Notes under the pieces: generated by a model
What the model was told of the DNA's origin: nothing
Database searches by the model: none
What the model saw: only the letters and a program-made list of their open reading frames with translations
Shown here: positions 1 to 43,411 of the stretch, in pieces
How positions within the stretch are numbered: position 1 is the first letter of the stretch
Layout of the letters: each line of letters starts with the position of its first letter
Translations under genes and position numbers: made by a program
Source of the DNA: a virus
Taxonomy: Duplodnaviria > Heunggongvirae > Uroviricota > Caudoviricetes
Virus record (IMG/VR): IMGVR_UViG_2541047907_000004
Location: 1-43,411 of that record
DNA length: 43,411 nucleotides
Reading direction: 5' to 3' (one strand)

Positions 1-933
1 ATGGACAACGACAAAATTGATCAACACAGCGACGAAATTGAAGTTGAGAGCGAAGAAAAAGAGCGCGGCAAAAAAATAGAAATAGATGAAGACCGACTCC
101 CCTCCCGGGCGATGGCAATTCATGAGCATATCCGCCAGGATGGTGAAAAAGAGCTGGAACGCGACGCAATGGCGCTACTGTGGTCAGCCATTGCGGCGGG
201 TCTGTCGATGGGCGCTTCGCTACTGGCAAAAGGGATATTTCATGTCGAACTGGAAGGAGTGCCAGGCAGCTTCTTACTGGAGAATCTCGGTTATACCTTT
301 GGTTTTATTATCGTCATTATGGCCCGCCAGCAATTATTTACCGAAAACACCGTGACTGCGGTACTACCCGTCATGCAAAAACCGACAATGAGCAACGTCG
401 GCTTACTTATGCGATTATGGGGCGTCGTGCTGCTGGGTAATATTCTCGGGACAGGTATTGCTGCATGGGCATTTGAATATATGCCTATCTTCAATGAAGA
501 AACTCGCGATGCATTTGTCAAAATCGGCATGGATGTGATGAAGAACACCCCCAGCGAGATGTTTGCCAACGCGATCATTTCCGGCTGGCTGATCGCCACT
601 ATGGTTTGGATGTTTCCTGCTGCGGGTGCGGCAAAGATTGTGGTGATTATATTGATGACCTGGCTTATTGCACTGGGTGACACCACCCACATCGTTGTCG
701 GTTCTGTTGAAATCCTCTATCTGGTGTTTAACGGCACGCTGCACTGGAGCGATTTCATCTGGCCCTTCGCACTACCTACTTTAGCGGGGAACATCTGCGG
801 CGGCACCTTTATCTTCGCGTTAATGAGTCATGCACAGATTCGTAACGACATGAGCAACAAGCGTAAAGCAGAAGCACGCCAAAAAGCAGAACGTGCGGAA
901 AACATTAAGAAAAATGATAAAAACCCAGCATAA
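1..933 (+). CDS. yfdC: Inner membrane protein, formate/nitrite transporter (FNT) family, YfdC-like
   Basis: Complete 310-aa ORF starting at window base 1; hydrophobic multi-TM profile; matches my recollection of E. coli YfdC, which lies immediately upstream of argW. Confidence 0.85.
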   Translation: MDNDKIDQHSDEIEVESEEKERGKKIEIDEDRLPSRAMAIHEHIRQDGEKELERDAMALLWSAIAAGLSMGASLLAKGIFHVELEGVPGSFLLENLGYTFGFIIVIMARQQLFTENTVTAVLPVMQKPTMSNVGLLMRLWGVVLLGNILGTGIAAWAFEYMPIFNEETRDAFVKIGMDVMKNTPSEMFANAIISGWLIATMVWMFPAAGAAKIVVIILMTWLIALGDTTHIVVGSVEILYLVFNGTLHWSDFIWPFALPTLAGNICGGTFIFALMSHAQIRNDMSNKRKAEARQKAERAENIKKNDKNPA

Positions 934-1008
934 ATGGCGAGGGTTTAAGCAATCGAGCGGCAGCGTACTTACCCCGCAGTCCATTAGCGGGTATACTCAT
1001 GCCGCATT

Positions 1009-1083
1009 GTCCTCTTAGTTAAATGGATATAACGAGCCCCTCCTAAGGGCTAATTGCAGGTTCGATTCCTGCAGGGGACACCA
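1009..1083 (+). tRNA. argW: tRNA-Arg (anticodon CCU), argW
   Basis: 75-nt sequence GTCCTCT...CCTGCAGGGGACACCA; acceptor stem GTCCTCT pairs with AGGGGAC; T-loop TTCGATT; anticodon loop cCTCCTAAg gives anticodon CCU; encoded 3' CCA. Confidence 0.95.
1069..1083 (+). repeat. attL core: 15-bp CTGCAGGGGACACCA, the 3' end of argW, repeated exactly at attR
   Basis: Exact 15-bp direct repeat at 1069-1083 and 41708-41722, bracketing all phage genes; integrase adjacent. Confidence 0.75.
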
Positions 1084-1244
1084 TTTATCAGTTCGCTCCC
1101 ATCCGTACCAGTCCGCAAAATCCCCTGAATATCAAGCTTTCCGTAGATTTACAGTTCGTAATGGTTCGCGTCAGATCGTTGACAGCCGCACTCCATGACG
1201 GGTAAAAAGTGGATAAAATAATTTTACCCACCGGATTTTTACCC

Positions 1245-2402
1245 ATGCTCACCGTTAAGCAGATTGAAGCAGCAAAGCCGAAAGAAAAACCATACCGCCT
1301 TCTCGATGGTAATGGCCTGTACCTTTATGTCCCTGTATCAGGGAAAAAGGTATGGCAACTTCGCTACAAGATTGACGGTAAGGAGAAAATCCTGACTGTC
1401 GGAAAATATCCGCTTATGACTTTGCAGGAAGCAAGGGATAAAGCATGGACCGCGAGGAAAGACATCTCGGTTGGCATCGATCCGGTAAAGGCGAAAAAGG
1501 CTTCGTCTAACAACAATTCATTTAGTGCGATTTACAAGGAATGGTACGAGCACAAGAAGCAAGTCTGGTCAGTAGGCTATGCAACTGAACTTGCCAAAAT
1601 GTTTGATGACGACATTTTACCCATCATCGGCGGTCTTGAGATTCAGGATATTGAGCCGATGCAACTGCTGGAAGTAATCCGCAGATTTGAAGATCGCGGT
1701 GCAATGGAGCGAGCCAACAAAGCCCGCAGAAGATGCGGCGAGGTTTTCCGTTACGCTATTGTCACCGGCAGGGCTAAATATAACCCGGCACCTGACCTTG
1801 CTGACGCCATGAAGGGGTACCGCAAGAAGAACTTCCCGTTTCTTCCTGCAGACCAGATCCCGGCATTCAATAAAGCACTAGCAACATTTTCAGGAAGTAT
1901 CGTATCGCTCATTGCCACCAAGGTTTTACGCTACACTGCCCTAAGAACGAAAGAGCTTCGTTCCATGCTATGGAAGAACGTCGATTTTGAAAACAGGATT
2001 ATCACCATCGACGCCAGTGTGATGAAAGGACGCAAAATTCATGTGGTCCCGATGTCAGACCAGGTGGTTGAACTTCTCACTACGTTAAGCTCCATCACCA
2101 AACCAGTATCAGAGTTTGTTTTTGCCGGGCGCAACGATAAGAAGAAGCCAATCTGCGAAAATGCGGTACTGCTTGTGATCAAACAAATCGGCTATGAAGG
2201 TCTGGAAAGCGGTCACGGATTCAGGCATGAATTCAGCACGATTATGAACGAGCACGAATGGCCTGCTGACGCTATTGAAGTGCAACTGGCACATGCCAAC
2301 GGCGGATCTGTGCGTGGGATTTACAACCATGCTCAGTATCTCGATAAGCGCAGAGAAATGATGCAGTGGTGGGCGGATTGGCTTGATGAAAAGGTGGAGT
2401 AA
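1245..2402 (+). CDS. intS: Tyrosine integrase, P4-like family (IntS-like)
   Basis: 385-aa protein from ATG 1245 (MLTVKQIEAAKPKEKPYRLLDGNGLYLYV...), matching my memory of K-12 IntS; the longest ORF begins at GTG 1209; C-terminal catalytic region with conserved R...HxxR...Y pattern; directly downstream of argW. Confidence 0.9.
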   Translation: MLTVKQIEAAKPKEKPYRLLDGNGLYLYVPVSGKKVWQLRYKIDGKEKILTVGKYPLMTLQEARDKAWTARKDISVGIDPVKAKKASSNNNSFSAIYKEWYEHKKQVWSVGYATELAKMFDDDILPIIGGLEIQDIEPMQLLEVIRRFEDRGAMERANKARRRCGEVFRYAIVTGRAKYNPAPDLADAMKGYRKKNFPFLPADQIPAFNKALATFSGSIVSLIATKVLRYTALRTKELRSMLWKNVDFENRIITIDASVMKGRKIHVVPMSDQVVELLTTLSSITKPVSEFVFAGRNDKKKPICENAVLLVIKQIGYEGLESGHGFRHEFSTIMNEHEWPADAIEVQLAHANGGSVRGIYNHAQYLDKRREMMQWWADWLDEKVE

Positions 2403-2432
2403 TCCACCTGAACCACTATCGGAATAACACAA

Positions 2433-2462
2433 AGCCCTGCACTCCAGTGCAAGGCTTATTTA
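2433..2462. terminator. Putative bidirectional intrinsic terminator between convergent intS and tailspike genes
   Basis: Imperfect hairpin agccctgcact/agtgcaaggct flanked by an A-run upstream and tatttatt downstream. Confidence 0.4.
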
Positions 2463-2465
2463 TTG

Positions 2466-4547
2466 TCAATTTATTGATAACATTTGCGCATTTGTCCCAA
2501 TTTTTGCAAATGTTGCAACTTTCCATGATGCGCCAGCAATGTCATTGCCTGAAATTGTAATTATATTGCCATCAGTTCCTGGTGCTTTGTTATTACCGAT
2601 AGTAGTCTTACCATCAATGTTTATTATTGTAATTTTCTGCCCTGGTGAGATGTAACGAAGTCTAGACAGCGTTGTATTCGATGCTTGGCTGATTGTTGCT
2701 TGTGATGTATGGGTTACTACAGGAGCCACACCAGTTATTGTATTAAAAGAACTTCCCGTCCCCCTAAACATTACACCAAAGTATATATTTTGTGTGCATA
2801 TAATCAATCTATCACCAACACCGGGGTATATTAATGATGGATCATACGCCATTTTATAGTTATTTGTTTCATGATATGTATTTTTTAGTAACAACACCTC
2901 AGCGCCAGATCCAGCTTTAACTCGCGGAGGTGTAGAGCAATAAAAATCAGCATATGATAGTAGGTCGAACATATAAGATGTAACTAAACTATTTGGATGT
3001 TCGATATCAACCCCACCTTCAAAGAATATGCTACCTGAACTTGTGCAAAAAGCTGTTCTTGGCTGCTGAGGTGATGAATTTATGTTTCTATATTTAAACG
3101 ATCCCATTACTGTAAGTGCCGCTTCTCCTGAAGACTGAAGACATGCTTGCTTAATTACCCCTTGCTGATTTGCAGTGATGTTTATGATGCCAAACTTGAC
3201 GTCAGTCCCAGCACCAACGCACAATATATTGTATGCACTAGGATCTTGACCAGGACCGGTGAAATTGGCATTGACATCACACACGCAGTTAACAGACCCA
3301 ACTGATCCTGTAGCACCATCTAAGAAATAAGAAATAGAAGAAAGACCAATACCGGATATACTCTCTATTCTAAAACCTGCTGTAGTATGAAGTTTTACTG
3401 GTGAGCACGCCAGAGGAGAGCCATCTACATATATTTCACCACAATAAAAACCCTTACCATGGCCATTTGTGTACAATGCATGACCTTCATGACCTTGCGA
3501 TGCAGTGATGTTTTTGTGATAAATACTACCTATGCGCTGATTATCAAATACAACTCCAAATACCCCGAAATCAACAGTATTAAAAATAGCTTTATCTATT
3601 TTCGCAGACACTCCTGTGAACCACACACCAGCAATAAACCCATAAACATCAATTGTATCTATATAGAACCCTGATACATCTCTATTTTCGTAATAATTCA
3701 TCCAAATTGACGCCCCATAAGATTTCCAGTCTCCAGATGTGACGTATGAATAACCGAGGGTGTTACTGCTTATAACAGCCGTTCTATCACCATTGTACTC
3801 AAACTTCCAGTATCCGAGCATTTTAACACGTGGCGTACGTACCTCAAATACAGGATACCCCCACAGCAATTGCTCAAAGATAGCATTATCAGAAATTAGA
3901 ACCATGTCAGGATTTGGAATTATAATCCACCCAGATATAGTGTATTTTAGATTTCCAAATTCTATTCTCTTTGCACCGCTATTTAGAGCAGCATTAATTG
4001 CTGCCATATCAGCAATGTAATCGCCAACACCAATAGAACCATGTTCTGCAAAGTCGGTAACAGATACTGTTTCTGAGTTTTTATCGTGTTGTGTACGTAG
4101 AACTGAGCCAACGAAAGGTTGCTTAACGCCAAGCATTGCATCACCTTTCGAGTCATCTTCAGCATATACTCCTGTTTGGGATAACTGCTGAAGAAGATTT
4201 GGTCCGAACTGATCAGGGTCATACTTCAGCACATTAGGAAAATAGAACTGCTGCGCACCATATGCATCATAAACAGCCATCGAATGACCTTGCACGGTTA
4301 CAAACTTGGCAATCTGTCCGTTATATACAGGATAACCAGCAGCGTTGATAACTATTGGCTGCGCCACCTGAACATGAGAGCCATCTTCTCGTTCCAGATA
4401 TACAGGGATCTGGTTTTCTGGATTTACCGGGTCAGTGTCAATTTTACCGATATAAATTTTGCCATTGGCAACCGCTTTAAAAGAACGCGCCATAGTGAAG
4501 AGTTGCGATGGCATACTCACTACAACATTGGCTGTAATGTCTGTCAT
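2466..4547 (-). CDS. Tailspike protein: P22 gp9-like N-terminal head-binding domain plus a divergent receptor-binding/enzymatic domain
   Basis: 693 aa; N-terminus [50 protein letters not shown]... closely matches remembered P22 tailspike N-terminus; the remainder is G/S/T/N-rich beta-helix-like and not P22-like. Confidence 0.85.
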
Positions 4548-4604
4548 TTAATTTGCTCCAGATACAAGGAATCGCCGCAGCATGGCGACGGTGAATTTTG
4601 GGCA

Positions 4605-4630
4605 TAAAAAAACCCAGCCGAAGCTGGGTC
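4605..4630 (-). terminator. Intrinsic terminator downstream of ant (minus strand)
   Basis: Hairpin cccagc-cgaa-gctggg; on the minus strand it is followed by a T-run (the A-run at 4605-4612 on the plus strand). Confidence 0.5.
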
Positions 4631-4647
4631 GTTGCGTTGGTTATCTG

Positions 4648-5571
4648 TCAGTAGTTATGTACTGAAGGAGGTAATTCTTTATTCTTAAGTCTCATCCATG
4701 CGGAAAGATTCGTTGGTCCGTCTGGCTCATTAATATCAACATCTCGTGTGTGATTGATTAAAACGTCTCTCGCCATTCCGATAACATACGAGAATTCATG
4801 ACCGTAGTCGTAGCATCTGCCGGAATAGTTCGATTGAATTTGTTTTAATGCCGGATACAGTTCGCGGAATAATGCCTGTGAGCGGTTGGCATAATCCCAT
4901 AACCATACAAGGCTGTTTGCTTCTTTTGCAGAAAGCTCGTTTGCCTTCTTCTCTTGTTTGCCGATGAACTCACCTTCAAGTGGAACTCGAGCTGCAAGTG
5001 ACAGTGCTTCTGTAAACTGCTCCTCACTGATTTCTTTGTACGAACATCCAAAATGGGATTTCAGTGACGACCACATGGTGATCATCGCCTTCGCCTGTTT
5101 TTCTTTTGGCAGAGACTGACCGCGACTCATGACGAGTTGTTTAATGGTTTCCTGCTGTTCAGTGGTGATTTTACCCGGCAACGCCTTTTTAGCTTTGCGC
5201 GGGTTAACTACATGGCCTTTAGTCCAGTATTCGTAGAGCACATCGTCACACTCTTCCTGATACTGGATTACCTTGTCGCGGATTTCAGGGCGGACTTTGT
5301 TAGGGCTGATGGTTTGCAGCCAGCCATTCAGTTTACGTAAAGCAAGGCAAATCATGGTCTGCACACCGCCAACTGAAGGTATTGCGATTTCCACAATACC
5401 TTTAGCAAATCTTTGTTTTAACTTTGTAAACTGTGAAGCCCAATCCATACCCATACCTTCAACGATAGGTTTCATTGGGGTGTACGGCTCACCGTTGTGA
5501 TTGACAACATAAAGCTCTGCGCCGTGGAATGGTACATTGATAGTAGATACTGCTGTTGCTATACTTTTCAT
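4648..5571 (-). CDS. ant: Antirepressor (Ant-like; AntA N-terminal plus KilAC-like C-terminal organisation)
   Basis: 307-aa ORF immediately downstream of arc and upstream of the tailspike, the position of P22 ant; sequence-level assignment is from gene order and general antirepressor features, not exact recall. Confidence 0.6.
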
Positions 5572-5640
5572 GTCGTTAATTCCTATGCGTGGTTTTACGA
5601 TACCGAAGCCCTGACTGTTCCAGCAGTTGGGGCTTCAACT

Positions 5641-5802
5641 TTACGCGCCAATGCGCCCTTCCTTCTTAAAGCTTTCCATTACTCTCTGATAAATCTCAGA
5701 GTTAACAGACCGACCATTCTCTTCCGCCACCTTGCGGACCAAATCCAATACTTCTTTAGGCCACCGCAAATTGAACTGCGGCATTTTGCTCATTCCTTTC
5801 AT
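5641..5802 (-). CDS. arc: Arc repressor (ribbon-helix-helix)
   Basis: 53 aa MKGMSKMPQFNLRWPKEVLDLVRKVAEENGRSVNSEIYQRVMESFKKEGRIGA, essentially the remembered P22 Arc sequence; the ORF-track ORF extends upstream but the Arc start is ATG at 5802. Confidence 0.9.
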   Translation of the reverse strand: MKGMSKMPQFNLRWPKEVLDLVRKVAEENGRSVNSEIYQRVMESFKKEGRIGA

Positions 5803-5818
5803 ATTCACCTCACAATAT

Positions 5819-5865
5819 GGGTCCACCGTGGACCTATTGAGAATATAGTAGAGTGCTTCTATCAT
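5819..5865. promoter_or_regulatory. immI control region: Mnt operator palindrome (gggtccaccgtggacct, 5819-5835) and Arc operator (atagtagagtgcttctatcat, 5845-5865) between divergent arc and mnt
   Basis: Perfect inverted repeat GGTCCACCGTGGACC and the 21-bp ATAGTAGAGTGCTTCTATCAT motif, both matching remembered P22 Omnt and Oarc. Confidence 0.75.
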
Positions 5866-5892
5866 GTCAATACACTAACTTGGAGTGATGGC

Positions 5893-6147
5893 ATGGCTAG
5901 AGATGATCCGCACTTTAACTTCCGTATGCCTATGGAAGTAAGGGAGAAATTAAAATTCAGGGCGGAGGCGAATGGGAGATCAATGAACTCCGAGTTGTTA
6001 CAAATCGTCCAAGATGCTCTATCAAAACCATCGCCTGTGACTGGCTATCGCGACGAAGCTGAACGCTTGGCTGATCAGCAGGCAGAGCAGTTCAAGACTG
6101 TTGTGTTTGAGACACTTAAAAAGATTTATGGCAAGGATGATAAATAA
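5893..6147 (+). CDS. mnt: Mnt repressor (maintenance of lysogeny; ribbon-helix-helix)
   Basis: 84 aa MARDDPHFNFRMPMEVREKLKFRAEANGRSMNSELLQIVQDALSKPSPVTGY..., matching remembered P22 Mnt; divergent from arc. Confidence 0.9.
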   Translation: MARDDPHFNFRMPMEVREKLKFRAEANGRSMNSELLQIVQDALSKPSPVTGYRDEAERLADQQAEQFKTVVFETLKKIYGKDDK

Positions 6148-6683
6148 TGCTGCACACAATTCATTTCTTATGCCCCGTTAACACCGCCACTGTTGGGCAA
6201 CTTCAGAACCACTGTCTCACCGCATTATCTCAAGGCGCAACTGAATTAAATATCCATATATCAAGTCAGGGAGGGGAAACTGCCGCTGGTTTTACTGCGT
6301 ATAACTTTCTTAAGTCACTCCCTGTTGCCGTTAGAACTCACAACATAAGCAATGTTGAATCCATAGCTAATATCGTTTTCCTGGCTGGCTCAGAACGTTT
6401 CGCAAACCCATTATCAAGATTCCTGTTACATCCTCTATTATGGGGCTTTGCCACCCCAGCCGCCGACCATGCCAGATTGAGAGAGTACGGGAAATGCCTC
6501 GATAACGATCTTGATCGCTTCGTTGAGACGTTCAATATCGACATCGGAACCCATATTAGGTGGGCATCCCTGATAGCAGACTCGACCATTTTGGATGCTA
6601 ACAAGGCTCTTGAGCATGGCATAATTAATTCCATAAAAACTGCAAGGCTGGTATCCAATCAGGCAAACTGGTGGGTTGTTTGA
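6147..6683 (+). CDS. ClpP-like (S14 family) serine peptidase-fold protein, translationally coupled to mnt
   Basis: 178 aa; ATG overlaps the mnt stop (TAATG); blocks HISSQGG, ISNVESIANIVFLAG and SRFLLHPLLWG align with ClpP YINSPGG, GQAASMGAFLLTAG and SRVMIHQPLGG (from memory), with Ser and His at triad positions. Confidence 0.6.
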   Translation: MLHTIHFLCPVNTATVGQLQNHCLTALSQGATELNIHISSQGGETAAGFTAYNFLKSLPVAVRTHNISNVESIANIVFLAGSERFANPLSRFLLHPLLWGFATPAADHARLREYGKCLDNDLDRFVETFNIDIGTHIRWASLIADSTILDANKALEHGIINSIKTARLVSNQANWWVV

Positions 6684-6760
6684 TGGGTAAATCATGATTA
6701 CTCCTATGGCCGGAAAGATTCGCATCCTTAAATTTAGTGAGCAAGGATTACCATCACACC

Positions 6761-6946
6761 TCAACAGCTTCCGCGTCCCTGAGTAATTCTGTCGCGGATT
6801 TGCTTCTTACGGTGGTTTAAGCTGGAGAGCTTGGCTTCTGCTTCTGATATTTGCGCATCAAGATCTTTAAGCTCAAGATCTGAAAGTCGCTGGTCAAGCA
6901 GGGTTTGGTTCAACTCAATGTTGTTCAGGCGTTCTTCTATGGTCAT
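6761..6946 (-). CDS. Small coiled-coil protein (61 aa), unknown function
   Basis: ATG preceded by AGGAG RBS; sequence MTIEERLNNIELNQTLLDQRLSDLELKDLDAQISEAEAKL... has heptad-like repeats; convergent with the ClpP-like gene. Confidence 0.4.
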   Translation of the reverse strand: MTIEERLNNIELNQTLLDQRLSDLELKDLDAQISEAEAKLSSLNHRKKQIRDRITQGRGSC

Positions 6947-7087
6947 GATTTCTCCTTGTTGAGGTTGATGTGAAACGATTGATTGTATACGCACTCTTTT
7001 GTTAGCTAGTAGCTTTGCTTAATCGCAAGATAAAGTTTCTGATTAATCCCTAAAAATCAAAAAATAAAGTTAAAACAGGTACATGAT

Positions 7088-7291
7088 ATGGAATGGATCA
7101 TAGGATTTGTTGTTCTTATCTTCATAGCCAGTATGTTTAAACCAAGAAGTTGCGATATCTGTGGTGCTGGATTTAAGAAAAAGTACTTCACATGGACTAT
7201 CGATGGAAAGAAACAGCATCTTTGTCCGTACTGCAACAGTAAAATGGAGAGACGCAACAGCGATAGACGCTTTAAGGATCGATTTGGTTAA
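7088..7291 (+). CDS. Small membrane-anchored zinc-ribbon protein (67 aa), unknown function
   Basis: N-terminal hydrophobic segment IIGFVVLIFIASMF followed by CxxC...CxxC (CDICGAG...CPYCNS); followed by a strong terminator. Confidence 0.45.
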   Translation: MEWIIGFVVLIFIASMFKPRSCDICGAGFKKKYFTWTIDGKKQHLCPYCNSKMERRNSDRRFKDRFG

Positions 7292-7306
7292 CCATTTTAT
7301 CTCCAA

Positions 7307-7337
7307 CAAAAAAACCCACCTGACGGTGGGTTTTATT
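7307..7337. terminator. Bidirectional intrinsic terminator (acccacc-tgac-ggtgggt, A-run upstream, T-run downstream)
   Basis: Perfect 7-bp stem, 4-nt loop, flanked by aaaaaaaa and ttttatt; serves convergent genes 7088-7291 (+) and 7336-7755 (-). Confidence 0.7.
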
Positions 7338-7755
7338 AGTGCTTGTATAGGTTGAACTCTCTATCAAGCCATATAACAAAAAATGTCGATCCAAGACGAT
7401 AACCAACCATGGCTTTCAAATCATCAAATCTAAAAGCCAAGAAATGATCTACGTCTTCCGTTATATGACCGGGGATACCAGCTTTAATTGCACCCCTTGC
7501 AATCTTCTCAAATCCAAGCTTATGCCTACCTTGCTGCTTAATCTCTGCCCATGTTAGTTGACTTAATCTGTATAATTTATCAGCTAAGCCAGCTTTCTCA
7601 TCTTTTTGGCATTTCGTTATGCAGTGAGAGCTTTGGATGTAACAGAATGAAAATTTCGGTTTCTTTTGATCTGAATTCCCCCCTGACTGCGGCCCTAACT
7701 TTAACTTACCTGTAGATTCAGCAGGGGGGATAATCCTTTTAGATTTTCTTGCCAT
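7336..7755 (-). CDS. Unknown 139-aa protein downstream of and coupled to the DUF4065 gene; candidate toxin/effector
   Basis: ATG at 7755 lies 4 nt after the upstream gene's stop; basic N-terminus, C-x6-C-x3-C cluster, beta-rich C-terminus ending ...GYRLGSTFFVIWLDREFNLYKH; the ORF also has an upstream in-frame start at 7830 overlapping the neighbour. Confidence 0.45.
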   Translation of the reverse strand: MARKSKRIIPPAESTGKLKLGPQSGGNSDQKKPKFSFCYIQSSHCITKCQKDEKAGLADKLYRLSQLTWAEIKQQGRHKLGFEKIARGAIKAGIPGHITEDVDHFLAFRFDDLKAMVGYRLGSTFFVIWLDREFNLYKH

Positions 7756-7759
7756 CTCG

Positions 7760-8209
7760 TTAGTTAATCCGAGTTGCAAAGTACTCTGCCATCTCCTTAG
7801 AGCTAATTTCAGAACCACCAACACCCTCAATATAGTTTGATCTCCATGGTGACTCTTCGTGTGTCATGTTCCTCAGTTTCCAGGCAGAAAATTGCCCAAA
7901 AACATCCCAGACTTCTTCTAATAGCTCTAACTGTTCTTCGCTGAATTTTTCAGCATCAAAAGACTCTGGAGAAGGGATAGCTCCATTACCATATTGTTTA
8001 TAACGGCGATAAAGCTCAGGGACAACAGGGCCATGCATCCAAGCTTCCATCTTATTCTGAAAAAGAGGCTCACCAAGCAACGCCAATGAAAACCCCTGAG
8101 CATAGTAAACAAGCTTTTGTAATTTTAAATTAGAGATTGTGTCACCGCTATCCTCGTCACACCGCGACAGGAAGTAGTCGGCGACATCAAAACAAGTAAG
8201 CATGAACAC
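7760..8209 (-). CDS. DUF4065 / Panacea-domain protein (GepA/SocA-like), candidate antitoxin
   Basis: 149 aa; GGAGG RBS 5 nt upstream of ATG; motif block NLKLQKLVYYAQGFSLALLGEPLFQNKMEAWMHGPVVPELYRRYKQYG matches my recollection of the DUF4065 family signature. Confidence 0.65.
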   Translation of the reverse strand: MFMLTCFDVADYFLSRCDEDSGDTISNLKLQKLVYYAQGFSLALLGEPLFQNKMEAWMHGPVVPELYRRYKQYGNGAIPSPESFDAEKFSEEQLELLEEVWDVFGQFSAWKLRNMTHEESPWRSNYIEGVGGSEISSKEMAEYFATRIN

Positions 8210-8577
8210 ACCTCCATCTTGATAGCCACAGCTAAGTATCCAACTATGTCAAATGTCATTTAATACTATAACAAAGCTATCAGCAATCCTTCGGAGGCTA
8301 ACTTACAACCACTTTAGCGACATGTTTAAACCATTACGTTTCACATTTACTGCATTTTCGCCGAAGTTACCTATAAGGTAATGTCACATTTCCTGCAAGT
8401 TTCATGCAATGTTGAAAAGTGAGCTATTCACTTTTCTATGACACTAAACACCAAAAATAGCACTTTTTGCTAAATCATTCGTCCAAGTTGTGGATGGTTT
8501 GTCGTTGACACGTTTTCACACACCACTCCACCAATAAAGTATCATCTGGTATCCTGCTCAAAACTAAGGAGGTTGGT

Positions 8578-18704: not shown

Positions 18705-20831
18705 TTAACTCGGCATTAAGTCTGCCGGTGACTGTGGTGGTGACTGGAATTGCTGTTGTTGTGACTCGGCGACATCTTTCAGAAGGCGTATTGCCTCCAT
18801 CACTGCTTTGTCATCGATGTTTCTGGCTTGAGCCAGTTTATAGACAGTGTTTGCCTGACTCTCCATCGCACCCTGCTGGGCAGTAAATGCTTTGATTTGA
18901 GTTTGAGCAGTTTCGTTAGTTGCTTTTTGCGCTTCTGCCTGCGCTGCTACCATTTGCGCCTGAGCGAGAACCATTTCAGGATTTGGCTGGCTTTGTGCTG
19001 CCATTTGCGCCTGTTGAACAATCTGCTGCTCTTTCTCATTGCGTGGTTTTGCAATACCAGATATCAGCAGTTGGTTTCGGTTGTACTCTTTGAAGTCATC
19101 AAGGCCTTCGCCATCGATATTGTCCAGAATAATACCCTGAATTGCCGGGCGCATTGGGTCTGTTGGAAGCATAGAGCTAAGGACATTTGTCAGTACAGAA
19201 ACCGTTGCATCACGTCGTGCTGTGTAGCTTGGTCCAACATCAACCGTCACATCGTATCGACCGACAGAAAGGTCATTTAACGCAACAACAGCCCCTGTTT
19301 GCCTGTCAACAACCTGTGCGCTCAGGACAGCGATATCATCACTTCCATCTTCGTTAACGATGCGCACTTCACGTTCTGAACCGTACACTTCACGCGCCAT
19401 TGACAGCCATACTTCACCAGCGCGTTTAAGACTTTTCGCCATATTATCCAGATAGATAAACGAAGCCATATCTGCTCTGTTCATCAAGTTGTTAACCGTT
19501 TCCTGAGCAATATTACTTGGCATCTGCTGCATGGCCTGACTGCCGCCTGTAACCTCCTGAATATCAGCACTGGTTTGCTGTAGTAATGCAGCCAATGCCT
19601 GATTCATAACCGCAGGCTGTGTATATCCTGCCGGGGTAGCTCCAGCGATAATGTTGCCAGATTTATCTCTCACTTCGCGCAACGGCAAGAACGCTGGGCG
19701 TTTCTTGTTGCGAGCCTCCCAGTGCTTCTCAAGTCCACGAATTTGCTCCATGCCAACTATAGGGATCTGACCGGGGTCTTGCGCTGCAGTATCAGCCAGC
19801 ATTGAAACCTGAAGGTTGTACAAACGCTGTGGATCCATTGCTTTTGCAATGTGCCCTTCGACACGCTCAATGTCATCAATGAACCAGCGTTTTCCATAAA
19901 CCGGGATGAGGGGGATATGCTCACCAGGAATACGTCGAGGTTTCTCAAGGAAACCATCACCATCCACTACGGATACATACACACGACGGCGCTTCACTGA
20001 GCGCCTTGCCACTTCCTGAAATCCAGCTATTGCCAGTTCATCTTCAATATCTTCAACCTGATCACTGTCGTATGTTGCAATCTCTCCAGTGATTGGATGT
20101 CGATAACTGATGACGTCAACAGACTCTTTACGAACTTCGTAATACTTCGCTATGTAAATAACATCTGCACCAAACCAGTTATATTCCCAACTGGTCATAG
20201 ACGTTACATCCAGAGAAGTAGGAGGTTTCTTTCCGTATTCAGCCTCATATTTTTCAGGTGACAACGAATACATACAGAACGCCCACAACGCGTCAGATTT
20301 GTCGTACTTCTTAGCGTCAGGGTCAAACCACACAGAGCGCGACGGGTCGTATATTGGTTCAATAGCAATACGCTGACGATCGTCCATGGGGTCGTATTCA
20401 TTGACCAGCATCGACGTCAAACGGAAGCAACCGAAACCACCAGTAGCAGCGTCGTCAAATGCATTATCGCAAGCCTCACCGCCATCAGTTTCTTCGTAGT
20501 CAGCACGGAACAGACCATTTAATTTATTGGCTAACTCTTCGCTTGCCTCTCTGTCACCAGGACGAAACTTAACAGTGATTCTGTTATTGCGGTATTCTGC
20601 AATGATGCGGTTAAGTTCAGTTGCTACCTTATTGATTTCAAACTTAGGATACTTCTCTAACTGCTCATCAAGCTTAGTTCCAGCCGCCGTTGCTCCTTCC
20701 CATTGACCTCCGGGGACACGAGCAAACCTCGTAGCTTCAATGCACTTTTCGCGCACTTCCTTCTGTGGAGAATAGGCGCGGTCAAACCTGAGCATGATCC
20801 GCTCATGTTTTTTCTCTAATGTCTCTGCCAT
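18705..20831 (-). CDS. Portal protein (P22 gp1 / Sf6 gp3-like)
   Basis: 708 aa from ATG 20831, which sits 2 nt after the terminase stop; the longest ORF extends to 20903; long C-terminal helical Q/A-rich tail typical of P22-like portals. Confidence 0.85.
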   Translation of the reverse strand: MAETLEKKHERIMLRFDRAYSPQKEVREKCIEATRFARVPGGQWEGATAAGTKLDEQLEKYPKFEINKVATELNRIIAEYRNNRITVKFRPGDREASEELANKLNGLFRADYEETDGGEACDNAFDDAATGGFGCFRLTSMLVNEYDPMDDRQRIAIEPIYDPSRSVWFDPDAKKYDKSDALWAFCMYSLSPEKYEAEYGKKPPTSLDVTSMTSWEYNWFGADVIYIAKYYEVRKESVDVISYRHPITGEIATYDSDQVEDIEDELAIAGFQEVARRSVKRRRVYVSVVDGDGFLEKPRRIPGEHIPLIPVYGKRWFIDDIERVEGHIAKAMDPQRLYNLQVSMLADTAAQDPGQIPIVGMEQIRGLEKHWEARNKKRPAFLPLREVRDKSGNIIAGATPAGYTQPAVMNQALAALLQQTSADIQEVTGGSQAMQQMPSNIAQETVNNLMNRADMASFIYLDNMAKSLKRAGEVWLSMAREVYGSEREVRIVNEDGSDDIAVLSAQVVDRQTGAVVALNDLSVGRYDVTVDVGPSYTARRDATVSVLTNVLSSMLPTDPMRPAIQGIILDNIDGEGLDDFKEYNRNQLLISGIAKPRNEKEQQIVQQAQMAAQSQPNPEMVLAQAQMVAAQAEAQKATNETAQTQIKAFTAQQGAMESQANTVYKLAQARNIDDKAVMEAIRLLKDVAESQQQQFQSPPQSPADLMPS

Positions 20832-20833
20832 GT

Positions 20834-22246
20834 TTACCAACCGGAGGATGAGGGAACGTATATTTCTGTTTCTTCGCGGACCAATGCCGGGCAATGCATA
20901 CACATCATCAGCGCATCAGCCAGGTTAGGAGATGGAATACCGAGCTTCTGCTTCATTTCGACCTTAGTCATTAGCTCCAGCTTCCCGTTGTTATTGAATT
21001 TGCGCTGAATCTGCGTCAGTTCTGCAAACAGCTTCTCCAGCATCTTCTCGCCTATCGCTTCTTTGTCGAAACTCAGCATGTCGTCGGGGTCTGCATACTC
21101 ACCGTGGACAACCGCCCGATATGTCAGATACAGCCTGTCAGCCAGCGCGTAATAGAATTGCGCTCGCTTATTGCGGAATACATCGCCAATAGTGCGAACG
21201 TTGTCGCCATGTACGACTTCATCAGCCCATGCTCCGGCCTGATAAGGCGCATCTTCATCGAATGGCGATTCGCTGCCCTTAAACATCGTGGCGGTGATTT
21301 TCTTGCCGGAGAACGCTTCCGTTGTCTGTCTGCGTAGCCCCGCACCAACACCATCGCCATCCCACAAGTAGTGGTCAGCGCCGTCTTCAATCGCCAGCGA
21401 AGTAGCCCAGTCAGCACCCTCGTTGATGTCCATCAGCAGACCTTCAGCAATGCGCTTAACTACCGAACCGTGACGCGATGCATAACCTTTAGCATCCGGC
21501 CCTGTATCTGACGGGTCATGCGCAGAGACAACAGCGCCTTTCGCTTTCCATCCGAGTTTCTTGTGCGCATCGGTTGCAGCTTCAAGCCATTCTCGTTTGA
21601 TGATTGCCATATCACTTGCGCTTACTGGCTCACCAAGCCAGATGTGACGATACAGTGTCGGATTTCTGCGTTTACACTCTTCCATCTCCAGACGGAGAAC
21701 TTCAGGAAAGTGCGGGTTGTCGGTGTAGTTCACCGTCAGCAGACAAATATCATCAGGAGGATTTACGACGAATCGCTGATAGGTATCGTCGAGGATGTTT
21801 TTCGGGTTGAAGCTCACCCATATTTCGGAAAACGGCTTGCGGATGGTTGGTATCAGGATATCCCATGATTCCTTCGTCACCGCTTCCGCTTCTTCCACCC
21901 AGCAGATATCAATGCCTTCGAGCGATTTAATCTTCGTCGGGTTGTTTTTTATGCCGTAGAACATGAATTCAGCATTCGTTCCGAGATGACGAATCATGGA
22001 ACGCTGAATTTCAAACTCAGCCGAATACCCTTCCCGCTCGATGGTGTCTTCAAGCAACCGGATTACCGAATCGCTGATACTGTTTTGCAGTTCACGAGCG
22101 CAAAGAATACGCACAGGCTGCCGACGTGCCGCCTCAACAAGCAGCCTCGCAATTGCCCATGATTTACCGCTACCTCGACCGCCTTTGGCGACTTTGTAGC
22201 GATGCGCCTCAATGAACGGTTCAAAGACAGGATTAATCGAGGTCAT
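20834..22246 (-). CDS. Terminase large subunit (Sf6 gp2-like)
   Basis: 470 aa; Walker A KGGRGSGKS near the N-terminus; nuclease-type C-terminal domain; overlaps the small subunit gene by 4 nt. Confidence 0.9.
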   Translation of the reverse strand: MTSINPVFEPFIEAHRYKVAKGGRGSGKSWAIARLLVEAARRQPVRILCARELQNSISDSVIRLLEDTIEREGYSAEFEIQRSMIRHLGTNAEFMFYGIKNNPTKIKSLEGIDICWVEEAEAVTKESWDILIPTIRKPFSEIWVSFNPKNILDDTYQRFVVNPPDDICLLTVNYTDNPHFPEVLRLEMEECKRRNPTLYRHIWLGEPVSASDMAIIKREWLEAATDAHKKLGWKAKGAVVSAHDPSDTGPDAKGYASRHGSVVKRIAEGLLMDINEGADWATSLAIEDGADHYLWDGDGVGAGLRRQTTEAFSGKKITATMFKGSESPFDEDAPYQAGAWADEVVHGDNVRTIGDVFRNKRAQFYYALADRLYLTYRAVVHGEYADPDDMLSFDKEAIGEKMLEKLFAELTQIQRKFNNNGKLELMTKVEMKQKLGIPSPNLADALMMCMHCPALVREETEIYVPSSSGW

Positions 22247-22683
22247 TTTCCGAATAGAGTGCTCATCGGTGATGTTTCAATCTGAATTGCGCCGCCGTCT
22301 TTGCCTGTTAGTTCGTGATCAACCTTGTCGCGCCATTTATCCTTCTGTCGATTCTTAAGCCAGAAGATGGCAGCGGTTGTATCAGGCGGGTAATACTTCT
22401 CAAGCGGAGTTTCGACAATTCTGTTTTCAATAACACGAATATCGATGTCTGGAGCCACGAAGCCCATAGCGCGTTGATAAAGACGGTCACTAACTTCTGC
22501 ATCAGCGACGGCCTTACCCTTTTTTATGGACTCCGAAAACTCAGGATAATCAAGCTTCCACTTGTTAATAGTTGACTCACTGACTTCGAAGAAATCAGCA
22601 AGCTCTGCATCGGTGTAGCCCAGCAAGCACAGTTTGCGTGCCTGTTCGGCGTACGCCTCTTGATACTTTGTTGGGCGCGCCAT
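22243..22683 (-). CDS. Terminase small subunit
   Basis: 146 aa directly upstream of and overlapping the large subunit gene; N-terminal helix-turn-helix-like region. Confidence 0.75.
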   Translation of the reverse strand: MARPTKYQEAYAEQARKLCLLGYTDAELADFFEVSESTINKWKLDYPEFSESIKKGKAVADAEVSDRLYQRAMGFVAPDIDIRVIENRIVETPLEKYYPPDTTAAIFWLKNRQKDKWRDKVDHELTGKDGGAIQIETSPMSTLFGK

Positions 22684-22685
22684 GT

Positions 22686-22928
22686 TTATGCTCCGGTGGT
22701 GAACAGGTCTAACGCTTCCTTCGATTTACGCACCGCTTCGATTGTGCGGGTCGTGATATCCGAATTAGCGCCGCCTGACTGGAAGTGAATTTTGAATAGC
22801 TCAAGCTTCAGCTCGTCAGTGCCAATGAATTGAAATGCTTCTTCTGCGGCTGCGTTCTGGTTCATGACCAGCTTGTAAATCTCTAACTGGAATTTCTGTT
22901 CTTCAGTCATGGGAATAATCTCTGCCAT
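22686..22928 (-). CDS. Hypothetical protein (80 aa) upstream of terminase
   Basis: ORF with compact spacing to the small terminase gene. Confidence 0.4.
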   Translation of the reverse strand: MAEIIPMTEEQKFQLEIYKLVMNQNAAAEEAFQFIGTDELKLELFKIHFQSGGANSDITTRTIEAVRKSKEALDLFTTGA

Positions 22929-23156
22929 TGTTGGCTCCGTTTATCCGTTAAAAGGGATATCAGTTAAGTTATCCCGTGTAGGGTATAAGCCATTGTCGAG
23001 ACCACTCATTGAATGGCCTCTGCAATAACCGATGTCTTTCCATCAGTCCGCCACCACAAAGAATCTTTTTTGCCATAAGGCAGGAGGTTCATCTTTCAGT
23101 GGCTGCCAGTGTTATTTTCCCCACTTACTGGCTTGGGTTGTTTCGCTGTACTGCCG

Positions 23157-23699
23157 TTAATTGGTGAGTCCGGGGATTACGGTTTGCCCGTGCTGTTCAA
23201 GGCGTTCAATTCTGGCCAGCAGCTGTGGCTTCTTAATTTTTCCCCAGCGATTAAGCAGGCGACCTGACATGCTGGCAACATCCTTCTCTTTCATGTACTC
23301 CAGCATTACGGCATTTCTCTCTTCTTCAAATTGACGATGACCAACCTGAAGCATGGCGTACATCCAGTTGAATGCGTTGATGTAAGCAATTTTGATACGC
23401 ATTGCTTCTTTTTTGGTGTAGGACATAACCAAAAGCATCAACCCATCCTTACGTAGCCGATAGAATTTTTGTGGCTTACCATTCTGTAACTCATTGTTTT
23501 TATAGCAAACCTCAAAATTGAGTTTTGTATCAAACTCTTCAGGACAAGCAGCGATAGTTCTTTCTACATCACGCACAACGTTGTCATGTCGCTTACGAAA
23601 TGCTTTCGCCACCATAAATGAATCGGTGACAGGGTCATTGTTGGTAATAAAAACCAGTTCTTTGAAATCAATGCCGTCAACGATAGTTGGATAATTCAT
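23157..23699 (-). CDS. Rha-family phage regulatory protein
   Basis: 180 aa; N-terminal block ELVFITNNDPVTDSFMVAKAFRKRHDNVVRDVE matches the Rha family signature as I recall it. Confidence 0.65.
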   Translation of the reverse strand: MNYPTIVDGIDFKELVFITNNDPVTDSFMVAKAFRKRHDNVVRDVERTIAACPEEFDTKLNFEVCYKNNELQNGKPQKFYRLRKDGLMLLVMSYTKKEAMRIKIAYINAFNWMYAMLQVGHRQFEEERNAVMLEYMKEKDVASMSGRLLNRWGKIKKPQLLARIERLEQHGQTVIPGLTN

Positions 23700-23845
23700 C
23701 GGTAATTACCTTTTAGTGATGAACCTTGTCACACAGGATTCCGGCCCACAGAAAGGCACCGATAACCAAACCGGCATCCTCAAGGGTCATCCTGAAAGGT
23801 TCTGTGTTCATAAGTCGCGCGTGTGAAGCGCGTTTACTGCGGACA

Positions 23846-23870
23846 TAAAAAAGCCCCGCATCGCGAGGCT
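23846..23870 (-). terminator. Possible intrinsic terminator downstream of the spanin genes
   Basis: Imperfect hairpin gccccgc-atc-gcgaggc followed (on minus strand) by a T-run. Confidence 0.35.
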
Positions 23871-23901
23871 CATTAAATGGACTTTGTGATTTGCAAAAAA
23901 A

Positions 23902-24339
23902 TTATTTCAGGCACTGAGTCCTGATGTACTCCTGCAGGTAGTTAACCTGCGCGGTTATCTTGTCGATTCCACTTCGGAGACGGTAATAATTGAGTTCAGC
24001 ATCTGCTGTAAGTCCTGGGCTTTCTCCATCGCCCATGCCGCCGGCTCCGGTCGTTGACTTTGCACAGGTGGCGGCGACTTGCAGGCGCTTACGCCCAGCA
24101 GAAACATCAGCACGGAGACTTTCGATAGTCGCGTTAGCATCAGCAAGCTCCTTTGTGTATCTGGCGTCAAGTTCTGCTACATCACGTTGACGCTTCTGCA
24201 TGTCAGCGATGATGGATGCGGCCTTATCGCGCTGCTCTTTGTAGGCGATGGCGTTATCACGGTAATGATTAACAGCCCATGACAGGCAGACGATGATGCA
24301 GATAACCAGAGCGGAGATAATCGCGGTTAACCGACTCAT
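23902..24339 (-). CDS. Rz: Spanin, inner membrane subunit (Rz)
   Basis: From [34 protein letters not shown]..., close to remembered lambda Rz; N-terminal TM plus coiled coil. Confidence 0.8.
23955..24140 (-). CDS. Rz1: Spanin, outer membrane lipoprotein subunit (Rz1), embedded in Rz in the +1 frame
   Basis: Lipobox LGVSAC after a signal peptide, proline-rich mature part; entirely nested inside Rz as in lambda. Confidence 0.7.
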
Positions 24340-24427
24340 GACATCAACACCCCAACGGCCAGAAACCACGGCCACGCATCGTTGCCATTAAATGCGAGCA
24401 ACGCTGCCATGAAAAAGCAAATCATGC

Positions 24428-24931
24428 TCATTGCTGCCCCCACAAACAGACTTCACGCTCAATCTCACGACGAGTCATCAGCCCTTTCCATTGCTTACCT
24501 CCAGCGTATGTCCAGCGACGTAGCTGGTCACATGCACCTTTGATATCGCCCTGGTTTATTTTGCGAAGAAGCGTCGATGTTCTGAAATTGCCTGCACCCA
24601 CGTTGTAGACGAACGAGTAAAGAGCGCCGCGCGTTGTTTCCGGTATATCGACTTTGATGTACGGGTTAATTTGTCTGGCGACAGTGGCAAGGTCTTTATT
24701 CAGGAGGGCTTTGCACTCTGCTTCGGTATACGCTTTACCGAGCATGATGTCTTTTCCGGTGTGTCCGTGACATACAGTCCATACACCAACAATATCTTTG
24801 TATGGTATGTAGCTGACACCTTCCAGGCCATCGTTACCACTTGGTCCAGTGATTAACACAGATGCTATAGCAATAGCCCCGCCACTTATCGCCGCTATTA
24901 CGCTATTTCGTAGTGCCGGTGACATTGCCAT
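24428..24931 (-). CDS. SAR endolysin (phage 21 R-like lysozyme)
   Basis: 167 aa; N-terminal signal-anchor-release segment [24 protein letters not shown] followed by a lysozyme domain; strongly resembles remembered phage 21 endolysin. Confidence 0.85.
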
Positions 24932-25106
24932 TCAATCTGTCCTCGCGCTCTTTGCGCTTGTAGTACCAGTTGATGCCAAATGTGCCGACAGTACAAAGAA
25001 TACCAATGATGACAGCCCAGTCATTCAGGGAGAGAATGCCACCCATCGCAGTCAGTCCTCCGAAACTGTAACTGAACCATTCTCTGATTTTGTCCATACG
25101 GTACAT
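24903..25106 (-). CDS. Holin (pinholin-type) with dual-start motif
   Basis: 67 aa, starts MYRMDK (Met1 and Met4, holin/antiholin-like arrangement), two TM segments, charged C-terminus; immediately upstream of the SAR endolysin gene. Confidence 0.7.
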
Positions 25107-25704
25107 GCTCTACCCCTTCATTGAGGGGATTTGCTCTATTTAATTAGGAATAAGGTCGATTACTGATAGAACAAATCCAGGCTACTGTGTTTAGTAATCA
25201 GATTTGTTCGTGACCGATATGCACGGGCAAAACGGCATGAGGTTGTTAGCGCAACCTCCTGCCACCCACTTTCACGAAGGTCATGTGTAGAAAGCCGCAG
25301 CATAACTATCACTGATGAATTCAGGATAGCCAGTGGCTACGGCCCAGTTTGGGTTGTGGCGGTCGGTGCTGAACTCCGACTTAATGACGATAGGCGTGTA
25401 CCGACGCCTCGTTTTACTTCCTCCGCTTTCACGGCTTCACCCTAGACCAGCTTTACGAAATCCTCGTAAACCTAACCGCGGCAGATATGACCGGCACGGT
25501 GTGCCATATCACGGACCGGCGGGTGTCTCGTTCACCTGATTAACGCATCAGCCTGCGTATTCACCACAACGATAAGAGCACTGCGCGGCACCTTTCACCA
25601 ATTCCGCGAGGTCTGCGGGTTCAATGCCCTTACCTGTTGTGCAAACAAAAAAGCCACCGTTGCAACTTAAGAGTCACTAACGGCAGCTTACCCTCTAATT
25701 ATGG
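25107..25704 (-). promoter_or_regulatory. Late regulatory region between Q and the lysis genes (expected pR', qut and late leader)
   Basis: 598 bp without a convincing ORF, between the Q-like gene and the holin; the site of the Q-dependent late promoter in lambdoid phages. Confidence 0.35.
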
Positions 25705-26223
25705 CTAAATGGCTAATTGCATGTCAAGGTTTTTAACAGCAACATGCTTAACTTTCTCAACACGTTTACGCATTTTGAAAGCATTTTGCATTGGTTGGTA
25801 CAAAACAAATAATGACGCTTTCAGGATGTCGTCAATTTCGTTTCTACAGGTTGCCAGTGAAGGTTTTCTCCATCCCTCGCCACCACGTCCACACATCTTG
25901 CGTGGCTTTGCAGTCGCGTGATAGTAGGATGCAATTGCTCGCTTAGATGAACCATGAGCGTAGTAGCTGAGGAGGATGCCAAAGGCTTTTTTGTCAATGT
26001 ACATGACGGAATCGACGACCTGAGAAATCAACATTCCATCATCATCATTGCACATTGGCCTTGTCATAACTCTTCCCGGCTCTACGCTCTCCATGAACTT
26101 CGCTATTACGCTGCTCATGCGCTTTTCCAGACGACCTGAATAAACCCATGCGCCCCACAGTTCAAGCCAGCCATTCAGCCACTCGAGCTGCTCTTTGGTG
26201 AGGTTTAGTTCTCTTATGCCCAC
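25705..26223 (-). CDS. Late gene antiterminator Q (Q82/QuuD-type)
   Basis: 172 aa; block [11 protein letters not shown]...[18 protein letters not shown]...LLSYYAHG resembles remembered DLP12 QuuD; GTG start overlapping the ninI end; located just upstream of the late region. Confidence 0.6.
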
Positions 26224-26744
26224 GCGCCTTCTCCCTGTACCTGAATCAATGTGAGGTTTCCGCAGAACACTGCGCCGGTATCGATATACATCTGGTTGGA
26301 AAACTTGAGTGGTTTCACTGCTGGCGTATGACCAAAGATGAACGTGTCCGCGCCTTTGATTTCTTTCACGATCCCGTCTTGTGAGTTGCTGATTCGTTCG
26401 CGGTTCCAGATTACCTGCTGATGATCAACTGGCTTTCCAAACTCGTATTCGTCATAAGGATAATCGGCGTGGCAGATGACATATTTTTTATCTTTGCTCA
26501 CCAGTTCGATGATTAACGGAAGTTCATCTGCTTTATGGGCAAGAGCTTTAGCCAGAATTTCTTTGTCGTAATCGAGATTAAAGAACCAGCCACCGCCATT
26601 AAGCATCCAGTGATTGACGTTTCCGCGCTCTGATAAGCCATCAATCATCATTTGCTCATGGTTTCCACGTACAGCTCTGAACCAGGGGAATGAACCGCCC
26701 CGGGAATCCTGGAGACTAAACTTCCTGAGAAAGAGGTAAACAGG

Positions 26745-27071
26745 ATGACTAAAAATACTCGTTTTTCCCCCGAAGTCCGTCAACGGGCAGTCCGTATGGT
26801 TCTGGAAAGTCAGAGCGAATATGACTCACAATGGGCGACAATTTGTTCCATTGCTCCAAAGATTGGCTGTACGCCGGAGACTCTGCGTGTCTGGGTTCGC
26901 CAGCATGAGCGGGATACCGGGGGCGGTGATGGAGGGCTCACCACCGCTGAACGTCAGCGTCTGAAAGAGCTGGAACGTGAAAATCGTGAACTGCGCCGCA
27001 GTAACGATATCCTTCGCCAGGCTTCCGCTTATTTTGCGAAGGCGGAGTTCGACCGCCTCTGGAAAAAATGA
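26745..27071 (+). CDS. IS3-family transposase OrfA (HTH DNA-binding)
   Basis: 108 aa [22 protein letters not shown]... with a leucine-zipper-like C-terminus. Confidence 0.9.
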
Positions 27072-27958
27072 TGCCACTGCTGGATAAGCTGCGTGAGCAG
27101 TACGGGGTCGGACCGCTATGCAGCGAACTGCATATTGCCCCGTCAACGTATTACCACTGTCAGCAACAGCGACATCATCCGGATAAACGCAGTGCCCGTG
27201 CGCAGCGCGATGACTGGCTGAAGAAAGAGATACAGCGCGTATACGATGAAAATCACAAGGTATACGGTGTGCGTAAAGTCTGGCGTCAGTTGTTACGGGA
27301 AGGTATCAGAGTGGCCAGATGCACTGTGGCACGTCTCATGGCGGTTATGGGACTTGCCGGTGTTCTCCGGGGTAAAAAGGTCCGTACGACCATCAGCCGG
27401 AAAGCCGTTGCCGCAGGCGACCGCGTAAACCGTCAGTTCGTGGCAGAACGACCTGACCAGCTGTGGGTGGCTGATTTTACTTACGTCAGCACATGGCGGG
27501 GCTTCGTCTATGTGGCGTTCATCATTGATGTGTTTGCCGGATACATCGTGGGGTGGCGGGTCTCATCGTCCATGGAAACGACATTCGTGCTGGATGCACT
27601 GGAGCAGGCGTTATGGGCCCGTCGACCGTCCGGCACGGTCCATCACAGTGATAAAGGTTCTCAGTATGTATCGCTGGCCTACACACAGCGGCTTAAGGAA
27701 GCCGGATTACTGGCATCAACAGGAAGTACAGGCGACTCGTATGACAACGCGATGGCGGAGAGCATCAATGGTCTTTACAAAGCGGAGGTAATACACCGTA
27801 AGAGCTGGAAAAACCGTGCAGAAGTGGAACTGGCCACACTCACGTGGGTGGACTGGTATAACAATCGACGATTGCTGGAAAGGCTGGGCCATACTCCTCC
27901 GGCAGAAGCAGAAAAAGCTTATTATGCTTCCATCGGAAACGATGATCTGGCAGCCTGA
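27068..27958 (+). CDS. IS3-family transposase OrfB (DDE catalytic domain)
   Basis: 296 aa; overlaps OrfA in the -1 frame across an A6 run (27063-27068), consistent with programmed frameshifting to an OrfAB fusion. Confidence 0.9.
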
Positions 27959-28175
27959 GTTCACAGATAAAACACTCTCCAGGAAACCCGGGGCGGTTCA
28001 GAATGTGATTAATTCCAGGCATTCAACGTTCTCTGCACCACGATCAACCAAATCGCCCACCGAGATAAGCAGGTCTTTTTCGTTGTCGAATCCAATCGTA
28101 TCCAGTTTGTTCATCAGGTTCGTGTAGCATCCGTGCAGATCGGCAACTACCCAAATATTTCGGTATTTGCTGCCA

Positions 28176-28382
28176 TCAATTCTTTCGTAATAGCGCATCT
28201 CTTTCACTCCATCCGCGATGAACCATGAGAACGTCGTTGACGATGGCGTGCATTTTCCCGTCTTTATCATCAACGTATTTTCTGACCGTACCGCGACTAC
28301 ATTTCAGTCTGCGTGCTACTTCTGTCTGGTTTCCGTATGCCTCAACGAGCATGTCTGGAATGGTTTTTACTGAGAACGTCAT
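28176..28382 (-). CDS. ninH: NinH
   Basis: 68 aa [37 protein letters not shown]..., matching remembered lambda NinH. Confidence 0.85.
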
Positions 28383-28981
28383 GCGGCCTCACTTCTGCTA
28401 TTTCGCAGGTCTTTGAGTTTCTGTTGGTACTCTGCCTTGATCGCCTTGCACTCTTCGATAGTCCAGCGATGGCGGTTATGGTTTGATTCGATTTCGTCTA
28501 CTGCTTCCTGCCCGATTCGGTTAATCAGTTCGACGCGATACGGAACGAGATTTCCGCTTTTATGCTGGTTGCACACCACGCATTGCTTGTGAATATTGCG
28601 TTCATCAAATCGGAGTTGAGGTGCCGCAGAAGTTGTCCGGTAATGTCCGGCATCCCACTGAGCAGACGTGAGCGTTCCGCACGAGATACATGGTAAGTCG
28701 CGGTCTCTTTCTCTGATGAAGGCGTTTACGGCTTGTTGGGCTTGTTTAATCCAGTAACTGCGGGGCTTTAAGGCGAGTTTTCGAATCTTAAGTTTATCTT
28801 TCTGTTTCTGCTCCTCTCGTCGCCGTTTCTTCTCTGCTGCTTTTTCCGCTTTTTCGCGTTCTTTGCTTCGTCGTTCGAGTGCTATCTTTGTTCCACAAAT
28901 CTCATTACACCAATATTGATTTTGATATTTTGGTATAAACCATTCATTGCAACATTTACATTTCCTTCGATAGATTCGCAT
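28379..28981 (-). CDS. ninG: NinG (Rap-like recombination protein), starting at a downstream ATG with its own RBS
   Basis: From [15 protein letters not shown]... the C-terminal ~165 aa ([15 protein letters not shown]... onward) match remembered lambda NinG; AAAGGAG RBS 5 nt upstream of the ATG. Confidence 0.8.
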
Positions 28982-29522
28982 AAGTGCTCCTTTCGTTGCC
29001 GGAAAAATCACCGTAATACTTATCTCGGGCTTCTTCAGCAACTAGTACCGCTAACTCCAGATCATCAAAGCATCCGAAGTGTTTACTCTTGCCATGGAAA
29101 CCTAGCCTAACATTCCATTTTTTCTGTCGTTTGTGCCAAGTAACTCCTCTGCAACCTGATTTGCTGTTCTTTCGGATCCTTATATTTCTTGAATTTTCTA
29201 TTGGCAGGCATTCTCTTAAATTTTCTGGCCTATTGTCGGTCCTAATTCCATTAACGTGGTCAATTTGACCAGCAGGCCAGCGATTATGAGTTATGTAAAA
29301 AACTAAGATGTGAGTTTTATATCTACGCCCATCTATCATGATCATTGAATAACCGTTGGAATCAAAAGTTCCAGCAACACTATTTAATGCTATCCTTCCC
29401 TGAGTGGGAACTTTCCATCTAAATACCCCGGTAGATTTATCGAAACTTAGTAACTCAAATATCCTTTTAACAGTTAAATCTTCTCTTTTACGGTTACATC
29501 GTCTTCGCGCTGGTTTAGCCAT
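28956..29522 (-). CDS. HNH homing-type endonuclease with C-terminal AP2-like DNA-binding domain
   Basis: 188 aa; HNH_3-like core ([16 protein letters not shown]...NRPENL) and AP2-like block ([31 protein letters not shown]); its first 9 codons MAKPARRRC equal the lambda NinG N-terminus. Confidence 0.75.
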
Positions 29523-29685
29523 CGTATTCTTCCTCGTACATTGAGCTATTCGGATCGCTCATCAGTTCTGCACAGCAGTGCTCACACACGTGAACTTCCA
29601 GCACATGCAGCTTCTGACCGCAATTAGCGCACGTTAAAGCCCGCTCGACGCTTTCTTGTTCGTAACTTCGATTTGGGTCAATCAC
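29515..29685 (-). CDS. ninF: NinF
   Basis: GTG start preceded by GAGGAA; [48 protein letters not shown] matches remembered lambda NinF. Confidence 0.75.
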
Positions 29686-29864
29686 CTTGTATTCCTCGCA
29701 CGATGTCTTAGCCACCGGATATCCCACAGGTGAGCCGTGTAGTTGAAGGTTTTTACGTCAGATTCTTTTGGGATTGGCTTGGGTTTATTTCTGGTGCGTT
29801 TCGTTGGAAGGTATTTGCAGTTTTCGCAGATTATGTCGGTGATACTTCGTCGCTGTCTCGCCAC
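29682..29864 (-). CDS. ninE: NinE
   Basis: 60 aa [35 protein letters not shown]... matching remembered lambda NinE; GTG start 4 nt downstream of AAGGAGG. Confidence 0.8.
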
Positions 29865-30004
29865 ACGTCCTCCTTTTCCTGCGGTAGTGGTAACACCCCT
29901 GTTGGTGTTCTTTCACACCGGAGACACCATCGATTCCAGTAAGGTTGATTTGGTCGGAAGCGGTTATCTTCTTTGCATTCACCGCACCGATAACATCGCA
30001 TCAT
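29831..30004 (-). CDS. ninD: NinD-like small zinc-finger protein (57 aa)
   Basis: Found by manual translation: [31 protein letters not shown]...; ATG overlaps the ninC stop (ATGA); the size equals lambda NinD. Confidence 0.5.
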
Positions 30005-30873
30005 GCAGCTTCCCTCCCGAAGTCGAAATCAAGCTGCCCTCCAAATATTTCGCATGACTCAGAACAAGAGCCGGTATCGAATCTTTTAGCTCGTACCATG
30101 TCCTGATACAGGGCTTGATAATCATTTTCTGAATACATTTTCGCGATACCGTCCAGCGACATTCTTCCTCGGTACATAATCTCCTTTGGCGTTTCCCGAT
30201 GTCCTTCACGCACATGGGATCCCGTGATGACCTCATTAAAAACACGCTGCAATCCCTCCTCATCTTTGCAGGCAAGTCCGATTTTTTGCGTTGATTTTTT
30301 AATGCAGAATATGCAGTTACCGAGATGTTCCGGTATTTGCAAATCGAATGGTTGTTGCTTCCACCATGCGAGGATATCTTCCTTCTCAAAGTCTGACAGT
30401 TCAGCAAGATATCTGATTCCAGGCTTTGGCTTTAGCCGCTTCGGTTCATCAGCTCTGATGCCAATCCACGTGGTGTAATTCCCTCGCCCGAAATGGTCAT
30501 CACAGTATTTGGTGAAGGGAACGAGTTTTAATCTGTCAGTGCAGAACGCGCCGCCGACGTATGGAGTGCCATATTTCTTTACCATATCGATAAATGGCTT
30601 CAGAACAGGCATTCGCGTCTGAATATCCTTTGGTTCCCATACCGTATAACCATTTGGCTGTCCAAGCTCCGGGTTGATATCAACCTGCAATACGGTGAGC
30701 GGTATATCCCAGAACTTCACAACTTCCCTGACAAACCGATATGTCATTGGATGTTCACAACCTGTATCCATGAAAACGTAATGCACGTCTTTACCTGCCC
30801 GTCGCTTTTGCTCCATTAGCCAGAGCAAATATGCTGACGTCCTGCCACCGGAGAAACTAACGACATTTATCAT
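30001..30873 (-). CDS. ninC: NinC (PAPS reductase-like PP-loop protein)
   Basis: From [25 protein letters not shown]...; PP-loop SGGRTS; matches remembered lambda NinC; ATGA overlap with ninB. Confidence 0.8.
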
Positions 30874-31310
30874 GCAGCCCTGTCTCCCCATCTCGCTTTC
30901 CACTCCAGAGCCAGTCTCGCTTCGTCTGACCACTTAACGCCACGCTCTGTACCGAATGCCTGTATAAGCTCTAATAGCTCCGCAAATTCGCCTACACGCA
31001 TCCTGCTGGTTGACTGGCCTATTACCACAAAGCCATTCCCAGCAAGGTTAGGAACAACATCCTGCTGCTTTAATGCTGCGGTAAACACACACTTCCAGCT
31101 TTCTGCATCCAGCCAGCGACCATGCCATTCAACCTGACGAGAGACGTCACCAAGGCAAGCCCAAAGCTTTCGATTTTGGTCTAAGCTGCGGTTGCGCTCC
31201 TGAATGGTTACTACGATTGGTTTTGTTGGGTCTGGAAGGATTTGCTGTACCGCGTGAATAGCGTTTTGCTGATGTGCTGGGGATCGAATTTCAAAGGTTA
31301 GTTTTTTCAT
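30870..31310 (-). CDS. ninB: NinB (recombination protein)
   Basis: 146 aa MKKLTFEIRSPAHQQNAIHAVQQILPDPTKPIVVTIQERNRSLDQNRKLWACLGDVSRQVEWHGRW..., matching remembered lambda NinB. Confidence 0.85.
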   Translation of the reverse strand: MKKLTFEIRSPAHQQNAIHAVQQILPDPTKPIVVTIQERNRSLDQNRKLWACLGDVSRQVEWHGRWLDAESWKCVFTAALKQQDVVPNLAGNGFVVIGQSTSRMRVGEFAELLELIQAFGTERGVKWSDEARLALEWKARWGDRAA

Positions 31311-31383
31311 GACTTCCCTCTCTCCCAAATAAAAAGGCCTGCGATTACCAGCAGGCCTGTTATTAGCTCAGTGATGTAGATGG

Positions 31384-31674
31384 TCATTGCCTTACCTCCA
31401 TAAGCGCCCTATTAATAAACGCCGTCATTGGATTTGCACATCCCCACCCCGTACCATCTGGATTTCTTTTAATTGGCTCCTTCTTCACTTTGCGTTTTGC
31501 ATAAATAACCGTCTTCCACTTACGCTCAACAACACTCAAATGTCCTTGTTTCACCATATGCCTTGCTGCTTGAGCGATTCTGTTATTTGGTATTCCGGTG
31601 ATCAGTGCTAATTCATGTGGGGAGAATTGTTCATGAGTTTTCAGATATTCCAGGATGATTTCTTTTCCAGTCAC
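31384..31674 (-). CDS. Ren-like protein
   Basis: 96 aa, GTG start overlapping the loader gene stop; N-terminus TGKEIILEYLKTHEQFSPHELALITG resembles remembered lambda Ren; sits where ren sits in lambda. Confidence 0.5.
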   Translation of the reverse strand: MTGKEIILEYLKTHEQFSPHELALITGIPNNRIAQAARHMVKQGHLSVVERKWKTVIYAKRKVKKEPIKRNPDGTGWGCANPMTAFINRALMEVRQ

Positions 31675-32516
31675 GATCTGCTCCTGTAACTATCCCATGT
31701 AAACGCAAGAGTGCACCCGCCGCCATCATTCATCCTGTCAATAACACGCTCACCAATGAATGCAGACAGTTCATCTTTGCTCTGGTTGCTAATCAGGATT
31801 GTTGGCTTCATGCGCTCGTAGCGGGTGTTGATGATTTCGAACATGATCATCTTTTCCGCCTCGCTTCCAAACTGCACACCAACCTCATCGATAATTAGCA
31901 GGTCAGGTTTAGTGAACTGTCGGATCACTTCATCCTCTGTGCGGGTGGAGTTTTTCGACCATGTTGATTTATATTCTCTGGCAATTTTCAGCGCCGTTGT
32001 GAAAATAGCTGAGCTTTGATGTTCCGTAATTGCGTGCCGGGCGATAGCCAGTGCAAGATGATTCTTTCCAGTACCAGGCTTTCCACACATAACCAGCCCA
32101 CCGCCTTTCTGTAACCTCTCAGGCCATTTGCTGGCGTATGCCTGACACACCCTGAGCACTCTCTTTGCATCGTCGTTGACTGGCTCGTAGTTCTGTAGTG
32201 TGCAACCCTTGAATCGTTCGGGAATATCAAGATTATTCAACAAAAACTCGACATTTCGCTTACGTGATTCCTCGTCGATTTTAATCTTCTCTGCCTGTAG
32301 CTGAATAAGCTCATCTCTCATGCATTCCGGGCATTCGCTAGGTCTTGAGGCAAACTTAATTGGCCCAGTCGAGTAACGGTTACGCTGCTCAAACTCACCA
32401 TGTTTTTCACAGATGCCAGTGCCAATTTCTACAGCTGTATGCTCGATAGCAATTGGCGGAGAACTCAATTCTGCAAGTTTTTTCTCCAGTTGGGAGATCT
32501 TTTCATCCAGCGTCAT
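31671..32516 (-). CDS. Replication protein, DnaC-like helicase loader (AAA+ ATPase)
   Basis: Walker A GKPGTGKNHLALAIA and Walker B DLLIIDEVG; immediately downstream of the O-like initiator. Confidence 0.8.
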   Translation of the reverse strand: MTLDEKISQLEKKLAELSSPPIAIEHTAVEIGTGICEKHGEFEQRNRYSTGPIKFASRPSECPECMRDELIQLQAEKIKIDEESRKRNVEFLLNNLDIPERFKGCTLQNYEPVNDDAKRVLRVCQAYASKWPERLQKGGGLVMCGKPGTGKNHLALAIARHAITEHQSSAIFTTALKIAREYKSTWSKNSTRTEDEVIRQFTKPDLLIIDEVGVQFGSEAEKMIMFEIINTRYERMKPTILISNQSKDELSAFIGERVIDRMNDGGGCTLAFTWDSYRSRS

Positions 32517-32518
32517 GT

Positions 32519-33364
32519 TCACTCCTGCGCCCATGAAGGCATTTCAGTTTGCCCGTAATCTTTGGCGGCAAAGTTTTCCTGCATAGCTCGCTGCTGCGGC
32601 CTCGGTTGAGATTTCCCCTTTGGAGTCTTGGGTTCAAAAATCCCCTGCCAACCACTGGCGATGCTCTGGTTTATAATTTCTTCAGGTGTATATCCCTTCT
32701 CCAGACTTCTGCTTAGAACGTTGATAGCCTGAGTGACGCTTTGCTTAGACTTGATCGACTTACCTATCTCCTTGCGATAGGTAACCCACGACAACCATGT
32801 TTCTGCCGATAACCAATCAGGCAACTCTGTTTCTAGCGGGTCGAACTTCTGAGAAATTTTTTTGGGGGATATAGGGGGTTTATTAATATTTTCTTTTGTC
32901 TTTAAAGAATGTCTTTTGTGTGTCTCTAACTTCGAGACATTGAGTGTCTCTAATTTGGAGACATTTTTTGTCTCTAACTTCGAGACAAAGTTGCTAACTT
33001 GGAGACACTTGCTGAATTGCCACGCAGATACCTCCCTGTTTACACCGATTTGATTTCCATCCATAAACAGGCAATTCATTGAAATCAGTTCTTTTTTAGC
33101 CTTGTTAACATTCTGCCTTGATAGTCCTGTTAACTGAGCAATTTGCTCATCGGCTATTCGATCTGTTTTCTTATTGAATCCATATGTTTTCCGGACGTAG
33201 GCCAGCATAACTTTCAACTGGCGAGCGGTTAAATCGGCACTTGCGATAGCTTCCAGCAGCTCGTTAGCGAATCTGGTGTAACCATCATCGATATCAGCCA
33301 CTCTTAGCTCCTGTTCGGCAAAGTTACCTCTGCCGAAGTTGAGTATTTTTGCTGTATTTGTCAT
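32519..33364 (-). CDS. O: Replication initiator O-like protein (origin-binding), ori embedded in the gene
   Basis: N-terminus MTNTAKILNFGRGNFAEQELRVADIDDGY... matches remembered lambda O N-terminal domain; AGGAG RBS; four iterons inside the coding sequence. Confidence 0.85.
   Translation of the reverse strand: MTNTAKILNFGRGNFAEQELRVADIDDGYTRFANELLEAIASADLTARQLKVMLAYVRKTYGFNKKTDRIADEQIAQLTGLSRQNVNKAKKELISMNCLFMDGNQIGVNREVSAWQFSKCLQVSNFVSKLETKNVSKLETLNVSKLETHKRHSLKTKENINKPPISPKKISQKFDPLETELPDWLSAETWLSWVTYRKEIGKSIKSKQSVTQAINVLSRSLEKGYTPEEIINQSIASGWQGIFEPKTPKGKSQPRPQQRAMQENFAAKDYGQTEMPSWAQE
32921..33007. repeat. Replication origin iterons: four ~19-bp palindromic units (TGTCTCTAACTTCGAGACA-like) at 24-bp spacing, with an AT-rich tract at 32860-32920
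   Basis: Units at 32921-32939, 32945-32963, 32969-32987 and 32990-33007 read directly in the sequence; arrangement parallels the lambda ori inside O. Confidence 0.75.
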
Positions 33365-33396
33365 AATGACTCCTGTGAATTGATCCAGTAATGACC

Positions 33397-33690
33397 TCAG
33401 AATTCCATCTGGATTTGTTCAGAACGCTCGGTTGCCGCCGGGCGTTTTTTATTGGTGAGAATCGAAGCAACTTGTCGTGCCAATCGAGCCATGTCGTCGT
33501 CGACGACACCCCATTCAAGAACAGCAAGCAGCATTGAGAACTTTGGAATCCAATCCCTCTTCCACCTGCTGATCTGCGACTTATCAACTCCCACAGCTTC
33601 CGCTGTCTTCTCAGTTCCAAGCATTGCGATTTTGTTAAGCAACGCACTCTCGATTCTTAGAGCCTCGTTGCGTTTGTTTGCACGAACCAT
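33397..33690 (-). CDS. cII: Transcriptional activator CII
   Basis: 97 aa MVRANKRNEALRIESALLNKIAMLGTEKTAEAVGVDKSQISRWKRDWIPKFSMLLAVLEWGVVDD..., essentially the remembered lambda CII; lambda-like RBS taaggaaatacttacatATG. Confidence 0.9.
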   Translation of the reverse strand: MVRANKRNEALRIESALLNKIAMLGTEKTAEAVGVDKSQISRWKRDWIPKFSMLLAVLEWGVVDDDMARLARQVASILTNKKRPAATERSEQIQMEF

Positions 33691-33751
33691 ATGTAAGTAT
33701 TTCCTTAGATAACAATTGATTGAATGTATGCAAATAAATGCATACACCATA

Positions 33752-33800
33752 GGTGTGGTTTAATTTGATGCCCTTTTTCAGGGCTGGGATGTGTAAGAGC
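33752..33800 (-). promoter_or_regulatory. nutR (boxA and boxB hairpin GCCCTGAAAAAGGGC)
   Basis: Minus-strand sequence AGCTCTTACACATCCCAGCCCTGAAAAAGGGCATCAAATTAAACCACACC matches remembered lambda nutR almost base for base. Confidence 0.8.
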
Positions 33801-33809
33801 TGGAATGTC

Positions 33810-34025
33810 TTAAGCGGCTTTGTGTTCCGGCGGGAACACGTCATCAAGACTGACTTTTGCGCCTAACTTGTTTAGGCACTCAACAAGAGCACGGCATGTT
33901 TTAAGGTCTGGGAAGCGACGACCAGATTCCCAATGTCCGATAGCTCCCTGTGTGCATCCAACTGCCTTAGCAAGTGTTGTTTGAGAGATATTCAGTGACT
34001 CTCGATATTTTCGTAGGTTGCTCAT
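33810..34025 (-). CDS. cro: Cro-like repressor (XRE-family helix-turn-helix)
   Basis: 71 aa from ATG 34025 (MSNLRKYRESLNISQTTLAKAVGCTQGAIGHWESGRR...), GGAGGG just upstream; divergent from cI; the longer ORF-track version has no support. Confidence 0.7.
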   Translation of the reverse strand: MSNLRKYRESLNISQTTLAKAVGCTQGAIGHWESGRRFPDLKTCRALVECLNKLGAKVSLDDVFPPEHKAA

Positions 34026-34142
34026 ATGCCCTCCATAGTAACCATGAAGCAATAATACGATATGTACTTTTAGAATGCAAACAAAAAATACATCTTGTGC
34101 ATGGATGATTTTAGTACAGAGCGTAATAATAAGGGTATGAAA
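34026..34142. promoter_or_regulatory. Immunity region operator/promoter interval (OR, pR, pRM) between divergent cro and cI
   Basis: About 117 bp AT-rich intergenic region between divergent repressor genes; individual operators were not resolved by eye. Confidence 0.5.
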
Positions 34143-34796
34143 ATGAAATGGTATGAACTGGCTAGATCCAGAATGAAAGAGCTCGGCATAACTCAAGAGA
34201 AGTTAGCTGAAGAGCTTGGTATGACGCAGGGTGGAATTGGTCACTGGTTGCGCGGATCTCGTCATCCATCTCTTGACGAGATTGGTGTGGTGTTTAAATA
34301 CCTTGGTATTGATAACGTCTCATTCAACCACGACGGTACATTTTCACCTGTTGGCGAATACTCATCTGCCCCCGTTAAAAAACAATATGAGTACCCTGTT
34401 TTTTCTCATGTTCAGGCCGGGATGTTCTCGCCTGAGCTTAGAACCTTTACCAAAGGTGATGCGGAGAGATGGGTCAGCACAACCAAAAAAGCCAGTGATT
34501 GTGCGTTCTGGCTTGAAGTTGAAGGTAATTCCATGACCGCGCCAACAGGATCCAAGCCAAGCTTTCCTGACGGGATGTTAATTCTCGTTGACCCTGAGCA
34601 GGCTGTTGAGCCAGGTGATTTCTGCATAGCCAGACTTGGTGGTGACGAGTTTACCTTCAAGAAACTGATCAGGGATAGCGGTCAGGTGTTCCTACAGCCA
34701 CTAAACCCGCAATATCCAATGATTCCATGCAATGATAGCTGTTCCGTAGTAGGGAAAGTTATCGCCAGCCAGTGGCCTGAAGAGACATTTAGTTAA
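34143..34796 (+). CDS. cI: CI-type prophage repressor (HTH N-terminal domain plus LexA-like S24 autocleavage domain)
   Basis: C-terminal ~100 aa ([73 protein letters not shown]...) match remembered lambda CI; the N-terminal domain differs; in-frame alternative starts at 34101 and 34137. Confidence 0.85.
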
Positions 34797-34827
34797 CAGC
34801 CTCACAACTCTAAAACACACAACAATA

Positions 34828-34856
34828 ACCCGACCTTAGCGTCGGGTTTTCTTTTT
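34828..34856 (+). terminator. Intrinsic terminator downstream of cI
   Basis: Hairpin acccgac-cttagc-gtcgggt followed by tttcttttt. Confidence 0.7.
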
Positions 34857-34921
34857 CCAAAATATAAACCTATTAAATACAAAGCGTTATAAAAAACTAA
34901 TTATATTTAGAACATTTTGTA

Positions 34922-34950
34922 TTGACTCGATAAAGTACAAATCGTACTAT
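34922..34950 (+). promoter_or_regulatory. Candidate pL promoter (-35 TTGACT, 17-bp spacer, -10 TACTAT)
   Basis: Hexamers at 34922-34927 and 34945-34950 upstream of nutL and N; GTAC-containing half-sites in the spacer may be operator elements. Confidence 0.45.
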
Positions 34951-34989
34951 TTAGCCATCAGCAGGACGTACTAACCACCATGAAGGTGA

Positions 34990-35020
34990 TGCTCTTAAAA
35001 ATTTAGCCCTGAAGAAGGGC
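34990..35020 (+). promoter_or_regulatory. nutL (boxA-like TGCTCTTAA and boxB hairpin GCCCTGAAGAAGGGC)
   Basis: Matches remembered lambda nutL boxA/boxB; located in the leader upstream of N. Confidence 0.8.
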
Positions 35021-35130
35021 AGCATTCAAAGCAGAAGGCTTTGAGTAGCGCGAAATGCAGCTGCAAGACAGCAACCGTGGAGATAAGCATCACGGCGCGT
35101 TACTCAAAGCTAACTGACAGGAGAATCCAG

Positions 35131-35457
35131 ATGGATGCACAAACACGCCGCCGCGAACGTCGCGCAGAGAAACAGGCTCAATGGAAAGCAGCAAATCCCC
35201 TGTTGGTTGGGGTAAGCGCAAAACCAGTTAACCGCCCTATTCTCTCGCTGAATCGCAAACCGAAATCACGAGTAGAAAGCGCACTGAATCCGATAGACCT
35301 TACGGTGCTGGCTGAATACCACGAACAGATTGAAAGCAACCTGCAACGTATTGAGCGCAAGAATCAGCGCACATGGTACAGCAAGCCACGCAGTGAAATG
35401 GGGGTGACTTGTGTTGGTCGCCAGAAAATGAAATTAGGCAGCAAACCACTTATTTGA
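35131..35457 (+). CDS. N: Antitermination protein N
   Basis: MDAQTRRRERRAEKQAQWKAANPLLVGVSAKPVNRPILSLNRKPKSRVESALNPIDLTVLAEYH... matching remembered lambda N; AGGAGA RBS. Confidence 0.9.
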   Translation: MDAQTRRRERRAEKQAQWKAANPLLVGVSAKPVNRPILSLNRKPKSRVESALNPIDLTVLAEYHEQIESNLQRIERKNQRTWYSKPRSEMGVTCVGRQKMKLGSKPLI

Positions 35458-35465
35458 GGTGATAT

Positions 35466-35552
35466 ATGGAAGAAGAATTTGAAGAGTTCGAAGAGCATCC
35501 GCAGGATGTGATGGAACAATACCAGGACTATCCGTATGACTACGACTATTGA
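35466..35552 (+). CDS. Possible 28-aa acidic micro-protein (MEEEFEEFEEHPQDVMEQYQDYPYDYDY)
   Basis: ATG 6 nt downstream of GAGGTGA, immediately after the N stop; overlaps the ral start by 17 nt; not in the ORF track because of its size. Confidence 0.3.
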   Translation: MEEEFEEFEEHPQDVMEQYQDYPYDYDY

Positions 35553-35736
35553 TAAGAATCAATGGTGTGGACAATTCAAACGATGCAATGGATGCAAGCT
35601 GCAATCGGAATGCATGGTTAAGCCTGAAGAAATGTTTCCTGTAATGGAAGATGGGAAATATGTCGATAAATGGGCAATACGAACGACGGCAATGATTGCC
35701 AGAGAACTTGGTAAACAGAATAACAAGGCTGCCTGA
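35536..35736 (+). CDS. ral: Restriction alleviation protein Ral
   Basis: 66 aa MTTTIDKNQWCGQFKRCNGCKLQSECMVKPEEMFPVMEDGKYVDKW..., matching remembered lambda Ral. Confidence 0.8.
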   Translation: MTTTIDKNQWCGQFKRCNGCKLQSECMVKPEEMFPVMEDGKYVDKWAIRTTAMIARELGKQNNKAA

Positions 35737-35775
35737 TGGTGGCCTTTATTTTTGGCACTAACAACAGAGGCTAAC

Positions 35776-36072
35776 ATGGAATTTAAAGGTACTGAAGGTA
35801 AGTGGGAAATAATGATGGATGGCGATGAGATTAAAATCATCCAGGCAGACTCTCTTGAAAATGGCACAGGCTGGCGTTCGTATATTGCAATCTGTGAGGA
35901 AGTTCAATGCATTGAAGATGCCAATCTAATAGCGGCAGCACCTGACCTTCTCGAAGCACTTCAGTTATTACTTAAGCAATCCAAAAATAGAACAACGACA
36001 ACATATCCAGAATGGTATGGAGCTGTTAATAAAGGTCTCGCAGCAATCAGAAAAGCCATAGGTGATGAGTAA
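35776..36072 (+). CDS. Hypothetical early protein (98 aa)
   Basis: ATG 5 nt downstream of AGAGG; contains a NLIAAAPDLLEAL-type motif seen in many enterobacterial phage proteins of unknown function. Confidence 0.5.
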   Translation: MEFKGTEGKWEIMMDGDEIKIIQADSLENGTGWRSYIAICEEVQCIEDANLIAAAPDLLEALQLLLKQSKNRTTTTYPEWYGAVNKGLAAIRKAIGDE

Positions 36073-36230
36073 TGAATAAGAAATACATTGTTGAAGTTAT
36101 AGATCGAGAAACGAAAGAAGTAATTAAACATTTCGAATTTGATAATTATAGAAAAGCTGACCGCGTCGAAGAAGGATTGTTGCGACAAAGTAATCTCGAA
36201 AAATTTGATGTTGTCATGCGATGCGAATAA
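36072..36230 (+). CDS. Hypothetical small protein (52 aa)
   Basis: ATG overlapping the upstream stop (TAATG); found by manual translation. Confidence 0.35.
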   Translation: MNKKYIVEVIDRETKEVIKHFEFDNYRKADRVEEGLLRQSNLEKFDVVMRCE

Positions 36231-36323
36231 GCGCCTATAGCAGATTTGCGAGTCTGCTATGTGAGCAATGTCGCTCGTAACTAAACAGGAGCCGACTTGT
36301 TCTGATTATTGGAAATCTTCTTT

Positions 36324-36350
36324 GCCCTCCAGTGTGAGGGCAATTTTTTT
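36324..36350 (+). terminator. Intrinsic terminator-like hairpin within the early-left operon
   Basis: Hairpin gccctc-cagtgt-gagggc followed by aattttttt, upstream of the 36363 gene. Confidence 0.45.
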
Positions 36351-36362
36351 GACGGAGGATAT

Positions 36363-37331
36363 ATGAGTGAAGTAACAGATTTAGTTGTTATTGAAAAAGC
36401 AAATGCAATGACTGTATTTCAGTCTGCCGACCAGATTGAAGAAATCCTTCAAAGGGTTGAACGTGAAGTTATGTCCTTTGTGCCTGATATCACAACGGCA
36501 AAGGGCAGAAAGGAGATCGCTTCTCTGGCGTATAAAGTTGCGCAGACGAAAACATATCTCGATGGTCTTGGCAAAGACCTTGTTGCTGAACTGAAGGAAA
36601 TTCCAAAGCTAATTGATGCCAACCGCAAGACAGTGCGTGATCGCCTTGATGAGCTGAAAGCCAAGGCGCGCCAGCCTCTTACTGATTATGAGGAGGAACA
36701 GGCACGGATTAAAGCCGAAGAAGAAGCTAAGGCAGCAGCTGAAGCTCTCGCAAAGCAAATTGAGTCTGACCATGAAATAGCGATTTTGATGGATCGCGAA
36801 TTTGACCGCCAAAGAGAAGAGGCAAGACTCAAAGCGGAGCGGGAAAAGCGAGAGCATGAAGAACGCTTAAAAAGAGAAGCTGAAGAGAGAGCCAGAGCAG
36901 AAGCCGAAGCAAAGGCAAAAGCCGAAATTGAAGCAGCAGCAAGGCGAGAAGCAGAAGCTAAGGCCGCAGCGGAACGTGCAGAGCGTGAACGCATTGAAGC
37001 CGAGCAACGAGCACAGCGCGAAGCAAAAGAGGCAGCAGAACGAGCTGAAAGAGAAAAGCAGGCGGCAATTGAAGCAGAACGCCGAAAAGCACAGGAGGAG
37101 GCTGAACGAATCCGGCGCGAGGCTGAAGCAAAAGAGCAAGCCAGAATAGCAGAAGAAAAAAGAATCAAGGAAGAAGAAGAGCGTAGAGCAAAGGATAAAG
37201 CTCACCGGAAAGAAGTAAATAACAAAATACTTGCTGACCTTATCAAGGTTGGTGCATCAGAAGATGTTGCTAAAAATATCATAACAGCCATCGTAAAAGG
37301 CGAAGTATTCGCAACAAAAATAACCTACTAA
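36363..37331 (+). CDS. Hypothetical protein with long low-complexity E/A/R/K-rich helical region (322 aa)
   Basis: ATG downstream of GGAGG; N-terminal globular region, central repeats (AEREKREHEERLKREAEERARAEAEAKAKAE...), C-terminal globular region. Confidence 0.55.
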   Translation: MSEVTDLVVIEKANAMTVFQSADQIEEILQRVEREVMSFVPDITTAKGRKEIASLAYKVAQTKTYLDGLGKDLVAELKEIPKLIDANRKTVRDRLDELKAKARQPLTDYEEEQARIKAEEEAKAAAEALAKQIESDHEIAILMDREFDRQREEARLKAEREKREHEERLKREAEERARAEAEAKAKAEIEAAARREAEAKAAAERAERERIEAEQRAQREAKEAAERAEREKQAAIEAERRKAQEEAERIRREAEAKEQARIAEEKRIKEEEERRAKDKAHRKEVNNKILADLIKVGASEDVAKNIITAIVKGEVFATKITY

Positions 37332-37355
37332 TAAAACCAACATAAGGAACCACCC

Positions 37356-37487
37356 ATGATTTACGCAATCGCGGGAGGCGCTCGCATGGGTGCCTTCCAA
37401 TTAAATGAATCTTTACTTGAACGAATCACCCGTAAATTACGTGACGGATGGAAAAGAGTTGAGGTCTTATTATGCGCAATGAAATAG
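37356..37487 (+). CDS. Hypothetical small protein (43 aa)
   Basis: ATG downstream of AAGGAA; found by manual translation. Confidence 0.3.
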   Translation: MIYAIAGGARMGAFQLNESLLERITRKLRDGWKRVEVLLCAMK

Positions 37488-37624
37488 CCATCAATCACCA
37501 GATGCTTCGTGCTGCACAAAACAAAGCAGTAATAGCCAGATTTATTGGTGATTCCAAAATGTGGCTTGAAGCAAATAAAGCGATGAAATCAGCTATCAAC
37601 CTTCCGTGGTATCGCAGGAAATGA
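37472..37624 (+). CDS. Kil-like small protein (possible host division inhibitor)
   Basis: 50 aa MRNEIAINHQMLRAAQNKAVIARFIGDSKMWLEANKAMKS...; the FIGD..KM..EA motif resembles my recollection of lambda Kil; weak assignment. Confidence 0.4.
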   Translation: MRNEIAINHQMLRAAQNKAVIARFIGDSKMWLEANKAMKSAINLPWYRRK

Positions 37625-37779
37625 GTTTTACAGATAACTGGTCAGACGAAGAATTCATTCGTCAGATGAAAGAATTAATCGGTAACGAAGGAGATATTCA
37701 TGTCACTTGCAACCACAGTGAAGGAGAGCAAGTTACAGAGACGCATGTACACGCAGAAAGCTCTCTGGTATCGCCATAA
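37621..37779 (+). CDS. Hypothetical small protein (52 aa) just upstream of erf (Arf-like position)
   Basis: ATG overlaps the upstream stop (ATGA); found by manual translation. Confidence 0.3.
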   Translation: MSFTDNWSDEEFIRQMKELIGNEGDIHVTCNHSEGEQVTETHVHAESSLVSP

Positions 37780-37880
37780 TGGTGACCGCGAAGGAATGCG
37801 GGTATGCCTTAATTTGTCCAGAGTCGAAGTATTAAACCAGCGTTATTTCCTTGGGCCGTGTCCATTCTGAGAACAATCAT

Positions 37881-38486
37881 ATGAGCAAAGAATTTTACGC
37901 AAGACTGGCAGCTATTCAGGAGAATCTGAACGCGCCAAAGAATCAGTACAACTCATTCGGCAAATATAAATACAGAAGCTGCGAAGATATTCTTGAAGGC
38001 GTTAAGCCGTTACTGAATGGTCTGTTTTTATCAATCAGCGATGAAGTTGTGTTGATTGGTGATCGGTATTACGTGAAAGCCACGGCAACTATTACCGATG
38101 GCGAAAACAGTCATACGGCAACCGCTCTTGCACGAGAGGAAGAAAGCAAGAAAGGAATGGATTCTGCACAAGTTACGGGAGCTACAAGCTCTTATGCACG
38201 CAAGTATTGCCTCAATGGTTTGTTCGGCATTGATGATGCGAAAGATGCAGATACCGACGAGCATAAACATCAGCAGAACGCAGCAGCAAAGCAATCAAAA
38301 CCATCACCTACACCTGAACAGGTTCTAAAAGCATTCACTGACGCAGCATTGCAGAAAAACACCGTGGAAGAGCTTAAACAGGCGTTCGCCAAAGCGTGGA
38401 AGATGCTCGAAGGCACACCTGAGCAGCACAAAGCGCAGGACGTTTACAACATCAGACGAGACGAATTAGAAGGAGCGGCTGCTTAA
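37881..38486 (+). CDS. erf: Erf single-strand annealing recombinase
   Basis: From MSKEFYARLAAIQENLNAPKNQYNSFGKYKYRSCEDILEGVKPLLNGLFLSISDEVVLIGDRYYVKATA..., matching remembered P22 Erf. Confidence 0.9.
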   Translation: MSKEFYARLAAIQENLNAPKNQYNSFGKYKYRSCEDILEGVKPLLNGLFLSISDEVVLIGDRYYVKATATITDGENSHTATALAREEESKKGMDSAQVTGATSSYARKYCLNGLFGIDDAKDADTDEHKHQQNAAAKQSKPSPTPEQVLKAFTDAALQKNTVEELKQAFAKAWKMLEGTPEQHKAQDVYNIRRDELEGAAA

Positions 38487-38869
38487 TGGCACATTCGATT
38501 ACTGTAAGACTAAACAAGCCCACAAGAGAGTTTCAGGCAGGGGAAAATATCGGATTCAACATCCGTGCTGGCGTTCAGTATTACGATCGCCAGACAAAAA
38601 AGAAAGAATGGACAAACTACAGCGCCGTTGTATTTGCCAAGCCTGGAGCGCAAGCGGATTACTACCGTAGTGTTCTTGTTGAAGGTGGCATTGTGGAAAT
38701 TACCGGAGAAAACATCAGGGTTGATGTTTATCAGGGGCAAAATGGTCAATCAATCACTCTTGAATTACTGAATGCAAAGATTGGATTTGCAACTTCAGGA
38801 AACAGCCAACAGCAACAAAGTAGCAATCATCAAAATCATCCTGAATACGACGATTCAATTCCCTTCTAA
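38486..38869 (+). CDS. Phage single-stranded DNA-binding protein (short SSB with C-terminal acidic tip)
   Basis: 127 aa; start overlaps erf stop (TAATG); OB-fold-like pattern and C-terminal ...PEYDDSIPF resembling the SSB DDDIPF tail. Confidence 0.6.
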   Translation: MAHSITVRLNKPTREFQAGENIGFNIRAGVQYYDRQTKKKEWTNYSAVVFAKPGAQADYYRSVLVEGGIVEITGENIRVDVYQGQNGQSITLELLNAKIGFATSGNSQQQQSSNHQNHPEYDDSIPF

Positions 38870-38892
38870 ATTAGCAAAATAAGGATTCCATT

Positions 38893-39186
38893 ATGCCAGC
38901 GCCTCTGTATGGTGCGGACGACGCGCGCCGCTGTTCCGGCAATTCCGTATCGGAGGTGCTGGATAAATTCAGAAAAAACTACGATCGGATAATGTCGCTA
39001 CCACAGGAAACGAAAGAGGAAAAGGAATTTCGCCATTGCATATGGCTTGCAGAGAAAGAAGAACGCGAGCGAATTTACCAGACATCAATCCGACCATTCC
39101 GCAAAGCCACATATACCCACTTCCCTGAAATTGACCCGCGCCTGCGTAATTACCGCTCACGCTATGGCGCTATCAGTAATGACTGA
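38893..39186 (+). CDS. abc2: Anti-RecBCD protein Abc2
   Basis: 97 aa [63 protein letters not shown]... matching remembered P22 Abc2. Confidence 0.8.
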
Positions 39187-39196
39187 GGAATTTACC

Positions 39197-39364
39197 ATGA
39201 GAGGACTTGCATACAATCCCGGCATTCTTCCGGCAGAAATGATTATTCGCCAACGCGTAAAGCCAATGCCATCGAGAGAGGAATTGCTTAAGAGAAATTC
39301 TTTTCCGTCAGTAAATCAAAACAAATATCTGAATGCGATGTGGCGCAAAGGAGGCAAGCAGTGA
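39197..39364 (+). CDS. Hypothetical small protein (55 aa)
   Basis: ATG downstream of GAGGAA; stop overlaps the next gene's GTG start. Confidence 0.35.
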
Positions 39365-39660
39365 GTGTATGTCTTATTGATAAACGTCGACGTGGGCAAC
39401 AAATACCATCTGTTGGAATGCCGAATCACACATGGTTTTGCGTACTTGATATCGATGGTATGGATGCGTTGGTTGACACTCGTCATTACTGCGATACCGC
39501 AACAGCTACTCCGGCGAAAGCAAAGAAAATGGCTGCTCTGATAGAAAACTGGACTCCACCTGATGGTTGGTGCAATGGGAATGATCGAGATTGGCATGAA
39601 AAAATGAAGGGCTATATCTGCGATTTCTTACGTAAATGCAACGGCTTCAGGGTGATGTGA
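39361..39660 (+). CDS. Hypothetical protein (99 aa, Cys/Trp-rich)
   Basis: GTG start 7 nt downstream of AAGGAGG; translationally coupled to the upstream small ORF. Confidence 0.45.
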
Positions 39661-39661
39661 T

Positions 39662-40245
39662 ATGACCAAATTAACTATCAGGCACTGCGTGAAGCGGCAG
39701 AAAAAGCAACGTGGGGAGACTGGGACTCATATAAACCACACCGTGGCGCACGTGGTTATGAGGTCCGACTAAGTAGTCAGGCCATTGCGCAACACGTTCT
39801 GAAAAACAACGCTGAATTTATTGCTGCCTTTAATCCAAAGGTTGCTTTGGCACTACTGGATGAACGGGAAAGGAACCAGCAATACATCAAACGCCGCGAC
39901 CAGGAGAACGAGGATATTGCGCTAACGGTAGGGAAGCTGCGTGTTGAGCTGGAAGCCGCAGAGAAGCGCATTGCAGAACTGGAAGCACGGGAAATAAAAC
40001 CAGCCAGAGGTGAAGTTCTTGTCGTTGTATCTGGTTTTACTGGTTGCGGGAAAAGCACCATTGCCGGGGAAATAGAAATTGCGATGAAAGCTATTGGTGT
40101 GCCGGTTCAATGGACTAATGTCGATGCAGAAAAGCGTATGAGCGGCGCTGACTGGCTGACAGCGATTGAGATGTACAAACCAAATGTGCGCATCGTGGAA
40201 GTTAATGTGCCACGCGTCGCTGGCATTCGCATCAAAGGAGAGTGA
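39662..40245 (+). pseudogene. Ead/Ea22-like gene with apparent 5' frameshift (no in-frame ATG)
   Basis: Long open frame (YDQINYQALREAAEKATWGDW...RIAELEAREIKPARGEV...) starts with no ATG; the only nearby ATG (39662) is in the +1 frame and stops after 36 codons; an extra A in the A3 run would put ATG in frame. Confidence 0.4.
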
Positions 40246-40246
40246 T

Positions 40247-41026
40247 ATGGGCGCTATAACCAAAGAACGTATCAAATTATTCATTAAAAATCCGCTTGAT
40301 AACGGACTTACTCGTGGCGAACAAATGGAACTGGCACGAATTGCGCTGGCATCGCTGGAAGCAGAGCCAACAGGTGCATTCCACATTGCTGAACAGCAAG
40401 TTGACGGCACAAGTGACTATCTCAAGGATGGAGAATGGCCTATTGATAATGGGATTATTGAAGTCTACGCCGCTCCGCCAGTACCGGTAGTACCTGCTGC
40501 ATTACCTGAGAACGACGATGAGGACGGGCATGACATTGATTATCTTGAGCCATCTGAAGTTTACGCGCTTGGGCGAACAGCTGGCTGGAACTCCTGCCGC
40601 GCCGCCATGCTTCAGGCCGAACCTGTAAGTAATAGTGATGAGTTACCGCTGGACTATCTGCAAGGACACAAAGACGGCCTGGAGTGGGCTGCACAATTGG
40701 CAGAAGCCAATCATCCGCAAACAGGTGACTGGTTGTACGACGACTCAATCGATCTTGCCAGGGCGATTCGCAAAGGTCCGGATATGCCTACTGTTCAGGG
40801 TGGCAATTCTCCGGTAACTCCGGATGGTTGGATAAGCTGTAGTGAGCGAATGCCGGATACCAAAACAGCCGTTCTTGTTGCCGTGGAGTTTGACAGGAAA
40901 GGTGACTGGCGAATGAAATGGGCGACTTATATCCCGGGGCATCCTGACGCTAATGATGGGTGGTTAATTCCTGGTGCGTCGTGGAAACCGTCACACTGGA
41001 TGCCGCTACCAGAGCCTCCACTTTGA
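40247..41026 (+). CDS. DUF551-domain protein
   Basis: 259 aa from ATG 40247; C-terminal block PDGWISCSERMPDTKTAVLV...WKPSHWMPLPEPP fits the DUF551 signature as I recall it. Confidence 0.6.
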   Translation: MGAITKERIKLFIKNPLDNGLTRGEQMELARIALASLEAEPTGAFHIAEQQVDGTSDYLKDGEWPIDNGIIEVYAAPPVPVVPAALPENDDEDGHDIDYLEPSEVYALGRTAGWNSCRAAMLQAEPVSNSDELPLDYLQGHKDGLEWAAQLAEANHPQTGDWLYDDSIDLARAIRKGPDMPTVQGGNSPVTPDGWISCSERMPDTKTAVLVAVEFDRKGDWRMKWATYIPGHPDANDGWLIPGASWKPSHWMPLPEPPL

Positions 41027-41122
41027 AAGCGAAGCTTATACATATCTTTTACATCAGCAATCTATTGTTAATCTCCAATCAATGTTACGTTGTCATCTCT
41101 CTCATGCTTTGGAGGTAGTGAT

Positions 41123-41302
41123 ATGTCTTGTCCAAAATGCGGTTCTGGAAATATTGCAAAAGAAAAAACAATGCGTGGATGGTCTGGTGATTATGTGTGC
41201 TGCGATTGCGGATACAACGACTCTAAAGACGCATTTGGAGAGCGTGGTAAAAACGAGTTTGTTAAAATTAATAAAGAACGCGAAGGCAACGAAAAAAGCT
41301 AA
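41123..41302 (+). CDS. Small zinc-ribbon protein (59 aa)
   Basis: ATG downstream of GGAGG; CPKCGSG...CCDCGYND four-cysteine motif. Confidence 0.45.
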   Translation: MSCPKCGSGNIAKEKTMRGWSGDYVCCDCGYNDSKDAFGERGKNEFVKINKEREGNEKS

Positions 41303-41366
41303 TTTATTTATTCATATATGAAAACAATGTAACCAATATTCGAATTGAAGAACTGAAAGAACACCA

Positions 41367-41390
41367 AGCCGCCTGATGGCGGTTTTTTCT
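41367..41390 (+). terminator. Intrinsic terminator upstream of torI
   Basis: Hairpin agccgcc-tgat-ggcggtt followed by tttttt. Confidence 0.6.
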
Positions 41391-41398
41391 TGCCTGAT

Positions 41399-41414
41399 TT
41401 GCAGGTTCGATTCC
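41399..41414 (+). repeat. 16-bp copy of the argW T-arm segment (TTGCAGGTTCGATTCC), inside the prophage upstream of torI
   Basis: Exact match to tRNA positions 1054-1069, the segment immediately 5' of the att core in the tRNA; here separated from the attR core by 293 bp. Confidence 0.6.
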
Positions 41415-41433
41415 CTATTCGGAGATAGCACTC

Positions 41434-41634
41434 ATGCAACACGAACTACAGCCTGATTCCCTGGTTGATTTGAAATTCATCATGGCCGATACTGGCTTTG
41501 GTAAAACCTTCATCTACGACCGGATTAAGTCCGGCGACCTGCCAAAAGCCAAAGTTATCCACGGTCGAGCAAGATGGTTATATCGTGACCATTGTGAATT
41601 CAAAAATAAACTCTTAAGCCGCGCCAATGGGTAA
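41434..41634 (+). CDS. torI: Excisionase / recombination directionality factor TorI (AlpA-family winged helix)
   Basis: 66 aa MQHELQPDSLVDLKFIMADTGFGKTFIYDRIKSGDLPKAKVIHGRARWLYRDHCEFKNKLLSRANG, matching remembered K-12 TorI; located next to attR. Confidence 0.85.
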   Translation: MQHELQPDSLVDLKFIMADTGFGKTFIYDRIKSGDLPKAKVIHGRARWLYRDHCEFKNKLLSRANG

Positions 41635-41707
41635 AATAGCGGGTAAAATATTTCTCACATCTAAAAAACACCATTCCAGTCAATCCCCTGCCGCTTCAAG
41701 TAGATGT

Positions 41708-41722
41708 CTGCAGGGGACACCA
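41708..41722 (+). repeat. attR core (CTGCAGGGGACACCA)
   Basis: Exact 15-bp repeat of the tRNA 3' end including CCA. Confidence 0.75.
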
Positions 41723-42163
41723 GATACCCTTCAAACGAAATCTACCTTCACCCCGTAAAAGATGGGTTTGGCAGCACACTTGCCTTATATCTACTCATTT
41801 TTACTGCAACAGGTTGAAATCTCAGCACTGTCAGAAAGCGCTGATGACTAAACAGCCCTGAGCCGGGCGATGTAACCATCACACAGAATCCTGATAGCGA
41901 AATATGGCGTGACTCGATACTTCACTCCGCAATGCATTCCTTGATGAATTCGCAGGACCGTGATACACGGGACAGGTCACTGAATGACGACAATGTCCTG
42001 GAAATCAGCGAACCGCGCATCTGAAGTACATTTGAGCGACTGTACCAGAACATGAATGAGGCGTTTGGATTAGGCGATTATTAGCAGGGCTAAGCATTTT
42101 ACTATTATTATTTTCCGGTTGAGGGATATAGAGCTATCGACAACAACCGGAAAAAGTTTACGT

Positions 42164-43411
42164 CTATATTGCTGAAGGTACAGGCGTTTCCATAACTATT
42201 TGCTCGCGTTTTTTACTCAAGAAGAAAATGCCAAATAGCAACATCAGGCAGACAATACCCGAAATTGCGAAGAAAACTGTCTGGTAGCCTGCGTGGTCAA
42301 AGAGTATCCCAGTCGGCGTTGAAAGCAGCACAATCCCAAGCGAACTGGCAATTTGAAAACCAATCAGAAAGATCGTCGACGACAGGCGCTTATCAAAGTT
42401 TGCCACGCTGTATTTGAAGACGGATATGACACAAAGTGGAACCTCAATGGCATGTAACAACTTCACTAATGAAATAATCCAGGGGTTAACGAACAGCGCG
42501 CAGGAAAGGATACGCAACGCCATAATCACAACTCCGATAAGTAATGCATTTTTTGGCCCTACCCGATTCACAAAGAAAGGAATAATCGCCATGCACAGCG
42601 CTTCGAGTACCACCTGGAATGAGTTGAGATAACCATACAGGCGCGTTCCTACATCGTGTGATTCGAATAAACCTGCATAAAAGACAGGAAAAAGTTGTTG
42701 ATCAAAAATGTTATAGAAAGACCACGTCCCCACAATAAATATGACGAAAACCCAGAAGTTTCGATCCTTGAAAACTGCGATAAAATCCTCTTTTTTTACC
42801 CCTCCCGCATCTGCCGCTACGCACTGGTGATCCTTATCTTTAAAACGCATGTTGATCATCATAAATACAGCGCCAAATAGCGAGACCAACCAGAAGTTGA
42901 TATGGGGACTGATACTAAAAAATATGCCGGCAAAGAACGCGCCAATAGCATAGCCAAAAGATCCCCAGGCGCGCGCTGTTCCATATTCGAAATGAAAATT
43001 TCGCGCCATTTTTTCGGTGAAGCTATCAAGCAAACCGCATCCCGCCAGATACCCCAAGCCAAAAAATAGCGCCCCCAGAATTAGACCTACAGAAAAATTG
43101 CTTTGCAGTAACGGTTCATAAACGTAAATCATAAACGGTCCGGTCAAGACCAGGATGAAACTCATACACCAGATGAGCGGTTTCTTCAGACCGAGTTTAT
43201 CCTGAACGATGCCGTAGAACATCATAAATAGAATGCTGGTAAACTGGTTGACCGAATAAAGTGTACCTAATTCCGTCCCTGTCAACCCTAGATGTCCTTT
43301 CAGCCAAATAGCGTATAACGACCACCACAGCGACCAGGAAATAAAAAAGAGAAATGAGTAACTGGATGCAAAACGATAGTACGCATTTCTGAATGGAATA
43401 TTCAGTGCCAT
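42164..43411 (-). CDS. cscB: Sucrose:H+ symporter CscB (MFS, LacY-like oligosaccharide symporter family)
   Basis: Complete 415-aa ORF whose start codon is the last three bases of the window; 12-TM hydrophobic profile; MALNIPFRNAYYRFASSYSFLFFISWSLWWSLYAIWLKG... matches remembered CscB. Confidence 0.85.
   Translation of the reverse strand: MALNIPFRNAYYRFASSYSFLFFISWSLWWSLYAIWLKGHLGLTGTELGTLYSVNQFTSILFMMFYGIVQDKLGLKKPLIWCMSFILVLTGPFMIYVYEPLLQSNFSVGLILGALFFGLGYLAGCGLLDSFTEKMARNFHFEYGTARAWGSFGYAIGAFFAGIFFSISPHINFWLVSLFGAVFMMINMRFKDKDHQCVAADAGGVKKEDFIAVFKDRNFWVFVIFIVGTWSFYNIFDQQLFPVFYAGLFESHDVGTRLYGYLNSFQVVLEALCMAIIPFFVNRVGPKNALLIGVVIMALRILSCALFVNPWIISLVKLLHAIEVPLCVISVFKYSVANFDKRLSSTIFLIGFQIASSLGIVLLSTPTGILFDHAGYQTVFFAISGIVCLMLLFGIFFLSKKREQIVMETPVPSAI

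Follow-up and report, generated by a model that had tools for sequence, protein, structure and literature searches.

In the KplE1 (CPS-53) prophage remnant of K-12, the integrase and the recombination directionality factor (RDF) are encoded at opposite prophage ends and transcribed separately (Panis et al. 2007, 2010, 2012). This uncoupled arrangement has been described for KplE1 and for the functional phages HK620, Sf6, CUS-3, and Kapi1 (Panis 2010, Panis 2012, Pick 2022); it is a published hallmark of the KplE1-type module rather than a novelty, and phages that carry the module and are inducible have already been isolated. We analyzed a viral sequence of 43,411 nucleotides (the window), in which the element at 1069-41722 is most probably (about 0.9) a P22-like podovirus prophage of the Sf6/HK620 type (Lederbergvirus-like), ~40.6 kb long and carrying a KplE1-type recombination module. 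That figure refers to what the element and its module are and does not extend to activity. The sequence places the prophage in the 3' end of argW, in an E. coli host that is sucrose positive (csc). Use of this module explains why integrase and excisionase are found at opposite prophage ends, and the coordinates bear out the original prediction that intS is located at attL beside argW and read into the prophage, with torI ~40 kb away at attR, at the end of the pL operon (strand also confirmed). The two ends comprise the following features:

1009-1083, + strand: argW, tRNA-Arg(CCU) (ARAGORN; Rfam tRNA, 63 bits), whose 3' end is the attL core
1054-1069: 16-nt argW T-arm segment TTGCAGGTTCGATTCC, copy 1 (exact search; "attL core" in the CUS-3 record)
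1069-1083: attL core CTGCAGGGGACACCA, one of only two copies in the window
1084-1244, + strand: attL P' arm, overlapping the intS promoter (motif positions; site definitions from Panis 2010)
1245-2402, + strand: intS, tyrosine integrase, 385 aa (PGAP annotates matches as "prophage integrase IntS")
2432-2457: bidirectional terminator hairpin between convergent intS and tailspike, 11-pair stem
41366-41385, + strand: intrinsic terminator immediately preceding torI (8-pair stem, then a T run)
41399-41414: TTGCAGGTTCGATTCC, copy 2, just upstream of torI (exact search; "attR core" in the CUS-3 record)
41434-41634, + strand: torI, RDF, 66 aa (sequence identity)
41629-41707, + strand: attR P arm (two arm-type repeats, GGGTAAAA, at positions 41629 and 41641)
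41708-41722: attR core CTGCAGGGGACACCA, second copy, followed by the csc sucrose locus flank

IntS is identical to K-12 IntS at 385/385 aa (4 aa differ from Sf6 and 5 from HK620), and TorI at 66/66 aa to K-12 TorI, Sf6 gp18, and HK620 HkaC; as predicted, K-12 retains the same integrase and RDF in a remnant of ~10 kb (CPS-53 is annotated as 10,215 bp). The K-12 intS differs by 39 nt with no protein changes (38 synonymous codon changes and one in the stop codon), and the torI copies of K-12, Sf6, and HK620 differ by 4 to 7 nt (K-12, 6), none altering the protein. Because the differences from K-12 are all protein neutral, both genes are under strong purifying selection and hence functional constraint. 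intS is transcribed inward from the argW side, and torI is the final gene on the strand of cI, N, and the early-left genes. The 15-bp core CTGCAGGGGACACCA has exactly two copies in the window (chance expectation, ~0.07 even with 2 mismatches allowed) and is the same core as that published for KplE1 (Panis 2010) and that annotated as attP between int and the torI homolog in the GenBank records of Sf6 and HK620. At the attR flank, the sequence agrees with that of the 611R6 host (cscB, 100% identity). By the functional site definitions of Panis 2010, the attL P' arm has all five TorI-type pentamers (1091, 1111, 1154, 1164, and 1174), both PintS boxes (-35 TTGACA at 1179-1184 and -10 TAAAAA at 1203-1208), and arm-type GGGTAAAA-like repeats at 1200, 1211, 1222, and 1237. 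Mean column identity across K-12, Sf6, HK620, and 611R6 is 96% for this arm, the three substitutions relative to K-12 all fall outside the pentamers, and the aligned blocks containing the att arms are 96-97% identical to K-12 DNA; int and torI are KplE1-type on alignment, as originally proposed. Among 5,426 complete E. coli genomes, intS was found in 1,862 and torI-attR in 1,405. The segment TTGCAGGTTCGATTCC forms a second direct repeat (two copies by exact search versus 0.02 expected), of which copy 2 is invariant across K-12, Sf6, HK620, and 611R6 and falls in a region that the HK620 annotation assigns to the pI promoter and its cII box.

The attP core of the circular phage genome lies between torI and intS, and integration therefore puts intS beside attL and torI beside attR. 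By direct transfer from experiments with K-12 and HK620, the intS promoter inside attL would drive constant low-level synthesis of IntS, which would in turn repress this promoter. The repressor cI, which combines an HTH domain with a self-cleaving S24 peptidase, would hold pL silent in the lysogen, and SOS-induced cI cleavage would allow N-antiterminated pL transcription to pass the terminator at 41366-41385 and express torI. TorI would bind the GTTCG/GATCG/GTCCG sites in attL, promote attL x attR excision with IntS (and IHF in published assays), and further repress intS. The module is a mobile cassette, bounded by the terminators at 2457 and 41384 and common to unrelated phage backbones, with K-12 KplE1 being one such backbone, of the SfIV/SfV type.

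The 40.6-kb interior is, as judged by alignment, a mosaic P22-like genome, covered by Sf6 (49% at ~97% identity), 611R6 (44%), and HK620 (41%). The integrase abuts the tailspike end with neither gtr nor oac in between, as predicted: the 63 nt separating the intS stop (2402) from the tailspike stop (2466) contain only the terminator hairpin. The E. coli E50 prophage likewise has its integrase beside the tailspike and no conversion genes between them, and phage N7 has a single small ORF (107 aa) between the two. No protein with more than one membrane-span-like segment was found in the prophage, which therefore lacks gtr, oac, and wzy-type genes altogether. The left half carries the following genes:

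2466-4547, - strand: tailspike, 693 aa (P22-type head-binding domain, aa 1-113; PF09008, E=7.6e-66)
4648-5571, - strand: ant, antirepressor of the immI region (P22_AR_N and P22_AR_C domains)
5573-5640, + strand: sar antisense RNA (Rfam RF00262, 81 bits)
5641-5802, - strand: arc repressor, 53 aa (translation; PF03869 on called gene)
5893-6147, + strand: mnt repressor, 84 aa (translation; Repressor_Mnt family on called gene)
6147-6683, + strand: Clp-protease-fold protein, 178 aa, a moron (PF00574, E=6.8e-12; PDB 9uxt "Clp protease", E=4.5e-35)
7336-8203, - strand: putative toxin-antitoxin pair (Panacea-domain antitoxin, 7760-8203; 139-aa partner, 7336-7755)
8578-8907, + strand: HK620 hkcB homolog, 109 aa, one membrane-span-like segment (96% to HK620, 97% to 611R6)
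8908-13106, - strand: three ejection (DNA transfer) proteins (Pfam families on called genes; phrog_917)
8908-11028, - strand: gp16-type ejection protein (99% to 611R6 gp16)
11028-12404, - strand: gp20-type ejection protein (74% to Sf6 gp12)
12414-13106, - strand: gp7-type ejection protein (99% to Sf6 gp11)
13109-13567, - strand: gp14-type protein
13564-14412, - strand: tail needle, gp26-type
14412-15830, - strand: gp10-type protein
15839-16321, - strand: gp4-type protein
16296-16481, - strand: small Sf6 gp6 homolog
16524-17795, - strand: coat
17807-18691, - strand: scaffold
18705-20831, - strand: portal
20834-22246, - strand: terminase large subunit (TerL, 100% identical to Sf6 gp2)
22243-22683, - strand: terminase small subunit (97% to a 611R6 gene; phrog_309, E=2e-68)
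22686-22928, - strand: DUF2560 protein (100% to Sf6 gp67)

The five proteins of block 13109-16481 match Sf6 gp6-gp10 over their full lengths (97-100% aa identity), and those of block 16524-20831 (coat, scaffold, and portal) match Sf6, HK620, and 611R6 (full length, 99-100%). The receptor-binding part fused to the tailspike head-binding domain is rare: past about aa 205-230 it had no match in 50,697 phage records, and its DNA at 2403-4150 (about aa 133-693) had none in the 5,426 complete E. coli genomes; the receptor-binding part is common to about 16 clusters in a large protein database. The Clp-protease-like gene adjoins mnt, its start overlapping the mnt stop, and its product had no PADLOC match. 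The Panacea pair was assigned by PF13274 (E=1.9e-24) and phrog_8366, and E. coli E50 carries this pair as an annotated feature. The lysis, late-control, and early genes are as follows:

23157-23699, - strand: Rha-family regulatory protein (Phage_pRha and ORF11CD3 domains)
23902-25106, - strand: lysis cassette (Sf6 gp63 and gp64, 94-96%; PF00959; phrog_20 holin)
23902-24375, - strand: Rz, with embedded Rz1 (23955-24140)
24428-24931, - strand: lysozyme, one N-terminal hydrophobic segment
24903-25106, - strand: holin (phrog_20)
25705-26223, - strand: late antiterminator Q, phage 21/Sf6 type (98% to Sf6 gp59)
26214-26690, - strand: ninI (Ser/Thr phosphatase) C-terminal fragment (blastn to Sf6 35015-35707 and 34520-35019)
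26691-28000, + strand: IS629 (IS3 family), 1310 bp (99.5-100% identity to annotated IS629 copies)
28001-28198, - strand: ninI N-terminal fragment (blastn to Sf6)
28176-31328, - strand: nin region (ninH, ninG, HNH endonuclease [28956-29522], ninF, ninE, PAPS-reductase-like [30001-30933], ninB)
31671-32534, - strand: DnaC/IstB-like helicase loader
32519-33364, - strand: O-type initiator (PF04492 and PF01695 across replication genes 31671-33364)
33397-33690, - strand: cII, in immunity region 33397-34796
33810-34025, - strand: cro, same region
34095-34796, + strand: cI repressor, HTH and S24 peptidase domains, same region
35131-41302, + strand: pL operon; first part, N (35131-35457), ral, Sf6 gp33 homolog, cIII, kil; rest, Erf recombinase (37851-38486), abc2, Ea22-like, DUF551 protein (40166-41026), eaG homolog (41123-41302)

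The gene content between the prophage ends is complete, as predicted, but the genome is not strictly intact because IS629, omitted in the first reading of the sequence, splits ninI. The virion and packaging proteins are all full length and 97-100% identical to those of functional phages, the exceptions being the receptor part of the tailspike and mosaic segments of two ejection proteins. The regulatory and lysis set includes cI with a complete S24 domain, O, the DnaC-like loader, Q, holin, lysozyme, Rz/Rz1, and immI (mnt, arc, sar, and ant). IS629 has 25-nt inverted repeats, a GAA target duplication (26688-26690 and 28001-28003), and an ALIL frameshift pseudoknot at 27026-27142, and it adds 1.3 kb to a headful-packaged genome. 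It is inserted between the replication genes and Q in antisense orientation relative to the pR transcript and could have a polar effect on Q expression.

The near or complete identity of IntS, TorI, attL, and attR to K-12, at the same chromosomal site, would also suit an intact, undecayed member of the lineage from which K-12 KplE1/CPS-53 decayed, although we consider this very improbable. The predicted kinship held for the recombination module only, and the whole-genome alignment proposed earlier recovered Sf6 and HK620 but matched the K-12 locus (blastn) at 1-2457 and 41384-41722 only, i.e., 4.2% of the prophage. No window ORF of at least 40 aa had a tblastn match to the interior KplE1 genes (gtrA/B/S, tfaS, yfdK-L, and yfdM-T), and the KplE1 interior is instead covered by the Shigella phages SfIV (68% at 93% identity), SfV (61%), and SfII (49%), its yfdM-T part matching PhiR29- and mEp460-type phages at 97-98%. 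KplE1 also has tail-fiber assembly genes, which should have no place in this phage, as P22-like virions are tailspike bearing and have no counterpart of such genes. The K-12 homology stops sharply at or within terminator hairpins (on the right at 2457, in hairpin 2432-2457; on the left at 41384, at the 3' end of terminator 41366-41385), which is typical of module exchange; beyond the recombination module, the prophage is unrelated to the K-12 remnant. It is likewise very unlikely that the 16-mer TTGCAGGTTCGATTCC is the true att core; it is an exact direct repeat annotated as attL and attR core in the CUS-3 GenBank record, and as the core it would end the element at 41414, leaving torI outside. 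The virion-derived Sf6 and HK620 genomes, however, include the torI homolog, with the attP core between it and int, and the interval from torI to the 15-mer core contains the IntS arm-type repeats. Panis 2010 gives CTGCAGGGGACACCAT as the KplE1 core, and the Kapi1 attP, which is reported to match that core with one extra 5' A, sits between int and xis; a precise deletion of its 17-bp putative attB was built as a test of the site (Pick 2022).

From sequence identity, sites, and gene content, which are direct observations, we infer that the P22-like prophage is very probably competent to excise and has somewhat better than even odds of forming plaques, as judged with tools that are blind to point defects in operators, pac, or promoters. 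A prophage that excises yet cannot form plaques, with IS629 blocking or reducing Q expression or with an unseen lesion, is possible but rather unlikely. The position and antisense orientation of IS629 point that way, and the collections searched held no isolated phage with this genome and no virion-derived copy of exactly this genome. Conversely, ninI is dispensable in lambda; Sf6, a known plaque-forming phage, bears IS911 within ninG, likewise antisense to the nin genes; and IS629 inserted cleanly, duplicating 3 bp of target and deleting nothing, the remaining genes all being full length.

The prophage thus shares with the K-12 KplE1 module the argW site, the 15-bp core, both recombination proteins, the attL arm with five TorI sites and PintS, the attR arm with arm-type repeats, and the separately transcribed integrase and RDF. 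It differs in its interior (a 39-kb P22-like genome versus a 10.2-kb remnant with gtrABS, tail-fiber fragments, and yfdM-T, which have no homologs here), in its attR flank (csc versus dsdC), and in core length (15 versus 16 bp). Among intact phages, SfIV, SfV, and SfII are those most closely related to the KplE1 interior (49-68% coverage at 92-93%), and they have no backbone in common with the window prophage. Coliphage Kapi1 is likewise a P22-like temperate phage at argW, with int and xis at either prophage end, no recognizable O-antigen modification gene, and a tailspike unique past the head-binding domain (Pick et al. 2022); it covers only about 29% of the left half of this prophage at the DNA level and is experimentally active and alters O-antigen (Pick et al. 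2022). Coliphage HK620 and the prophage-derived vB_EcoP-611R6 share the module, the virion gene order, and the gp16-type and hkcB genes (94-99% identity), and 611R6 also shares the yfdC-argW...csc context. Both differ in tailspike, immunity, and replication modules and in what lies between tailspike and int: hkcF in HK620 (annotated as an oligosaccharide repeat unit polymerase, S. flexneri O-antigen polymerase-like) and an O-acetylase in 611R6. Shigella phage Sf6 (Lederbergvirus Sf6), in which oac occupies that interval, differs in the tailspike receptor-binding domain, terS, cI/cro, the O and DnaC-type replication genes, holin/lysozyme, and the site of its insertion (IS911 in ninG versus IS629 in ninI); the present prophage lacks tRNA genes after Q and has a full immI (mnt, arc, sar, and ant), a Clp-like gene, and the Panacea pair. 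Sf6 is nevertheless the best overall backbone match, with 94-100% identity in TerL, portal, scaffold, coat, the gp4/gp10/gp26/gp14/gp7-type proteins, Q, Rz/Rz1, N, ral, gp33, cIII, and kil, an attP core between int and gp18 (TorI), and an IS3-family insertion in the nin region.

According to the original prediction, the prophage at argW (positions 1069 to 41722) is an intact relative of KplE1 (CPS-53), the 10,215-bp prophage remnant of Escherichia coli K-12, with the integrase gene intS and the excisionase gene torI at opposite ends. The observation was confirmed and its interpretation is partly supported: the recombination module (argW, attL, intS, torI, and attR) is of the KplE1 type, but the phage that carries it is not a KplE1 relative. 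The prophage ends and the flanking chromosome contain the following features.

1-933: yfdC, left flank; 3 amino acid differences from K-12, protein identical to that of the 611R6 host
1009-1083, + strand: argW, tRNA-Arg(CCU), the one tRNA found (ARAGORN and Rfam)
1069-1083: attL core CTGCAGGGGACACCA, at the 3' end of argW
1084-1244: attL arm, 96% mean column identity in an alignment with K-12, Sf6, HK620, and 611R6
1245-2402, + strand: intS, tyrosine integrase of 385 amino acids (aa), identical to K-12 IntS at 385/385 aa
2432-2457: terminator hairpin 3' of intS
41366-41385: intrinsic terminator upstream of torI
41434-41634, + strand: torI, recombination directionality factor (RDF) of 66 aa, identical at 66/66 aa to K-12 TorI, Sf6 gp18, and HK620 HkaC
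41708-41722: attR core CTGCAGGGGACACCA
42164-43411, - strand: cscB of the sucrose locus, right flank

The predicted placement of both genes was accurate. intS lies at attL in the same orientation as argW, starting 161 nt past it, with its promoter inside attL; torI is the last gene of the pL operon, at the end opposite intS and 73 nt before the attR core. Alignment of the two proteins with their K-12 counterparts bore out the claim that they are KplE1-type; IntS differs from the integrases of Sf6 and HK620 at 4 and 5 residues, respectively. The core occurs in exactly two copies (approximately 0.07 expected by chance with two mismatches allowed), and 15 of the 16 nt of the KplE1 core, CTGCAGGGGACACCA(T), are duplicated in the prophage. 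The presence of cscB in the right flank identifies the host as a csc-positive E. coli.

We compared the TorI sites on attL with those described in section 8 of Panis et al. 2010. Five pentamers of the types GTTCG, GATCG, and GTCCG are arranged in two blocks (GTTCG at 1091, GTCCG at 1111, GTTCG at 1154, GTTCG at 1164, and GATCG at 1174), with I4 and I5 at the -35 box. The last pentamer adjoins the conserved -35 box TTGACA (1179-1184), and the PintS -10 box TAAAAA (1203-1208), also conserved, lies within an arm-type repeat. The attL arm differs from that of K-12 by three substitutions, all of which fall between TorI pentamers, and the attR arm contains two GGGTAAAA repeats overlapping the end of torI. 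Together, these features indicate a recombination module of the KplE1 type.

At the nucleotide level, intS differs from its K-12 homolog at 39 positions, of which one lies in the stop codon and the other 38 are synonymous codon changes, and the six differences in torI likewise leave the protein unchanged. Since a random change would alter the protein in about three quarters of cases, the cassette is under very strong purifying selection, and this is true even of the defective K-12 prophage. The 39 differences also show that the window and K-12 copies of intS are not recent clonal descendants; divergence from K-12 is 3.4% in intS and only 1.9% in the neighboring chromosomal yfdC. The module is common: of 5426 complete E. 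coli genomes, 1862 have the argW-intS end and 1405 have the torI-attR end.

Beyond the module, the relationship to KplE1 does not extend into the prophage. The K-12 locus was matched in blastn only by positions 1-2457 and 41384-41722, or 4.2% of the prophage, and the interior genes of KplE1 had no match in the prophage (task blastn, E values of ≤1e-5 and ≤1e-10). None of the 315 open reading frames (ORFs) of at least 40 aa in the window matched gtrA, gtrB, gtrS, tfaS, yfdK-L, or yfdM-T in tblastn searches, and membership of the prophage in the KplE1 whole-genome lineage was rejected because no match to gtrABS, tfaS/yfdK/yfdL, or yfdM-T was obtained. On one side the homology to K-12 stops where the terminator hairpin 3' of intS ends, and on the other it stops inside the terminator hairpin upstream of torI; limits located at terminators are the pattern that would be expected of cassette exchange between phages. 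Shigella phages, on the other hand, cover much of the KplE1 interior, positions 3758-12260 of the K-12 segment L001 (SfIV, 68% at 93% identity; SfV, 61%; SfII, 49%); for the yfdM-T part, the matches are to PhiR29- and mEp460-type coliphages (97 to 98%). The true intact relatives of the K-12 remnant are therefore SfIV/SfV-type phages, together with PhiR29-/mEp460-type phages, rather than the window prophage. Thus, the designation "intact relative of KplE1" holds for the recombination module but not for the interior, and the two prophages have only the integration cassette in common.

The interior instead represents, as judged from gene content and order, a mosaic P22-like genome of the Sf6/HK620 subgroup (Lederbergvirus-like). 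The best single genome is that of Sf6, which covers 49% of the prophage at approximately 97% identity, followed by vB_EcoP-611R6 (611R6; 44%) and HK620 (41%); the three combined give a nucleotide coverage of 60%. The virion genes retain the order terS-terL-portal-scaffold-coat-gp4-gp10-gp26-gp14-gp7-gp20-gp16 ... tailspike on the minus strand, from position 22683 down to 2466. They are all full length, and most are 97 to 100% identical to those of Sf6, HK620, or 611R6, which are functional phages; mosaicism was seen in the gp20-type protein and, in the gp16-type protein, over the N-terminal 40 aa. This late operon includes the gp4/gp10/gp26/gp14-type head-completion and needle proteins and three ejection proteins, and lysis is represented by a holin, Rz/Rz1, and a lysozyme with one N-terminal hydrophobic segment. 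Genes for Q, the nin proteins, an O-type initiator with a DnaC-like loader, cII, cro, N, and a cI repressor with helix-turn-helix and complete S24 peptidase domains are also present. The nin region includes a gene for a PAPS-reductase-like protein (30001-30933, - strand; phrog_33262; PADLOC SspD, E = 2e-14), a type of gene common in lambdoid phages. The prophage, counted as one core copy plus the interior, is approximately 40.6 kb long, or approximately 39.3 kb without an insertion sequence. Features of the interior that bear on its completeness and on its accessory genes are as follows.

2466-4547, - strand: tailspike gene, with a P22-type head-binding domain (PF09008, aa 1-113, E = 7.6e-66)
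5573-5640, + strand: sar antisense RNA, between arc and ant (Rfam RF00262, 81 bits)
6147-6683, + strand: Clp-protease-fold protein of 178 aa; closest solved structure 9uxt, "Clp protease" (E = 4.5e-35)
7336-8203, - strand: Panacea-domain (SocA-like) antitoxin of 147 aa, then a 139-aa partner (phrog_8366)
26691-28000, antisense to the pR transcript: IS629, 1310 bp, with 25-nt inverted repeats and a GAA target duplication
27026-27142: IS629 ALIL frameshift pseudoknot

The sar RNA completes the P22-type immI region, which also has mnt, arc, and ant, whereas the annotation of HK620 notes mere remnants of mnt and ant. Unlike Sf6, which carries tRNA-Asn and tRNA-Thr genes between Q and the holin gene, the prophage has no tRNA gene in this interval (25107-25704). 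A complete phage genome had been predicted between the two ends; this stands with respect to gene content, but the genome is not strictly intact, as IS629, which the prediction did not mention, splits the ninI phosphatase gene. Because ninI is dispensable in lambda, and because Sf6 carries IS911 in ninG in an equivalent orientation, the insertion calls for caution but does not prove a defect. The same prophage was not found elsewhere: no place in the 5,426 complete E. coli genomes covered at least 80% of positions 2300-9000, and no phage record covered at least 80% of either half.

This mosaic includes a rare tailspike. Its receptor-binding part (beyond approximately aa 205-230) had no match in 50,697 phage records (tblastn) and matches no Pfam family, and sensitive blastn gave no match to the corresponding DNA (2403-4150) in the 5,426 complete E. 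coli genomes. An identical tailspike protein is encoded in the same context in NCBI assembly GCA_000460595.1 (scaffold KE701865.1). Among 5.8 billion proteins, the receptor-binding part is shared by approximately 16 clusters, some of which have it fused to other N-terminal adaptor domains (PF18668 and PF03906). Given this rarity, the O-antigen specificity of the prophage is probably unusual.

Two moron loci also occur in other E. coli prophages. The start of the Clp-like gene, which some other P22-like prophages of E. coli carry as well, overlaps the mnt stop codon, and the resulting translational coupling suggests that the gene is probably expressed in the lysogen; its product belongs to no PADLOC family. 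The Panacea-domain gene and its partner, found in many E. coli prophages, are likely a toxin-antitoxin or defense moron between the ejection genes and immI. The 139-aa toxin candidate had no match in a PDB sequence search. When ten moron or unassigned proteins were scanned with PADLOC, the only matches were weak ones to NsnC (the toxin candidate) and PbeC (a 77-aa ORF), along with SspD/BrxP matches that reflect the PAPS-reductase fold, and no defense-system assignment was convincing.

A second direct repeat accompanies the att cores. The T-arm 16-mer TTGCAGGTTCGATTCC is present in exact copies at 1054-1069, within argW and directly before the core, and at 41399-41414, 5' of torI, so that the attR side has the last 30 nt of argW as two abutting halves, the 16-mer and the 15-nt core (41708-41722), separated by exactly the 293 bp containing torI and the P arm. 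The arrangement is invariant in K-12, Sf6, HK620, 611R6, N7, and CUS-3, in which the 16-mer lies 5' of the torI homolog or at the end of the record. The 16-mer may be what remains of a longer, ancestral block of identity, a part of the pI promoter (a cII-dependent pI promoter is annotated in HK620 directly 5' of the torI homolog), or an additional TorI site. It contains GTTCG, a TorI pentamer; GTTCG is also the near-universal T-loop motif. No further tRNA similarity was detected upstream of the torI-side copy, where the local score was below the shuffle mean. We consider it unlikely that the RDF cassette was inserted in a once-continuous block of tRNA homology in an ancestral attP and/or that the T-arm copy acts at the torI promoter, either as a further TorI site or as a regulatory element; were the copy a TorI site, RDF specificity would be linked to the tRNA target. 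In the CUS-3 record (CP000711.1), the 16-mer is annotated as the core of both attL (positions 1-16 of its segment L006) and attR (positions 1193-1208 of its segment L009), and the record ends at the 16-mer, leaving out torI. The virion genomes of Sf6 and HK620, together with the literature on KplE1 and Kapi1, led to the rejection of the 16-mer as the true att core. The GenBank entry of CUS-3 thus probably ends at the wrong direct repeat and thereby omits torI.

With identical proteins and conserved sites, the mechanism published for KplE1 and HK620 should be directly transferable. By analogy, IntS would be made at a low level from PintS in attL, and both IntS and TorI would repress its expression; the RDF would not be cotranscribed with the integrase, and its production would be the trigger of excision. 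The location of torI at the distal end of pL, behind an intrinsic terminator, suggests from gene order that its expression would depend on the loss of cI and on N antitermination.

The adjacency of the integrase and tailspike genes without gtr or oac, another predicted feature, was likewise found. The two genes are convergent; 63 nt separate their stop codons, and a bidirectional terminator is all that this gap holds. No gene for a multi-pass glucosyltransferase, flippase, acetyltransferase, or polymerase lies near att or int, and none of 20 proteins scanned against Pfam belongs to a conversion-type family. Membrane-span-like segments number at most one in every prophage protein, so the prophage has no gtr, oac, or wzy-type gene at any position. 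In this respect the prophage differs from Sf6 (oac), HK620 (hkcF), 611R6 (an O-acetylase gene), CUS-3 (neuO), and K-12 (gtrABS). However, E. coli E50 and its sister strains carry an argW prophage in which, as here, the tailspike gene directly follows intS, and phage N7 has just one 107-aa ORF between them. Kapi1 has no recognizable O-antigen modification gene, yet the O antigen is modified (Pick et al. 2022); conversion through an unrecognized gene, as in Kapi1, is conceivable here by analogy. Given the like arrangements in E50, N7, and Kapi1, the adjacency is not unusual.

The outcomes of use are corrective: the real relatives of KplE1, a fresh mosaic with a rare tailspike, and the ends of the CUS-3 record. 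The prophage is also a convenient natural example of the IntS/TorI cassette moving from one phage backbone to another, unrelated one. High conservation of the module is described for CUS-3, HK620, Sf6, and the APEC-O1 and UTI89 prophages, in all of which integrase and RDF transcription are uncoupled (Panis et al. 2010), and TorI is 100% identical to HkaC and Sf6 gp18 (Panis et al. 2012). In Kapi1, Sf6, HK620, and KplE1, attP lies between int and xis, which places these genes at either end of the prophage (Pick et al. 2022). The module being common and the split placement published, the location of intS and torI at opposite ends is an already explained feature of a well-known module, whose organization and regulation have been dissected experimentally and for which functional carrier phages have been known for two decades.

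Follow-up and report, generated by a model that had tools for sequence, protein, structure and literature searches.

The tailspike gene and its place in the prophage

The DNA analyzed here (the window, 43,411 nucleotides at its full length) opens with an E. coli flank, yfdC-argW, and runs into a P22/Sf6/HK620-like prophage integrated at the tRNA-Arg (CCT) gene argW (1009..1083, plus strand; detected by ARAGORN, with yfdC, tRNA-Arg, and intS labels in E. coli genomes). An open reading frame (ORF) for an IntS-type integrase follows on the plus strand (1209..2402) and bears the intS label in matching E. coli genomes. Convergent with it, across a gap of 63 bp that holds no O-antigen-modification gene, the ORF listing places a complete and genuine tailspike coding sequence on the minus strand (2466..4547, comprising 693 codons and the stop codon, which is counted within these coordinates). 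A GGAG sequence at 4559-4556 precedes the tailspike ATG, 9 nt on its 5' side. Between the convergent genes sits a GC-rich, terminator-like hairpin (2432..2457) that a consensus scan found on both strands (minus strand 2457-2432, with 11 pairs; plus strand 2438-2451), and the same scan placed a second terminator-like hairpin (4611..4630, minus strand) 3' of the antirepressor gene and 5' of the tailspike start. Upstream of the tailspike, genes for the P22 antirepressor (ant, P22_AR), Arc, and a Mnt-like protein occupy 4648-5865. The tailspike is the last late gene of the prophage and has the position typical of P22-like spikes, closing the late and immI region beside int/att. Virion genes of the prophage are 96–97% identical at the nucleotide level to those of HK620, Sf6, and related coliphages by megablast, with 96% for HK620. 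GC content is 0.37–0.41 in the 3' three quarters of the tailspike gene, compared with 0.465 for the whole window.

Several further features of the prophage were recorded. Accessory genes (6147-8209) separate the immI region from the ejection-protein genes, among them a Clp-protease-like ORF (6147-6683, plus strand), a 164-aa ORF with a weak PADLOC match to NsnC (7336-7830, minus strand), and an ORF with a SocA/Panacea antitoxin domain (7760-8209, minus strand) that overlaps the 164-aa ORF by 71 nt; together they may form a toxin-antitoxin or defence moron. An IS3-family-like element, consisting of a 108-aa ORF and a 296-aa rve/HTH_21 transposase, lies within the prophage at 26745-27958 (plus strand), and because of this transposase the prophage may be defective. 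At the far end (41394-41415), 16 nt of the tRNA-Arg core are repeated (TTGCAGGTTCGATTCC, at 41399), likely marking attR. This copy lacks the remaining tRNA 3' end; instead, a small, putatively AlpA-like ORF starting MQHELQPDSLVDLKFIMADTGFGKTFIYD begins there and is followed by a LacY-family permease gene (42164-43411, minus strand), both in the stretch 41435-43411. The small ORF and the permease in place of the tRNA 3' end suggest that this site also retains parts of another element.

The exact tailspike protein has been deposited as WP_021562326.1 / EQX56448.1 from E. coli UMEA 3176-1, under the labels "bifunctional tail protein" and "phage head-binding domain-containing protein". Its 90% cluster counts 13 members, including a 99%-identical protein from an isolate named E. 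coli O20:H45. A literature search by protein accession retrieved no published mention of the protein, and the papers that mention UMEA 3176-1 give no serotype for it. A 99%-identical tailspike gene (locus L004) resides not at argW but at a different chromosomal site, beside ybhB-bioA (ybhB-bioABFCD). The L004 prophage also carries the accessory genes of window positions 6147-8209. At L004:8083-8229, 147 bp are homologous to window 2465-2319, i.e., the spacer between spike and int together with the int 3' end; this prophage end looks truncated or rearranged.

A P22-type anchor of the Sf6 kind and its junction

The sole Pfam match of the tailspike protein is the P22-type head-binding, or virion anchor, domain at aa 1-113 (4209..4547, minus strand; PF09008 Head_binding, E 7.6e-66, 219.9 bits against a cut-off of 24, over the full profile length). 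This domain is common to P22, Sf6, HK620, and CUS-3. The initial annotation had described the first ~110 residues as near-identical to the head-binding domain of P22 gp9. The domain type was named correctly, but the degree of likeness was overstated, since PDB chains of the P22 endorhamnosidase gp9 (2xc1, 1lkt) match aa 2-115 only (E ~1e-52), with 86 of 114 residues identical (75%), whereas Sf6 gp14 reaches 90% over aa 1-115. The N-terminal anchors of the HK620 endo-N-acetylglucosaminidase and the CUS-3 endosialidase are 70% and 88% identical, respectively. These sequence comparisons assign the anchor to the Sf6/E. coli type.

The junction shifts with the phage that is compared. A linker and N-terminal cap motif (aa 114-165; 4053..4208, minus strand) is 61% identical to Sf6 gp14 over aa 116-166, beyond which identity falls to 25% in an alignment spanning aa 1-192. 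This segment corresponds to the start of the crystallized Sf6 beta-helix fragment, as the Sf6 deltaN chains 4urr and 2vbe match the query at aa 110-192. Since identity to Sf6 persists through aa 166, the break proposed at ~110 residues agrees with the comparison to P22 (~aa 115), but against the nearest relatives the shared part extends to ~aa 165. The cap motif is also conserved behind epsilon15-like, TSP1/gp66-N, and other N-termini (alignment A1), and its presence both in Sf6 and in homologues with other anchors makes it a likely recombination joint.

Homology to named phages ends close behind this joint. Megablast matches to HK620 and other phages start at about window position 4206, tblastn reaches aa 1-166 for HK620 and aa 1-125 for CUS-3, and neither receptor domain shows homology to that of the query. 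The Sf6 gp14 receptor domain shows no sequence homology past ~aa 190. Full-length P22 gp9 chains 2xc1 and 8tvr align at the N-terminus only, and their receptor domain is without sequence homology to the query, as had been proposed at the outset for the P22 endorhamnosidase. All 202 tblastn matches in phage records end by aa 229. The chimeric architecture is thus shown directly, and the initial annotation was right in its essentials. Sf6 gp14 (an endorhamnosidase; PDB 7sg7, 2vbk, 4urr) is like the window protein in its anchor, its linker and cap, its plan of an anchor followed by a beta-helix, and the place of its gene, last in the late region and adjoining int/att, but differs in length (623 versus 693 aa). 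With P22 gp9 the receptor part would have only the general beta-helix fold class in common, according to structure prediction. We propose that the head-binding domain docks a presumably trimeric spike onto the tail hub, and that the linker and cap would join this anchor to a horizontally acquired receptor domain.

Fold, rarity, and conserved residues of the receptor domain

The receptor-binding domain (aa 166-693; 2469..4052, minus strand) is predicted to form a right-handed parallel beta-helix with a beta-rich C-terminal part, the fold of P22-like tailspikes and of the pectate-lyase-like superfamily. Structure prediction thus supports the beta-helix guess of the initial annotation, and the enrichment it saw in Gly, Ser, Thr, Asn, and Tyr is likewise present: these residues amount to 39.6% of aa 166-693, compared with 28.7% of aa 1-115. 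The predicted model, of a monomer, resembles phage depolymerases. Sequence identity to beta-helix enzymes in the PDB (K64-1 S2-4, the coliphage K5A lyase KflA, phi29 gp12, AlgE4, and GH87) is 9–13%.

Database searches point to a small family. Neither a single-sequence nor a family-profile search of the PDB matched the receptor domain, tblastn with aa 196-693 gave no match at E<=1 in the 50,697 phage records of INPHARED, and 5,426 complete E. coli genomes were likewise negative by megablast and blastn. GTDB species representatives yielded no match either, and IMG/VR effectively none, as its three weak matches cover the cap region only. Within a collection of 5.8 billion clusters, 17 related clusters extend over most of the receptor-domain length at 41–99% identity; when 1.84 billion representatives were searched exhaustively with a profile, 56 proteins came back, just 10 of them below 1e-30. 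E. coli, E. fergusonii, and Enterobacter are the sources of related clusters. Pfam beta-helix families such as PF12708 (Pect-lyase_RHGA_epim) did not match the query protein; two distant homologues (P0029 and P0034) pass the PF12708 cut-off, but along the N-terminal cap only (~55 residues). No sequence link to a characterized enzyme was found in the PDB (single sequence and profile) or among the INPHARED phage records, and the protein is not identical to any characterized tailspike, its identical entry WP_021562326.1 being itself uncharacterized. On sequence grounds, the receptor domain represents a small, rare, and uncharacterized family. One functional label was considered and rejected as untransferable: phrog_8280, "tail spike protein with colanic acid degradation activity", matches over the whole length with 623 bits, but the labeled phage SEN22 matches aa 1-118 only and the receptor domain is absent from all phage records searched, so that the colanic acid label does not apply.

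Conservation within the family concentrates in three motifs, EQxxWGYPxFE (aa 225-235), DTVDFG (aa 323-328), and KNITxSQGxxxHAxY (aa 345-359), the most conserved stretch being aa 344-359 (3471..3518, minus strand; alignments A1, A3, and A4). Many residues are invariant in the close family (A1, A3). Alignment A4 (its numbering shortened by a 159-residue trim) shows no variation at H356 and Y359, including in homologues at 19–25% identity, and P232, D326, and G328 are conserved to at least 90% once homologues at 19–36% identity are included; by inspection, Q226 and Q351 are conserved in most alignment rows. The motifs map to strands and turns of neighboring coils in the secondary structure of the model, as expected for an active-site or binding groove running along the helix. 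We therefore regard aa 344-359, together with D326 and EQxxWGYPxFE, as a candidate active or binding site.

What chemistry such a site would support is left broad by its composition. Beta-helix glycosidases, whether inverting or retaining, usually employ paired carboxylates. D326 is the sole acidic residue conserved across the distant homologues, and because this single residue takes the place of the usual carboxylate pair, a hydrolase, a lyase, and a domain that only binds are all conceivable. That the domain is a polysaccharide lyase acting by beta-elimination at a uronic acid, or an epimerase-like enzyme, and not a glycoside hydrolase, is a possibility to which we give some weight while considering it rather unlikely. 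That it merely binds its receptor, or is a relic in a defective prophage without present function, appears highly improbable: the IS3-type transposase within the prophage and the lack of an enzymatic motif of a known family (Pfam; PDB profile search) would fit this reading, but the reading frame is unbroken, 13 deposited sequences preserve it at 99%, in prophages at two chromosomal sites (argW; ybhB-bioA), polar residues are strongly conserved despite wide divergence, and the occurrence of the same domain in T7-like lytic phages and others speaks for a functioning module. We favor a functional receptor domain in which aa 166-693 recognize, and most probably depolymerize, a surface polysaccharide of the host and would thereby set host range.

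Joint exchange of the receptor domain and an acyltransferase-3 gene

The same receptor domain occurs behind P22 head-binding, epsilon15-like, TSP1/gp66 (PF18668), and T7-fibre (PF03906) N-domains as well as other anchors, in P22-like, siphovirus-like, epsilon15-like, and T7-like phages; one further backbone carries DNA polymerase A and SNF2-family genes. From these sequence relationships we conclude that unrelated phage backbones exchange it as a module. Exchange is not confined to the anchor joint. The window spike is ~98–100% identical to homologue P0006 up to ~aa 250 and ~50% identical after it, a drop pointing to recombination within the beta-helix too, and at the nucleotide level the gene (2466-4547) is 86% identical to L005:3934-5019 across its first 1.07 kb. 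Pas et al. 2023 (PMC10408124) describe modular tailspikes exchanged among Lederberg-, Uetake-, Kutter-, and other genera, with one receptor domain behind several anchor types and conserved joints, the same pattern as seen here. According to its abstract, that paper lists receptor-binding-protein subtypes for 14 named serogroups, O20 being absent from them.

At all temperate homologue loci examined that lie outside the clade of the window, a convergent gene directly follows the spike. This gene encodes an acyltransferase-3 (AT3) at eight loci (L001, L002, L003, L005, L006, L007, L011, and L012). The AT3 proteins are of two types without mutual blastp similarity, and each type pairs with one receptor-domain subclade: the 337-aa type, shared by a P22-like and an epsilon15-like prophage at 94% identity, and the 341-aa type, shared by P22-like and siphovirus-like prophages at 84%. 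Colinear homologous blocks of ~2.6 kb, reaching from spike ~aa 172-178 through the AT3 end, connect unrelated prophage backbones (L001:10534-13121 and L007:6795-9382, 81% nucleotide identity, P22-like versus epsilon15-like; L005:4463-7057 and L002:8518-11114, 76%, P22-like versus siphovirus-like). As each is a single colinear block on different backbones, receptor domain and AT3 move as one cassette.

At L013, the post-spike gene is a 325-aa ORF (L013:6344-7321, minus strand) with a sub-threshold match (E 0.012) to SGNH, a domain that AT3 acetyltransferases normally carry as a fusion, and a 341-aa ORF with a weak DUF4886 match lies beside the spike/AT3 cassette of L005 (L005:7122-8147, minus strand). 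Both may be split-off partner domains of acetyltransferases.

The AT3 gene is absent from the subclade of the window, including the 99%-identical L004 copy, and from both lytic-phage loci examined; tblastn found no acyltransferase anywhere in the window. Sf6 carries an acyltransferase-3 gene, oac, near its spike (in the order tailspike, oac, int), and its prophage acetylates the O-antigen that its own spike recognizes. The window prophage differs from Sf6 in having no oac, whereas relatives of its receptor domain do have an AT3 gene near the spike, and by analogy their receptor-domain/AT3 cassette fits the Sf6 paradigm. In these temperate relatives, AT3 would presumably acetylate the same polysaccharide that the spike recognizes, resulting in lysogenic conversion and superinfection exclusion as for Sf6 Oac.

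Taken together, the locus very probably encodes the tailspike of an Sf6/HK620-type temperate podovirus at argW, in which an anchor is combined with an acquired beta-helix receptor domain for a surface polysaccharide that sets host range. Because the domain has no characterized or solved relative and is so rare in public data, it is probably specific for a surface polysaccharide that is itself uncommon, most likely, by analogy, a particular and uncommon O-antigen. This O-antigen assignment draws on analogy and on one strain label (O20:H45), and the O20 link that the label offers is a lead, not evidence of specificity. The CUS-3 endosialidase spike sets a precedent for capsule recognition in a P22-like phage, and a capsule (K antigen), colanic acid, or another exopolysaccharide might by the same token be the target in place of O-antigen; we consider this unlikely. 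A review describes O20 as having a two-residue backbone with Ribf and neither GlcNAc nor GalNAc, encoded by a gene cluster not yet located (PMC7685785).

A more far-reaching version of the O-antigen reading is decidedly speculative and in our judgment quite improbable. It would hold that aa 166-693 constitute a mechanistically distinct depolymerase family, built on the His-Tyr pair and one Asp with no paired carboxylates, that is specific for E. coli O20, an antigen that contains Ribf and has an orphan gene cluster, or for a relative of this antigen, and whose subclades have co-diverged with two unrelated AT3s in one cassette across podo-, sipho-, and epsilon15-type prophages. If true, the cassette would be a self-contained unit to recognize and then mask the receptor, and the spike would be a probe for an O-antigen of unresolved genetics.

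Tailspike receptor domains decide which serotypes can be infected, and they are used as typing reagents and depolymerases. The modular architecture of P22-type tailspikes and the evolutionary mechanism behind it are already well known, so that the gain is in this respect incremental. What goes beyond the ordinary is the rarity of a hitherto uncharacterized receptor domain, its conserved site centered on His and Tyr, a cassette with two AT3 types, and a tentative link to O20. Its relatives clearly show that a receptor domain and an O-antigen-type acyltransferase can be exchanged jointly, as one cassette.

Follow-up and report, generated by a model that had tools for sequence, protein, structure and literature searches.

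The window, by which we mean the whole 43,411-nucleotide stretch of viral DNA analysed here, raises the question of what is encoded by a 178-codon gene (ORF178) that begins on the stop codon of the repressor gene mnt, and what its product might do in a lysogen. The first-pass annotation had described the product as a ClpP-like serine peptidase and had suggested a function in superinfection exclusion or defence.

The mnt-ORF178 junction

The gene mnt (5893-6147, + strand) encodes an 84-residue ribbon-helix-helix repressor of the immI region. Its product was assigned to the Arc/Mnt family by its Pfam matches (Arc, 4.9e-30; Repressor_Mnt, 3.5e-12) and is 85% identical to P22 Mnt (tblastn). ORF178 follows on the same strand at 6147-6683. 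At the junction between the two genes (6133-6149, + strand) the sequence can be read directly: a Shine-Dalgarno-like AAGGA at 6133-6137 ends 9 nt upstream of the ORF178 ATG (6147-6149), and base A6147 is common to this ATG and to the mnt stop codon TAA (T6145-A6146-A6147), giving ATAATG. The overlap claimed in the first-pass annotation is thus present in the sequence itself. The physical coupling of the two genes, claimed as well, is borne out by the conservation of the junction, where AAGGAT(G/A)A(T/A)AAATAATG is kept in phiv205-1, PhiR12, EC.P3 and Pectobacterium despite divergent mnt alleles; the Mnt alleles preceding ORF178 at the conserved junction are as little as 40-68% identical.

Overlapping divergent promoter-like sites were located by a consensus scan between arc and mnt (5837-5870), with 10/12 and 11/12 matches to the consensus, and are the counterparts of P22 Pmnt (+ strand, 5837-5865) and Pant (- strand, 5870-5842). 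P22 and epsilon34, in which the promoters and operators are annotated, share 94-95% identity with this arc-mnt DNA. No terminator was found by a pattern scan between mnt and ORF178, nor downstream of ORF178, where the fold z-score is -0.59. Judging from P22 genetics and from the overlap with mnt, ORF178 would be transcribed from Pmnt in lysogens and, riding in the mnt transcript, would be expressed there together with Mnt. The reading frame is intact and under purifying selection, with a dN/dS of 0.08 against the Pectobacterium orthologue.

Fold, active site and family of the ORF178 product

The resemblance of ORF178 to ClpP exceeds chance by a wide margin. The Pfam model CLP_protease (PF00574) matches it with E=6.8e-12 and 46.1 bits (gathering score 20.2), aligning residues 24-165 with model positions 37-180 of 182 and leaving model positions 1-36 largely unmatched. 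The AF2 model (pLDDT 93.3, pTM 0.89) has the alpha/beta fold with a handle helix, which together with the above-threshold score places ORF178 in the ClpP superfamily (Pfam PF00574 / MEROPS S14 fold). According to the model and the alignment, the protein begins at the first core strand, which offsets it by about 25 residues from the mature E. coli ClpP. The best PHROG match is PHROG 94 (head maturation protease; E=1.3e-20). In Foldseek comparisons the model superposes on PDB 9uxt with a TM score of 0.94 and an rmsd of 1.5 Å at 38% identity, and on E. coli ClpP (1yg6) with a TM score of 0.83 and an rmsd of 2.2 Å. The ORF178 family profile matches 9uxt with E=3.7e-50, the next match being at 1.7e-13 and canonical ClpPs at about 1e-13. 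The ClpP-like fold, for which the first-pass annotation had asked confirmation, is therefore supported by Pfam, AF2 and Foldseek; the ClpP motifs that it quoted align by hhalign as it claimed, and the N-terminal axial region is indeed absent (Pfam, AF2 model and hhalign).

The structure 9uxt is that of PpClpP1 of Pseudomonas plecoglossicida (Chen et al., PLoS Pathog 2026; PMC12900304), a truncated Ser-His enzyme which forms a homotetradecamer with a 42.7 Å pore. Its Ser73 and His96 are essential, whereas it can do without the third residue; it cleaves peptides with an activity 13-fold below that of the canonical paralogue, it binds neither ClpX nor ADEP, and alone it degrades neither casein nor GFP-ssrA (PMC12900304). 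Combined with canonical ClpP, it forms a stable heterotetradecamer that is more active and is served by ClpX, the gain in activity of this PpClpP1P2 hybrid with ClpX being slight only; deletion of PpClpP1 leads to growth and motility defects with no phage phenotype, and phages are unmentioned in the paper (PMC12900304).

ORF178 and PpClpP1 are 38-40% identical over 99% of the length (178 versus 183 aa). They have in common the N-terminal truncation, the Ser/His positions, a non-acidic third residue (Ser146 in ORF178, Pro151 in PpClpP1), the loss of the ClpX-docking features and a conserved Trp-containing C-terminal strand. They differ in their genomic setting: ORF178 is prophage-borne and predicted to share a transcript with a phage repressor gene, while genes of the PpClpP1 type are chromosomal, monocistronic and located near stress-protein genes. 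With about 180 residues in a single domain, a truncated N-terminus, Ser-His with a non-acidic third residue and a similarity to PpClpP1 far above that to canonical ClpP, ORF178 very probably belongs to the short ClpP1-type subfamily of ClpP paralogues.

The comparison with canonical E. coli ClpP (MEROPS S14) shows what has been kept and what has been lost. The alpha/beta fold and the handle helix are retained, and the Ser/His pair lines up together with the SxGG oxyanion-loop motif, but the two proteins are 21% identical and ORF178 lacks about 24 N-terminal residues, which form helix A and the axial loops; in canonical ClpP these loops gate the pore and touch the ATPase. By hhalign, Ser72 (codon TCC, 6360-6362, + strand) is the predicted nucleophile and the counterpart of ClpP Ser97, and His95 (CAT, 6429-6431, + strand) is the counterpart of His122; both are invariant in all 261 family members. 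The catalytic Asp171 of ClpP aligns with Ser146 (TCG, 6582-6584, + strand) and therefore ORF178 has no canonical triad; the Ser and His named by the first-pass annotation stand. Among the 261 relatives this third position is never Asp; Enterobacterales have Ala, Ser or Thr there, while Pro prevails in Pseudomonas and Ala in Massilia. E113 and D121 are invariant throughout the short ClpP1-type subfamily, which may signal that the active site works differently from what is assumed here.

The reference for the ATPase-docking surface was the E. coli ClpP sequence, whose hydrophobic IGF/LGF pocket consists of Y60, Y62, F82, I90, M92, F112, L114 and L189. The residues of ORF178 aligned with this reference are N35, H37, S57, H65, I67, F85, N87 and K164, hence six of the eight positions of the ClpX/ClpA docking pocket are polar (Y60/Y62/F82/I90/L114/L189 replaced by N35/H37/S57/H65/N87/K164). 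With these differences from canonical ClpP, ORF178 is not expected to dock ClpX or ClpA alone. It is unlikely to be a stand-alone client of ClpX or ClpA, and the homologue PpClpP1 binds neither ClpX nor ADEP (PMC12900304). Besides the Ser-His-Asp triad, the axial loops and the hydrophobic IGF/LGF pocket, ORF178 also lacks the equivalog score of a canonical ClpP subunit, reaching 21.9 bits with TIGR00493 (cut-off 308.6) and 33.6 bits with PRK00277 (cut-off 249) among the NCBIfam clpP equivalogs. Two database names mislead here: RefSeq calls the gene 'ATP-dependent Clp protease proteolytic subunit', and GenBank calls it 'head maturation protease'.

Several bacteria have a second ClpP paralogue that functions only within a hetero-tetradecamer, namely ClpP1 of Listeria (Ser-His-Asn), ClpP1/P2 of Mycobacterium and Chlamydia and ClpP2 of P. 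aeruginosa; none of these is known as phage cargo. The concept of a compromised subunit with a non-canonical triad which is activated by stacking on a canonical ring is common to these paralogues (see the works cited in PMC12900304) and to our reading of ORF178. Unlike ORF178, they keep the N-terminal region and are chromosomal housekeeping genes, and the ORF178 family has general ClpP-level similarity only to them (about 1e-11 to 1e-13 in profile comparisons).

Distribution of the cassette and its genomic slots

Recurring match boundaries delimit a mobile cassette of about 599 bp (6107-6705, + strand). It holds the 3' end of mnt (~13 codons, including the ribosome-binding site), the whole of ORF178 and a further 22 nt behind it. 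These boundaries recur at query positions 215-813 of the segment 5893-8300 in many E. coli genomes whose flanks are otherwise different, and also in phage records. Among 5426 complete E. coli genomes, 128 carry ORF178, and an Arc-family (mnt) gene is also named under the match in 28 of the 30 E. coli matches listed; strain EPSSH018 has an arrangement identical to that of the window. Of the 59 phage records which have arc-mnt DNA in common, only 6 carry ORF178. P22-like prophages of Providencia and Pectobacterium have the same mnt-ORF178 arrangement, and in the lambda-like PhiR12 phages the entire ant-arc-mnt-ORF178 block is relocated into the tail gene cluster. Stand-alone homologues of 53-73% identity, in each case on the opposite strand, are located at the lysis-terminase junction in Klebsiella, Leclercia and E. 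coli, between N and erf in Proteus and between the tail fibre and lysis genes in Chromobacterium.

A discrete cassette, variable presence, several insertion slots and an orientation independent of the late operons are hallmarks of morons, and ORF178 is such an accessory (moron) gene, a mobile prophage cargo in Enterobacterales; therefore it is presumably a lysogen-expressed moron. It resembles the lysogen-expressed morons of the P22 orf59a/sieA interval, lambda bor and sieB in its small size, its variable slot and its presumed transcription in the prophage state.

The place of ORF178 relative to P22 needs a correction. The first-pass annotation had put the gene in the slot of sieA, which holds in so far as ORF178 lies inside the cargo interval from mnt to gene 16. 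Strictly it is not the place of sieA, because in P22 it is orf59a that directly follows mnt, within the mnt transcript, while sieA lies farther on and has its own promoter. ORF178 thus takes the position of orf59a, without sequence likeness to Orf59a or SieA, and no similarity to either protein was found anywhere in the window. Its location outside the morphogenesis cluster, in a type of phage that does without a prohead protease, was described correctly, as the virion module of the window is P22-type, with contiguous portal, scaffold and coat genes and no protease gene among them. The P22-type assembly pathway uses no protease.

Outside phages, virtually all sampled Massilia and many Pseudomonas have a vertically inherited member of the subfamily on the chromosome, at sites remote from prophages and defence islands. 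The neighbours of the Massilia homologue are housekeeping genes, namely those for xanthine dehydrogenase, hydroxyisourate hydrolase and a PuuE-like deacetylase, and pilB/pilC.

No conserved partner gene of ORF178 was found across the phage contexts, and neighbour clustering of 79 genome loci gave no candidate partner of the family. Domain fusions gave no functional hint either, since an exhaustive search with the family profile (229 clusters at E<=1e-30) returned almost solely single-domain proteins of 180-200 aa. A partnership with the neighbouring SocA-like (Panacea) adaptor candidate, one of the ideas of the first-pass annotation, was rejected, as the two occur together in no more than two phage records: the PanA-toxin pair is near ORF178 in phiv205-1 and EC.P3 only, and is absent around the homologue in the PhiR12, Pectobacterium, Providencia, Klebsiella, Leclercia and Proteus contexts. 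The pair also adjoins mnt without ORF178 in E. coli prophages.

Possible roles in the lysogen

The most likely role of ORF178 is that of a partner or modulator of host ClpP. By analogy with PpClpP1, ORF178 would assemble into heptameric rings which alone would act as a wide-pored, weakly active, ATPase-independent peptidase. Such a ring might stack on a ring of the canonical host ClpP, giving a hybrid tetradecamer that would be fed by ClpX or ClpA from the host-ClpP face only, and the net effect would be a retuning of host Clp-dependent proteolysis in the lysogen. As a whole, this mechanism is extrapolated from a 38-40% identical homologue of another genus and we put it forward tentatively, as possible and somewhat short of an even chance. 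Because the gain of the PpClpP1P2 hybrid with ClpX is slight, the physiological effect of ORF178 may also be small or of another kind. The benefit to the lysogen might concern stress or host fitness, the stability of the prophage or the exclusion of competing phages.

A role in superinfection exclusion or anti-phage defence, as the first-pass annotation had proposed, was weighed next to this. The gate-less, wide-pored peptidase would degrade unfolded incoming phage proteins, such as ejection proteins, or an early protein, or it would redirect host ClpP at the invader; an open pore of the width seen in PpClpP1 would let unfolded chains in without an ATPase (PMC12900304). The slots occupied by ORF178 and its homologues, that is the mnt-to-gene-16 interval (P22 sieA), the N-proximal position in Proteus and the lysis-terminase junction, classically house lysogen-expressed exclusion or protection genes. 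In other E. coli prophages the slot downstream of mnt is filled by either a Panacea toxin-antitoxin pair or a gene for Rap1a/Tai immunity, and sieA and orf59a are missing from the prophage that carries ORF178. However, no PADLOC-DB 2.0 family matches ORF178 at E<=0.1, and the literature searched holds no report of phage exclusion or defence by an ORF178-like protein and no prior phage description of a truncated ClpP or of a ClpP-like protein tied to a prophage, exclusion, defence or a P22-like mnt; the papers on phiv205-1 report whole-prophage phenotypes only. The failure of PpClpP1 alone to degrade casein or GFP-ssrA and the growth and motility phenotype of its deletion (PMC12900304) also speak against defence, and the vertical inheritance of the subfamily on Pseudomonas and Massilia chromosomes suggests a function in general proteostasis and not one specialised against viruses. 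We therefore regard the defence role as speculative and unlikely. Its boldest form, in which a cellular short ClpP captured in a lysogeny-maintenance operon forms a hybrid with host ClpP having one open, ungated face and reprograms proteolysis so that superinfecting phages are kept out, for instance through destruction of their unfolded ejection proteins or early proteins, would amount to a new protease-hijacking class of prophage immunity, and is distinctly less probable still.

It may also be asked whether ORF178 is an accessory of immI itself, a peptidase that clears leaky antirepressor Ant (or Arc) and so backs the repression of Pant by Mnt at the protein level, stabilising lysogeny. The frequent presence of an Arc-family gene under the E. 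coli matches, the retention of the coupling behind very different Mnt alleles, the arrangement shared with Providencia and Pectobacterium, and the movement of ant-arc-mnt-ORF178 as one block in the PhiR12 phages would all fit such a role. It is nevertheless very unlikely: close relatives in Leclercia (73%), Klebsiella (58%) and Proteus (55%) reside in prophages without nearby ant, arc or mnt, the chromosomal relatives have no immI whatsoever, and lysogeny is kept without ORF178 in most P22-like phages.

A further reading takes ORF178 for a ClpP-type prohead (head-maturation) protease domain, displaced or fossil, that was gained by recombination and now has no function. It would agree with the phiv205-1 annotation, the phrog_94 match, the 'head maturation protease' label in GenBank MN340231 and the NCBIfam ClpP-related head-maturation models that slightly outscore the cellular ClpP models. 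It was rejected as extremely improbable, since ORF178 lies in the immI/cargo region and not in the head module, P22-type assembly, with its contiguous coat, scaffold and portal genes, needs no protease, ORF178 scores 49.1 bits with NF045542 against a 120-bit cut-off, the gene is intact under the purifying selection noted above with Ser and His invariant across genera, and viral structures are <=24% identical to it as compared to 38% for bacterial PpClpP1. ClpP-type phage prohead proteases (PHROG 94; NF045542) do share with ORF178 a phage-encoded ClpP-like core without axial loops; they are, however, head-module genes often fused to scaffold or capsid domains, whereas ORF178 is a 178-aa single domain in an immunity/cargo region.

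Phages inhibit or borrow host proteases, and the literature searched contains no description of a prophage that contributes a ClpP-ring subunit of its own during lysogeny. If ORF178 hybridises with E. coli ClpP, an altered Clp machine would be present in about 2% of complete E. coli genomes, among them APEC O1 and the type strain DSM 30083. If this is true, effects on stress responses, on the regulation of virulence, on toxin-antitoxin activation and on competition between phages could follow, and the PpClpP1 class would be reframed as a mobile module rather than a curiosity of Pseudomonas.

ClpP fold, active site and nearest relative of ORF178

ORF178, the 178-aa ORF directly behind mnt (6147-6683, plus strand), had been read in the first-pass annotation as a ClpP-like protein with Ser and His at the catalytic positions. 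Its likeness to ClpP is borne out by Pfam, PHROG, AlphaFold2 and Foldseek, which all agree. It scores 46.1 bits against Pfam CLP_protease (gathering score 20.2) and matches PHROG 94 at 1.3e-20, and its AlphaFold2 model, generated from an alignment of 37 relatives, has a pLDDT of 93.3 and a pTM of 0.89. Foldseek comparison of this model with the PDB returned ClpP structures only, including E. coli ClpP 1yg6 (TM 0.83, 21% identity). The catalytic assignment also stands: profile-profile alignment with E. coli ClpP places Ser72 at Ser97 and His95 at His122, and both residues are invariant across 261 relatives (63 enterobacterial-type, 119 Pseudomonas-type and 79 from the genome scan).

ORF178 is a member of the ClpP superfamily that misses three defining features of the canonical ATP-dependent ClpP subunit. 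In the same alignment Ser146 takes the place of the catalytic Asp171, and among the 261 relatives this position is occupied by A, S, T, P or G, by Glu in three, by Arg in one and by Asp in none. The N-terminus of ORF178 corresponds to the first core strand, and therefore the axial loops and helix A (roughly residues 1-24 of mature ClpP) are absent. The pocket for the IGF loop of ClpX/ClpA is polar at six of its eight residues, as counted by alignment with the sequence of E. coli ClpP and a list of its IGF-loop pocket residues. The NCBIfam clpP equivalog cut-offs all lie far above the score of ORF178.

By a wide margin, the top PDB match is 9uxt (profile E=3.7e-50), to which Foldseek aligns the model with a TM of 0.94, an rmsd of 1.5 Å and 38% identity. 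This structure is ClpP1 of Pseudomonas plecoglossicida (PpClpP1), published in February 2026 in a paper that nowhere mentions phages (PMC12900304). PpClpP1 is truncated at its N-terminus, carries Ser73-His96-Pro151, of which Ser and His are essential and the third residue is dispensable, and forms a homotetradecamer with an axial pore of 42.7 Å (PMC12900304). Its activity on a peptide substrate is approximately 13-fold below that of the canonical paralogue, and it binds neither ClpX nor ADEP; with canonical ClpP it forms a stable, more active heterotetradecamer on which ClpX works via the canonical ring, and its deletion leads to growth and motility defects (PMC12900304). Every sequence-level hallmark of the PpClpP1 class is also found in ORF178, and we are highly confident that ORF178 is a short ClpP1-type subunit.

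Two acidic residues of the handle helix, Glu113 (6483-6485) and Asp121 (6507-6509), are invariant in all 261 members of the subfamily and lack an equivalent in the alignment with E. coli ClpP; either might stand in for the missing catalytic acid. In PpClpP1, D121 was one of the residues predicted to form the lining of the bortezomib pocket close to the active site. The subfamily also conserves a Trp-containing strand at the C-terminus (NWWV in ORF178, approximately 6666-6677).

The mnt junction and neighbouring genes

The window is an integrated P22-like prophage, with a host formate/nitrite-transporter gene (1-933), an integrase (1209-2402) and P22-type portal, scaffold, coat, gp7 and gp20. 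Tailspike (2466-4547), ant (4648-5571) and arc (approximately 5641-5802) lie on the minus strand, and mnt (5893-6147; Pfam Arc, Repressor_Mnt) lies on the plus strand with ORF178. The A of the ORF178 ATG is the final base of the mnt TAA (ATAATG), with AAGGA 9 nt 5' of the ATG, and pattern scan and folding found no terminator-like site between the two genes or just 3' of both. Over the arc-mnt DNA, overlapping divergent promoters included, identity to P22 and epsilon34 is 94-95%, and those two phages have annotated Pant, Pmnt and operators. The overlap, the lack of a terminator and this promoter region imply that ORF178 and mnt would share one transcript, and by analogy with P22 genetics Pmnt is expected to be active in lysogens. 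In P22, mnt is followed by orf59a, a terminator and then sieA under its own promoter; neither orf59a nor sieA was found in this prophage.

Further along lie a small cargo ORF for a 61-aa coiled-coil protein (6761-6946, minus strand; phrog_7586), named 'hemolysin XhlA family' in some RefSeq records, and a 67-aa ORF (within 7088-7334, plus strand) whose product is hydrophobic near the N-terminus and has a CxxC...CxxC zinc-ribbon. A strong hairpin 3' of the latter (7311-7334), with T/A runs on both sides, could from its sequence act as a terminator in both directions. A Panacea/SocA-like antitoxin gene (7760-8209, minus strand; Pfam SocA_Panacea 1.9e-24) is followed four nucleotides 3' by a 139-aa ORF on the same strand (ATG at 7755, end at 7336; phrog_8366, weak PADLOC NsnC C-terminal match at 1.4e-5), and the interval 7336-8209 looks like a PanA-toxin pair with a putative toxin. 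Cooperation of ORF178 with the Panacea/SocA-like protein, as suggested earlier, is unsupported because the two genes co-occur in a minority of contexts only; in other E. coli prophages the pair sits directly beside mnt and the ClpP-like gene is absent. In phiv205-1 (MN340231, 6735-7180) the antitoxin homologue matches as two pieces in different frames, which may reflect a frameshift or sequencing error, and its toxin partner is intact and 99% identical.

A second small cargo ORF (8578-8907, plus strand; phrog_5962), for a 109-aa protein with an N-terminal transmembrane segment and a coiled coil, abuts gene 16, the position held by sieA in P22. The 706-aa protein at the gene-16 position (8908-11028, minus strand) has no Pfam match at E<=0.001 and is only 49-70% identical, over parts, to gp16 of phiv205-1 and P22, and so is a divergent ejection protein.

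Distribution of the family

An exhaustive profile search recovered 229 clusters (made at 50% identity) at E<=1e-30, nearly all of them single-domain proteins of 180-200 aa. In Pseudomonas and Azotobacter the short ClpP gene stands alone on the chromosome among ordinary metabolic and stress-protein genes. Of the approximately 60 Massilia/Telluria genomes that the scan recovered, most have it in a conserved chromosomal neighbourhood between purine-catabolism genes and pilB/pilC, which indicates long vertical inheritance there. Around it lie genes for xanthine dehydrogenase, 5-hydroxyisourate hydrolase and a PuuE-like deacetylase, together with pilB/pilC (loci L022-L093, match at approximately 8001-8546). 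Prophages carry the gene in Enterobacterales and Chromobacterium: directly behind mnt in P22-like prophages of E. coli, Pectobacterium (79% identity) and Providencia (65%, 30-nt gap); on the opposite strand at the junction of lysis genes and terminase in Klebsiella (58%), Leclercia (73%) and a second E. coli type (53%); on the opposite strand between N and the erf/ssb genes in Proteus; and between tail-fibre and lysis genes of a myovirus-like element in Chromobacterium. Since slot does not correlate with sequence similarity, the gene hops between slots. ORF178 is under purifying selection, its dN/dS against Pectobacterium being 0.08.

The gene is present in 128 of 5426 complete E. coli genomes and, among the matches listed, an Arc-family (mnt) gene also lies under the match in 28 of 30 E. 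coli rows. The mobile unit is a cassette of approximately 599 bp (6107-6705) with its left end within the last codons of mnt; copies of ORF178 with 99% identity follow Mnt alleles that share only 40-45% identity with this Mnt, and the ORF is found in only 6 of the 59 phage records that share this arc-mnt DNA. In the lambda-like PhiR12 phages the entire ant-arc-mnt-ORF178 block lies between tail genes K and L. In the siphovirus Escherichia phage PhiR12_1 (PV340549) this block is a complete module of the immI type at 3565-5577, and a position between tail-tip genes is unusual for an immunity module. Other E. coli prophages hold in the same slot a Panacea toxin-antitoxin pair or a Rap1a/Tai immunity gene. 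In a prophage of E. coli ETEC1747 (NZ_CP122722.1, 1997980-1999189) the annotation of the mnt-downstream gene is that of an immunity protein of the Rap1a/Tai family (type VI amidase-effector), which suggests that cargo protecting the lysogen has a general hot spot here.

Possible roles of ORF178

ORF178 has the anatomy of a moron, being a discrete, optional, mobile cargo gene, predicted to be expressed in lysogens, without a conserved partner. Because of the biochemistry of its homologue, the best-supported mechanism, which we put forward tentatively, is that a hybrid of ORF178 and host ClpP would retune Clp proteolysis of the lysogenic host. Rings of ORF178 would show weak activity by themselves and be unable to recruit an unfoldase; such a ring, stacked on host ClpP, would give a hybrid fed by ClpX or ClpA from the host side, and host Clp proteolysis would be altered.

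The slots occupied by the family are consistent with an exclusion or defence gene, as first proposed, but the vertically inherited chromosomal clades weaken this reading and we regard it as unlikely. A role specific to immI, for example removal of Ant, is more doubtful still, as close relatives sit in prophages without immI. Location, selection and scores all contradict a fossil prohead protease, which is hardly credible.

Homology-based names for the gene already exist: RefSeq calls it 'ATP-dependent Clp protease proteolytic subunit', and MN340231 has it as 'head maturation protease'. The class of protein to which it belongs was described in 2026. What appears to be new in the searchable literature is this class as phage cargo in Enterobacterales, wired into a P22-like lysogeny-maintenance operon, a context that is both new and suggestive.

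What the first reader, a model, noticed from the sequence alone, without database searches (positions are those of the whole stretch)
7088..7337. Small membrane-anchored zinc-ribbon protein with a strong bidirectional terminator
A 67-aa ORF encodes one TM helix followed by CxxC...CxxC, then a perfect 7-bp-stem terminator flanked by A- and T-runs that also ends the convergent DUF4065-pair operon. Small membrane proteins in prophage cargo loci often mediate superinfection exclusion or modulate host membrane proteins; this one is uncharacterised to my knowledge.
Basis: partly seen in the sequence, partly recalled or inferred. Interest (0 to 1): 0.4.

Follow-up and report, generated by a model that had tools for sequence, protein, structure and literature searches.

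The report
Prophage membrane-anchored zinc-finger cargo gene
A real, strongly conserved 67-residue gene in the cargo region of a P22-like E. coli prophage encodes a membrane-anchored zinc-finger protein of an unnamed but widespread family; it usually rides behind the phage's Mnt maintenance-repressor gene, so it is a reasonable but untested candidate for a prophage-made protective protein.

Summary
ORF 7088-7291 (+) encodes 67 aa: an N-terminal hydrophobic anchor (residues 3-17), then C22xxC25-x20-C46xxC49 and a basic tail. The hairpin at 7311-7334 is real.

The gene is genuine. Homologues are 59-97% identical, keep the cysteines, and differ mainly at third codon positions.

The window is a P22-like prophage. 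The ORF lies in its "ant moron" (immI: sar RNA, arc, ant, mnt) on the mnt strand. The ORF plus 128 bp upstream is a ~349-bp insertion relative to phages Emek and phiv205-1, whose identical terminator serves the convergent toxin-antitoxin pair alone.

I found no convincing promoter of its own. In 27 of 45 distinct phage contexts the gene starts within 60 nt after an Mnt-like gene on the same strand. On a 5-kb plasmid it follows an RHH-antitoxin/ParE pair. It therefore probably rides on maintenance-operon transcripts made in the carrier state.

It matches no Pfam, NCBIfam or PADLOC family and no solved fold. It belongs to a broad unnamed family of at least 306 clusters sharing the anchor and Cx2C-x20-Cx2C. 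Function is inferred only: a cytoplasm-facing membrane zinc finger, possibly for exclusion or defence. "DUF4065 pair" is wrong: only one of the two genes is Panacea/DUF4065.

The parts
7088..7291 (+). 67-aa CDS for the membrane-anchored zinc-finger protein. A weak Shine-Dalgarno AGG lies at 7077-7079, 8 nt before the ATG.
   Evidence: ORF list. 18 close homologues all start M-E-W. Differences by codon position against L014 are 8/1/35. dN/dS is 0.06-0.14 where dS is not saturated.
7094..7138 (+). N-terminal hydrophobic anchor, residues 3-17 (WIIGFVVLIFIASMF). Predicted topology is N-out/C-in.
   Evidence: Hydropathy and charge distribution. AF2 helix 2-16. In fused relatives a signal peptide plus periplasmic domain precedes this helix, which places the finger in the cytoplasm.
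7151..7234 (+). Cys4 zinc-binding core: C22xxC25, a beta-hairpin (residues 34-45), then C46xxC49 at the start of a helix.
   Evidence: C22, C25, C46, C49 and S58 are invariant across 36 diverse relatives. Spacing is exactly 20 residues in nearly all of 142 relatives. AF2 mean pLDDT is 82.8.
7226..7285 (+). Basic C-terminal helix, residues 47-66, containing the invariant Ser58.
   Evidence: AF2 model and alignment.
7311..7334 (.). GC-core hairpin (AAAACCCACC TGAC GGTGGGTTTT). It terminates the convergent toxin-antitoxin operon on the - strand (7 U) and is the first terminator-like site on the + strand after Pmnt. It is also a module junction.
   Evidence: It is identical in Emek and phiv205-1, which lack the ORF. 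The homology block 6714-7336 ends at the hairpin in other E. coli prophages. The motif CCCAC-N3-8-GTGGG occurs once in the window against 0.11 expected, and directly follows the gene in 46 loci.
6960..7308 (+). The ~349-bp segment (128 bp upstream, the ORF, 17 bp downstream) that is absent from phages Emek and phiv205-1. GC is 36% against 46% for the window.
   Evidence: Alignment and composition. The last ~50 nt before the ATG resemble the mnt-to-gene junction of myovirus-type islands.
5837..5865 (+). Pmnt-like promoter (TTGAGA-17-TATCAT), face to face with a Pant-like promoter (5870-5842, - strand). It is the probable source of the transcript that reaches the ORF.
   Evidence: The P22 immI layout serves as reference.
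5893..6147 (+). mnt (Arc/MetJ-family maintenance repressor, 84 aa).
   Evidence: RefSeq calls the homologue an 'Arc family DNA-binding protein'.
6147..6683 (+). ClpP-like protease gene, overlapping the mnt stop (TAATG). It lies on the same transcript path toward the ORF.
   Evidence: Pfam CLP_protease 6.8e-12. NCBIfam. Sequence.
6761..6946 (-). Coiled-coil ORF (Emek orf61 type, phrog_7586), divergent from the small gene. It travels with the gene in E. coli prophages.
7336..7755 (-). 139-aa partner of the Panacea antitoxin and putative toxin (phrog_8366). It is not DUF4065. It ends at the shared hairpin.
7760..8203 (-). Panacea/SocA (DUF4065) antitoxin-domain protein.
   Evidence: Pfam SocA_Panacea 1.9e-24. 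NCBIfam SocA antitoxin. RefSeq annotation.

Best explanation
SHOWN. The ORF is a genuine, selectively maintained gene. It sits in the immI/'ant moron' cargo region of a P22-like E. coli prophage, on the strand of the maintenance repressor mnt and opposite the late operon. It encodes a short N-terminal membrane anchor followed by a basic Cys4 finger (Cx2C-x20-Cx2C). The module is a single gene. It occurs in podovirus and myovirus prophages, on plasmids, and as chromosomal orphans in Enterobacterales.

INFERRED, step 1 (about 0.6). It lacks a strong promoter of its own. It is transcribed in the lysogen as the distal part of the Pmnt transcript: mnt, the clpP-like gene, an antisense stretch of the orf61-type gene, then the ORF. 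That transcript would stop at hairpin 7311-7334, which also terminates the convergent Panacea toxin-antitoxin operon.

INFERRED, step 2 (about 0.8). The protein inserts N-out/C-in, so the zinc finger and basic helix sit on the cytoplasmic face of the inner membrane.

INFERRED, step 3 (about 0.3; the committed mechanism). From that position it protects the carrier cell and its mobile element. It would bind a nucleic acid or protein that arrives at the inner membrane during infection, giving exclusion or defence analogous in role to P22 SieA. Because nearly the same protein serves podovirus, myovirus and plasmid hosts, the target would be generic rather than one phage's ejection proteins.
For: - Real gene: 18 close and at least 306 distant cluster representatives. 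Cysteines are invariant. Third-position substitutions dominate, for example 8/1/35, and dN/dS is 0.06-0.14.
- Anatomy: hydropathy and charge. The AF2 model has pLDDT 82.8 with helix 2-16, a knuckle, a hairpin and helix 47-66.
- Topology: relatives with a signal peptide plus a periplasmic SH3_3, Sel1 or other N-terminal domain before the same anchor and finger.
- Locus identity: Lederbergvirus hits, sar RNA at E=1e-16, Pant/Pmnt. It corresponds to the 'ant moron', where P22 keeps mnt-orf59a and sieA (PMC2629481; PMC10883804).
- Expression logic: the best promoter score upstream is 7.2, equal to the random median, against 13.3 for Pmnt. No + strand terminator lies between Pmnt and 7311.
- Placement behind a repressor gene: an Mnt-like gene ends no more than 60 nt upstream on the same strand in 27 of 45 distinct phage contexts, sometimes overlapping by 1 nt. 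The gene lies behind a CI-like repressor in L011 and behind a TraY-RHH/ParE pair on a 5-kb plasmid.
- Cargo and defence neighbourhood: Panacea TA here, a YafO TA in L005, a DRT UG4 reverse transcriptase 1.8 kb away on an IncF plasmid, and integrase-adjacent distant relatives.
Against: - No functional data exist, and there is no hit to any PADLOC defence model.
- There is no similarity to SieA.
- In this window the gene is 940 nt from mnt, with an oppositely oriented ORF in between, so read-through is assumed and not shown.
- The U-tract on the + strand is short. Many homologues' downstream hairpins have no + strand U-tract at all.
- 28 chromosomal orphan copies lie between housekeeping genes, with no phage context in the six loci inspected. 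This fits a host-physiology role equally well.
- The anchor is short (15-17 hydrophobic residues).
Confidence: 0.3

Rival explanations
1. It is an accessory of the immunity-I circuit. The membrane-tethered finger would sequester or inactivate a cytoplasmic regulator, such as antirepressor Ant, a host protease or an adaptor. That would add a post-translational safety catch to Mnt's repression of ant and stabilise lysogeny.
Against: Homologues occur without any ant or mnt: 28 chromosomal orphan contexts, L004, and plasmids. Placement behind a ParE TA and behind a CI-like repressor suggests promoter hitch-hiking rather than a specific Mnt/Ant partnership.
Confidence: 0.17
2. It is a lysogenic-conversion factor that modulates a host inner-membrane machine or envelope physiology, for example a transporter, FtsH/HflKC or the secretion machinery. 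There would be no direct role against phages.
For: Orphan chromosomal copies are kept under conservation in many Enterobacterales, between housekeeping genes. The broad family has varied periplasmic N-terminal domains fused to the same anchor and finger, which suggests a generic membrane-proximal adaptor.
Against: The closest relatives are concentrated in prophage immunity islands, next to toxin-antitoxin modules and near integrases. No conserved host partner gene lies in the neighbourhood.
Confidence: 0.2
3. It is a small membrane toxin or abortive-infection effector that damages the membrane when over-produced or triggered.
For: It is a small hydrophobic-anchored protein that recurs next to toxin-antitoxin modules. 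A SymE-like ORF lies downstream of some orphan copies.
Against: Placement in constitutively expressed repressor operons argues against intrinsic toxicity. The conserved, highly charged zinc-finger domain is unlike pore-forming type I toxins. No cognate antitoxin or antisense RNA is evident.
Confidence: 0.08
4. It is a chance ORF or decaying remnant with no function. Only the terminator matters.
For: A 67-codon ORF arises in 16% of shuffled 1-kb regions. PGAP leaves it unannotated in most E. coli genomes that carry it. There is no convincing promoter of its own.
Against: Amino-acid identity is 59-97% across genera while synonymous sites are saturated. The cysteines are invariant. A Shine-Dalgarno sequence is present in homologues. 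The family has hundreds of clusters.
Confidence: 0.02

Closest known systems
P22 SieA (superinfection exclusion A)
   Same: It is a prophage-expressed inner-membrane protein. It is encoded in the same 'ant moron' between ejection-protein gene 16 and mnt, on the mnt strand and opposite the late operon (PMC10883804).
   Different: SieA is 162-164 aa with three predicted membrane spans, has no zinc finger and has its own promoter. BLASTP finds no similarity (E=1.3). Exclusion activity of the present protein is untested.
P22 orf59a (the gene directly downstream of mnt in P22)
   Same: It is a small ORF co-directional with mnt and immediately after it, ahead of a terminator. Homologues of the present gene occupy the same slot in myovirus immI islands.
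   Different: orf59a is hydrophilic, with no anchor and no cysteines. The two sequences show no evident resemblance by inspection.
Moron-encoded small membrane exclusion proteins such as HK97 gp15 (own knowledge; Cumby et al. 2012 appears in the reference list of PMC10883804)
   Same: It is a single small gene inserted in a late-gene region of a temperate phage, expressed from the prophage, with the product anchored in the inner membrane.
   Different: Those proteins have no zinc-binding domain. Their target specificity is defined experimentally, while none is known here.
Generic Cys4 zinc ribbons and treble-clef fingers (Pfam Zn_ribbon_8, DZR_2, zf_Tbcl_Rhp7; NCBIfam FmdB CxxC_CxxC_SSSS; the N-terminal ribbon of archaeal MBF1)
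   Same: It has two CxxC knuckles about 20 residues apart around a beta-hairpin. Sub-threshold HMM matches cover residues 20-60.
   Different: Every match is below the curated cut-off. The present family adds an obligatory preceding membrane anchor, a fixed x20 spacer, and a conserved W36, P47, N50 and S58 signature.
Phage Mu Com (the name JGI gives to two distant relatives)
   Same: It is a small phage-borne Cys4 zinc-finger protein.
   Different: Com is a soluble translational activator (own knowledge). No Com-family Pfam match appeared, even at E<=1. The name is probably an automatic transfer.

Membership tests
Moron (independently expressed insert in a phage operon; Hendrix/Juhala definition as used in PMC2629481) | Present in some and absent from other closely related phages at the same site | tested here: met
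   The ~349-bp segment 6960-7308 is absent from Emek and phiv205-1, whose flanks are otherwise 98.6-99.2% identical.
Moron (independently expressed insert in a phage operon; Hendrix/Juhala definition as used in PMC2629481) | Own promoter upstream | tested here: not met
   The best sigma-70 PWM score in 6900-7095 is 7.2, equal to the median for random windows. Pmnt scores 13.3. The consensus scan finds nothing. Weak or non-sigma-70 promoters are not excluded.
Moron (independently expressed insert in a phage operon; Hendrix/Juhala definition as used in PMC2629481) | Terminator downstream | tested here: met
   The hairpin at 7311-7334 lies 19 nt after the stop codon. However, it is shared with, and older than, the insert.
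Moron (independently expressed insert in a phage operon; Hendrix/Juhala definition as used in PMC2629481) | Base composition differs from surroundings | tested here: met
   GC is 36% for the insert and 39% for the ORF, against 46% for the window.
Intrinsic (rho-independent) terminator, bidirectional | GC-rich stem-loop followed by a U-tract on each strand | tested here: inconclusive
   On the - strand there is a 10-bp stem followed by 7 U, which meets the criterion. On the + strand the same stem is followed by UUUUAUU, which the scan's criterion does not call. Stability is -16.4 and -18.9 kcal/mol. Termination itself was not measured.
Classical zinc ribbon (Pfam Zn_ribbon_8, DZR and related families) | HMM score above the curated threshold | tested here: not met
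   The best match is Zn_ribbon_8 at 16.8 bits against a cut-off of 34.4. All 18 matches are below threshold. The same holds for relatives.
Classical zinc ribbon (Pfam Zn_ribbon_8, DZR and related families) | Four zinc ligands from two knuckles | tested here: met
   C22, C25, C46 and C49 are invariant across 36 diverse relatives. Metal binding itself cannot be tested here.
Classical zinc ribbon (Pfam Zn_ribbon_8, DZR and related families) | Both knuckles carried on beta-hairpins | tested here: inconclusive
   In the AF2 model the second CxxC starts helix 47-66, which is treble-clef-like. The zf_Tbcl_Rhp7 family scores 26.9 against 27 in one relative. This is a prediction only.
SieA superinfection-exclusion family | Sequence or architecture similarity to SieA (about 160 aa, three membrane spans) | tested here: not met
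   BLASTP gives E=1.3 over 9 residues. The present protein has one anchor and 67 aa.
SieA superinfection-exclusion family | Encoded between gene 16 and mnt on the mnt strand, prophage-expressed | tested here: inconclusive
   Position and strand are met. Expression in the lysogen is inferred from the operon layout and was not measured.
SieA superinfection-exclusion family | Blocks DNA entry of superinfecting phage | not testable with these tools
   This needs plating, potassium-efflux and DNA-injection assays, as in PMC10883804.
Known anti-phage defence systems (PADLOC-DB v2.0.0) | Match to any defence-protein model | tested here: not met
   There are 0 families at E<=0.01 for the 67-aa protein.
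Unnamed anchor + Cx2C-x20-Cx2C family (defined here) | Hydrophobic segment immediately before a Cx2C-x20-Cx2C core with W36, P47, N50 and S58 | tested here: met
   Profile search finds 306 cluster representatives at E<=1e-3 and 74 at E<=1e-10. Of the best 150, 142 have the motif and 126 have the upstream hydrophobic 15-mer. Invariant columns are listed.

The most novel reading that the evidence does not exclude
The protein founds a new class of single-gene, membrane-tethered zinc-finger immunity factors. Prophages and plasmids would express it from their maintenance-repressor operons. From the cytoplasmic face of the inner membrane it would intercept incoming foreign DNA or its delivery proteins, giving broad exclusion that is not tied to one phage type. 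The at least 306-cluster family it belongs to would then be an unrecognised, widespread defence or exclusion module.
Probability: 0.2. Interest if true: 0.65.

Novelty: new variant of a known kind. Interest (0 to 1): 0.4.

Why it matters
The ant-moron/immI region of P22-like phages is a classic site for prophage-expressed genes that change how a lysogen deals with other phages; sieA is the standard example.

This work defines a small gene that genome annotation pipelines mostly skip. It belongs to a large family with no name or curated model. It has a conserved regulatory placement behind maintenance repressors in two unrelated virion types and on plasmids.

That gives a cheap, well-posed test. 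Express one 67-residue protein and its Cys mutants, then challenge with phages. If it protects, it adds a new exclusion or defence type and gives a function to hundreds of orphan proteins. If it does not, it is still a tractable example of a membrane-tethered zinc finger with a lysogeny-linked role.

The shared hairpin also illustrates how terminators can act as junctions for cargo exchange.

Tried and rejected
- Curated families. Pfam, NCBIfam, PHROGs and PADLOC gave nothing above threshold for the 67-aa protein. There was only a weak match to phrog_3794 (unknown function) and sub-threshold zinc-ribbon or aMBF1 matches.
- Solved structures by sequence. Only spurious C2H2-like 'KPxxCxxCG' matches appeared, with E>=0.008.
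- Own promoter. None was convincing.
- Known RNA in or around the ORF. Rfam gave only sub-threshold terminator-like matches at the hairpin. The real hit, sar, lies elsewhere.
- Relation to P22 SieA or orf59a. None was found.
- Signal-peptide or lipoprotein reading of the N-terminus. I rejected it: there is no positive n-region and no lipobox, positive charges follow the hydrophobic core directly, and fused relatives fix the finger in the cytoplasm.
- Literature. No paper on this protein or on a membrane zinc-ribbon exclusion factor was found.
- The name 'Mu Com', attached to distant relatives. It is not supported by any family match.
- Conserved synteny around the chromosomal orphan copies. 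There is none beyond a SymE-like ORF in six loci.

Full report
**1. What is in the sequence**

The + strand ORF runs from ATG 7088 to the stop at 7289-7291 and encodes 67 aa: MEWIIGFVVLIFIASMFKPRSCDICGAGFKKKYFTWTIDGKKQHLCPYCNSKMERRNSDRRFKDRFG.

- Residues 3-17 are strongly hydrophobic. Kyte-Doolittle means are 2.68 over 15 residues, 2.27 over 17 and 1.74 over 19.
- Only Met-Glu precedes this segment. The remaining 50 residues carry 14 K/R against 5 D/E and have pI 9.9.
- C22xxC25 and C46xxC49 are separated by 20 residues.
- Nineteen nt after the stop lies AAAACCCACC-TGAC-GGTGGGTTTT (7311-7334). An A7 run precedes it and TTTTATT follows it. Folding energies are -16.4 kcal/mol on the + strand and -18.9 on the - strand, with z-scores of -2.1 and -2.6.

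- ORF length alone is not significant. 16% of shuffled 1-kb regions contain an ATG ORF of at least 67 codons.
- The U-tract is clearly better on the - strand (7 U) than on the + strand (4 U, then A, then UU). The scan calls the terminator only on the - strand.
- The convergent operon is not a pair of DUF4065 genes. 7760-8203 is a Panacea/SocA antitoxin-domain protein (Pfam 1.9e-24). Its 139-aa partner at 7336-7755 has no Pfam match, only phrog_8366 and a weak PADLOC NsnC similarity.

**2. It is a real gene**

A search of 5.8 billion proteins found 18 close relatives, 65-97% identical. They come mostly from Yersinia and from metagenomes, and all are called 'hypothetical'.

- They begin M-E-W, which supports the start codon, and they keep the cysteines. 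The exceptions are one C25S variant and one truncated copy.
- Against five homologous genes the differences fall overwhelmingly at third codon positions. Counts at positions 1/2/3 are 8/1/35 against L014, where 61 of 67 residues are identical at 78% nucleotide identity, and 12/5/44 against L004.
- Nei-Gojobori dN/dS is 0.06-0.14 where dS is not saturated.
- Homologues carry Shine-Dalgarno sequences such as GGAG or AGGAG. The window copy has a weaker AGG 8 nt upstream.

Overlapping ORFs on other frames are therefore spurious.

**3. Where it sits**

The window is a complete P22-like (Lederbergvirus) prophage with its late genes on the - strand. The ORF lies between the gene-16-type injection protein (8908-11028, -) and the tailspike (2466-4547, -).

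This is the 'ant moron' described for P22-like phages. It is a fast-evolving cargo region that holds immunity region I, and in P22 it also holds sieA (PMC2629481).

The window has a bona fide immI:

- ant at 4648-5571 (-);
- sar antisense RNA at 5573-5640, Rfam E=1e-16;
- arc;
- face-to-face Pant (5870-5842) and Pmnt (5837-5865) promoters;
- mnt at 5893-6147 (+), whose stop overlaps the start of a ClpP-like gene at 6147-6683.

**4. The gene is an insertion, and the terminator is older than it**

Phages Emek and phiv205-1 are 98.6-99.2% identical to the flanks. They lack 6960-7308, which is 128 bp upstream, the ORF and 17 bp downstream. In both, the identical hairpin directly abuts the start region of the preceding gene (orf61 in Emek) and is annotated in Emek as the terminator of the orf149/orf161 (Panacea) operon.

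The converse also occurs. In at least seven other E. coli prophages, homology to the window runs from 6714 to 7336 (orf61, the small gene and the hairpin) and stops exactly at the end of the hairpin. Different cargo follows, for example a convergent P63C-domain gene.

So the hairpin is a shared junction at which modules are exchanged.

- The motif CCCAC-N3-8-GTGGG occurs once in the 43-kb window, against 0.11 expected.
- It follows the gene's stop within ~25 nt in 46 related loci.
- In several myovirus prophages a second copy marks the far (ant) end of the immI island.
- In most of those loci the A-run lies on the gene side. That makes them - strand terminators rather than good + strand ones.

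The insert is AT-rich: 36% GC against 46% for the window.

**5. How it is probably expressed**

I found no convincing sigma-70 promoter in 6900-7095. The best PWM score is 7.2, which equals the median best score for random 196-bp windows. Pmnt scores 13.3. No + strand terminator-like site lies between Pmnt and 7311.

Comparative context points the same way. Homologues lie inside an ant-arc-mnt island embedded in the tail genes in these phage and prophage contexts:

- Edwardsiella phage Edno5;
- Klebsiella phage KP12;
- many E217-like myovirus prophages.

They sit directly after the Mnt-like gene on the same strand. Gaps range from -1 nt (stop overlapping start) to about 50 nt.

I took a census of 86 loci, which collapse to 73 distinct contexts.

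| Context set | Mnt-like gene ends ≤60 nt upstream, same strand | Mnt-like gene 61-1500 nt upstream, same strand | None |
|---|---|---|---|
| Phage/prophage (45 contexts) | 27 | 10 (the E. coli P22-like arrangements, including this window at 940 nt) | 8 |
| Genome set (28 contexts) | 0 | 0 | 28 |

Other placements fit the same pattern:

- In L011 the upstream gene is instead a CI-like HTH/S24 repressor.
- On a 5.1-kb ColE1-type Klebsiella plasmid the gene lies 37 nt after a TraY-RHH antitoxin/ParE toxin pair, on the same strand.
- The last ~50 nt before the window's ATG still resemble the mnt-to-gene junction of the myovirus islands (score 31-34 against a null maximum of 26).

My reading is that the gene habitually rides on autoregulated maintenance operons that are active in the carrier state. 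In this prophage it would be the last gene of a Pmnt transcript that stops at 7311-7334. This is inference, not measurement.

**6. What the protein looks like and what it belongs to**

AlphaFold2 with 17 sequences gives mean pLDDT 82.8:

- helix 2-16, the anchor;
- a CxxC knuckle;
- a beta-hairpin at 34-45;
- a second CxxC at the N-terminus of helix 47-66.

An exhaustive profile search shows that the module is widespread.

- 306 cluster representatives score at E<=1e-3 and 74 at E<=1e-10.
- Of the best 150, 142 have Cx2C-(almost always 20)-Cx2C, and 126 have a strongly hydrophobic 15-mer just upstream.
- Across 36 diverse members, C22, C25, C46, C49 and S58 are invariant. W36, P47 and N50 are nearly so.

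Relatives vary in architecture. Some have a second N-terminal membrane span and are about 100 aa. Some have a signal peptide and a periplasmic domain (SH3_3, Sel1 or others) before the anchor. Some have cytoplasmic extensions such as HIRAN.

Those with a signal peptide and periplasmic domain place the finger in the cytoplasm, as does the positive-inside rule. Distant 100-aa members lie beside phage integrase genes. All available names are 'hypothetical', apart from two automatic 'Mu Com' labels that no family match supports.

**7. Distribution**

- The exact module is in 34 of 5,426 complete E. coli genomes, always chromosomal, and PGAP usually leaves it unannotated.
- Only five of 50,697 phage records carry a homologue.
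- 42 IMG/VR contigs carry one.
- Eleven plasmids carry one. One is an IncF plasmid on which a DRT UG4 reverse transcriptase lies 1.8 kb downstream.
- 29 representative genomes, almost all Enterobacterales (Serratia, Morganella, Proteus, Photorhabdus, Xenorhabdus, Enterobacter, Dickeya and others), carry a copy. Nearly all are about 68 aa.
- In the six of these loci I inspected, the copy is an orphan between unrelated housekeeping genes.

Toxin-antitoxin modules recur nearby: Panacea here, YafO in L005 and ParE on the plasmid.

**8. Interpretation**

I am confident (about 0.85) of the following: this is a genuine gene for a bitopic inner-membrane protein with a cytoplasmic Cys4 finger. It is a mobile single-gene cargo module of temperate phages and plasmids.

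Two further points are likely but less certain:

- about 0.6 that it is expressed in the lysogen by read-through from Pmnt;
- about 0.8 that its topology is N-out/C-in.

The biochemical role is not established. I commit, at about 0.3, to a protective role at the inner face of the membrane. This would be exclusion or defence, analogous in role but not in sequence to SieA (PMC10883804). The grounds are:

- the slot it occupies;
- its co-expression with maintenance repressors;
- its autonomy as a single gene;
- its toxin-antitoxin and defence-type neighbours.

Near-identical proteins serve podovirus, myovirus and plasmid hosts. Any target should therefore be generic, such as incoming DNA, a host entry factor, or something else common to these elements.

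The rivals are:

- an immI accessory that sequesters a regulator such as Ant (0.17);
- a host-physiology modulator (0.2);
- a toxin or abortive-infection effector (0.08);
- a non-functional ORF (0.02).

The remaining probability covers roles I have not thought of.

**9. Verdict**

In novelty terms this is a new variant of a known kind: prophage-expressed small membrane cargo in the ant moron, carrying an unclassified but widespread membrane-anchored zinc-finger domain.

Interest is moderate (0.4). It is not surprising to a phage specialist. It is, however, a clean and cheap-to-test candidate that would give a function to a large orphan family.

Noticed in passing
window 7336-8203 (-): This is a two-gene operon: a Panacea/SocA (DUF4065) antitoxin-domain protein (7760-8203) followed 4 nt later by a 139-aa protein (7336-7755). 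The partner has no Pfam family, only phrog_8366 and a weak PADLOC NsnC similarity (1.4e-5). It is probably a PanA-type antitoxin with an uncharacterised toxin.
   Followed up: partly
window 6147-6683 (+): A ClpP-like (S14/'head maturation protease'-like) gene overlaps the mnt stop codon (TAATG). It is therefore part of the maintenance-repressor operon, far from the head genes. This is an odd place for a protease. Other E. coli prophages have small membrane proteins in this slot instead (L018 2260-2699).
   Followed up: no
window 7315-7330; L029 1192-1207 and 3213-3226; L010 3206-3219; many others: The hairpin motif CCCAC-N3-8-GTGGG directly follows the small gene in 46 loci. In several myovirus prophages a second copy sits at the other (ant) end of the immI island. 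Both copies have the A-run on the same side, which makes them - strand terminators. In E. coli prophages, homology blocks end exactly at this hairpin. It looks like an insulating terminator that doubles as a recombination junction for cargo exchange.
   Followed up: partly
window 8578-8907 (+): A 109-aa ORF with an N-terminal hydrophobic helix and a coiled coil (phrog_5962) lies next to the injection-protein gene, on the strand opposite the late genes. The region matches the hkcB/hkcC region of HK620. It is another membrane-anchored cargo protein, at the position where P22 has sieA.
   Followed up: no
window 5573-5640 (+) and 5837-5870: A complete P22-type immunity I control region is present. 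It includes sar antisense RNA (Rfam 81 bits, E=1e-16) and overlapping face-to-face Pant and Pmnt promoters.
   Followed up: yes
E. coli RefSeq genomes, e.g. L007 (NZ_CP122768.1) 4139-4342: The 67-aa gene is present in 34 of 5,426 complete E. coli genomes. PGAP leaves it unannotated in most of them, so it is invisible to annotation-based surveys.
   Followed up: partly
L060-L088 (e.g. L071 Proteus between rbsD and dxs; L075 Dickeya after bioH; L066/L069 Enterobacter/Lelliottia): Orphan chromosomal homologues of about 68 aa sit in AT-rich gaps between unrelated housekeeping genes in several genera of Enterobacterales. In six Enterobacter-type loci a SymE-like ORF lies about 470 nt downstream.
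   Followed up: partly
L092 (Klebsiella plasmid pKC25-20651D) 4219-4940; L093 (E. marmotae IncF plasmid) 5001-8836: Plasmid-borne homologues exist. One lies directly after a TraY-RHH/ParE toxin-antitoxin pair on a 5.1-kb ColE1-type plasmid that also carries a WYL-domain gene. Another lies 1.8 kb upstream of a DRT UG4 reverse transcriptase (PADLOC 2.5e-128), among hypothetical genes.
   Followed up: partly
window 6761-6994 (-): For the orf61-type coiled-coil ORF, the listed GTG start at 6994 is probably an over-extension. The PHROG match and a strong AAGGAG Shine-Dalgarno point to the ATG at 6946. In Emek this gene starts 12 nt after the terminator, leaving no room for its own promoter.
   Followed up: no

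Follow-up and report, generated by a model that had tools for sequence, protein, structure and literature searches.

Does a small two-gene cassette, carried in a P22-like phage genome, encode a toxin and its antitoxin, or a system for abortive infection? The question is raised by two head-to-tail open reading frames, both on the minus strand, within positions 7336-8209 of a 43,411-nucleotide stretch of viral DNA (hereafter, the window). The first gene, panA, encodes a Panacea-domain protein. The second, panT, encodes a small basic partner. A toxin-antitoxin or abortive-infection role is, for this pair, a candidate function. The features of the locus are listed in Table 1.

Table 1. Features of the panA-panT locus, with positions given in the window.
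Feature	Position	Strand	Description
panA	7760..8203	-	Standalone Panacea-domain protein, likely 147 aa; PF13274, phrog_1281, PGAP
RBS of panA, GGAGG	8211..8215	-	7 nt 5' of ATG 8203; read from sequence
panT (cluster T1)	7336..7755	-	139-aa basic protein; ATG 7755
Intrinsic terminator	7311..7334	-	AAAACCCACC-GTCA-GGTGGGTTTT plus T-run; immediately 3' of panT stop
Divergent intergenic region, 374 bp	8204..8577	.	panA leftward versus 109-aa gene rightward

Between the panA stop codon (TAA, 7762-7760) and the ATG of panT lies CGAG, so that 4 nt separate the genes. This agrees with the original prediction, made from the DNA letters only, of a minus-strand bicistron with a 4-nt gap and a 139-aa second protein. 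The first protein had been given as 149 aa, preceded by a GGAGG ribosome binding site. The GGAGG is there but the length is probably wrong. Initiation at GTG 8209 would yield 149 aa, with the GGAGG just 1 nt away. Since the same motif is 7 nt from ATG 8203, the product is likely to be 147 aa. Note that, in sequence comparisons, the GGAGG is kept in Salmonella phage Emek and in the divergent allele of phage EC.P3. No good match to the consensus Shine-Dalgarno sequence precedes ATG 7755. Hence, translation of panT is likely coupled to that of panA. Beyond panT, the strong terminator foreseen in the original prediction was found as a hairpin whose 10-bp stem includes 5 G-C pairs, followed by a run of T. 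The equivalent hairpin in Emek carries a rho-independent terminator annotation.

Upstream, panA is divergent from a gene encoding 109 aa, which starts at GTG 8578. The region between the two presumably carries promoters. A consensus scan of its minus strand (8204-8577) identified no sigma-70 site. By eye, an extended -10-like sequence, TGTTATAGT, was seen on the minus strand at 8273-8265, and is a candidate promoter element. Direct repeats, TGCAG(G/T)AAATGTGA, lie in the same intergenic region, at 8397-8384 and 8354-8341. At 8436-8414 there is also a perfect palindrome, GAAAAGTGA-N5-TCACTTTTC. An RNA antitoxin, or small RNA, at the locus is unsupported: an Rfam scan of 6900-8950 gave no match above threshold, and the sub-threshold matches were to the terminator hairpin only. 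Small open reading frames nearby matched PADLOC models (PbeC, JetC, and DpdH, with E=6e-4 to 9e-3). We judged these matches to be probable chance.

To which families do the two proteins belong? PanA matches Pfam PF13274 (SocA_Panacea) over residues 28-120, with E=1.8e-24 and a score of 87.3 bits, where the cutoff is 25.7. The DUF4065/Panacea label of the original prediction was therefore correct. PF13274 is the former DUF4065, named Panacea by Kurata et al. 2022 (PMC8832971). The protein also matches phrog_1281 (E=6e-60), and its PGAP entry is 'Panacea domain-containing protein' (WP_000954425.1, 147 aa). It is acidic, with a computed pI of 4.6, and has no extra N-terminal domain; the Emek copy is tabulated as 'noNTD' by Kurata et al. 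PADLOC gave no match for PanA.

PanT is basic, with a computed pI of 9.7. The panT reading frame is open upstream as far as TTG 7830, which corresponds to 164 aa. Homologues are 135-146 aa long, their alignment begins at the position of ATG 7755, and PGAP also annotates 139 aa. Hence, we take native PanT to be the 139-aa form. The protein belongs to phrog_8366, has 169 matches in a 90%-clustered collection and, in a profile search, matched 1,486 representative clusters at E<=1e-3 (857 at E<=1e-10). Sequence searches did not connect it to a curated toxin family. Pfam has no family for PanT, and a set of 40 relatives gave noise only. The family profile produced 0 matches at E<=10 against PDB sequences, and hhalign found nothing between the family and E. 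coli YoeB (the YoeB sequence was checked against 2a6q). By these three routes, PanT is not a member of the RelE, YoeB, HigB, YafQ, or ParE families. NCBIfam 'MAG6450 family' was matched by 39 of the 40 relatives, in every case below cutoff, and is functionally uninformative.

The picture is different for the predicted structure. We built an AlphaFold2 model of PanT with an alignment of 40 diverse relatives. The mean pLDDT is 87.7, and values exceed 90 from residue 31 on. In the model, residues 1-30 are a disordered tail, rich in lysine and arginine, and residues 31-139 form the core. The order of elements is strand beta1 (34-36), two helices (51-65 and 69-74), a beta strand (83-86), an insertion, and three strands (104-131). 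When searched against known structures, the model led to a single superfamily, RelE/ParE (BECR). Foldseek returned the same superfamily list, with weak matches (E~0.05, TM~0.6 relative to target); a Foldseek search against BFVD viral structures was uninformative. We conclude that the PanT core is predicted to have a RelE/YoeB/YafQ-type (BECR) RNase fold. The faint resemblance to RelE/YoeB toxins, remarked on in the original prediction, thus holds at the level of the fold. Kurata et al. 2022 (PMC8832971) assigned T1, the cluster of PanT, to the class 'mRNase' via HHpred.

If PanT were an enzyme, which residues might be responsible? Across 263 relatives, the most conserved polar positions are E83 (100%), R109 (98%), D131 (98%), Y137 (98%), H139 (97%), R120 (90%), and H78 (87%). 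Near-invariant structural residues are G81, G118, W69, F35, and P95. The window copy retains every one of the conserved polar and structural residues scored. In the model, E83, R109, D131, Y137, and H139 sit on the core strands and at the C-terminus. The pattern comprises a glutamate that follows a conserved glycine, an arginine in the core strand that comes next, and Y-x-H at the C-terminus. In YoeB, the catalytic set is E46, R65, H83, and Y84, and HigB has a comparable set. By analogy, E83, R109, Y137, and H139 (and possibly R120 and H78) are the candidate catalytic set of PanT, and the invariant polar residues argue for an active enzyme. The original prediction had also drawn attention to a C-x6-C-x3-C cluster. 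This is present in the window copy (C38, C45, and C49) but is not a feature of the family: C38 is found in 5% of the 263 relatives, C45 in 64%, and C49 in 73%. Hence, with C38 so rare, a zinc or other metal site is unlikely.

A second line of evidence comes from an antiphage effector. Window PanT matches positions 178-279 of the 284-position PADLOC model for NsnC, with E=9e-6. The same C-terminal region of the NsnC model is matched by all 40 PanT relatives (best E=1.7e-10). NsnC is the effector of Menshen, an antiphage system from Millman 2022, for which a domain analysis is available (PMC12065111, 2025). [quoted passage not shown] As judged from these profile matches, the core of the T1 family is common to the RNase effector domain of Menshen NsnC.

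Is the pair new? It is not. A scan of 20,209 genomes for DUF4065 by Kurata et al. 2022 (PNAS 119:e2102212119, PMC8832971) yielded 1,268 predicted PanA-PanT pairs, which were sorted into 88 toxin clusters. T1 is the largest, with 217 of the 1,268 pairs. Among them is a pair from Emek (vB_SemP_Emek; YP_006560565.1/YP_006560566.1), listed in Dataset S1 as T1, order A|T, gap -62, and reciprocity 4|5 (PMC8832971). PanA of the window is identical to YP_006560565.1 at 147 of 149 positions, and PanT to YP_006560566.1 at 157 of 161, or 137 of 139 in the 139-aa core. The Emek pair lies in the same cassette, and at the same position in a P22-like genome, whereas the surrounding cargo genes are unlike those of the window. 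The window pair shows a PF13274 match above cutoff, a 4-nt gap, a terminator and, in all five distant homologues described below, a PanA gene 5' of the partner, as expected of a PanAT module. Hence, the pair is already catalogued as PanAT T1, and ours is a rediscovery of that module. That the window carries a copy of the known PanAT-T1 module is certain.

The catalogue also holds toxicity tests. For the test in E. coli, the Emek partner was expressed on pBAD33 behind a strong Shine-Dalgarno sequence, and Table S1 lists Emek T1 as predicted class 'mRNase' with experimental result 'not toxic' (PMC8832971). The original prediction had named non-toxicity of the partner as an outcome that would speak against it. 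In part, this outcome is on record, for a pair 98-99% identical to that of the window. A second T1 protein, from E. coli MOD1 (WP_077635758.1, gap -20), was also 'not toxic' in E. coli (PMC8832971). Conversely, a third, from Clostridium cadaveris (WP_074844970.1, gap -1), was 'toxic' in that host, and its PanA 'failed to neutralise' (PMC8832971). So far, no T1 pair passes a toxicity-plus-rescue test. The literature searched contained no later functional work on T1, and neither biochemical data nor a phage-defence test or phenotype for it; the supplements of Ernits et al. 2023 (PMC10440598) list none of the accessions of the pair.

The start sites of the published constructs bear on these results. 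The Emek partner was annotated and tested as a 161-aa protein that overlaps panA by 62 nt, whereas PGAP and the family alignment favour 139 aa. The longer form has 22 extra N-terminal residues, MVVLKLVLRRWQSTLQLGLTNE, of which the first nine are strongly hydrophobic. Note that, with a native gap of 4 nt, any in-frame upstream start must overlap panA by 3k-4 nt, a series to which 62 and 20 both belong. In the EC.P3-type allele, where the gap is 5 nt, an overlap of 20 is impossible. In addition, a 147-aa form of PanT is widely annotated in E. coli. Hence, we infer from the overlap lengths that the MOD1 construct is the window allele with 8 extra residues. It therefore appears that one enterobacterial allele underlies both published non-toxic T1 constructs, each expressed from an upstream start derived from annotation. 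A native-like start is found in just one T1 construct, that from C. cadaveris, and this is the toxic one. It is suggestive that extended N-termini might account for the published negatives. Genuine latency of the enterobacterial allele is equally possible, because 8 residues, added to a tail that is already disordered, are no obvious cause of inactivation.

If the latency were genuine, the pair might work as a sensor and its effector, rather than as a classical toxin-antitoxin system. PanT would then be an intrinsically inactive or narrowly specific nuclease, harmless to the host, and switched on or aimed at phage RNA only once PanA senses a sign of infection. PanA would be an activator or sensor instead of a neutraliser. 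In E. coli, whose genus is a natural host, two constructs of this allele lack toxicity. Moreover, Ernits et al. 2023 (PMC10440598) propose that Panacea is primarily a sensor, and regulation of the homologous domain in NsnC is attributed to partner proteins, not to an antitoxin (PMC12065111). Set against this, C. cadaveris T1 is toxic by itself. An acidic protein paired with a basic one, encoded antitoxin first and tightly coupled, is a classical type II layout, and the standalone Panacea proteins studied to date neutralise via direct binding (PMC10440598). Weighing these points, we regard the sensor-effector arrangement as rather unlikely, though it deserves to be taken seriously.

In all five distant homologues of PanT, a Panacea gene (143-145 aa) is immediately 5' of the panT homologue, the two being separated by -8 to +35 nt. 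These pairs are in an Aeromonas phage tail/baseplate region, two Solidesulfovibrio loci adjoining a P22-type portal gene, an acidobacterial MAG, and two other loci, one adjoining an integrase. The pairing thus spans phyla, in phage and non-phage contexts. Closer to the window, the cassette (7309-8580; 1,272 bp) is 99% identical, as DNA, in Escherichia phage phiv205-1 and Salmonella phage Emek. Among 5,426 complete E. coli genomes, 48 carry it at >=95% identity and a further 34 at 80-90%. Identical PanA and PanT are also found in a different phage backbone, beside a LexA-family repressor. Phages EC.P3 and E212 carry a divergent allele in the same slot, with PanA 71% and PanT 58% identical to the window proteins; these alleles were compared by protein identity because synonymous sites are saturated between window and EC.P3. 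Even so, ~300 bp of the intergenic region upstream of panA hardly differs between the window, Emek, and EC.P3. The flanks are conserved despite the divergence of PanA and PanT, and therefore alleles have been exchanged within them. We conclude that panA-panT is a mobile two-gene cassette that temperate phages of E. coli and Salmonella, P22-like ones among them, carry as cargo.

The pair lies between the ejection-protein genes and mnt/arc/ant, which we take to be the slot of sieA in the P22 gene order. The original prediction had placed the pair at a P22 sieA-equivalent locus, and this was borne out. In P22, sieA is a superinfection-exclusion gene, found in the corresponding part of the genome and expressed from the prophage. 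One might ask whether the cassette is instead an addiction module, stabilising the prophage or itself, with no role against other phages. Its architecture is like that of a toxin-antitoxin system, and it shifts between phage backbones while keeping its own conserved flanks. Yet addiction requires a toxic partner, and toxicity is not seen for this allele. The occupant of the same site in P22 and the effector domain common to Menshen, a validated antiphage system, likewise point away from it, and we consider pure addiction improbable.

A role in counter-defence, or in the phage life cycle, can be considered in the same light. Here, PanA would neutralise host toxins and its partner would have a non-toxic phage function. 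That the cassette is phage-borne fits this idea, as does the ability of Panacea to evolve against non-cognate toxins, described by Kurata et al. 2022 (PMC8832971). The pair, however, is also found in non-phage chromosomal contexts, and its two genes have diverged together at one locus, as the EC.P3 allele illustrates. Furthermore, the partner retains a nuclease-like set of conserved residues. We think such a role very improbable.

How, then, could the pair work? We lean, with slightly better than even confidence, towards PanT being a RelE/YoeB/YafQ-like RNase that is kept in check by direct binding of PanA. PanT would be an mRNA endonuclease, probably ribosome-dependent. Its active site may consist of the near-invariant E83/R109/Y137/H139 set, possibly with R120 and H78; this mapping is drawn by analogy with YoeB and NsnC. 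PanA would bind PanT directly and render it inactive, as in other standalone Panacea antitoxins. Translational coupling might hold PanT at or below the level of PanA. Transcription of the pair in a lysogen would start in the divergent intergenic region. Loss of PanA, or the sensing of a cue such as a superinfecting phage, could then release or activate PanT. Active PanT would shut down translation, with abortive infection, exclusion, or prophage addiction as the possible outcome.

We are more tentative about how the pair is deployed. A conditional shut-off of translation, exerted by the pair from the prophage and triggered by infection, is possible, although we would place it well short of an even chance. 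We are similarly cautious about the broader reading, in which the enterobacterial T1 protein would be a latent RelE-like RNase with the effector domain of NsnC, and its Panacea partner both inhibitor and infection sensor. Together, they would make a compact abortive-infection system of prophages, at the sieA slot, and the 'not toxic' results would reflect latency or mis-annotated N-termini (161 aa and 147 aa). In short, the allele would be non-toxic in E. coli either because PanT is latent without its trigger or because extra N-terminal residues compromised the constructs.

T1 is the most abundant class of Panacea partner. What is added here is the link to the Menshen effector, the YoeB-like set of invariant polar residues, and a reading of the published non-toxic constructs. 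If native, 139-aa PanT is toxic or defensive, a function is gained for a cargo that is common in the prophages of both E. coli and Salmonella. If it is neither, the family is a good case for Panacea sensing a latent effector. Should the latent RNase and sensor reading be true, the largest class of Panacea partners, as yet unvalidated, would become a working defence family.

Three known systems put the pair in context. The first is SocAB, the type VI toxin-antitoxin system of Caulobacter. A Panacea domain on the antitoxin side is common to SocA, the founding Panacea protein, and PanA. The partners differ, since PanT is RelE-like in its predicted fold and is not SocB. SocA acts as a ClpXP adaptor, unlike other PanA proteins, which bind their toxins directly (PMC10440598). 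The SocA equivalog model, NF047745, scores PanA at 71.4 bits, against a cutoff of 190. With PanA below this cutoff, and a partner other than SocB, identity with SocA/SocB was rejected.

The second comparison is with the ribosome-dependent mRNA endonucleases RelE, YoeB, YafQ, and HigB, to which PanT has no detectable sequence similarity. Relative to RelE-type toxins, PanT has two additions: the basic, disordered N-terminal tail of 30 residues and an insertion of ~18 residues (87-103) between strands. RelE-type toxins are paired with a RelB, YefM, DinJ, or HigA antitoxin, whereas PanT is paired with Panacea. An acidic PanA with a basic PanT is the usual charge pattern of RNase toxin-antitoxin pairs.

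The third is Menshen. H78, R109, and H139 of PanT are candidate equivalents of the H-R-H triad in NsnC. NsnC has an N-terminal inPIN domain, which the 139-aa PanT lacks, and the Menshen genes nsnA (ParB/DUF262) and nsnB (ABC ATPase) have no counterpart near panA-panT. The neighbours here are PanA, small open reading frames, Mnt/Arc/Ant, and the ejection-protein genes. Hence, membership of a Menshen system was rejected. Rather, the NsnC-type domain is, at this locus, a free-standing protein with a Panacea partner.

A second PanA-T1 allele lies in phages EC.P3 and E212, at the same slot, between the ejection-protein genes and mnt/arc/ant, as the window's cassette of panA (the Panacea-domain gene) and its partner panT. 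In EC.P3, the encoded proteins share only 71% (PanA) and 58% (PanT) identity with those of the window. Despite this coding divergence, the region upstream of panA is nearly unchanged among the window, Salmonella phage Emek, and EC.P3. Within it are a perfect palindrome, two repeats, and an extended -10-like element, which are candidate operators or divergent promoters. Coordinates are collected in the table.

Features of the PanAT neighbourhood and of the divergent allele
Feature	Coordinates	Strand	Details
mnt repressor and Clp-protease-family gene	5899-6683	+	Arc, Repressor_Mnt, and PF00574 domains
61-77-aa ORF	6761-6994	-	between ClpP-like gene and zinc-ribbon ORF
67-aa ORF	7088-7291	+	converges on panT terminator
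Intergenic region 5' of panA	8204-8577		374 bp; compared in window, Emek, and EC.P3
Tandem pair (A/T)TGACAT	8259-8246		adjoins extended -10-like TGTTATAGT
Two repeats TGCAG(G/T)AAATGTGA	8397-8384, 8354-8341		43 bp apart; inside intergenic region
Perfect palindrome GAAAAGTGA-N5-TCACTTTTC	8436-8414		inside intergenic region
109-aa ORF	8578-8907	+	GTG start; GGAGG RBS at 8568; divergent from panA
Second PanA-T1 allele	L008 (Escherichia phage EC.P3) 2528-3399		same slot as window cassette

Differences between the EC.P3/E212 allele and that of the window are not evenly spread. For PanT, the N-terminal tail is most diverged, and residues 1-26 are unalignable. For PanA, changes cluster in the final ~27 residues, with others scattered elsewhere. 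We speculate that these two segments may form the cognate interface. Note that PanT, a single protein, is annotated in public records with four lengths (139, 147, 160, and 161 aa; 7336-7830, minus strand); for some of these, the number of contigs ranges from hundreds up to 1,000 or more. Lengths above 139 aa result from upstream TTG, GTG, or CTG starts that overlap panA.

On inspection of its sequence, the divergent 109-aa ORF looks to encode a protein whose N-terminus spans the membrane and which also contains a coiled coil. Over its initial ~120 bp (8578-8700), this ORF matches the hkcB/hkcC region of HK620. The ORF at this position in Emek, likened by position alone, is annotated as Sf6 gene 38-like. 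On the other side of the cassette, and outside its conserved extent, the 67-aa ORF product has a hydrophobic N-terminus, a zinc-ribbon-like CxxC...CxxC motif, and a weak PF09723 match (E=0.007). The neighbouring 61-77-aa ORF has no Pfam match and, judged by eye, looks coiled-coil; its sole matches, to PADLOC PbeC (E=6e-4) and JetC (E=9e-3), are weak and probably due to chance.

The Mnt repressor carries Arc and Repressor_Mnt domains. Directly 3' of mnt, whose stop overlaps the start of the next gene at 6147, lies the gene for a Clp-protease-family protein of 178 aa, which matches PF00574 at E=7e-12. In EC.P3, a 178-aa ORF, likened by size and position alone, also sits right behind the mnt-position ORF and adjoins the divergent PanAT allele. 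The ClpP-like gene is missing in Emek and ETEC1738, and its linkage to PanAT is not obligatory. Its proximity to PanAT is noteworthy because SocA, the founding Panacea protein, is a ClpXP adaptor.

Follow-up and report, generated by a model that had tools for sequence, protein, structure and literature searches.

The window analysed here, a 43,411-nt stretch of DNA, contains a prophage that carries the att core CTGCAGGGGACACCA at 1069 and again at 41708 and is integrated at the 3′ end of a tRNA-Arg(CCT) gene (1009-1083; argW). Its structural module shares 97.7% identity with genes 1-12 of Sf6 over 10,577 bp. Judged by its sequence, the element is an Sf6-like prophage of the P22 family whose host, of E. 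coli type, carries it at argW. In its nin region, a complete insertion sequence (IS) separates two pieces of the ninI phosphatase gene just upstream of the late antiterminator gene Q. The features of the locus and of the associated control sites are as follows.

1069-41722: Sf6-like (P22-like, Lederbergvirus-type) prophage with the att core at either end; a unit of 40,639 bp including the IS.
25698-25727, minus strand: pR′-like late promoter, TTGACA-18-CATAAT (11/12 consensus), at the 3′ end of Q; its place matches that of the annotated Sf6 pR′.
25705-26223, minus strand: intact late antiterminator Q of the phage-21/Sf6 type (Pfam Phage_antitermQ, 90 bits).
26214-26690, minus strand: ninI 3′ fragment, codons 66-223 plus stop, without a start codon of its own.
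26688-26690: left GAA of the target-site duplication; the minus strand reads TTC here, the codon of Phe66.
26691-28000, plus strand: complete IS629-type insertion sequence of the IS3 family, 1310 bp, gapless over 1310/1310 bp against the phage 2851 copy.
26691-26715, plus strand: left terminal inverted repeat (IRL), TGAACCGCCCCGGGAATCCTGGAGA.
26745-27071, plus strand: orfA, 108 aa, HTH_Tnp_1 DNA-binding protein (Pfam PF01527, 49 bits).
27026-27142, plus strand: ALIL (apical-loop/internal-loop) frameshift-stimulating pseudoknot region (Rfam RF01497, 120.2 bits).
27063-27068, plus strand: A6 slippery run, read as AAA-AAA in the orfA frame and followed by the orfA UGA stop.
27068-27958, plus strand: orfB, 296 aa, HTH_21 plus rve (DDE) catalytic domain (Pfam rve, 97 bits).
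27976-28000, plus strand: right terminal inverted repeat (IRR), terminal letters ...GGGGCGGTTCA, complementary to IRL.
28001-28003: right copy of the target-site duplication, GAA.
28001-28198, minus strand: ninI 5′ fragment, codons 1-66, of a lambda-type Ser/Thr phosphatase, ending ...LELITF.
28176-28382, minus strand: intact ninH (Pfam Phage_NinH, 149.5 bits), directly upstream of ninI in the pR operon.
33770-33801, minus strand: nutR, a boxA-like sequence plus the lambda-identical boxB GCCCTGAAAAAGGGC; 31/32 identical to the annotated Sf6 nutR.
34990-35020: nutL, 29/31 identical to Sf6, with a lambda-identical boxB.
35105-35426, plus strand: gene for the antiterminator N, limited to the stretch that aligns with Sf6 gene 37; its DNA is 97.2% identical to the N region of Sf6.

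The IS runs from TGAACCGCCCCGGG to CCCGGGGCGGTTCA, starting with TG and finishing with CA (TGAACC...GGTTCA). Its terminal inverted repeats are complementary at 23 of 25 positions (92% over 25 nt by self-BLAST), and GAA stands on both flanks. The two reading frames are open, lie in relative frames 0/-1 and overlap at ATGA. An initial annotation of this DNA had described a complete 1310-bp element with intact OrfA and OrfB, terminal inverted repeats and a 3-bp GAA duplication, all of which we confirm. It had also noted that the A6 run at the OrfA/OrfB overlap fits the -1 frameshift mechanism of IS3 elements. The full-length match to the ALIL pseudoknot (positions 1-117/117; E = 1e-31; gathering score 50) lends this prediction added support, and homologous IS copies carry the RefSeq label ‘programmed frameshift’. 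A -1 slip on the A6 run would enter orfB at AUG 27068, the exact slip codon being a prediction from the sequence.

The sequence hallmarks of the IS3 family are present, i.e. the 0/-1 ORF pair, a DDE transposase, a frameshift signal and TG...CA ends with a 3-bp duplication. Against the IS3 transposase model of NCBIfam (NF033516; cutoff 160), OrfB scored 314.6 bits; a modelled OrfAB protein of 404 aa gave 365.3 bits across the whole model (1-369/369), of which orfA covers 1-86; the competing IS481 model reached 85 bits, under its cutoff of 224. By the ISfinder convention, isoforms share at least 95% nucleotide identity with the reference across the full length. Our element is, over 1310/1310 bp and without gaps, 96.2% identical to the phage 2851 copy, annotated as IS629 by its authors, and 95.4% identical to an O157 copy. 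On these percentages, and with a name that follows author and RefSeq annotations, the element is probably an IS629 isoform, in line with its earlier assignment as an IS629-like member of the IS3 family. Subtypes of IS629 differ from each other by 4-5%, and IS1203 and IS3411 are isoforms (Rump et al., PMC3271280). Like IS629, IS1203 and IS3411, the element is 1310 bp long, has the same orfA/orfB layout with an A6-UGA-AUG overlap and an ALIL pseudoknot, and combines TG...CA ends with a duplication of 3 bp; it diverges from the O157-associated IS629 copies (n = 2) by 4-5%, which equals the distance between IS629 subtypes (PMC3271280).

The presence of an IS629-type element had been read as a hint of an EHEC-like host background. 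However, IS629-family DNA matched in 4264 of 5426 complete E. coli genomes, at a median of four places per genome, and copies 100% identical to ours are found in many non-EHEC E. coli, including poultry and human non-O157 strains, as well as on plasmids of E. coli and Salmonella. The exact sequence is thus of a type common in non-O157 E. coli and on Salmonella plasmids, whereas the two O157-associated copies are only 95.4-96.2% identical, and the EHEC-like hint is therefore unsupported. The many identical copies elsewhere also mark this IS as undecayed. No second IS fragment was found elsewhere within the window.

To reconstruct the empty site, the IS and one GAA were deleted from 26214-28198 (minus strand). 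The restored ninI gene is 672 bp long and encodes 223 aa with a Pfam Metallophos match (61.5 bits). Its neighbours are ninH and Q, as for NinI of lambda (orf221), and the product aligned to this Ser/Thr phosphatase (PDB 1G5B) over residues 1-221 with E = 7e-151 and 8 differences in 221 positions (∼96% identity). In contrast to lambda, the gene is interrupted after codon 66, and the allele encodes an unusual G19A change, Ala for Gly at position 19, in the conserved GDxHG motif. The empty-site reconstruction aligned without gaps to an E. coli 401651 prophage with an uninterrupted gene (1587 bp, 98.4% identity), and the Sf6 alignment likewise overlaps at the IS junction. Realignment, which the initial annotation had named as the test of collinearity, thus shows the flanking fragments to be collinear, and the 3-bp repeat reflects genuine target duplication rather than a 1-in-64 coincidence. 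The split at LELITF|FPWFRAV, with Q immediately downstream, is likewise as first described. The insertion had been placed within a Phe codon; the site is indeed Phe66, but the duplicated GAA is the exact in-frame TTC codon, so that each fragment retains a complete Phe codon.

The N-terminal fragment stops at a TGA contributed by the IS end (27998-28000). Its 66 amino acids include GDxHG and GDxxDR, while GNHE and the His ligands that come after it are encoded by the 3′ fragment, which lacks a start codon; hence there is no uninterrupted frame with all metal-ligand motifs on one polypeptide. With motifs I and II thus parted from motif III and the subsequent His ligands, the phosphatase is dead, as the initial annotation had concluded. 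ninI is a dispensable accessory gene, known to be nonessential in lambda (PMC10695390).

The IS is oriented antisense to pR transcription, and Q lies downstream of it. RNA polymerase must therefore traverse 1.3 kb of untranslated, C-rich IS RNA (29.5% C versus 24.4% G; local C/G up to 2) before it reaches Q. It had been proposed that Q now depends on transcription through or out of the IS. The first part holds, since pR transcripts must pass through the element. The second part does not: no σ70-like site was detected on the minus strand inside the IS or at its left end, and an outward promoter from IRL driving Q was rejected on this ground. N-modified polymerase classically suppresses IS polarity and passes the natural nin terminators. 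As N, nutL and nutR are present, with nutR positioned upstream of the nin-Q operon, such a polymerase is expected to read through the IS. The 3′ part of ninI, gene 59 (Q) and the pR′/qut region are 98.4% identical to Sf6 at the nucleotide level. Q overlaps the ninI stop by 10 nt, and for this reason lower Q translation might follow the loss of ninI translation; counting against this, Q keeps its own Shine-Dalgarno sequence GGAGAAGG, which together with the GTG start region is retained at the 3′ end of the ninI 3′ fragment.

We propose the following course of events. An apparently active IS629-type element of the IS3 family would have transposed into ninI of an Sf6-like prophage at argW, by analogy with its family through copy-out/paste-in transposition with a circular intermediate (bioRxiv 10.1101/2023.06.07.543989). 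A -1 slip of the ribosome on the A6 run, helped by the ALIL pseudoknot, would yield the OrfAB transposase. The insertion would have duplicated the Phe66 codon, divided the metal-binding motifs and killed the phosphatase, and N-modified RNA polymerase would read through the antisense IS RNA to Q. The prophage is most likely still inducible; any cost would be modest at most, with slower lytic growth and terminal redundancy reduced by 1.3 kb. We regard it as highly probable that these elements hold jointly: an IS629-type insertion that kills the dispensable ninI, read-through by virtue of N, and an inducible prophage with a modest cost. Specifically, a mild cost of the IS to the phage is plausible, while a block of the late genes is not. 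A genome too large for headful packaging was also considered and rejected: at 40,639 bp, it is about the size of the viable P22-like phage L (40,633 bp), and P22 itself, whose value is used here in place of that of Sf6, packages a larger headful of 43.4 kb.

Alternatively, the IS might be a polar block or strong brake on Q, leaving the late genes under-expressed and the prophage locked in or attenuated; this could be brought about by Rho-dependent or intrinsic termination in the antisense IS RNA, or by convergent transposase transcription. Q is last in the pR unit, as established for the N-antiterminated unit of lambda, and in the nin region of lambda, dCas12a roadblocks abolish plaques and are fully polar on Q despite N (PMC10695390), which shows that the Q supply is sensitive to events in the nin region. 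Moreover, since the C-rich antisense IS RNA goes untranslated, and IRR has a weak terminator-like hairpin with a T-tract on the minus strand, some polarity on Q could persist even with N. Yet the number of terminator-like matches in the region, five, does not exceed that expected from shuffled sequence (3.7 ± 1.9), N, nutR and nutL are near-identical to their Sf6 and lambda counterparts, and suppression of IS polarity by N-modified polymerase is textbook knowledge. A comparison is offered by Sf6, whose nin region carries IS911. Loss of this element was repeatedly selected and shortened the lytic cycle, with faster lysis; however, the onset of late transcription, determined by qPCR, was the same with or without it (PMC5630979). 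Sf6 is a viable phage although its IS3-family element precedes Q in the orientation seen here, and phage 2851, in which IS629 lies upstream of ninG and Q and is likewise oriented, has been deposited as a complete phage genome. We therefore consider a polar block unlikely. The earlier suggestion that the insertion may reduce late-gene expression and stabilize the prophage is not supported in view of the same facts, i.e. the presence of N, nutR and nutL, and the viability and unaltered late-transcript timing of IS911-bearing Sf6.

The effect on Q and the phosphatase would be irrelevant if the prophage were a decaying, defective remnant in which the IS is one lesion among several. The G19A change in ninI and the lack of the tRNA genes found after pR′ in Sf6 would fit such decay. 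Against it stand contiguous long ORFs for the terminase, portal, scaffold, coat, head-completion, ejection and tailspike proteins; the presence of an intact int, an att core at each end, a xis/TorI-region match, as well as intact N, the nut sites, replication genes, nin genes and Q; and ORFs at the positions of the lysis genes that partly align to the Sf6 Rz region. A remnant of this kind is very unlikely. The least credible alternative, which we would all but dismiss, is an assembly artefact, in which a repeat-induced misjoin put an IS copy inside the phosphatase gene. IS629-type elements are multi-copy in many genomes, and the exact junction was absent from every other record searched: 300-bp queries spanning it gave only two-piece matches, with the IS at other positions, in 5,426 complete E. 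coli genomes, and exact junction patterns had no match in GTDB species representatives, IMG/VR or JGI metagenomes. However, both junctions coincide with exact IS ends, the 3-bp duplication is perfect and the flanking sequences are collinear down to the single base; misassembly would not generate a target-site duplication.

The insertion into ninI is thus a real but ordinary event: its exact junction is new among the collections searched, while events of this kind are already known. Independent insertions of IS1203/IS629-type elements in or beside the same phosphatase gene occur in E. coli 7784, O157 strain 1130 and 2013C-4830. In E. coli 7784 (NZ_CP018247.1), an IS of this kind, in the relative orientation seen here, splits the gene that directly precedes Q, and RefSeq treats both halves as partial pseudogenes. 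That case differs from ours in the lengths of the fragments (about 345 and 333 bp versus 198 and 477 bp), in the IS1203 label and in the prophage backbone, which has a roi/ant-type nin region. Sf6 likewise has its IS3-family element in a dispensable nin gene, antisense to pR and upstream of a phage-21-type Q, and the two genomes are 97-98% identical in the structural and nin-Q modules. In contrast, the Sf6 element is IS911 (1249 bp) and lies in ninG, two genes upstream of ninI, whereas here the 1310-bp IS629-type element is in ninI itself; Sf6 is a free plaque-forming phage, and our prophage is known from its sequence.

For annotation, the two phosphatase fragments are best joined into a single pseudogene that a mobile element interrupts, and the IS entered as complete, of IS629 type and subject to programmed frameshifting; beyond this, the importance of the locus is small. 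As the junction is unique among the 5,426 E. coli genomes and the GTDB, IMG/VR and JGI collections searched, it could mark a strain or lineage. The prophage is also one more natural case among the few lambdoid genomes, viable or nearly so, in which an IS3-family element lies ahead of Q; such genomes could be used to gauge how well N antitermination buffers IS polarity.

Antisense IS3-family insertions between the replication genes and Q might even constitute a recurrent, selectable ‘brake’ that favours retention of the prophage by the host, an idea we consider improbable. If true, the supply of Q would be delayed or lowered through Rho-dependent polarity or convergent transcription, and precise excision could undo the effect in hosts with an IS-excision enhancer (IEE). 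Examples of this arrangement would be the present prophage, Sf6 with IS911, phage 2851 with IS629, E. coli 7784, O157 strain 1130 and 2013C-4830. As to a bias in IS orientation relative to the phage operon, elements close to the 3′ portion of the phosphatase gene had the same orientation in five genomes and the opposite one in a single genome, counts that reflect too few and non-independent events to indicate a bias.

The window carries a P22-family, Sf6-like prophage, with a 10.6 kb structural module at 97.7% identity to Sf6 and a right host flank (cscB) at 99.9% identity to E. coli. ARAGORN found a sole tRNA gene, the host tRNA-Arg(CCT). From the nin region through to the tail the phage genes lie on the minus strand, while the transposase genes of the insertion sequence (IS) lie on the plus strand, which makes the IS antisense to the early-right (pR) operon. 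Genes follow in the order ninG, ninH, interrupted ninI and the late antiterminator gene Q, and then comes a pR′-like site:

1009-1083, host tRNA-Arg(CCT)
1069 and 41708, Sf6 att core CTGCAGGGGACACCA, the left copy being the 3′ end of tRNA-Arg(CCT)
28379-29041, minus strand, ninG
28176-28382, minus strand, ninH
26214-28198, minus strand, ninI::IS, interrupted lambda-type phosphatase gene
26691-28000, inserted element, 1310 bp
26688-26690 and 28001-28003, direct GAA flanks
25705-26223, minus strand, Q (Pfam Phage_antitermQ, 90 bits)
25727-25698, minus strand, pR′-like site (TTGACA-18-CATAAT)

Removal of the element and one GAA left a sequence that aligned without gaps over 1587 bp (98.4% identity) to a prophage of E. 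coli 401651 that has an uninterrupted phosphatase gene; the alignment to phage Sf6 likewise joined at the insertion junction. The restored ninI ORF spans 672 bp (223 aa), and its product matched the lambda Ser/Thr phosphatase (PDB 1G5B) with E = 7e-151 and 8 differences in 221 residues. These gapless restored-site alignments indicate that the ninI halves are collinear and that the 3-bp GAA repeat is a genuine target-site duplication. The element termini (5′ TGAACCGCCCCGGG, 3′ CCCGGGGCGGTTCA) are complementary at 23 of 25 end positions. Read on the coding strand, the duplication is an in-frame TTC, precisely the codon of Phe66, and the N-terminal fragment runs to ...ECLELITF before a TGA supplied by the IS end. 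The initial annotation had placed the insertion within a Phe codon; the residue was right, but the whole codon is duplicated rather than split.

The coding capacity of the element resides in two ORFs and a structured overlap:

26745-27071, plus strand, orfA, 108 aa, HTH_Tnp_1 domain
27068-27958, plus strand, orfB, 296 aa, HTH_21 and rve (DDE) domains
27026-27142, ALIL pseudoknot, full-length match to Rfam RF01497 (120.2 bits, gathering score 50)

OrfB scored 314.6 bits against the NCBIfam IS3-family transposase equivalog (cutoff 160), and a modelled 404-aa OrfAB fusion matched the NCBIfam IS3-family transposase model end-to-end with 365.3 bits. The orfB frame is -1 relative to orfA; read in the orfA frame, the overlap is UGG AAA AAA UGA, with the orfB AUG beginning 1 base before the UGA. 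In IS3411 and no fewer than 27 further ISs, ALIL has been described as stimulating -1 frameshifting (PMC5009743). RefSeq labels homologous copies 'IS3 family transposase, programmed frameshift' and marks this pseudoknot in them too. As judged in silico, the element displays all the defining IS3-family sequence features that can be tested in this way. Together with the restored-gene alignments and the IS anatomy, these transposase profiles bear out the structure originally proposed.

Over all 1310 bp, the element aligned without gaps to the copy annotated by its authors as IS629 in the Stx2c phage 2851 (96.2% identity) and to that of an O157:H7 Stx2c prophage (95.4%), which are themselves 95.6% identical. 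Since IS629 subtypes lie 4-5% apart, with IS1203 and IS3411 treated as isoforms (Rump et al., PMC3271280), 'IS629-like' seems a fair label. An EHEC-like host background, which had been suggested from the element, is not supported by the available evidence: 100%-identical copies are common in non-O157 E. coli from poultry and humans, chromosomal as well as plasmid-borne, and on Salmonella plasmids, and IS629-family DNA was matched in 4264 of 5426 complete E. coli genomes. If anything, the variant would not be of the O157 type.

The split sets motifs I and II, which we take from the 1G5B literature to be D20, H22 and D49 in lambda phosphatase numbering, apart from GNHE and the His ligands that follow. 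With these metal-ligand motifs separated, the interrupted gene is predicted to be incapable of yielding an active enzyme. In lambda, ninI is nonessential (PMC10695390). Codon 19 (28142-28144, minus strand) encodes Ala in the GDxHG metallophosphoesterase motif (VVADLHG), whereas lambda (1G5B), Sf6, phage 2851, O157 strain 1130 and E. coli 401651 have the conserved Gly; either drift since the inactivation or an uncommon natural variant could account for the change.

As the initial annotation held, pR transcripts must cross the antisense IS before reaching Q. Q and the ninI stop overlap by 10 nt, and the Shine-Dalgarno sequence of Q itself, GGAGAAGG, is still present. The IS RNA within the pR transcript is untranslated and C-rich (29.5% C versus 24.4% G), and a weak hairpin with a T-tract lies in the right inverted repeat on the pR-transcribed (minus) strand; terminator-like matches in the region were not above chance expectation, and no outward promoter from the IS toward Q was seen. 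The N gene is 97% identical to that of Sf6, and both nut sites have a lambda-identical boxB:

33801-33770, minus strand, nutR
34990-35020, nutL

Natural nin terminators are read through by N-modified polymerase, which, by analogy with lambda, would also read through the IS to Q. Sf6 is a viable phage with an IS3-family element, IS911, in ninG, likewise antisense, and in phage 2851 an IS629 copy lies upstream of ninG and Q. Because of N and the nut sites and of these two precedents, a block of Q is disfavoured, and the proposed reduction of late expression and stabilization of the prophage find no support in the available evidence. Experimental evolution of Sf6 repeatedly selected for deletions that removed IS911, and these shortened the time to lysis; qPCR gave the same onset of late transcription with and without IS911 (PMC5630979). 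The best reading is that the insertion is tolerated, with at most a modest cost to lytic growth and no lock on the prophage. We also rejected oversizing of the genome for a P22-type head by the extra 1.3 kb, since the prophage unit including the IS (40,639 bp) is close to the phage L genome (40,633 bp) and below the P22 headful (43.4 kb).

The exact junction was found in none of 5,426 complete E. coli genomes, nor in GTDB species representatives, IMG/VR or JGI metagenomes. An IS of the same group lies inside the homologous phosphatase gene of strain 7784 at a different position (NZ_CP018247.1 2639603-2644049); in O157 strain 1130 one lies between the phosphatase gene and ninG, and in 2013C-4830 one adjoins the phosphatase gene. 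These nearby insertions are independent. By these sequence comparisons the junction is unique among the collections searched, and both the kind of event and the IS are well known. The insertion in ninI is thus real, correctly described and biologically ordinary. The IS1203/IS629-type insertions retrieved in or beside the phosphatase gene just 5′ of Q in other E. coli prophages all lie in the same relative orientation. Five genomes share the IS orientation and one, strain E105, found with an inverted-IS query, has the opposite, a sample too small, and with too little independence between cases, for interpretation.

Elsewhere the prophage departs from Sf6. In Sf6 (Asn and Thr) and in phage-21-type phages, tRNA genes lie just 3′ of pR′, whereas ARAGORN found none downstream of pR′ here (25350-25700). 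The integrase and tailspike genes are directly adjacent (1209-4562), without the O-acetyltransferase (oac) gene that separates them in Sf6. Tailspike similarity to Sf6 is limited to the 5′ head-binding end (82.9% at 4114-4562), and receptor specificity therefore probably differs. A 706-aa ORF (8908-11028, minus strand) in the slot of the largest ejection protein (P22 gp16/Sf6 gp13) lacks both a Pfam match and nucleotide similarity to Sf6, its neighbours being 97.7% identical to Sf6; by this comparison it marks a mosaic boundary within the ejection-protein cluster. Three ORFs (6147-8209) lie between the immI-like region and the ejection-protein genes:

4648-5571, ant (immI-like region)
5497-6147, mnt/arc-like (immI-like region)
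6147-6683, plus strand, ClpP-like ORF
7336-7830, minus strand, ORF without Pfam match, overlapping the next
7760-8209, minus strand, ORF with SocA/Panacea antitoxin domain

The overlapping minus-strand pair may be a cargo module with a toxin-antitoxin or defence role. Finally, an ORF with HNH_3 and AP2 domains, of homing-endonuclease type (28956-29522, minus strand), abuts and overlaps the ninG 5′ end; E. coli 401651, in its related prophage, has an HNH endonuclease at another place in the nin region.

Follow-up and report, generated by a model that had tools for sequence, protein, structure and literature searches.

The window analyzed here is the whole stretch of 43,411 nt of IMG/VR record IMGVR_UViG_2541047907_000004, from a virus of the Caudoviricetes. 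As shown in Table 1, its minus strand carries, in order of reading, ninF, an HNH-AP2 endonuclease ORF, a complete ninG (rap) and ninH. The start given for ninF follows the lambda annotation by analogy; the mechanically called ORF begins at GTG 29727.

Table 1. Features of the ninF-ninH region in window coordinates.
Feature	Position	Strand	Evidence
ninF	29515..29685	minus	Pfam NinF, 47 bits; alignment with lambda and lambda annotation
Retained lambda-type ninG start (ATG + 26 nt, MAKPARRRC)	29494..29522	minus	29/29 nt identical to lambda
AT-rich cassette, 596 nt	28898..29493	minus	Three-way alignment with lambda and AU6Stx1; GC; π
HNH-AP2 endonuclease ORF, 188 aa	28956..29522	minus	Pfam, homologue alignment, structure model; phrog_99 'HNH endonuclease', 2e-71
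HNH_3 catalytic domain, residues 68-107	29202..29321	minus	Pfam HNH_3, 5e-11
D88-H89 codons	29256-29261	minus	
N101 codon	within HNH_3 span 29202..29321	minus	
N110 codon, just downstream of HNH_3 span	29193-29195	minus	
Predicted AP2-like DNA-binding domain, residues 123-171	29010..29156	minus	Foldseek; Pfam AP2 below cut-off
AAAGGAG Shine-Dalgarno site of restarted ninG	28987..28993	minus	Sequence; inside 3' tail of HNH ORF
Alternative ninG 5' module, 28 codons	28898..28981	minus	Alignment with lambda
Complete ninG (rap), 200 aa	28379..28981	minus	Pfam NinG, 285 bits; lambda-like from 28897 downstream
ninH, next gene downstream	28176..28382	minus	Pfam Phage_NinH, 149 bits; alignment with lambda

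The ATG of the HNH ORF (29520-29522) overlaps the stop codon of ninF (29515-29517) in the 8-nt string ATGGCTAA, which mirrors the position of the second ATG of lambda ninG. From this ATG onward, 29 nt of the ORF are identical to lambda, and the nine residues encoded there, MAKPARRRC, are those of the lambda NinG N-terminus. The HNH ORF terminates at a stop codon, and ninG restarts in a different frame (+1) at an internal ATG located 5 nt after AAAGGAG, the overlap between the two ORFs being 26 nt (28956-28981). At the other end of ninG, its stop is overlapped by ninH in the same arrangement as in lambda. The initial annotation, made from the letters alone, had placed the HNH ORF at the canonical ninG start with a lambda-like overlap of the ninF stop, had recognized the nine NinG residues, and had read ninG as resuming from an internal ATG with its own AAAGGAG; all three points were reproduced here.

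The extent of the change at this site was determined by aligning the window with lambda (L002) and the Stx1 phage AU6Stx1 (L001). The window is lambda-like across ninF and the first 29 nt of ninG (MAKPARRRC plus 2 nt). Identity to lambda ends after ATGGCTAAACCAGCGCGAAGACGATGTAA and returns at TGTGGAAC (28897), and from 28897 through the rest of ninG and into ninH and ninI the nucleotide identity is approximately 98%. Between these points, a 596-nt segment (29493-28898) stands in place of 64 nt of lambda ninG, which corresponds to a net gain of 532 nt. A foreign segment therefore does lie at the 5' end of ninG, as first described; however, it is a replacement of 64 nt by 596 nt and not the pure in-frame insertion proposed at that time.

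Within this segment, hereafter the cassette, lie the HNH body, the Shine-Dalgarno site and 28 divergent codons for the NinG N-terminus. Its composition is foreign, with a GC content of 0.376 compared with 0.488 in the ninG body and 0.498 in ninF. The GC content of the alternative NinG N-terminal module is 28.9%, compared with approximately 50% in four natural ninG 5' modules. Flanking repeats were sought, and apart from an imperfect second copy of the ninG start none of meaning was found. An origin of the lambda allele through cassette deletion was rejected because recombination of the two TGTAA copies yields a sequence that is not that of lambda. An intron- or intein-encoded endonuclease was also rejected: positions 28300-29800 gave no match to Rfam families at E ≤ 1, the HNH ORF stops, and ninG restarts in another frame, which together indicate that the endonuclease is free-standing.

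Reading of the HNH ORF, which lacks its own start codon, begins at the original start of ninG. In-frame start codons occur in it only at codons 1, 60, 62 and 188, which indicates that the full-length enzyme, including its conserved N-terminal strands, can be made only from the ninG ATG. At its 3' end, the final 14 codons (residues 175-188) cover the new strong ribosome-binding site and the ATG of ninG. Of 53 cassette loci, 52 share the Shine-Dalgarno string CGAAAGGAGCACTTATG exactly; in the 53rd (L059), a 1-nt deletion moves the extraction window by one base and the motif is the same, so that the ribosome-binding site is shared by all 53. Neither a sigma-70-like promoter nor a minus-strand terminator was found in the cassette. 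Transcription of the HNH gene and ninG is probably part of the delayed-early nin transcript, and both genes would then be expressed from the PR-driven nin operon in lytic growth only. For annotation, this arrangement means that NinG of cassette-bearing prophages begins at MRIYRRKC and that the upstream 'HNH endonuclease' begins at the ancestral ninG ATG. In AU6Stx1-type contexts, RefSeq calls a longer ORF from an upstream start.

Beyond the nine NinG residues, the ORF continues as an HNH endonuclease, in agreement with the first reading. The Pfam profile HNH_3 (PF13392) matches residues 68-107 with 42.4 bits against a cut-off of 24.8. The catalytic residues, whose absence the initial annotation had named as evidence against its reading, are present: D88, H89, N101 and N110 are invariant across 15 homologues. 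The homologous core, defined by alignment with 14 homologues, comprises residues 16-174. Residues 1-15 (nine NinG codons followed by NRKRED) and 175-188 have no counterpart in the relatives, and the same two stretches are of poor confidence in the AlphaFold model, for which the mean pLDDT is 88.

The two halves of this model were compared with known structures. The best structural match in the PDB is I-HmuI (1U3E), which covers the N-terminal half with a probability of 1.00 but with an E-value of 7e-3, a TM-score of 0.37-0.40 and 18% identity over 106 columns; the resemblance to the beta-beta-alpha-metal fold of a solved HNH homing endonuclease is therefore modest. The C-terminal half matches AtERF1 (1GCC) in Foldseek with a TM-score of 0.68 normalized to the target, an rmsd of 1.3 Å over 51 columns and a probability of 1.00, and the AP2 structures WRI1 (7WQ5) and TEM1 (7ET5) are matched with the same probability. 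The Pfam AP2 profile (PF00847) reaches 22.2 bits, which is under its cut-off of 33.3, and a PF00847 match is precomputed for several homologues. By structure, the C-terminal domain has the AP2/ERF fold of a three-stranded sheet and a helix. When the PDB was searched by sequence, the HNH protein matched only the AP2 protein WRI1, and weakly (E 0.19); neither it nor NinG is covered by an NCBIfam model.

As regards its relatives, the HNH protein falls into a single cluster at 99% identity, whose 464 members come from E. coli and Salmonella enterica; the first relative outside it is 44% identical. The closest relatives, at 44% identity or less, are annotated homing endonucleases of Jersey-like (virulent) Salmonella phages and T5-like phages. 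Proteins homologous to the HNH core are 150-200 aa long and stand alone. The ancestral donor was searched for in several collections and was not found. Among 5.8 billion proteins, the HNH protein has nothing between 99% and 44% identity. A 40-aa query with the alternative NinG N-terminus gave only partial E. coli NinG entries, GTDB species representatives gave only one distant planctomycete match, and metagenome contigs gave only the two upstream contexts described below.

The Cys-rich N-terminus of the restarted NinG had been noted as related to, but different from, that of lambda. Its coding module is 47.8% identical to lambda at the nucleotide level over the first 95 alignment columns, compared with 98% over the rest of the gene, while the invariant cysteines are kept. 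The residues C8, C11, W14, F15, P17, N21, Q22, W24 and C25 are invariant among the cassette NinG and four natural alleles, and at position 29 (window numbering) three of the five sequences have Cys and two (JLK-2012 and SE1) have His. The Pfam NinG profile (PF05766) is matched with 285 bits over positions 5-192 of 193. Because all of the residues invariant in the natural alleles are kept, the N-terminus supplied by the cassette looks functional as judged from its sequence. The AT-rich codons of the module suggest a long residence in a genome of lower GC content, rather than point-by-point recoding.

The earlier description can be refined further, since the alternative N-terminal module is part of the cassette and is strictly linked to the HNH gene. 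It was never found without the HNH gene in E. coli genomes, phage records or IMG/VR loci. The numbers of E. coli genomes matching the HNH region and matching the module are both 538, and in 40 evenly sampled matches the HNH gene was annotated beneath the match in all but one, where an IS element lies between. In IMG/VR, the module is present in 53/53 cassette loci that are long enough to read and in 0/77 empty lambda-type loci, and the best natural NinG N-terminus in phage records is no more than 61% identical to the cassette version.

The site occupied by the cassette is variable also among alleles without it. The natural NinG proteins of lambda, JLK-2012, SE1 and S.Kent vary chiefly within the first ~30 residues. 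In the first 95 columns of ninG, the nucleotide identity of lambda to the other natural alleles is 50-77%, and that of all natural pairs is 50-87%; the remainder of the gene is 85-96% identical between natural alleles, with 92-96% across the adjoining 200 nt. All of the ninG 5' modules merge into the conserved body within approximately 20 nt of the right boundary of the cassette, which indicates that the element sits at a pre-existing mosaic junction.

To determine the distribution of the cassette, we searched 5,426 complete genomes of E. coli, among which STEC strains are abundant. The cassette was found at 569 places in 538 genomes and the empty lambda-type site at 872 places in 834 genomes, so that in this STEC-rich sample the occupancy of lambda-type sites is approximately 39%, across many serotypes; the cassette is also found in Salmonella enterica. 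The alignment of ninF-ninG loci with and without the insertion, which the initial annotation had suggested, defines the site: the left and right flanking haplotypes are identical in filled and empty loci up to the edge of the cassette. A C/A SNP at 28889, 9 nt past the last base of the cassette (28898), occurs in all four combinations with the cassette state. On its upstream side the cassette is found in at least two contexts: ninF, in several haplotypes including that of lambda itself, and an unrelated AT-rich region that keeps only ~15 nt of the 3' end of ninF. On its downstream side it sits on several haplotypes of the ninG body.

The nucleotide diversity was calculated for the 53 cassette loci, with one locus (L010) left out of the diversity profile because its ninG is disrupted and inflates π. 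The value of π drops approximately 9-fold, from 0.034 in the ninG body next to the cassette to 0.0039 within it. The HNH ORF is intact in 52 of the 53 loci and ninG in about 49-50 of them. A few copies are altered at residues that are otherwise invariant (N101S, in 1/53 loci, and P83T) or by a frameshift. The 22 SNPs in the HNH ORF comprise 10 synonymous and 12 non-synonymous changes, which indicates that the constraint on the ORF is only weak. In the flanks, no co-conversion tract or gradient was visible, the haplotypes beside the cassette being equally diverse in filled and empty loci.

Taken together, the occupancy, the linkage of the module to the HNH gene, the shared flanks, the two contexts, the low diversity, the isolation from known relatives and the integrity of the ORFs show the cassette to be a discrete element of recent origin, which has moved to many ninG backgrounds older than itself. 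The initial annotation had proposed a mobile endonuclease that preserves the expression of its target gene. The polymorphism with shared flanks, the foreign GC content, the low π and the two contexts bear out the mobile part of this proposal; the endonuclease would drive this mobility through cleavage of a target site and active homing.

On these grounds, the 5' end of lambda-type ninG probably houses a free-standing HNH-AP2 homing endonuclease cassette that is spreading among lambdoid prophages. That the endonuclease is active at present is somewhat less probable than this assignment of the nature of the element. Homing would take place in lytic growth, when a phage carrying the cassette encounters a lambdoid genome whose lambda-type ninG is empty. 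The enzyme would nick or cut in or near the ninG 5' module, and recombinational repair off the filled allele would copy the cassette into the empty genome. The ninG 5' module of the cassette would be too divergent for cutting, making the carriers immune, and the function of NinG would be preserved through the start supplied by the cassette, i.e., the new ribosome-binding site and N-terminus. The low identity of the carrier module to that of lambda is compatible with such immunity.

Several observations count against the homing reading, among them the flanks without a visible co-conversion tract, the weak constraint on the HNH ORF, the few altered copies and the coexistence of a filled and an empty site in at least one genome. 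Only one lineage and one insertion site are known, and one illegitimate event long ago, with ordinary recombination afterwards, would therefore look much alike. In addition, ninG is dispensable in lambda, as the nin5 deletion shows, unlike the targets of homing endonucleases, which are frequently essential genes.

The main rival is accordingly a passive mosaic module, which arose by one illegitimate recombination. Its later distribution would be due only to ordinary homologous exchange (Red/RecA) among lambdoid phages and to the clonal growth of lineages that have been sequenced heavily, O157:H7 for example, with an HNH protein that is inactive or plays no part in the spread. The single lineage with one site and fixed boundaries, the flanks without a signature of co-conversion, the weak purifying selection on the ORF and the pre-existing mosaic junction at the ninG 5' end with several natural modules are all as expected for such a passenger. 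The same applies to the presence of filled and empty sites together in one genome, as found in at least one case (O157:H7 PV15-279). This coexistence indicates that conversion does not happen in lysogens, and it would be explained by repression of the nin operon in lysogeny. However, an inactive passenger fits less well with the conserved catalytic motif and the nearly universal integrity of the HNH ORF, or with the high occupancy across many serotypes and two genera with almost no internal diversity, and the spread appears fast for a neutral 0.6-kb passenger in a dispensable gene. On balance, we regard this explanation as unlikely.

A nuclease domesticated by the phage is considerably less probable. 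In this case, the HNH-AP2 protein would serve the phage, for example by excluding competing lambdoid phages or by acting on host or defence DNA; it would be kept because of this advantage, and its position at ninG would be incidental. The predicted expression from an early lytic operon without an own promoter and the high prevalence among Stx prophages are consistent with such a role, and homing endonucleases are known to give marker exclusion and a competitive advantage (PMC10448857). However, the capture of the start together with the supplied 5' module of the target has the look of a selfish insertion that needs a live target gene, and the exclusion of empty-site phages is mechanistically equal to homing.

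A bifunctional fusion, either as a NinG with a long native HNH domain at its N-terminus (an outcome the initial annotation had considered as contrary to its reading) or as an HNH-NinG protein made by programmed frameshifting in the overlap, can be rejected as extremely improbable: the ORF does open with the first nine residues of NinG and the two ORFs do overlap, but these nine residues are all that they share, the HNH-core homologues stand alone, the empty-site alleles encode a normal NinG, no slippery heptamer was found in the overlap ATGCGAATCTATCGAAGGAAATGTAA, and the HNH ORF ends at a stop while ninG has its own strong Shine-Dalgarno site and ATG in the +1 frame.

The homing cassette can be compared with several known systems. 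HNH-AP2 homing endonucleases have been described as a family (Magnani et al. 2004, as cited in PMC10448857), and 'IPA-HNH' homing endonuclease genes are found in ICP1-like and other phages (Barth et al. 2023, PMC10448857). Like the cassette enzyme, these phage proteins are small, stand alone and lie where genetic exchange has its boundaries, and in them an N-terminal HNH_3-type nuclease is followed by a C-terminal AP2-fold DNA-binding domain. However, the nearest relative of the cassette enzyme is only 44% identical. The cassette gene also belongs to temperate lambdoid prophages, lacks its own start codon and comes with a substitute 5' module for the gene in which it lies. I-HmuI (PDB 1U3E), an HNH homing endonuclease from Bacillus phage SPO1 that nicks DNA, has the same His/Asn catalytic constellation; it differs in being encoded in a group I intron and in its other DNA-binding modules, whereas the cassette has no intron and its C-terminal domain is AP2-like.

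Free-standing endonucleases of T4, namely SegF, SegG and MobE, undergo 'intronless homing' by break repair (PMC2988022; mobE, PMC2790892), in which adjacent donor sequence is co-converted and the carrier allele differs at the target (PMC2988022; PMC2790892). Their genes lie beside or between conserved genes, and the cassette likewise includes a divergent stretch of its neighbor gene. In contrast to the cassette, the T4 genes have their own starts, are intergenic and belong to virulent phages, and their activity has been demonstrated experimentally. In the P22-like phage epsilon34, an in-frame fusion joins an HNH homing endonuclease to the N-terminus of a resident gene (PMC2629481). This case resembles the cassette in that an HNH ORF of a lambdoid phage is fused in frame to the first codons of a resident gene; however, it is located in the early left operon, belongs to another HNH lineage, and no restored downstream copy of the target is described for it.

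Genes split by homing endonuclease genes, such as nrdA of Aeromonas phage Aeh1, which is split by mobE, yield two polypeptides. The ShiLan insertion in actinophage methylase genes is read through in frame as a loop, its HNH gene being out of frame (PMC11855218). In both situations, as in the cassette, an HNH gene lies in a coding region without an intron or intein and the function of the host gene is apparently preserved. The target of the cassette, by contrast, is neither split nor read through, since it receives a complete new 5' end and a ribosome-binding site.

HNH-AP2 homing endonucleases, free-standing endonucleases accompanied by a divergent stretch of an adjacent gene, and nuclease genes located where recombination has its boundaries are thus already established (PMC10448857, PMC2988022, PMC2790892). 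The trio 'protein NinF | HNH endonuclease | recombination protein NinG' is also annotated by RefSeq in hundreds of genomes, and Stx1 phage records annotate the same trio; in our literature search, no paper describing or discussing the ninG HNH element was found. What is distinctive in the cassette is the capture of the start codon together with the supplied replacement 5' module. Its architecture is a compact case of a selfish insertion that spares its host gene, by taking the start of the target and giving it a new ribosome-binding site and N-terminus.

If the endonuclease is active, a homing endonuclease would operate inside the best-understood family of temperate phages, which includes the Shiga-toxin prophages of O157:H7, O26, O111 and O145 strains. 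Phage lambda itself would then carry a natural target in the form of the empty site, so that the hypothesis is easily tested, and homing, marker exclusion and the share of the enzyme in lambdoid mosaicism could be examined by standard lambda crosses. A more far-reaching proposal, which we consider doubtful at present, is that the enzyme is an active nickase or cutter that targets the zinc-finger-coding 5' module of lambda-type ninG, and that repeated rounds of invasion by endonucleases, co-conversion and escape have left their footprint in the unusual hypervariability of this ~95-nt module among lambdoid phages. If this is true, homing endonucleases would be one engine that creates and maintains a mosaic junction in the lambda model system.

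The 5' end of ninG was compared between the window, where the alternative module carried by the cassette (the AT-rich segment with the HNH endonuclease gene inside ninG) occupies 28898-28981 on the minus strand, and the natural alleles of lambda, JLK-2012, SE1 and S.Kent (loci L002, L143, L144 and L145). In lambdoid phages, ninG begins with a hypervariable module of ~95 nt, and the remainder of the gene is highly conserved: identity between natural alleles is 50-77% in the 5' module, 85-96% in the ninG body and 92-96% in the adjoining 200 nt. At the right boundary of the cassette, all of the 5' modules converge within ~20 nt. The hypervariable module may be the footprint of repeated replacement events.

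The commoner upstream context of the cassette, found at 38 of the 59 scored loci, is that of the Stx1 phage AU6Stx1 (L001), which is without ninF. In this context, only about 15 nt of the ninF 3' end are left, and the unrelated AT-rich DNA upstream of them holds an (ATTTCT)n tandem repeat as well as a gene of 1.8 kb that is encoded on the opposite strand. The RefSeq start of the HNH ORF is placed upstream here, which gives a protein of 201 aa instead of 188 aa.

Decay was found in the cassette copies L028, L029, L150 and L059, of which two carry a premature stop at codon 36 of ninG, one lacks an internal part of ninG, and L059 has lost 1 nt from the HNH ORF. Invariant HNH residues are altered in single cassette copies, as N101S and P83T.

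In the window, an IS3-family element with terminal inverted repeats of 25 nt (TGAACCGCCCCGGG...) interrupts ninI, as listed in the table below. The region 25500-31500, which contains both this insertion and the cassette, was covered to at least 80% in none of the 5,426 complete E. coli genomes of the collection. An element of the IS1203/IS629 type, which belongs to the same IS family, lies within the alternative ninG 5' module of the cassette in locus L003 (NZ_AP026092.1, 2539-3870) and in one IMG/VR cassette locus, where it parts the HNH gene from ninG.

The IS3-family element and the interrupted ninI gene in the window
Feature	Position	Strand	Remark
IS3-family element	26691-28000		1,310 bp; interrupts ninI (Ser/Thr phosphatase gene)
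orfA/orfB of the element	26745-27958	plus
ninI N-terminal piece	about 28001-28273	minus	split off by the element
ninI C-terminal piece	26214 to about 26690	minus	split off by the element

The prophage of E. coli AVS0578 (L147) carries unrelated HNH endonuclease genes at different positions in its lambdoid early-right and late regions, one directly upstream of ninB, where a pseudogene fragment adjoins it, and another between Q and the holin gene. Because unrelated HNH genes occupy these other positions, the nin region may be a general landing zone for HNH endonuclease genes.

The chromosome of E. coli O157:H7 PV15-279 (NZ_AP018488.1) contains both a prophage whose ninG site is filled by the cassette and a separate prophage whose lambda-type site is empty (matches H141 and H249). 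Their presence together is compatible with an endonuclease that stays silent during lysogeny, and on induction the two prophages would make a naturally occurring pair of donor and recipient.

Follow-up and report, generated by a model that had tools for sequence, protein, structure and literature searches.

The E/A/R/K-rich protein of 322 aa encoded in the 43,411-nt virus sequence analysed here (IMG/VR record IMGVR_UViG_2541047907_000004, hereafter the window) is, by sequence homology, a full-length relative of Agt from phage phi80 and belongs to a large, barely characterised family. With moderate confidence, it is regarded as an accessory to the recombination and anti-nuclease module of the phage, equipped with a single-alpha-helix (SAH) spacer. 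This reading starts from homology, architecture, selection and gene linkage, and extends to putative partners, a presumed spacer role and a possible effect on nucleases. The initial annotation did not include the companionship with recombination genes, and it was to be given up if the protein fell into a well-characterised family of known function. What was found is homology to phi80 agt, a gene with a reported genetic phenotype, but the family itself is not well characterised.

BLASTP against phi80 (Lula) Agt (YP_007947961.1) gave 51% identity over 322/322 aa, with the E-value 5e-64. Each protein is 322 aa long with the same three-part architecture, and in each case the gene occupies the promoter-proximal edge of the recombination module within the pL operon. 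Identity between the two proteins is only 35-46% in the N and C domains, compared with 60-74% in the rod. Recent recombination was rejected as the origin of this rod similarity, since the nucleotide identity of the rod is just 58-67% against that amino-acid identity. In the phi80 record, agt carries the annotation "anti-toxin for Gam; Mog (modifier of Gam)" and lies directly 5' of gamL ("toxic without Mog"), which is followed by recT and exo. The phi80 agt reportedly (Rotman et al. 2012) relieves GamL toxicity and modifies the inhibition of RecBCD/SbcCD; the report of an antidote phenotype concerns phi80 alone.

The window protein and phi80 Agt alike matched phrog_1376 over its full length (positions 1-362 of 362), and the PHROGs matches were to function-unassigned families only. 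The N-domain profile, used in an exhaustive HMMER search, returned 5,544 clusters (50% identity) at E<=1e-3 and 4,682 at E<=1e-10, and a profile search of genome contigs with a narrower family alignment returned 20 loci. Members of the Agt family are typically 290-370 aa long. Gene 33 of Shigella phage Sf6 and "TolA" of mEp043 share ~98-99% DNA identity with the gene. Sf6 gene 33, "TolA" of mEp043, mEp213 and mEp234, the copies in HK544 and CUS-3, IME10 Orf53 and, more distantly, Pseudomonas phage D3 Orf53 represent the same gene or orthologues, and the enterobacterial copies (Sf6, the mEp phages and others) occupy the same site, between a tL2A-like terminator and cIII. Deletions obtained by experimental evolution of Sf6 fall in the nin region and spare this gene. 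A sequence-profile search of the protein against PDB gave a best E-value of 0.53. The whole protein, fragments of it and 30 members of the family all lacked a meaningful match in Pfam, NCBIfam and PADLOC, and the Pfam models of Siphovirus Gp157 and DUF1351 matched none of these queries either. Siphovirus Gp157 and DUF1351 are helical proteins encoded beside recombinases in Gram-positive phages; a Gp157 gene present in one Agt locus is a neighbour and not a homologue. A DUF1351 gene beside Sak-type recombinases in Staphylococcus phage 80alpha was also considered, and was dropped as the annotated region carries no such gene. The gene goes unmentioned in a 2025 survey of lambdoid Rec modules, and nothing relevant on GamL, Agt or Mog turned up in the literature searched.

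Proteins of this kind had been thought to go usually unannotated, whereas this one is widely mis-annotated. The database labels on the gene are TolA, colicin import (membrane) protein and fibrinogen-binding protein; PGAP and other pipelines use "cell envelope biogenesis protein TolA" or "colicin import membrane protein". The TolA name is transferred by these pipelines because the composition of the rod resembles TolA domain II, which is also a long Ala/Glu/Lys-rich helical region; the likeness is compositional, without homology. That the protein is a TolA-like cell-envelope or colicin-import protein, as these names imply, is barely credible. NCBIfam returned four chance-level matches only, none of them to TolA, and no TolA model of Pfam was matched. 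The protein has no TolA C-terminal domain (domain III) and no transmembrane (TM) anchor, the Kyte-Doolittle maximum over 19 residues being 1.03 at residues 293-311. The gene lies between ral and cIII in the pL operon of a prophage, outside any tol-pal context. It is carried by ~10% of complete E. coli genomes, and in this tenth of the genomes the "TolA" label is unsupported.

The coordinates of the gene, its subdivisions and its neighbours are given in Table 1. The terminator-like hairpin ends 13 nt ahead of the start codon and corresponds to "tL2A" of Sf6, which is annotated directly 5' of Sf6 gene 33. The gene is probably an N-dependent delayed-early gene, since it sits just beyond this tL2-like terminator in the pL operon.

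Table 1. Features in and around the Agt-family gene of the window (positions refer to the whole stretch).
Feature	Position	Strand	Basis or remark
Terminator-like hairpin, TTGCCCTC-cagtgt-GAGGGCAA, then T7	36322..36350	+	Terminator scan; intrinsic type
Shine-Dalgarno GGAGGA	36354..36359	+	3 nt 5' of ATG; read from sequence
CDS (322 aa, ATG start), Agt-family protein (Sf6 gp33 / mEp043 "TolA" / PHROG 1376)	36363..37331	+	Homology; dN/dS 0.12-0.21
N-terminal domain, residues 1-110	36363..36692	+	Predicted three-helix bundle
Antisense ORF, 160 aa	36686..37168	-	Judged spurious
E/A/R/K-rich rod, residues 111-283	36693..37211	+	Predicted single continuous alpha-helix
27-nt direct repeat copy 1 (repeat family D1)	36717..36743	+	Encodes ..EEEAKAAAE
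Antisense ORF, 112 aa	36867..37205	-	Judged spurious
27-nt direct repeat copy 2	36948..36974	+	89% identical to copy 1
C-terminal mini-domain, residues 284-322 (HRKEVNNKILADLIKVGASEDVAKNIITAIVKGEVFATKITY), with stop codon	37212..37331	+	
cIII, FtsH-inhibitor lysogeny factor	37356..37487	+	Pfam Lambda_CIII, E 4e-15; next gene downstream
kil, cell-division inhibitor	37472..37624	+	Pfam Lambda_Kil, E 1.7e-20
erf, single-strand annealing protein	37881..38486	+	Pfam ERF, E 2.1e-44
127-aa protein with SSB-like C-terminal tail (..YDDSIPF)	38486..38869	+	No Pfam match
abc2, P22-type anti-RecBCD protein	38893..39186	+	Pfam Anti-RecBCD_p2, E 5.6e-63

The DNA of the gene had been described as repetitive, and this description did not hold. 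The rod-coding DNA is purine-rich (A+G 72%) and of low complexity from codon usage. TRF detected a single, weak stretch of 6-nt periodicity (84 bp, 63% matches, score 43), besides which a few imperfect direct repeats of 27-37 nt are present. The DNA of the gene is a case of purine-rich codon low complexity rather than a true tandem repeat. The two long antisense ORFs reported at the outset do exist, and their translations are Ser/Ala/Cys/Phe low-complexity sequences. They are judged to be spurious, as a by-product of GAR, GCN, CGN and AAR codons, which are free of stops on the opposite strand. The sense frame is the coding frame, as purifying selection acts on it: among 70 alleles, dN/dS is 0.12 for the N domain, 0.21 for the rod and 0.12 for the C domain. 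The rod is thus under purifying selection. Against Erwinia homologues, dN/dS of the N domain is 0.05. Variation of repeat length among related prophages was anticipated and proved to be the exception. The length is exactly 322 aa in 77/80 close relatives, while variants of 245 and 257 aa were found in E. coli and of 197, 221 and 262 aa in Klebsiella. The 245-aa allele corresponds to an in-frame deletion of 77 codons, with its left end-point at copy 1 and its right end-point at copy 2 of the 27-nt repeat, which are 231 nt (77 codons) apart.

The protein contains 63 E, 60 A, 37 R and 34 K residues. In 20-residue windows, the fraction of E/A/R/K/Q is 0.85-1.0 from residue ~151 to ~280; a first rich patch is seen at residues 111-130, and residues 131-150 are less extreme. 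AF2 predicted an unbroken helix at residues 108-295 from the single sequence, and, when given an alignment of 126 sequences, at residues 81-295 (mean pLDDT 85, rod 89-97). Composition and model agree with the earlier description of ~170 charged helical residues, and the two globular ends recognized alongside them are both conserved domains in the family profile. Conservation in the family is strongest in the N domain, with information content peaking at residues 41-110 and a core motif KGRK...KTYLD..GK.LV...PLT.WE. R49, K78, D85, L95, P105 and E110 are invariant across 126 sequences. The C-terminal mini-domain shows the conserved motif HRxxIN..L...G....AK....AI..G.I....I.Y, whose last residue, Tyr322, is nearly invariant.

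The sequence of the rod, 57% of which is charged, has the charge pattern of an SAH. Opposite-charge pairs at i/i+3 and i/i+4 amount to 0.51 per residue, compared with 0.32 +/- 0.03 in 500 shuffles. In the best register, LIVMFYW occupy 0.12 of a/d positions (residues 150-247); with Ala included, the occupancy is 0.58 against 0.55 +/- 0.03 in shuffles. The rod showed neither heptad nor hendecad periodicity at a significant level (peak power 64 vs shuffle maximum 49 +/- 12). Judged from these patterns, the rod is SAH-like without a hydrophobic seam, and so not a canonical coiled coil. A 3.67-residue (hendecad) hydrophobic periodicity was not significant against shuffles and was inconsistent across the family; the idea of an amphipathic, lipid-binding rod was abandoned on these grounds. 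At 1.5 Å per residue the predicted length of the rod is ~25 nm; the continuous helix of AF2 is not diagnostic of a monomeric, stable helix in solution. In myosin VI/X and caldesmon, SAHs work as stiff spacers which set the distance and the encounter rate of the flanking domains. The spacer role first suggested for the helix may apply, given this charge pattern without a hydrophobic heptad seam.

The other role first proposed for the charged region, as a nucleic-acid or membrane mimic, finds no support: the whole protein is nearly neutral in charge (K+R 71, D+E 78) and lacks a TM segment. The rod in itself is unlikely to be a DNA mimic, since it is charge-balanced and not acidic (K+R 49, D+E 54). 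The wider reading, in which the protein serves host takeover and has nothing to do with recombination, the charged region being such a mimic or an inert spacer, draws on the extreme composition, on the early operon shared with the host-directed ral, cIII and kil, and on the fact that no family assignment contradicts it. It is considered improbable, as the rod shows neither amphipathic periodicity nor a TM segment, the conservation of the family is concentrated in the N domain rather than in the rod, and the association with recombination genes extends over distant phage groups.

The architecture also admits a dumbbell that bridges DNA or complexes. Two molecules would pair in antiparallel, with the N domain of each on the C domain of its partner, and the composite heads, ~25 nm apart, would serve to tether DNA ends or to organise a focus of replication and recombination. 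In the family conservation profile, the two end domains are indeed conserved together with the rod sequence free to vary, and the rod length is tightly held within lineages. Two strand-like segments, LVVIE at the N-terminus and I-x-I-x-Y at the C-terminus, have no partner in the AF2 monomer model, and the linkage to recombination genes would suit such a function as well. Pairing of rods is, however, not what a helix nearly without a hydrophobic seam and without significant periodicity suggests, and the N domain has no net basic charge (K+R 18, D+E 20). The dumbbell is thus rated as unlikely.

The genes downstream in the window are arranged in the order cIII-kil-orf-erf-SSB-like-abc2, and the gene probably shares a transcript with cIII, kil, erf, the SSB-like gene and abc2. 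The pL (early-left) location proposed initially is correct. The recombination module of the window begins with erf, 520 nt downstream of the gene, and erf, the SSB-like gene and abc2 all start within 520-1,562 nt. The 127-aa protein was grouped with SSBs by a local iterative HMM and is probably a non-canonical SSB. The intervention of cIII and kil between the gene and erf counts against an accessory role in recombination, as does the ability of lambda and P22 to recombine in the absence of such a protein.

The linkage was analysed across the family with 106 loci, dereplicated into 37 clusters, in which a gene for a strand-annealing protein, an exonuclease or an SSB was sought at a distance of <=2.5 kb on the same strand. 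Such a gene was found in 31/37 clusters, probably with a few more, and the spacing is often 0-12 nt. Pfam, run on 64 of these neighbours, gave RecT (13), YqaJ (13), ERF (9), SSB (8), DUF3799 (5) and DNA_pol_B_exo2 (4), and more rarely AAA_24 (2), Abc2 (1) and NinB (1). The neighbours in the remaining loci match AAA_24 (Sak4), Sipho_Gp157 and PD-(D/E)XK. Among annotated phages, the order is orf53-Erf-exo in Pseudomonas D3, whose Orf53 is a homologue with ~54% identity in the N domain, gp10-Erf-exo-NinB in Sinorhizobium phiLM21, and ERF-SSB-homologue in Vibrio V039C; Serratia Eta and Acinetobacter TCUAN1 also have recombination neighbours. The position of the Agt-family gene is kept whatever the family of the annealing protein, and in either gene order. 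In mosaic lambdoid genomes, linkage can partly mirror a conserved map position instead of function.

The phi80 annotation invites a narrower view, that the protein is a dedicated antidote to one toxic small early neighbour, GamL in phi80 and Kil or Abc2 here, with no wider role in recombination. A gamL gene comes 0-8 nt after the Agt gene in 25/106 Agt loci, and the GamL loci that possess an Agt gene all have a gap of exactly 7 nt (30/30); in the window, cIII and then the toxic kil come next. An obligate pairing of Agt and GamL is nevertheless contradicted from both sides, as gamL is absent in 81/106 Agt loci and 44/74 GamL loci have no Agt-family gene in the 3 kb upstream. Adjacency to gamL does not define the Agt family, being absent from so many of its loci. 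The gene of phi80 leads into gamL-recT-exo, whereas that of the window leads into its erf module without gamL, and tblastn detected no GamL homologue in any part of the window (best E 2.8). The reported GamL-linked activity cannot be the role here, since the window has no gamL. As for Kil, phi80 kil lies upstream of agt and does not adjoin it. The annealing protein directly abuts the Agt-family gene in Pseudomonas, Sinorhizobium and Acinetobacter phages, and within one cluster (>=80% N-domain identity) the genes downstream are GamL-RecT-Exo, Sak4-type plus SSB, or RecT-Exo. A dedicated antidote is accordingly held to be rather improbable.

For the preferred accessory role, the following mechanism can be proposed. 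The protein would be soluble and elongated, with an N-terminal three-helix bundle running straight into a helix of ~170-190 residues, and the C-terminal mini-domain of ~39 residues with its final conserved Tyr would cap this ~25 nm helix. The end domains may bind two partners or two sites, whose separation would be fixed by the stiff helix. The likely effect would be to tune the phage, or its recombination proteins, against the host machinery acting on dsDNA ends (RecBCD, SbcCD). This effect is suggested by analogy with phi80, whose homologue is annotated as the antidote making the RecBCD/SbcCD inhibitor GamL tolerable. More tentatively, and with a low but appreciable probability, the Agt family may be a widespread, overlooked part of the single-strand-annealing modules of Proteobacteria temperate phages, in which a ~25-nm single-alpha-helix tether, through its N-terminal bundle and C-terminal mini-domain, couples the recombinase/anti-nuclease set to the host DNA-end machinery (RecBCD, SbcCD or SSB). 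If so, the tether would set the extent to which host nucleases are inhibited or redirected, and the family would constitute a new class of recombination mediators beyond a phi80 oddity.

The Red, RecET, Erf and Sak4 modules are core tools of recombineering and drivers of phage mosaicism. The Agt family marks a gap in the picture of these modules: a helper that adjoins them in phage lineages numbering thousands, yet lacks a Pfam family and goes by a wrong name. If the tuning of RecBCD/SbcCD or the tethering is true, it could explain the toxicity of some anti-nuclease genes when cloned alone, and it might improve recombineering systems.

Helper genes in or beside the annealing-protein module are known from other phages; Abc1/Arf of P22 and Orf/NinB of lambda are non-essential genes of this kind (PMC12315714). 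The Agt-family protein is unlike these small, globular proteins, to which it has neither sequence nor structural relation. It resembles them in being a non-essential helper by the annealing-protein module and in a poorly defined mechanism. The rod resembles ER/K SAH domains in its high content of E plus R/K, the excess of opposite-charge pairs and the predicted unbroken helix, and differs from known ones in its unusually high Ala content (24%) and its unusual length (~170-190 residues). The ER/K SAHs of myosin VI/X and caldesmon belong to eukaryotic motor or scaffold proteins, whereas the one predicted here belongs to a phage protein.

The gene encodes a real and soluble protein of 322 aa that is under selection, and it starts from an ATG with a Shine-Dalgarno sequence, GGAGGA, 3 nt upstream. 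The charged helical stretch described in the initial annotation was recognized in the product. The residues E, A, R and K account for 194 of the 322 positions, and E/A/R/K/Q make up 85–100% of each 20-residue window from about residue 151 to 280; the first patch of this kind is at 111–130, and 131–150 is less extreme. The two antisense ORFs noticed earlier are present and are rightly regarded as spurious: purifying selection acts on the sense frame, and they arise from the purine-rich GAR/GCN/CGN/AAR codons of the sense strand. The DNA is not as repetitive as had been claimed. No true repeat array was found; the sole TRF result was a weak hexamer periodicity of 84 bp, and a repeat finder detected a few imperfect direct repeats of 27–37 nt.

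A profile built from the first 120 residues was searched exhaustively against 1.84 billion representative proteins, and 5,544 clusters (50% identity) were found at E ≤ 1e-3 and 4,682 at E ≤ 1e-10. The members are typically 290–370 aa long (quartiles about 307–351 aa), and their alignments revealed three parts: a strongly conserved N-terminal domain, a charged helical middle part designated here as the rod, and a conserved C-terminal motif. The core of the N-terminal domain (residues 41–110) has the pattern PD.ST.KGRKEIAS.A.KVA.SKTYLD..GK.LVAE.KE.PK.IDA.RK..RD.LDAL.DEVR.PLTEWE, in which R49, K78, D85, L95, P105 and E110 are invariant. The C-terminal motif, HR..IN..A...L...G....AK....AI..G.I....I.Y, forms the end of the protein. 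The rod is poorly conserved across the family, with an additional helical insert in some branches. AlphaFold2 predicted one unbroken helix at residues 108–295 from the single sequence, and a helix at 81–295 with an alignment of 126 sequences (mean pLDDT 85, rod 89–97). Apart from the family itself, structure searches with the alignment-based model returned nothing but generic three-helix bundles.

Canonical hydrophobic residues occupy 12% of the best-register a/d positions of the rod (residues 150–247), and pairs of opposite charge at i/i+3 and i/i+4 are in excess, with 0.51 per residue versus 0.32 ± 0.03 in shuffles. Such a pattern is characteristic of an ER/K-type single alpha-helix (SAH), not of a coiled coil. 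With Ala counted, the a/d occupancy is not above that of shuffled sequence, and a 3.67-residue periodicity was not significant. In the protein, a long SAH-like helix connects two conserved end domains, and the rod would extend about 25 nm at 1.5 Å per residue. A dumbbell of antiparallel chains bridging DNA or complexes has also been considered for this architecture, and is unlikely.

The rod is not disposable filler: its dN/dS among 70 distinct alleles is 0.21 (0.12 for each end domain). The anticipated variation in repeat length was borne out in part: shorter alleles do occur, but 77 of 80 close relatives have exactly 322 aa. The common 245-aa allele of E. coli and Salmonella (protein P0015 and many other clusters) is a 77-codon in-frame deletion whose end-points are exactly a pair of direct repeats, which suggests that the low-complexity region underwent a repeat-mediated deletion. 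A 257-aa allele is a recombinant form, and forms of 197, 221 and 262 aa were found in Klebsiella. The homologous gene agt of phage phi80 (locus L084, 4001–4969) shares 60–74% amino acid identity in the rod and 35–46% in the end domains. The nucleotide identity of the two genes is only 58–67%; thus, the likeness of the rods does not reflect recent exchange, and it suggests that the rod sequence is constrained within this lineage.

The genomic context was analyzed at 106 loci, taken from annotated phages, IMG/VR contigs and genomes sampled at one per species. The homologue was placed by HMM, same-strand neighbours were classified with seeded HMMs, and dereplication at 80% N-domain identity left 37 clusters. 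The linkage of the Agt family to the recombination module is tight across distant phages: in 31 of the 37 clusters a gene for a single-strand annealing protein, a recombination exonuclease or SSB lies within 2.5 kb, often with a spacing of 0–12 nt. A Pfam check on 64 recombination neighbours confirmed the classes, with RecT (13), YqaJ (13), ERF (9), SSB (8), DUF3799 of the PD-(D/E)XK type (5), DNA_pol_B_exo2 (4), AAA_24 (Sak4) (2), Abc2 (1) and NinB (1). At loci left unclassified by the seeded HMMs, two more AAA_24 (Sak4) genes, Sipho_Gp157, a PD-(D/E)XK nuclease and helicase domains were among the neighbours. The association is independent of the annealing-protein family, and the homologue may lie upstream (Pseudomonas D3, Sinorhizobium phiLM21, Acinetobacter TCUAN1) or downstream (Vibrio V039C, Aeromonas prophages) of the module. 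In one cluster with near-identical N-terminal domains, the adjacent module varies among GamL-RecT-Exo, GamL-Bet-Exo, Sak4-type plus SSB, and RecT-Exo. Such switching argues for a general role in recombination or DNA-end handling and against reliance on one particular phage partner.

With some reserve, we favor an accessory role for the protein in the recombination and anti-nuclease module. The two ends of the protein would bind two partners or sites at a set separation, and the outcome may be that inhibition or redirection of host dsDNA-end nucleases is modulated, or that recombination proteins are brought to DNA. The function proposed in the initial annotation, a spacer or a nucleic-acid or membrane mimic, would be independent of recombination and is improbable for a family so linked. 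That Agt proteins represent a general, overlooked class of mediators of phage recombination modules is a tentative idea, and rather doubtful at present.

In all of its close phage and E. coli counterparts, the gene lies in the early-left (pL) operon with a tL2A-like terminator on one side and cIII on the other, and the window has the same layout.

Features around the studied gene in the window
Feature	Position	Strand	Remark
lambda-like N protein	region 35041–36230	+	operon, 5' of terminator
ral (antirestriction)	35536–35736	+	Pfam Ral, E 1.6e-48
small ORF	35776–36072	+	between ral and terminator; without family match
small ORF	36072–36230	+	between ral and terminator; without family match
terminator-like hairpin, strong	36322–36343, then T7 (to 36350)	+	13 nt ahead of start codon; matches Sf6 tL2A
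studied gene	36363–37331	+	322 aa
antisense ORF	36686–37168		spurious
antisense ORF	36867–37205		spurious
27-nt direct repeat pair	36717–36743 and 36948–36974	+	89% identical, 231 nt apart
cIII	37356–37487	+	next after studied gene
kil	37472–37624	+	after cIII
57-aa ORF		+	between kil and erf
erf	37881–38486	+	after 57-aa ORF
gene for 127-aa protein	38486–38869	+	SSB-like tail; start overlaps erf stop codon
abc2	38893–39186	+	after 127-aa protein gene

Because of the upstream terminator, the studied gene and the cIII-kil-erf-abc2 block should need N antitermination, and the gene is probably N-dependent. The 127-aa protein has no Pfam match, and its C-terminus is ..PEYDDSIPF. It is a probable phage SSB of a non-canonical type, working through the interaction network of the host SSB tail, and may correspond to the non-homologous "SSB-2" class (HK620) mentioned in PMC12315714. 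The remainder of the window represents a prophage of the P22/HK620/Sf6-like kind; the virion half of the window is HK620/Sf6-like, so that the whole is a typical lambdoid mosaic.

The phi80 homologue, also of 322 aa, aligns end to end with the studied protein (51% identity, E 5e-64). Its record annotates the product as "anti-toxin for Gam", with the note "Mog (modifier of Gam)". The gene sits directly 5' of gamL, recT and exo, and gamL is noted as "gam-like host nuclease inhibitor; toxic without Mog"; the studied protein is thus homologous to one annotated as tempering an inhibitor of RecBCD and SbcCD. GamL, reportedly an inhibitor of both nucleases, is said to have resisted cloning of its gene alone, and agt reportedly supplies the antidote, apparently a modifier protein. 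The lysogens reportedly phenocopy recD and sbcCD. A subsequent study (PMC5862497) cites the lysogen phenotype as reported, but its authors did not observe it in MG1655. In PMC12315714, a survey of lambdoid Rec modules from 2025, GamL is mentioned and Agt is not, and the family-wide link to recombination modules appears neither there nor in the phi80 annotation.

A dedicated antidote to one toxic neighbouring protein, as the phi80 annotation would suggest, is an improbable role for the studied protein. The gene gamL follows the Agt homologue at 25 of 106 Agt loci, and the window holds none. Conversely, an Agt gene is upstream of gamL, always with a gap of exactly 7 nt, at 30 of the 74 GamL loci whose upstream DNA was long enough, and unrelated small ORFs take this place at the other 44. 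Agt and GamL are therefore not an obligate pair in either direction, and a GamL antidote cannot be the general family function. The non-Agt genes at these 44 IMG/VR loci (among L192–L271, upstream of position 3001) encode proteins of 68–83 aa or 157–169 aa, with endings such as ..VIDVLLDGHGNPIQH and ..LLVEVYLNGLGQGISR. One protein, P0072 (249 aa, Pfam PF27398), appears to have arisen by a deletion that fused an Agt N-terminus to one such small protein.

The gene itself is already known from hundreds of records. DNA identity is 98–99% to Sf6 gene 33, the "TolA" gene of mEp043/mEp213/mEp234, HK544, CUS-3, IME10, N7 and many Stx phages, and the gene was found in 530 of 5,426 complete E. coli genomes, nearly always in one copy. 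A tblastn search of annotated phages with the N-terminal domain matched 156 records, including phi80, from Pseudomonas (58), Escherichia (20), Vibrio (20), Klebsiella, Erwinia, Shewanella, Acinetobacter, Sinorhizobium and others. A 99%-identical copy, followed by an annealing-protein gene and ssb, was found on a 3.9-kb contig of an "Actinomycetes bacterium" MAG (L087, JAFADF010000066.1), almost certainly an enterobacterial contaminant in the bin.

The family has a phi80-derived name, lacks a Pfam entry and is barely characterized. Pfam, NCBIfam and PADLOC gave nothing meaningful for the whole protein, its fragments or 30 diverse relatives, and PHROGs assigned it to phrog_1376, a family without known function. 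In E. coli it is labeled "cell envelope biogenesis protein TolA", "coiled-coil domain-containing protein" or "hypothetical". Low complexity has led to at least five unrelated names for homologues: TolA, colicin import membrane protein, fibrinogen binding protein, IgA-specific serine endopeptidase autotransporter precursor and coil-containing protein. Such names would cease to spread with a curated family model. Identity with TolA is very improbable indeed, since every specific feature fails: the protein lacks a TM anchor (maximum hydropathy 1.03), a TolA C-terminal domain and any TolA model match in Pfam and NCBIfam, and the gene has no tol-pal context. The colicin import, fibrinogen binding and endopeptidase labels on relatives likewise stem from compositional resemblance, and the name TolA itself comes from a likeness to TolA domain II that is one of composition.
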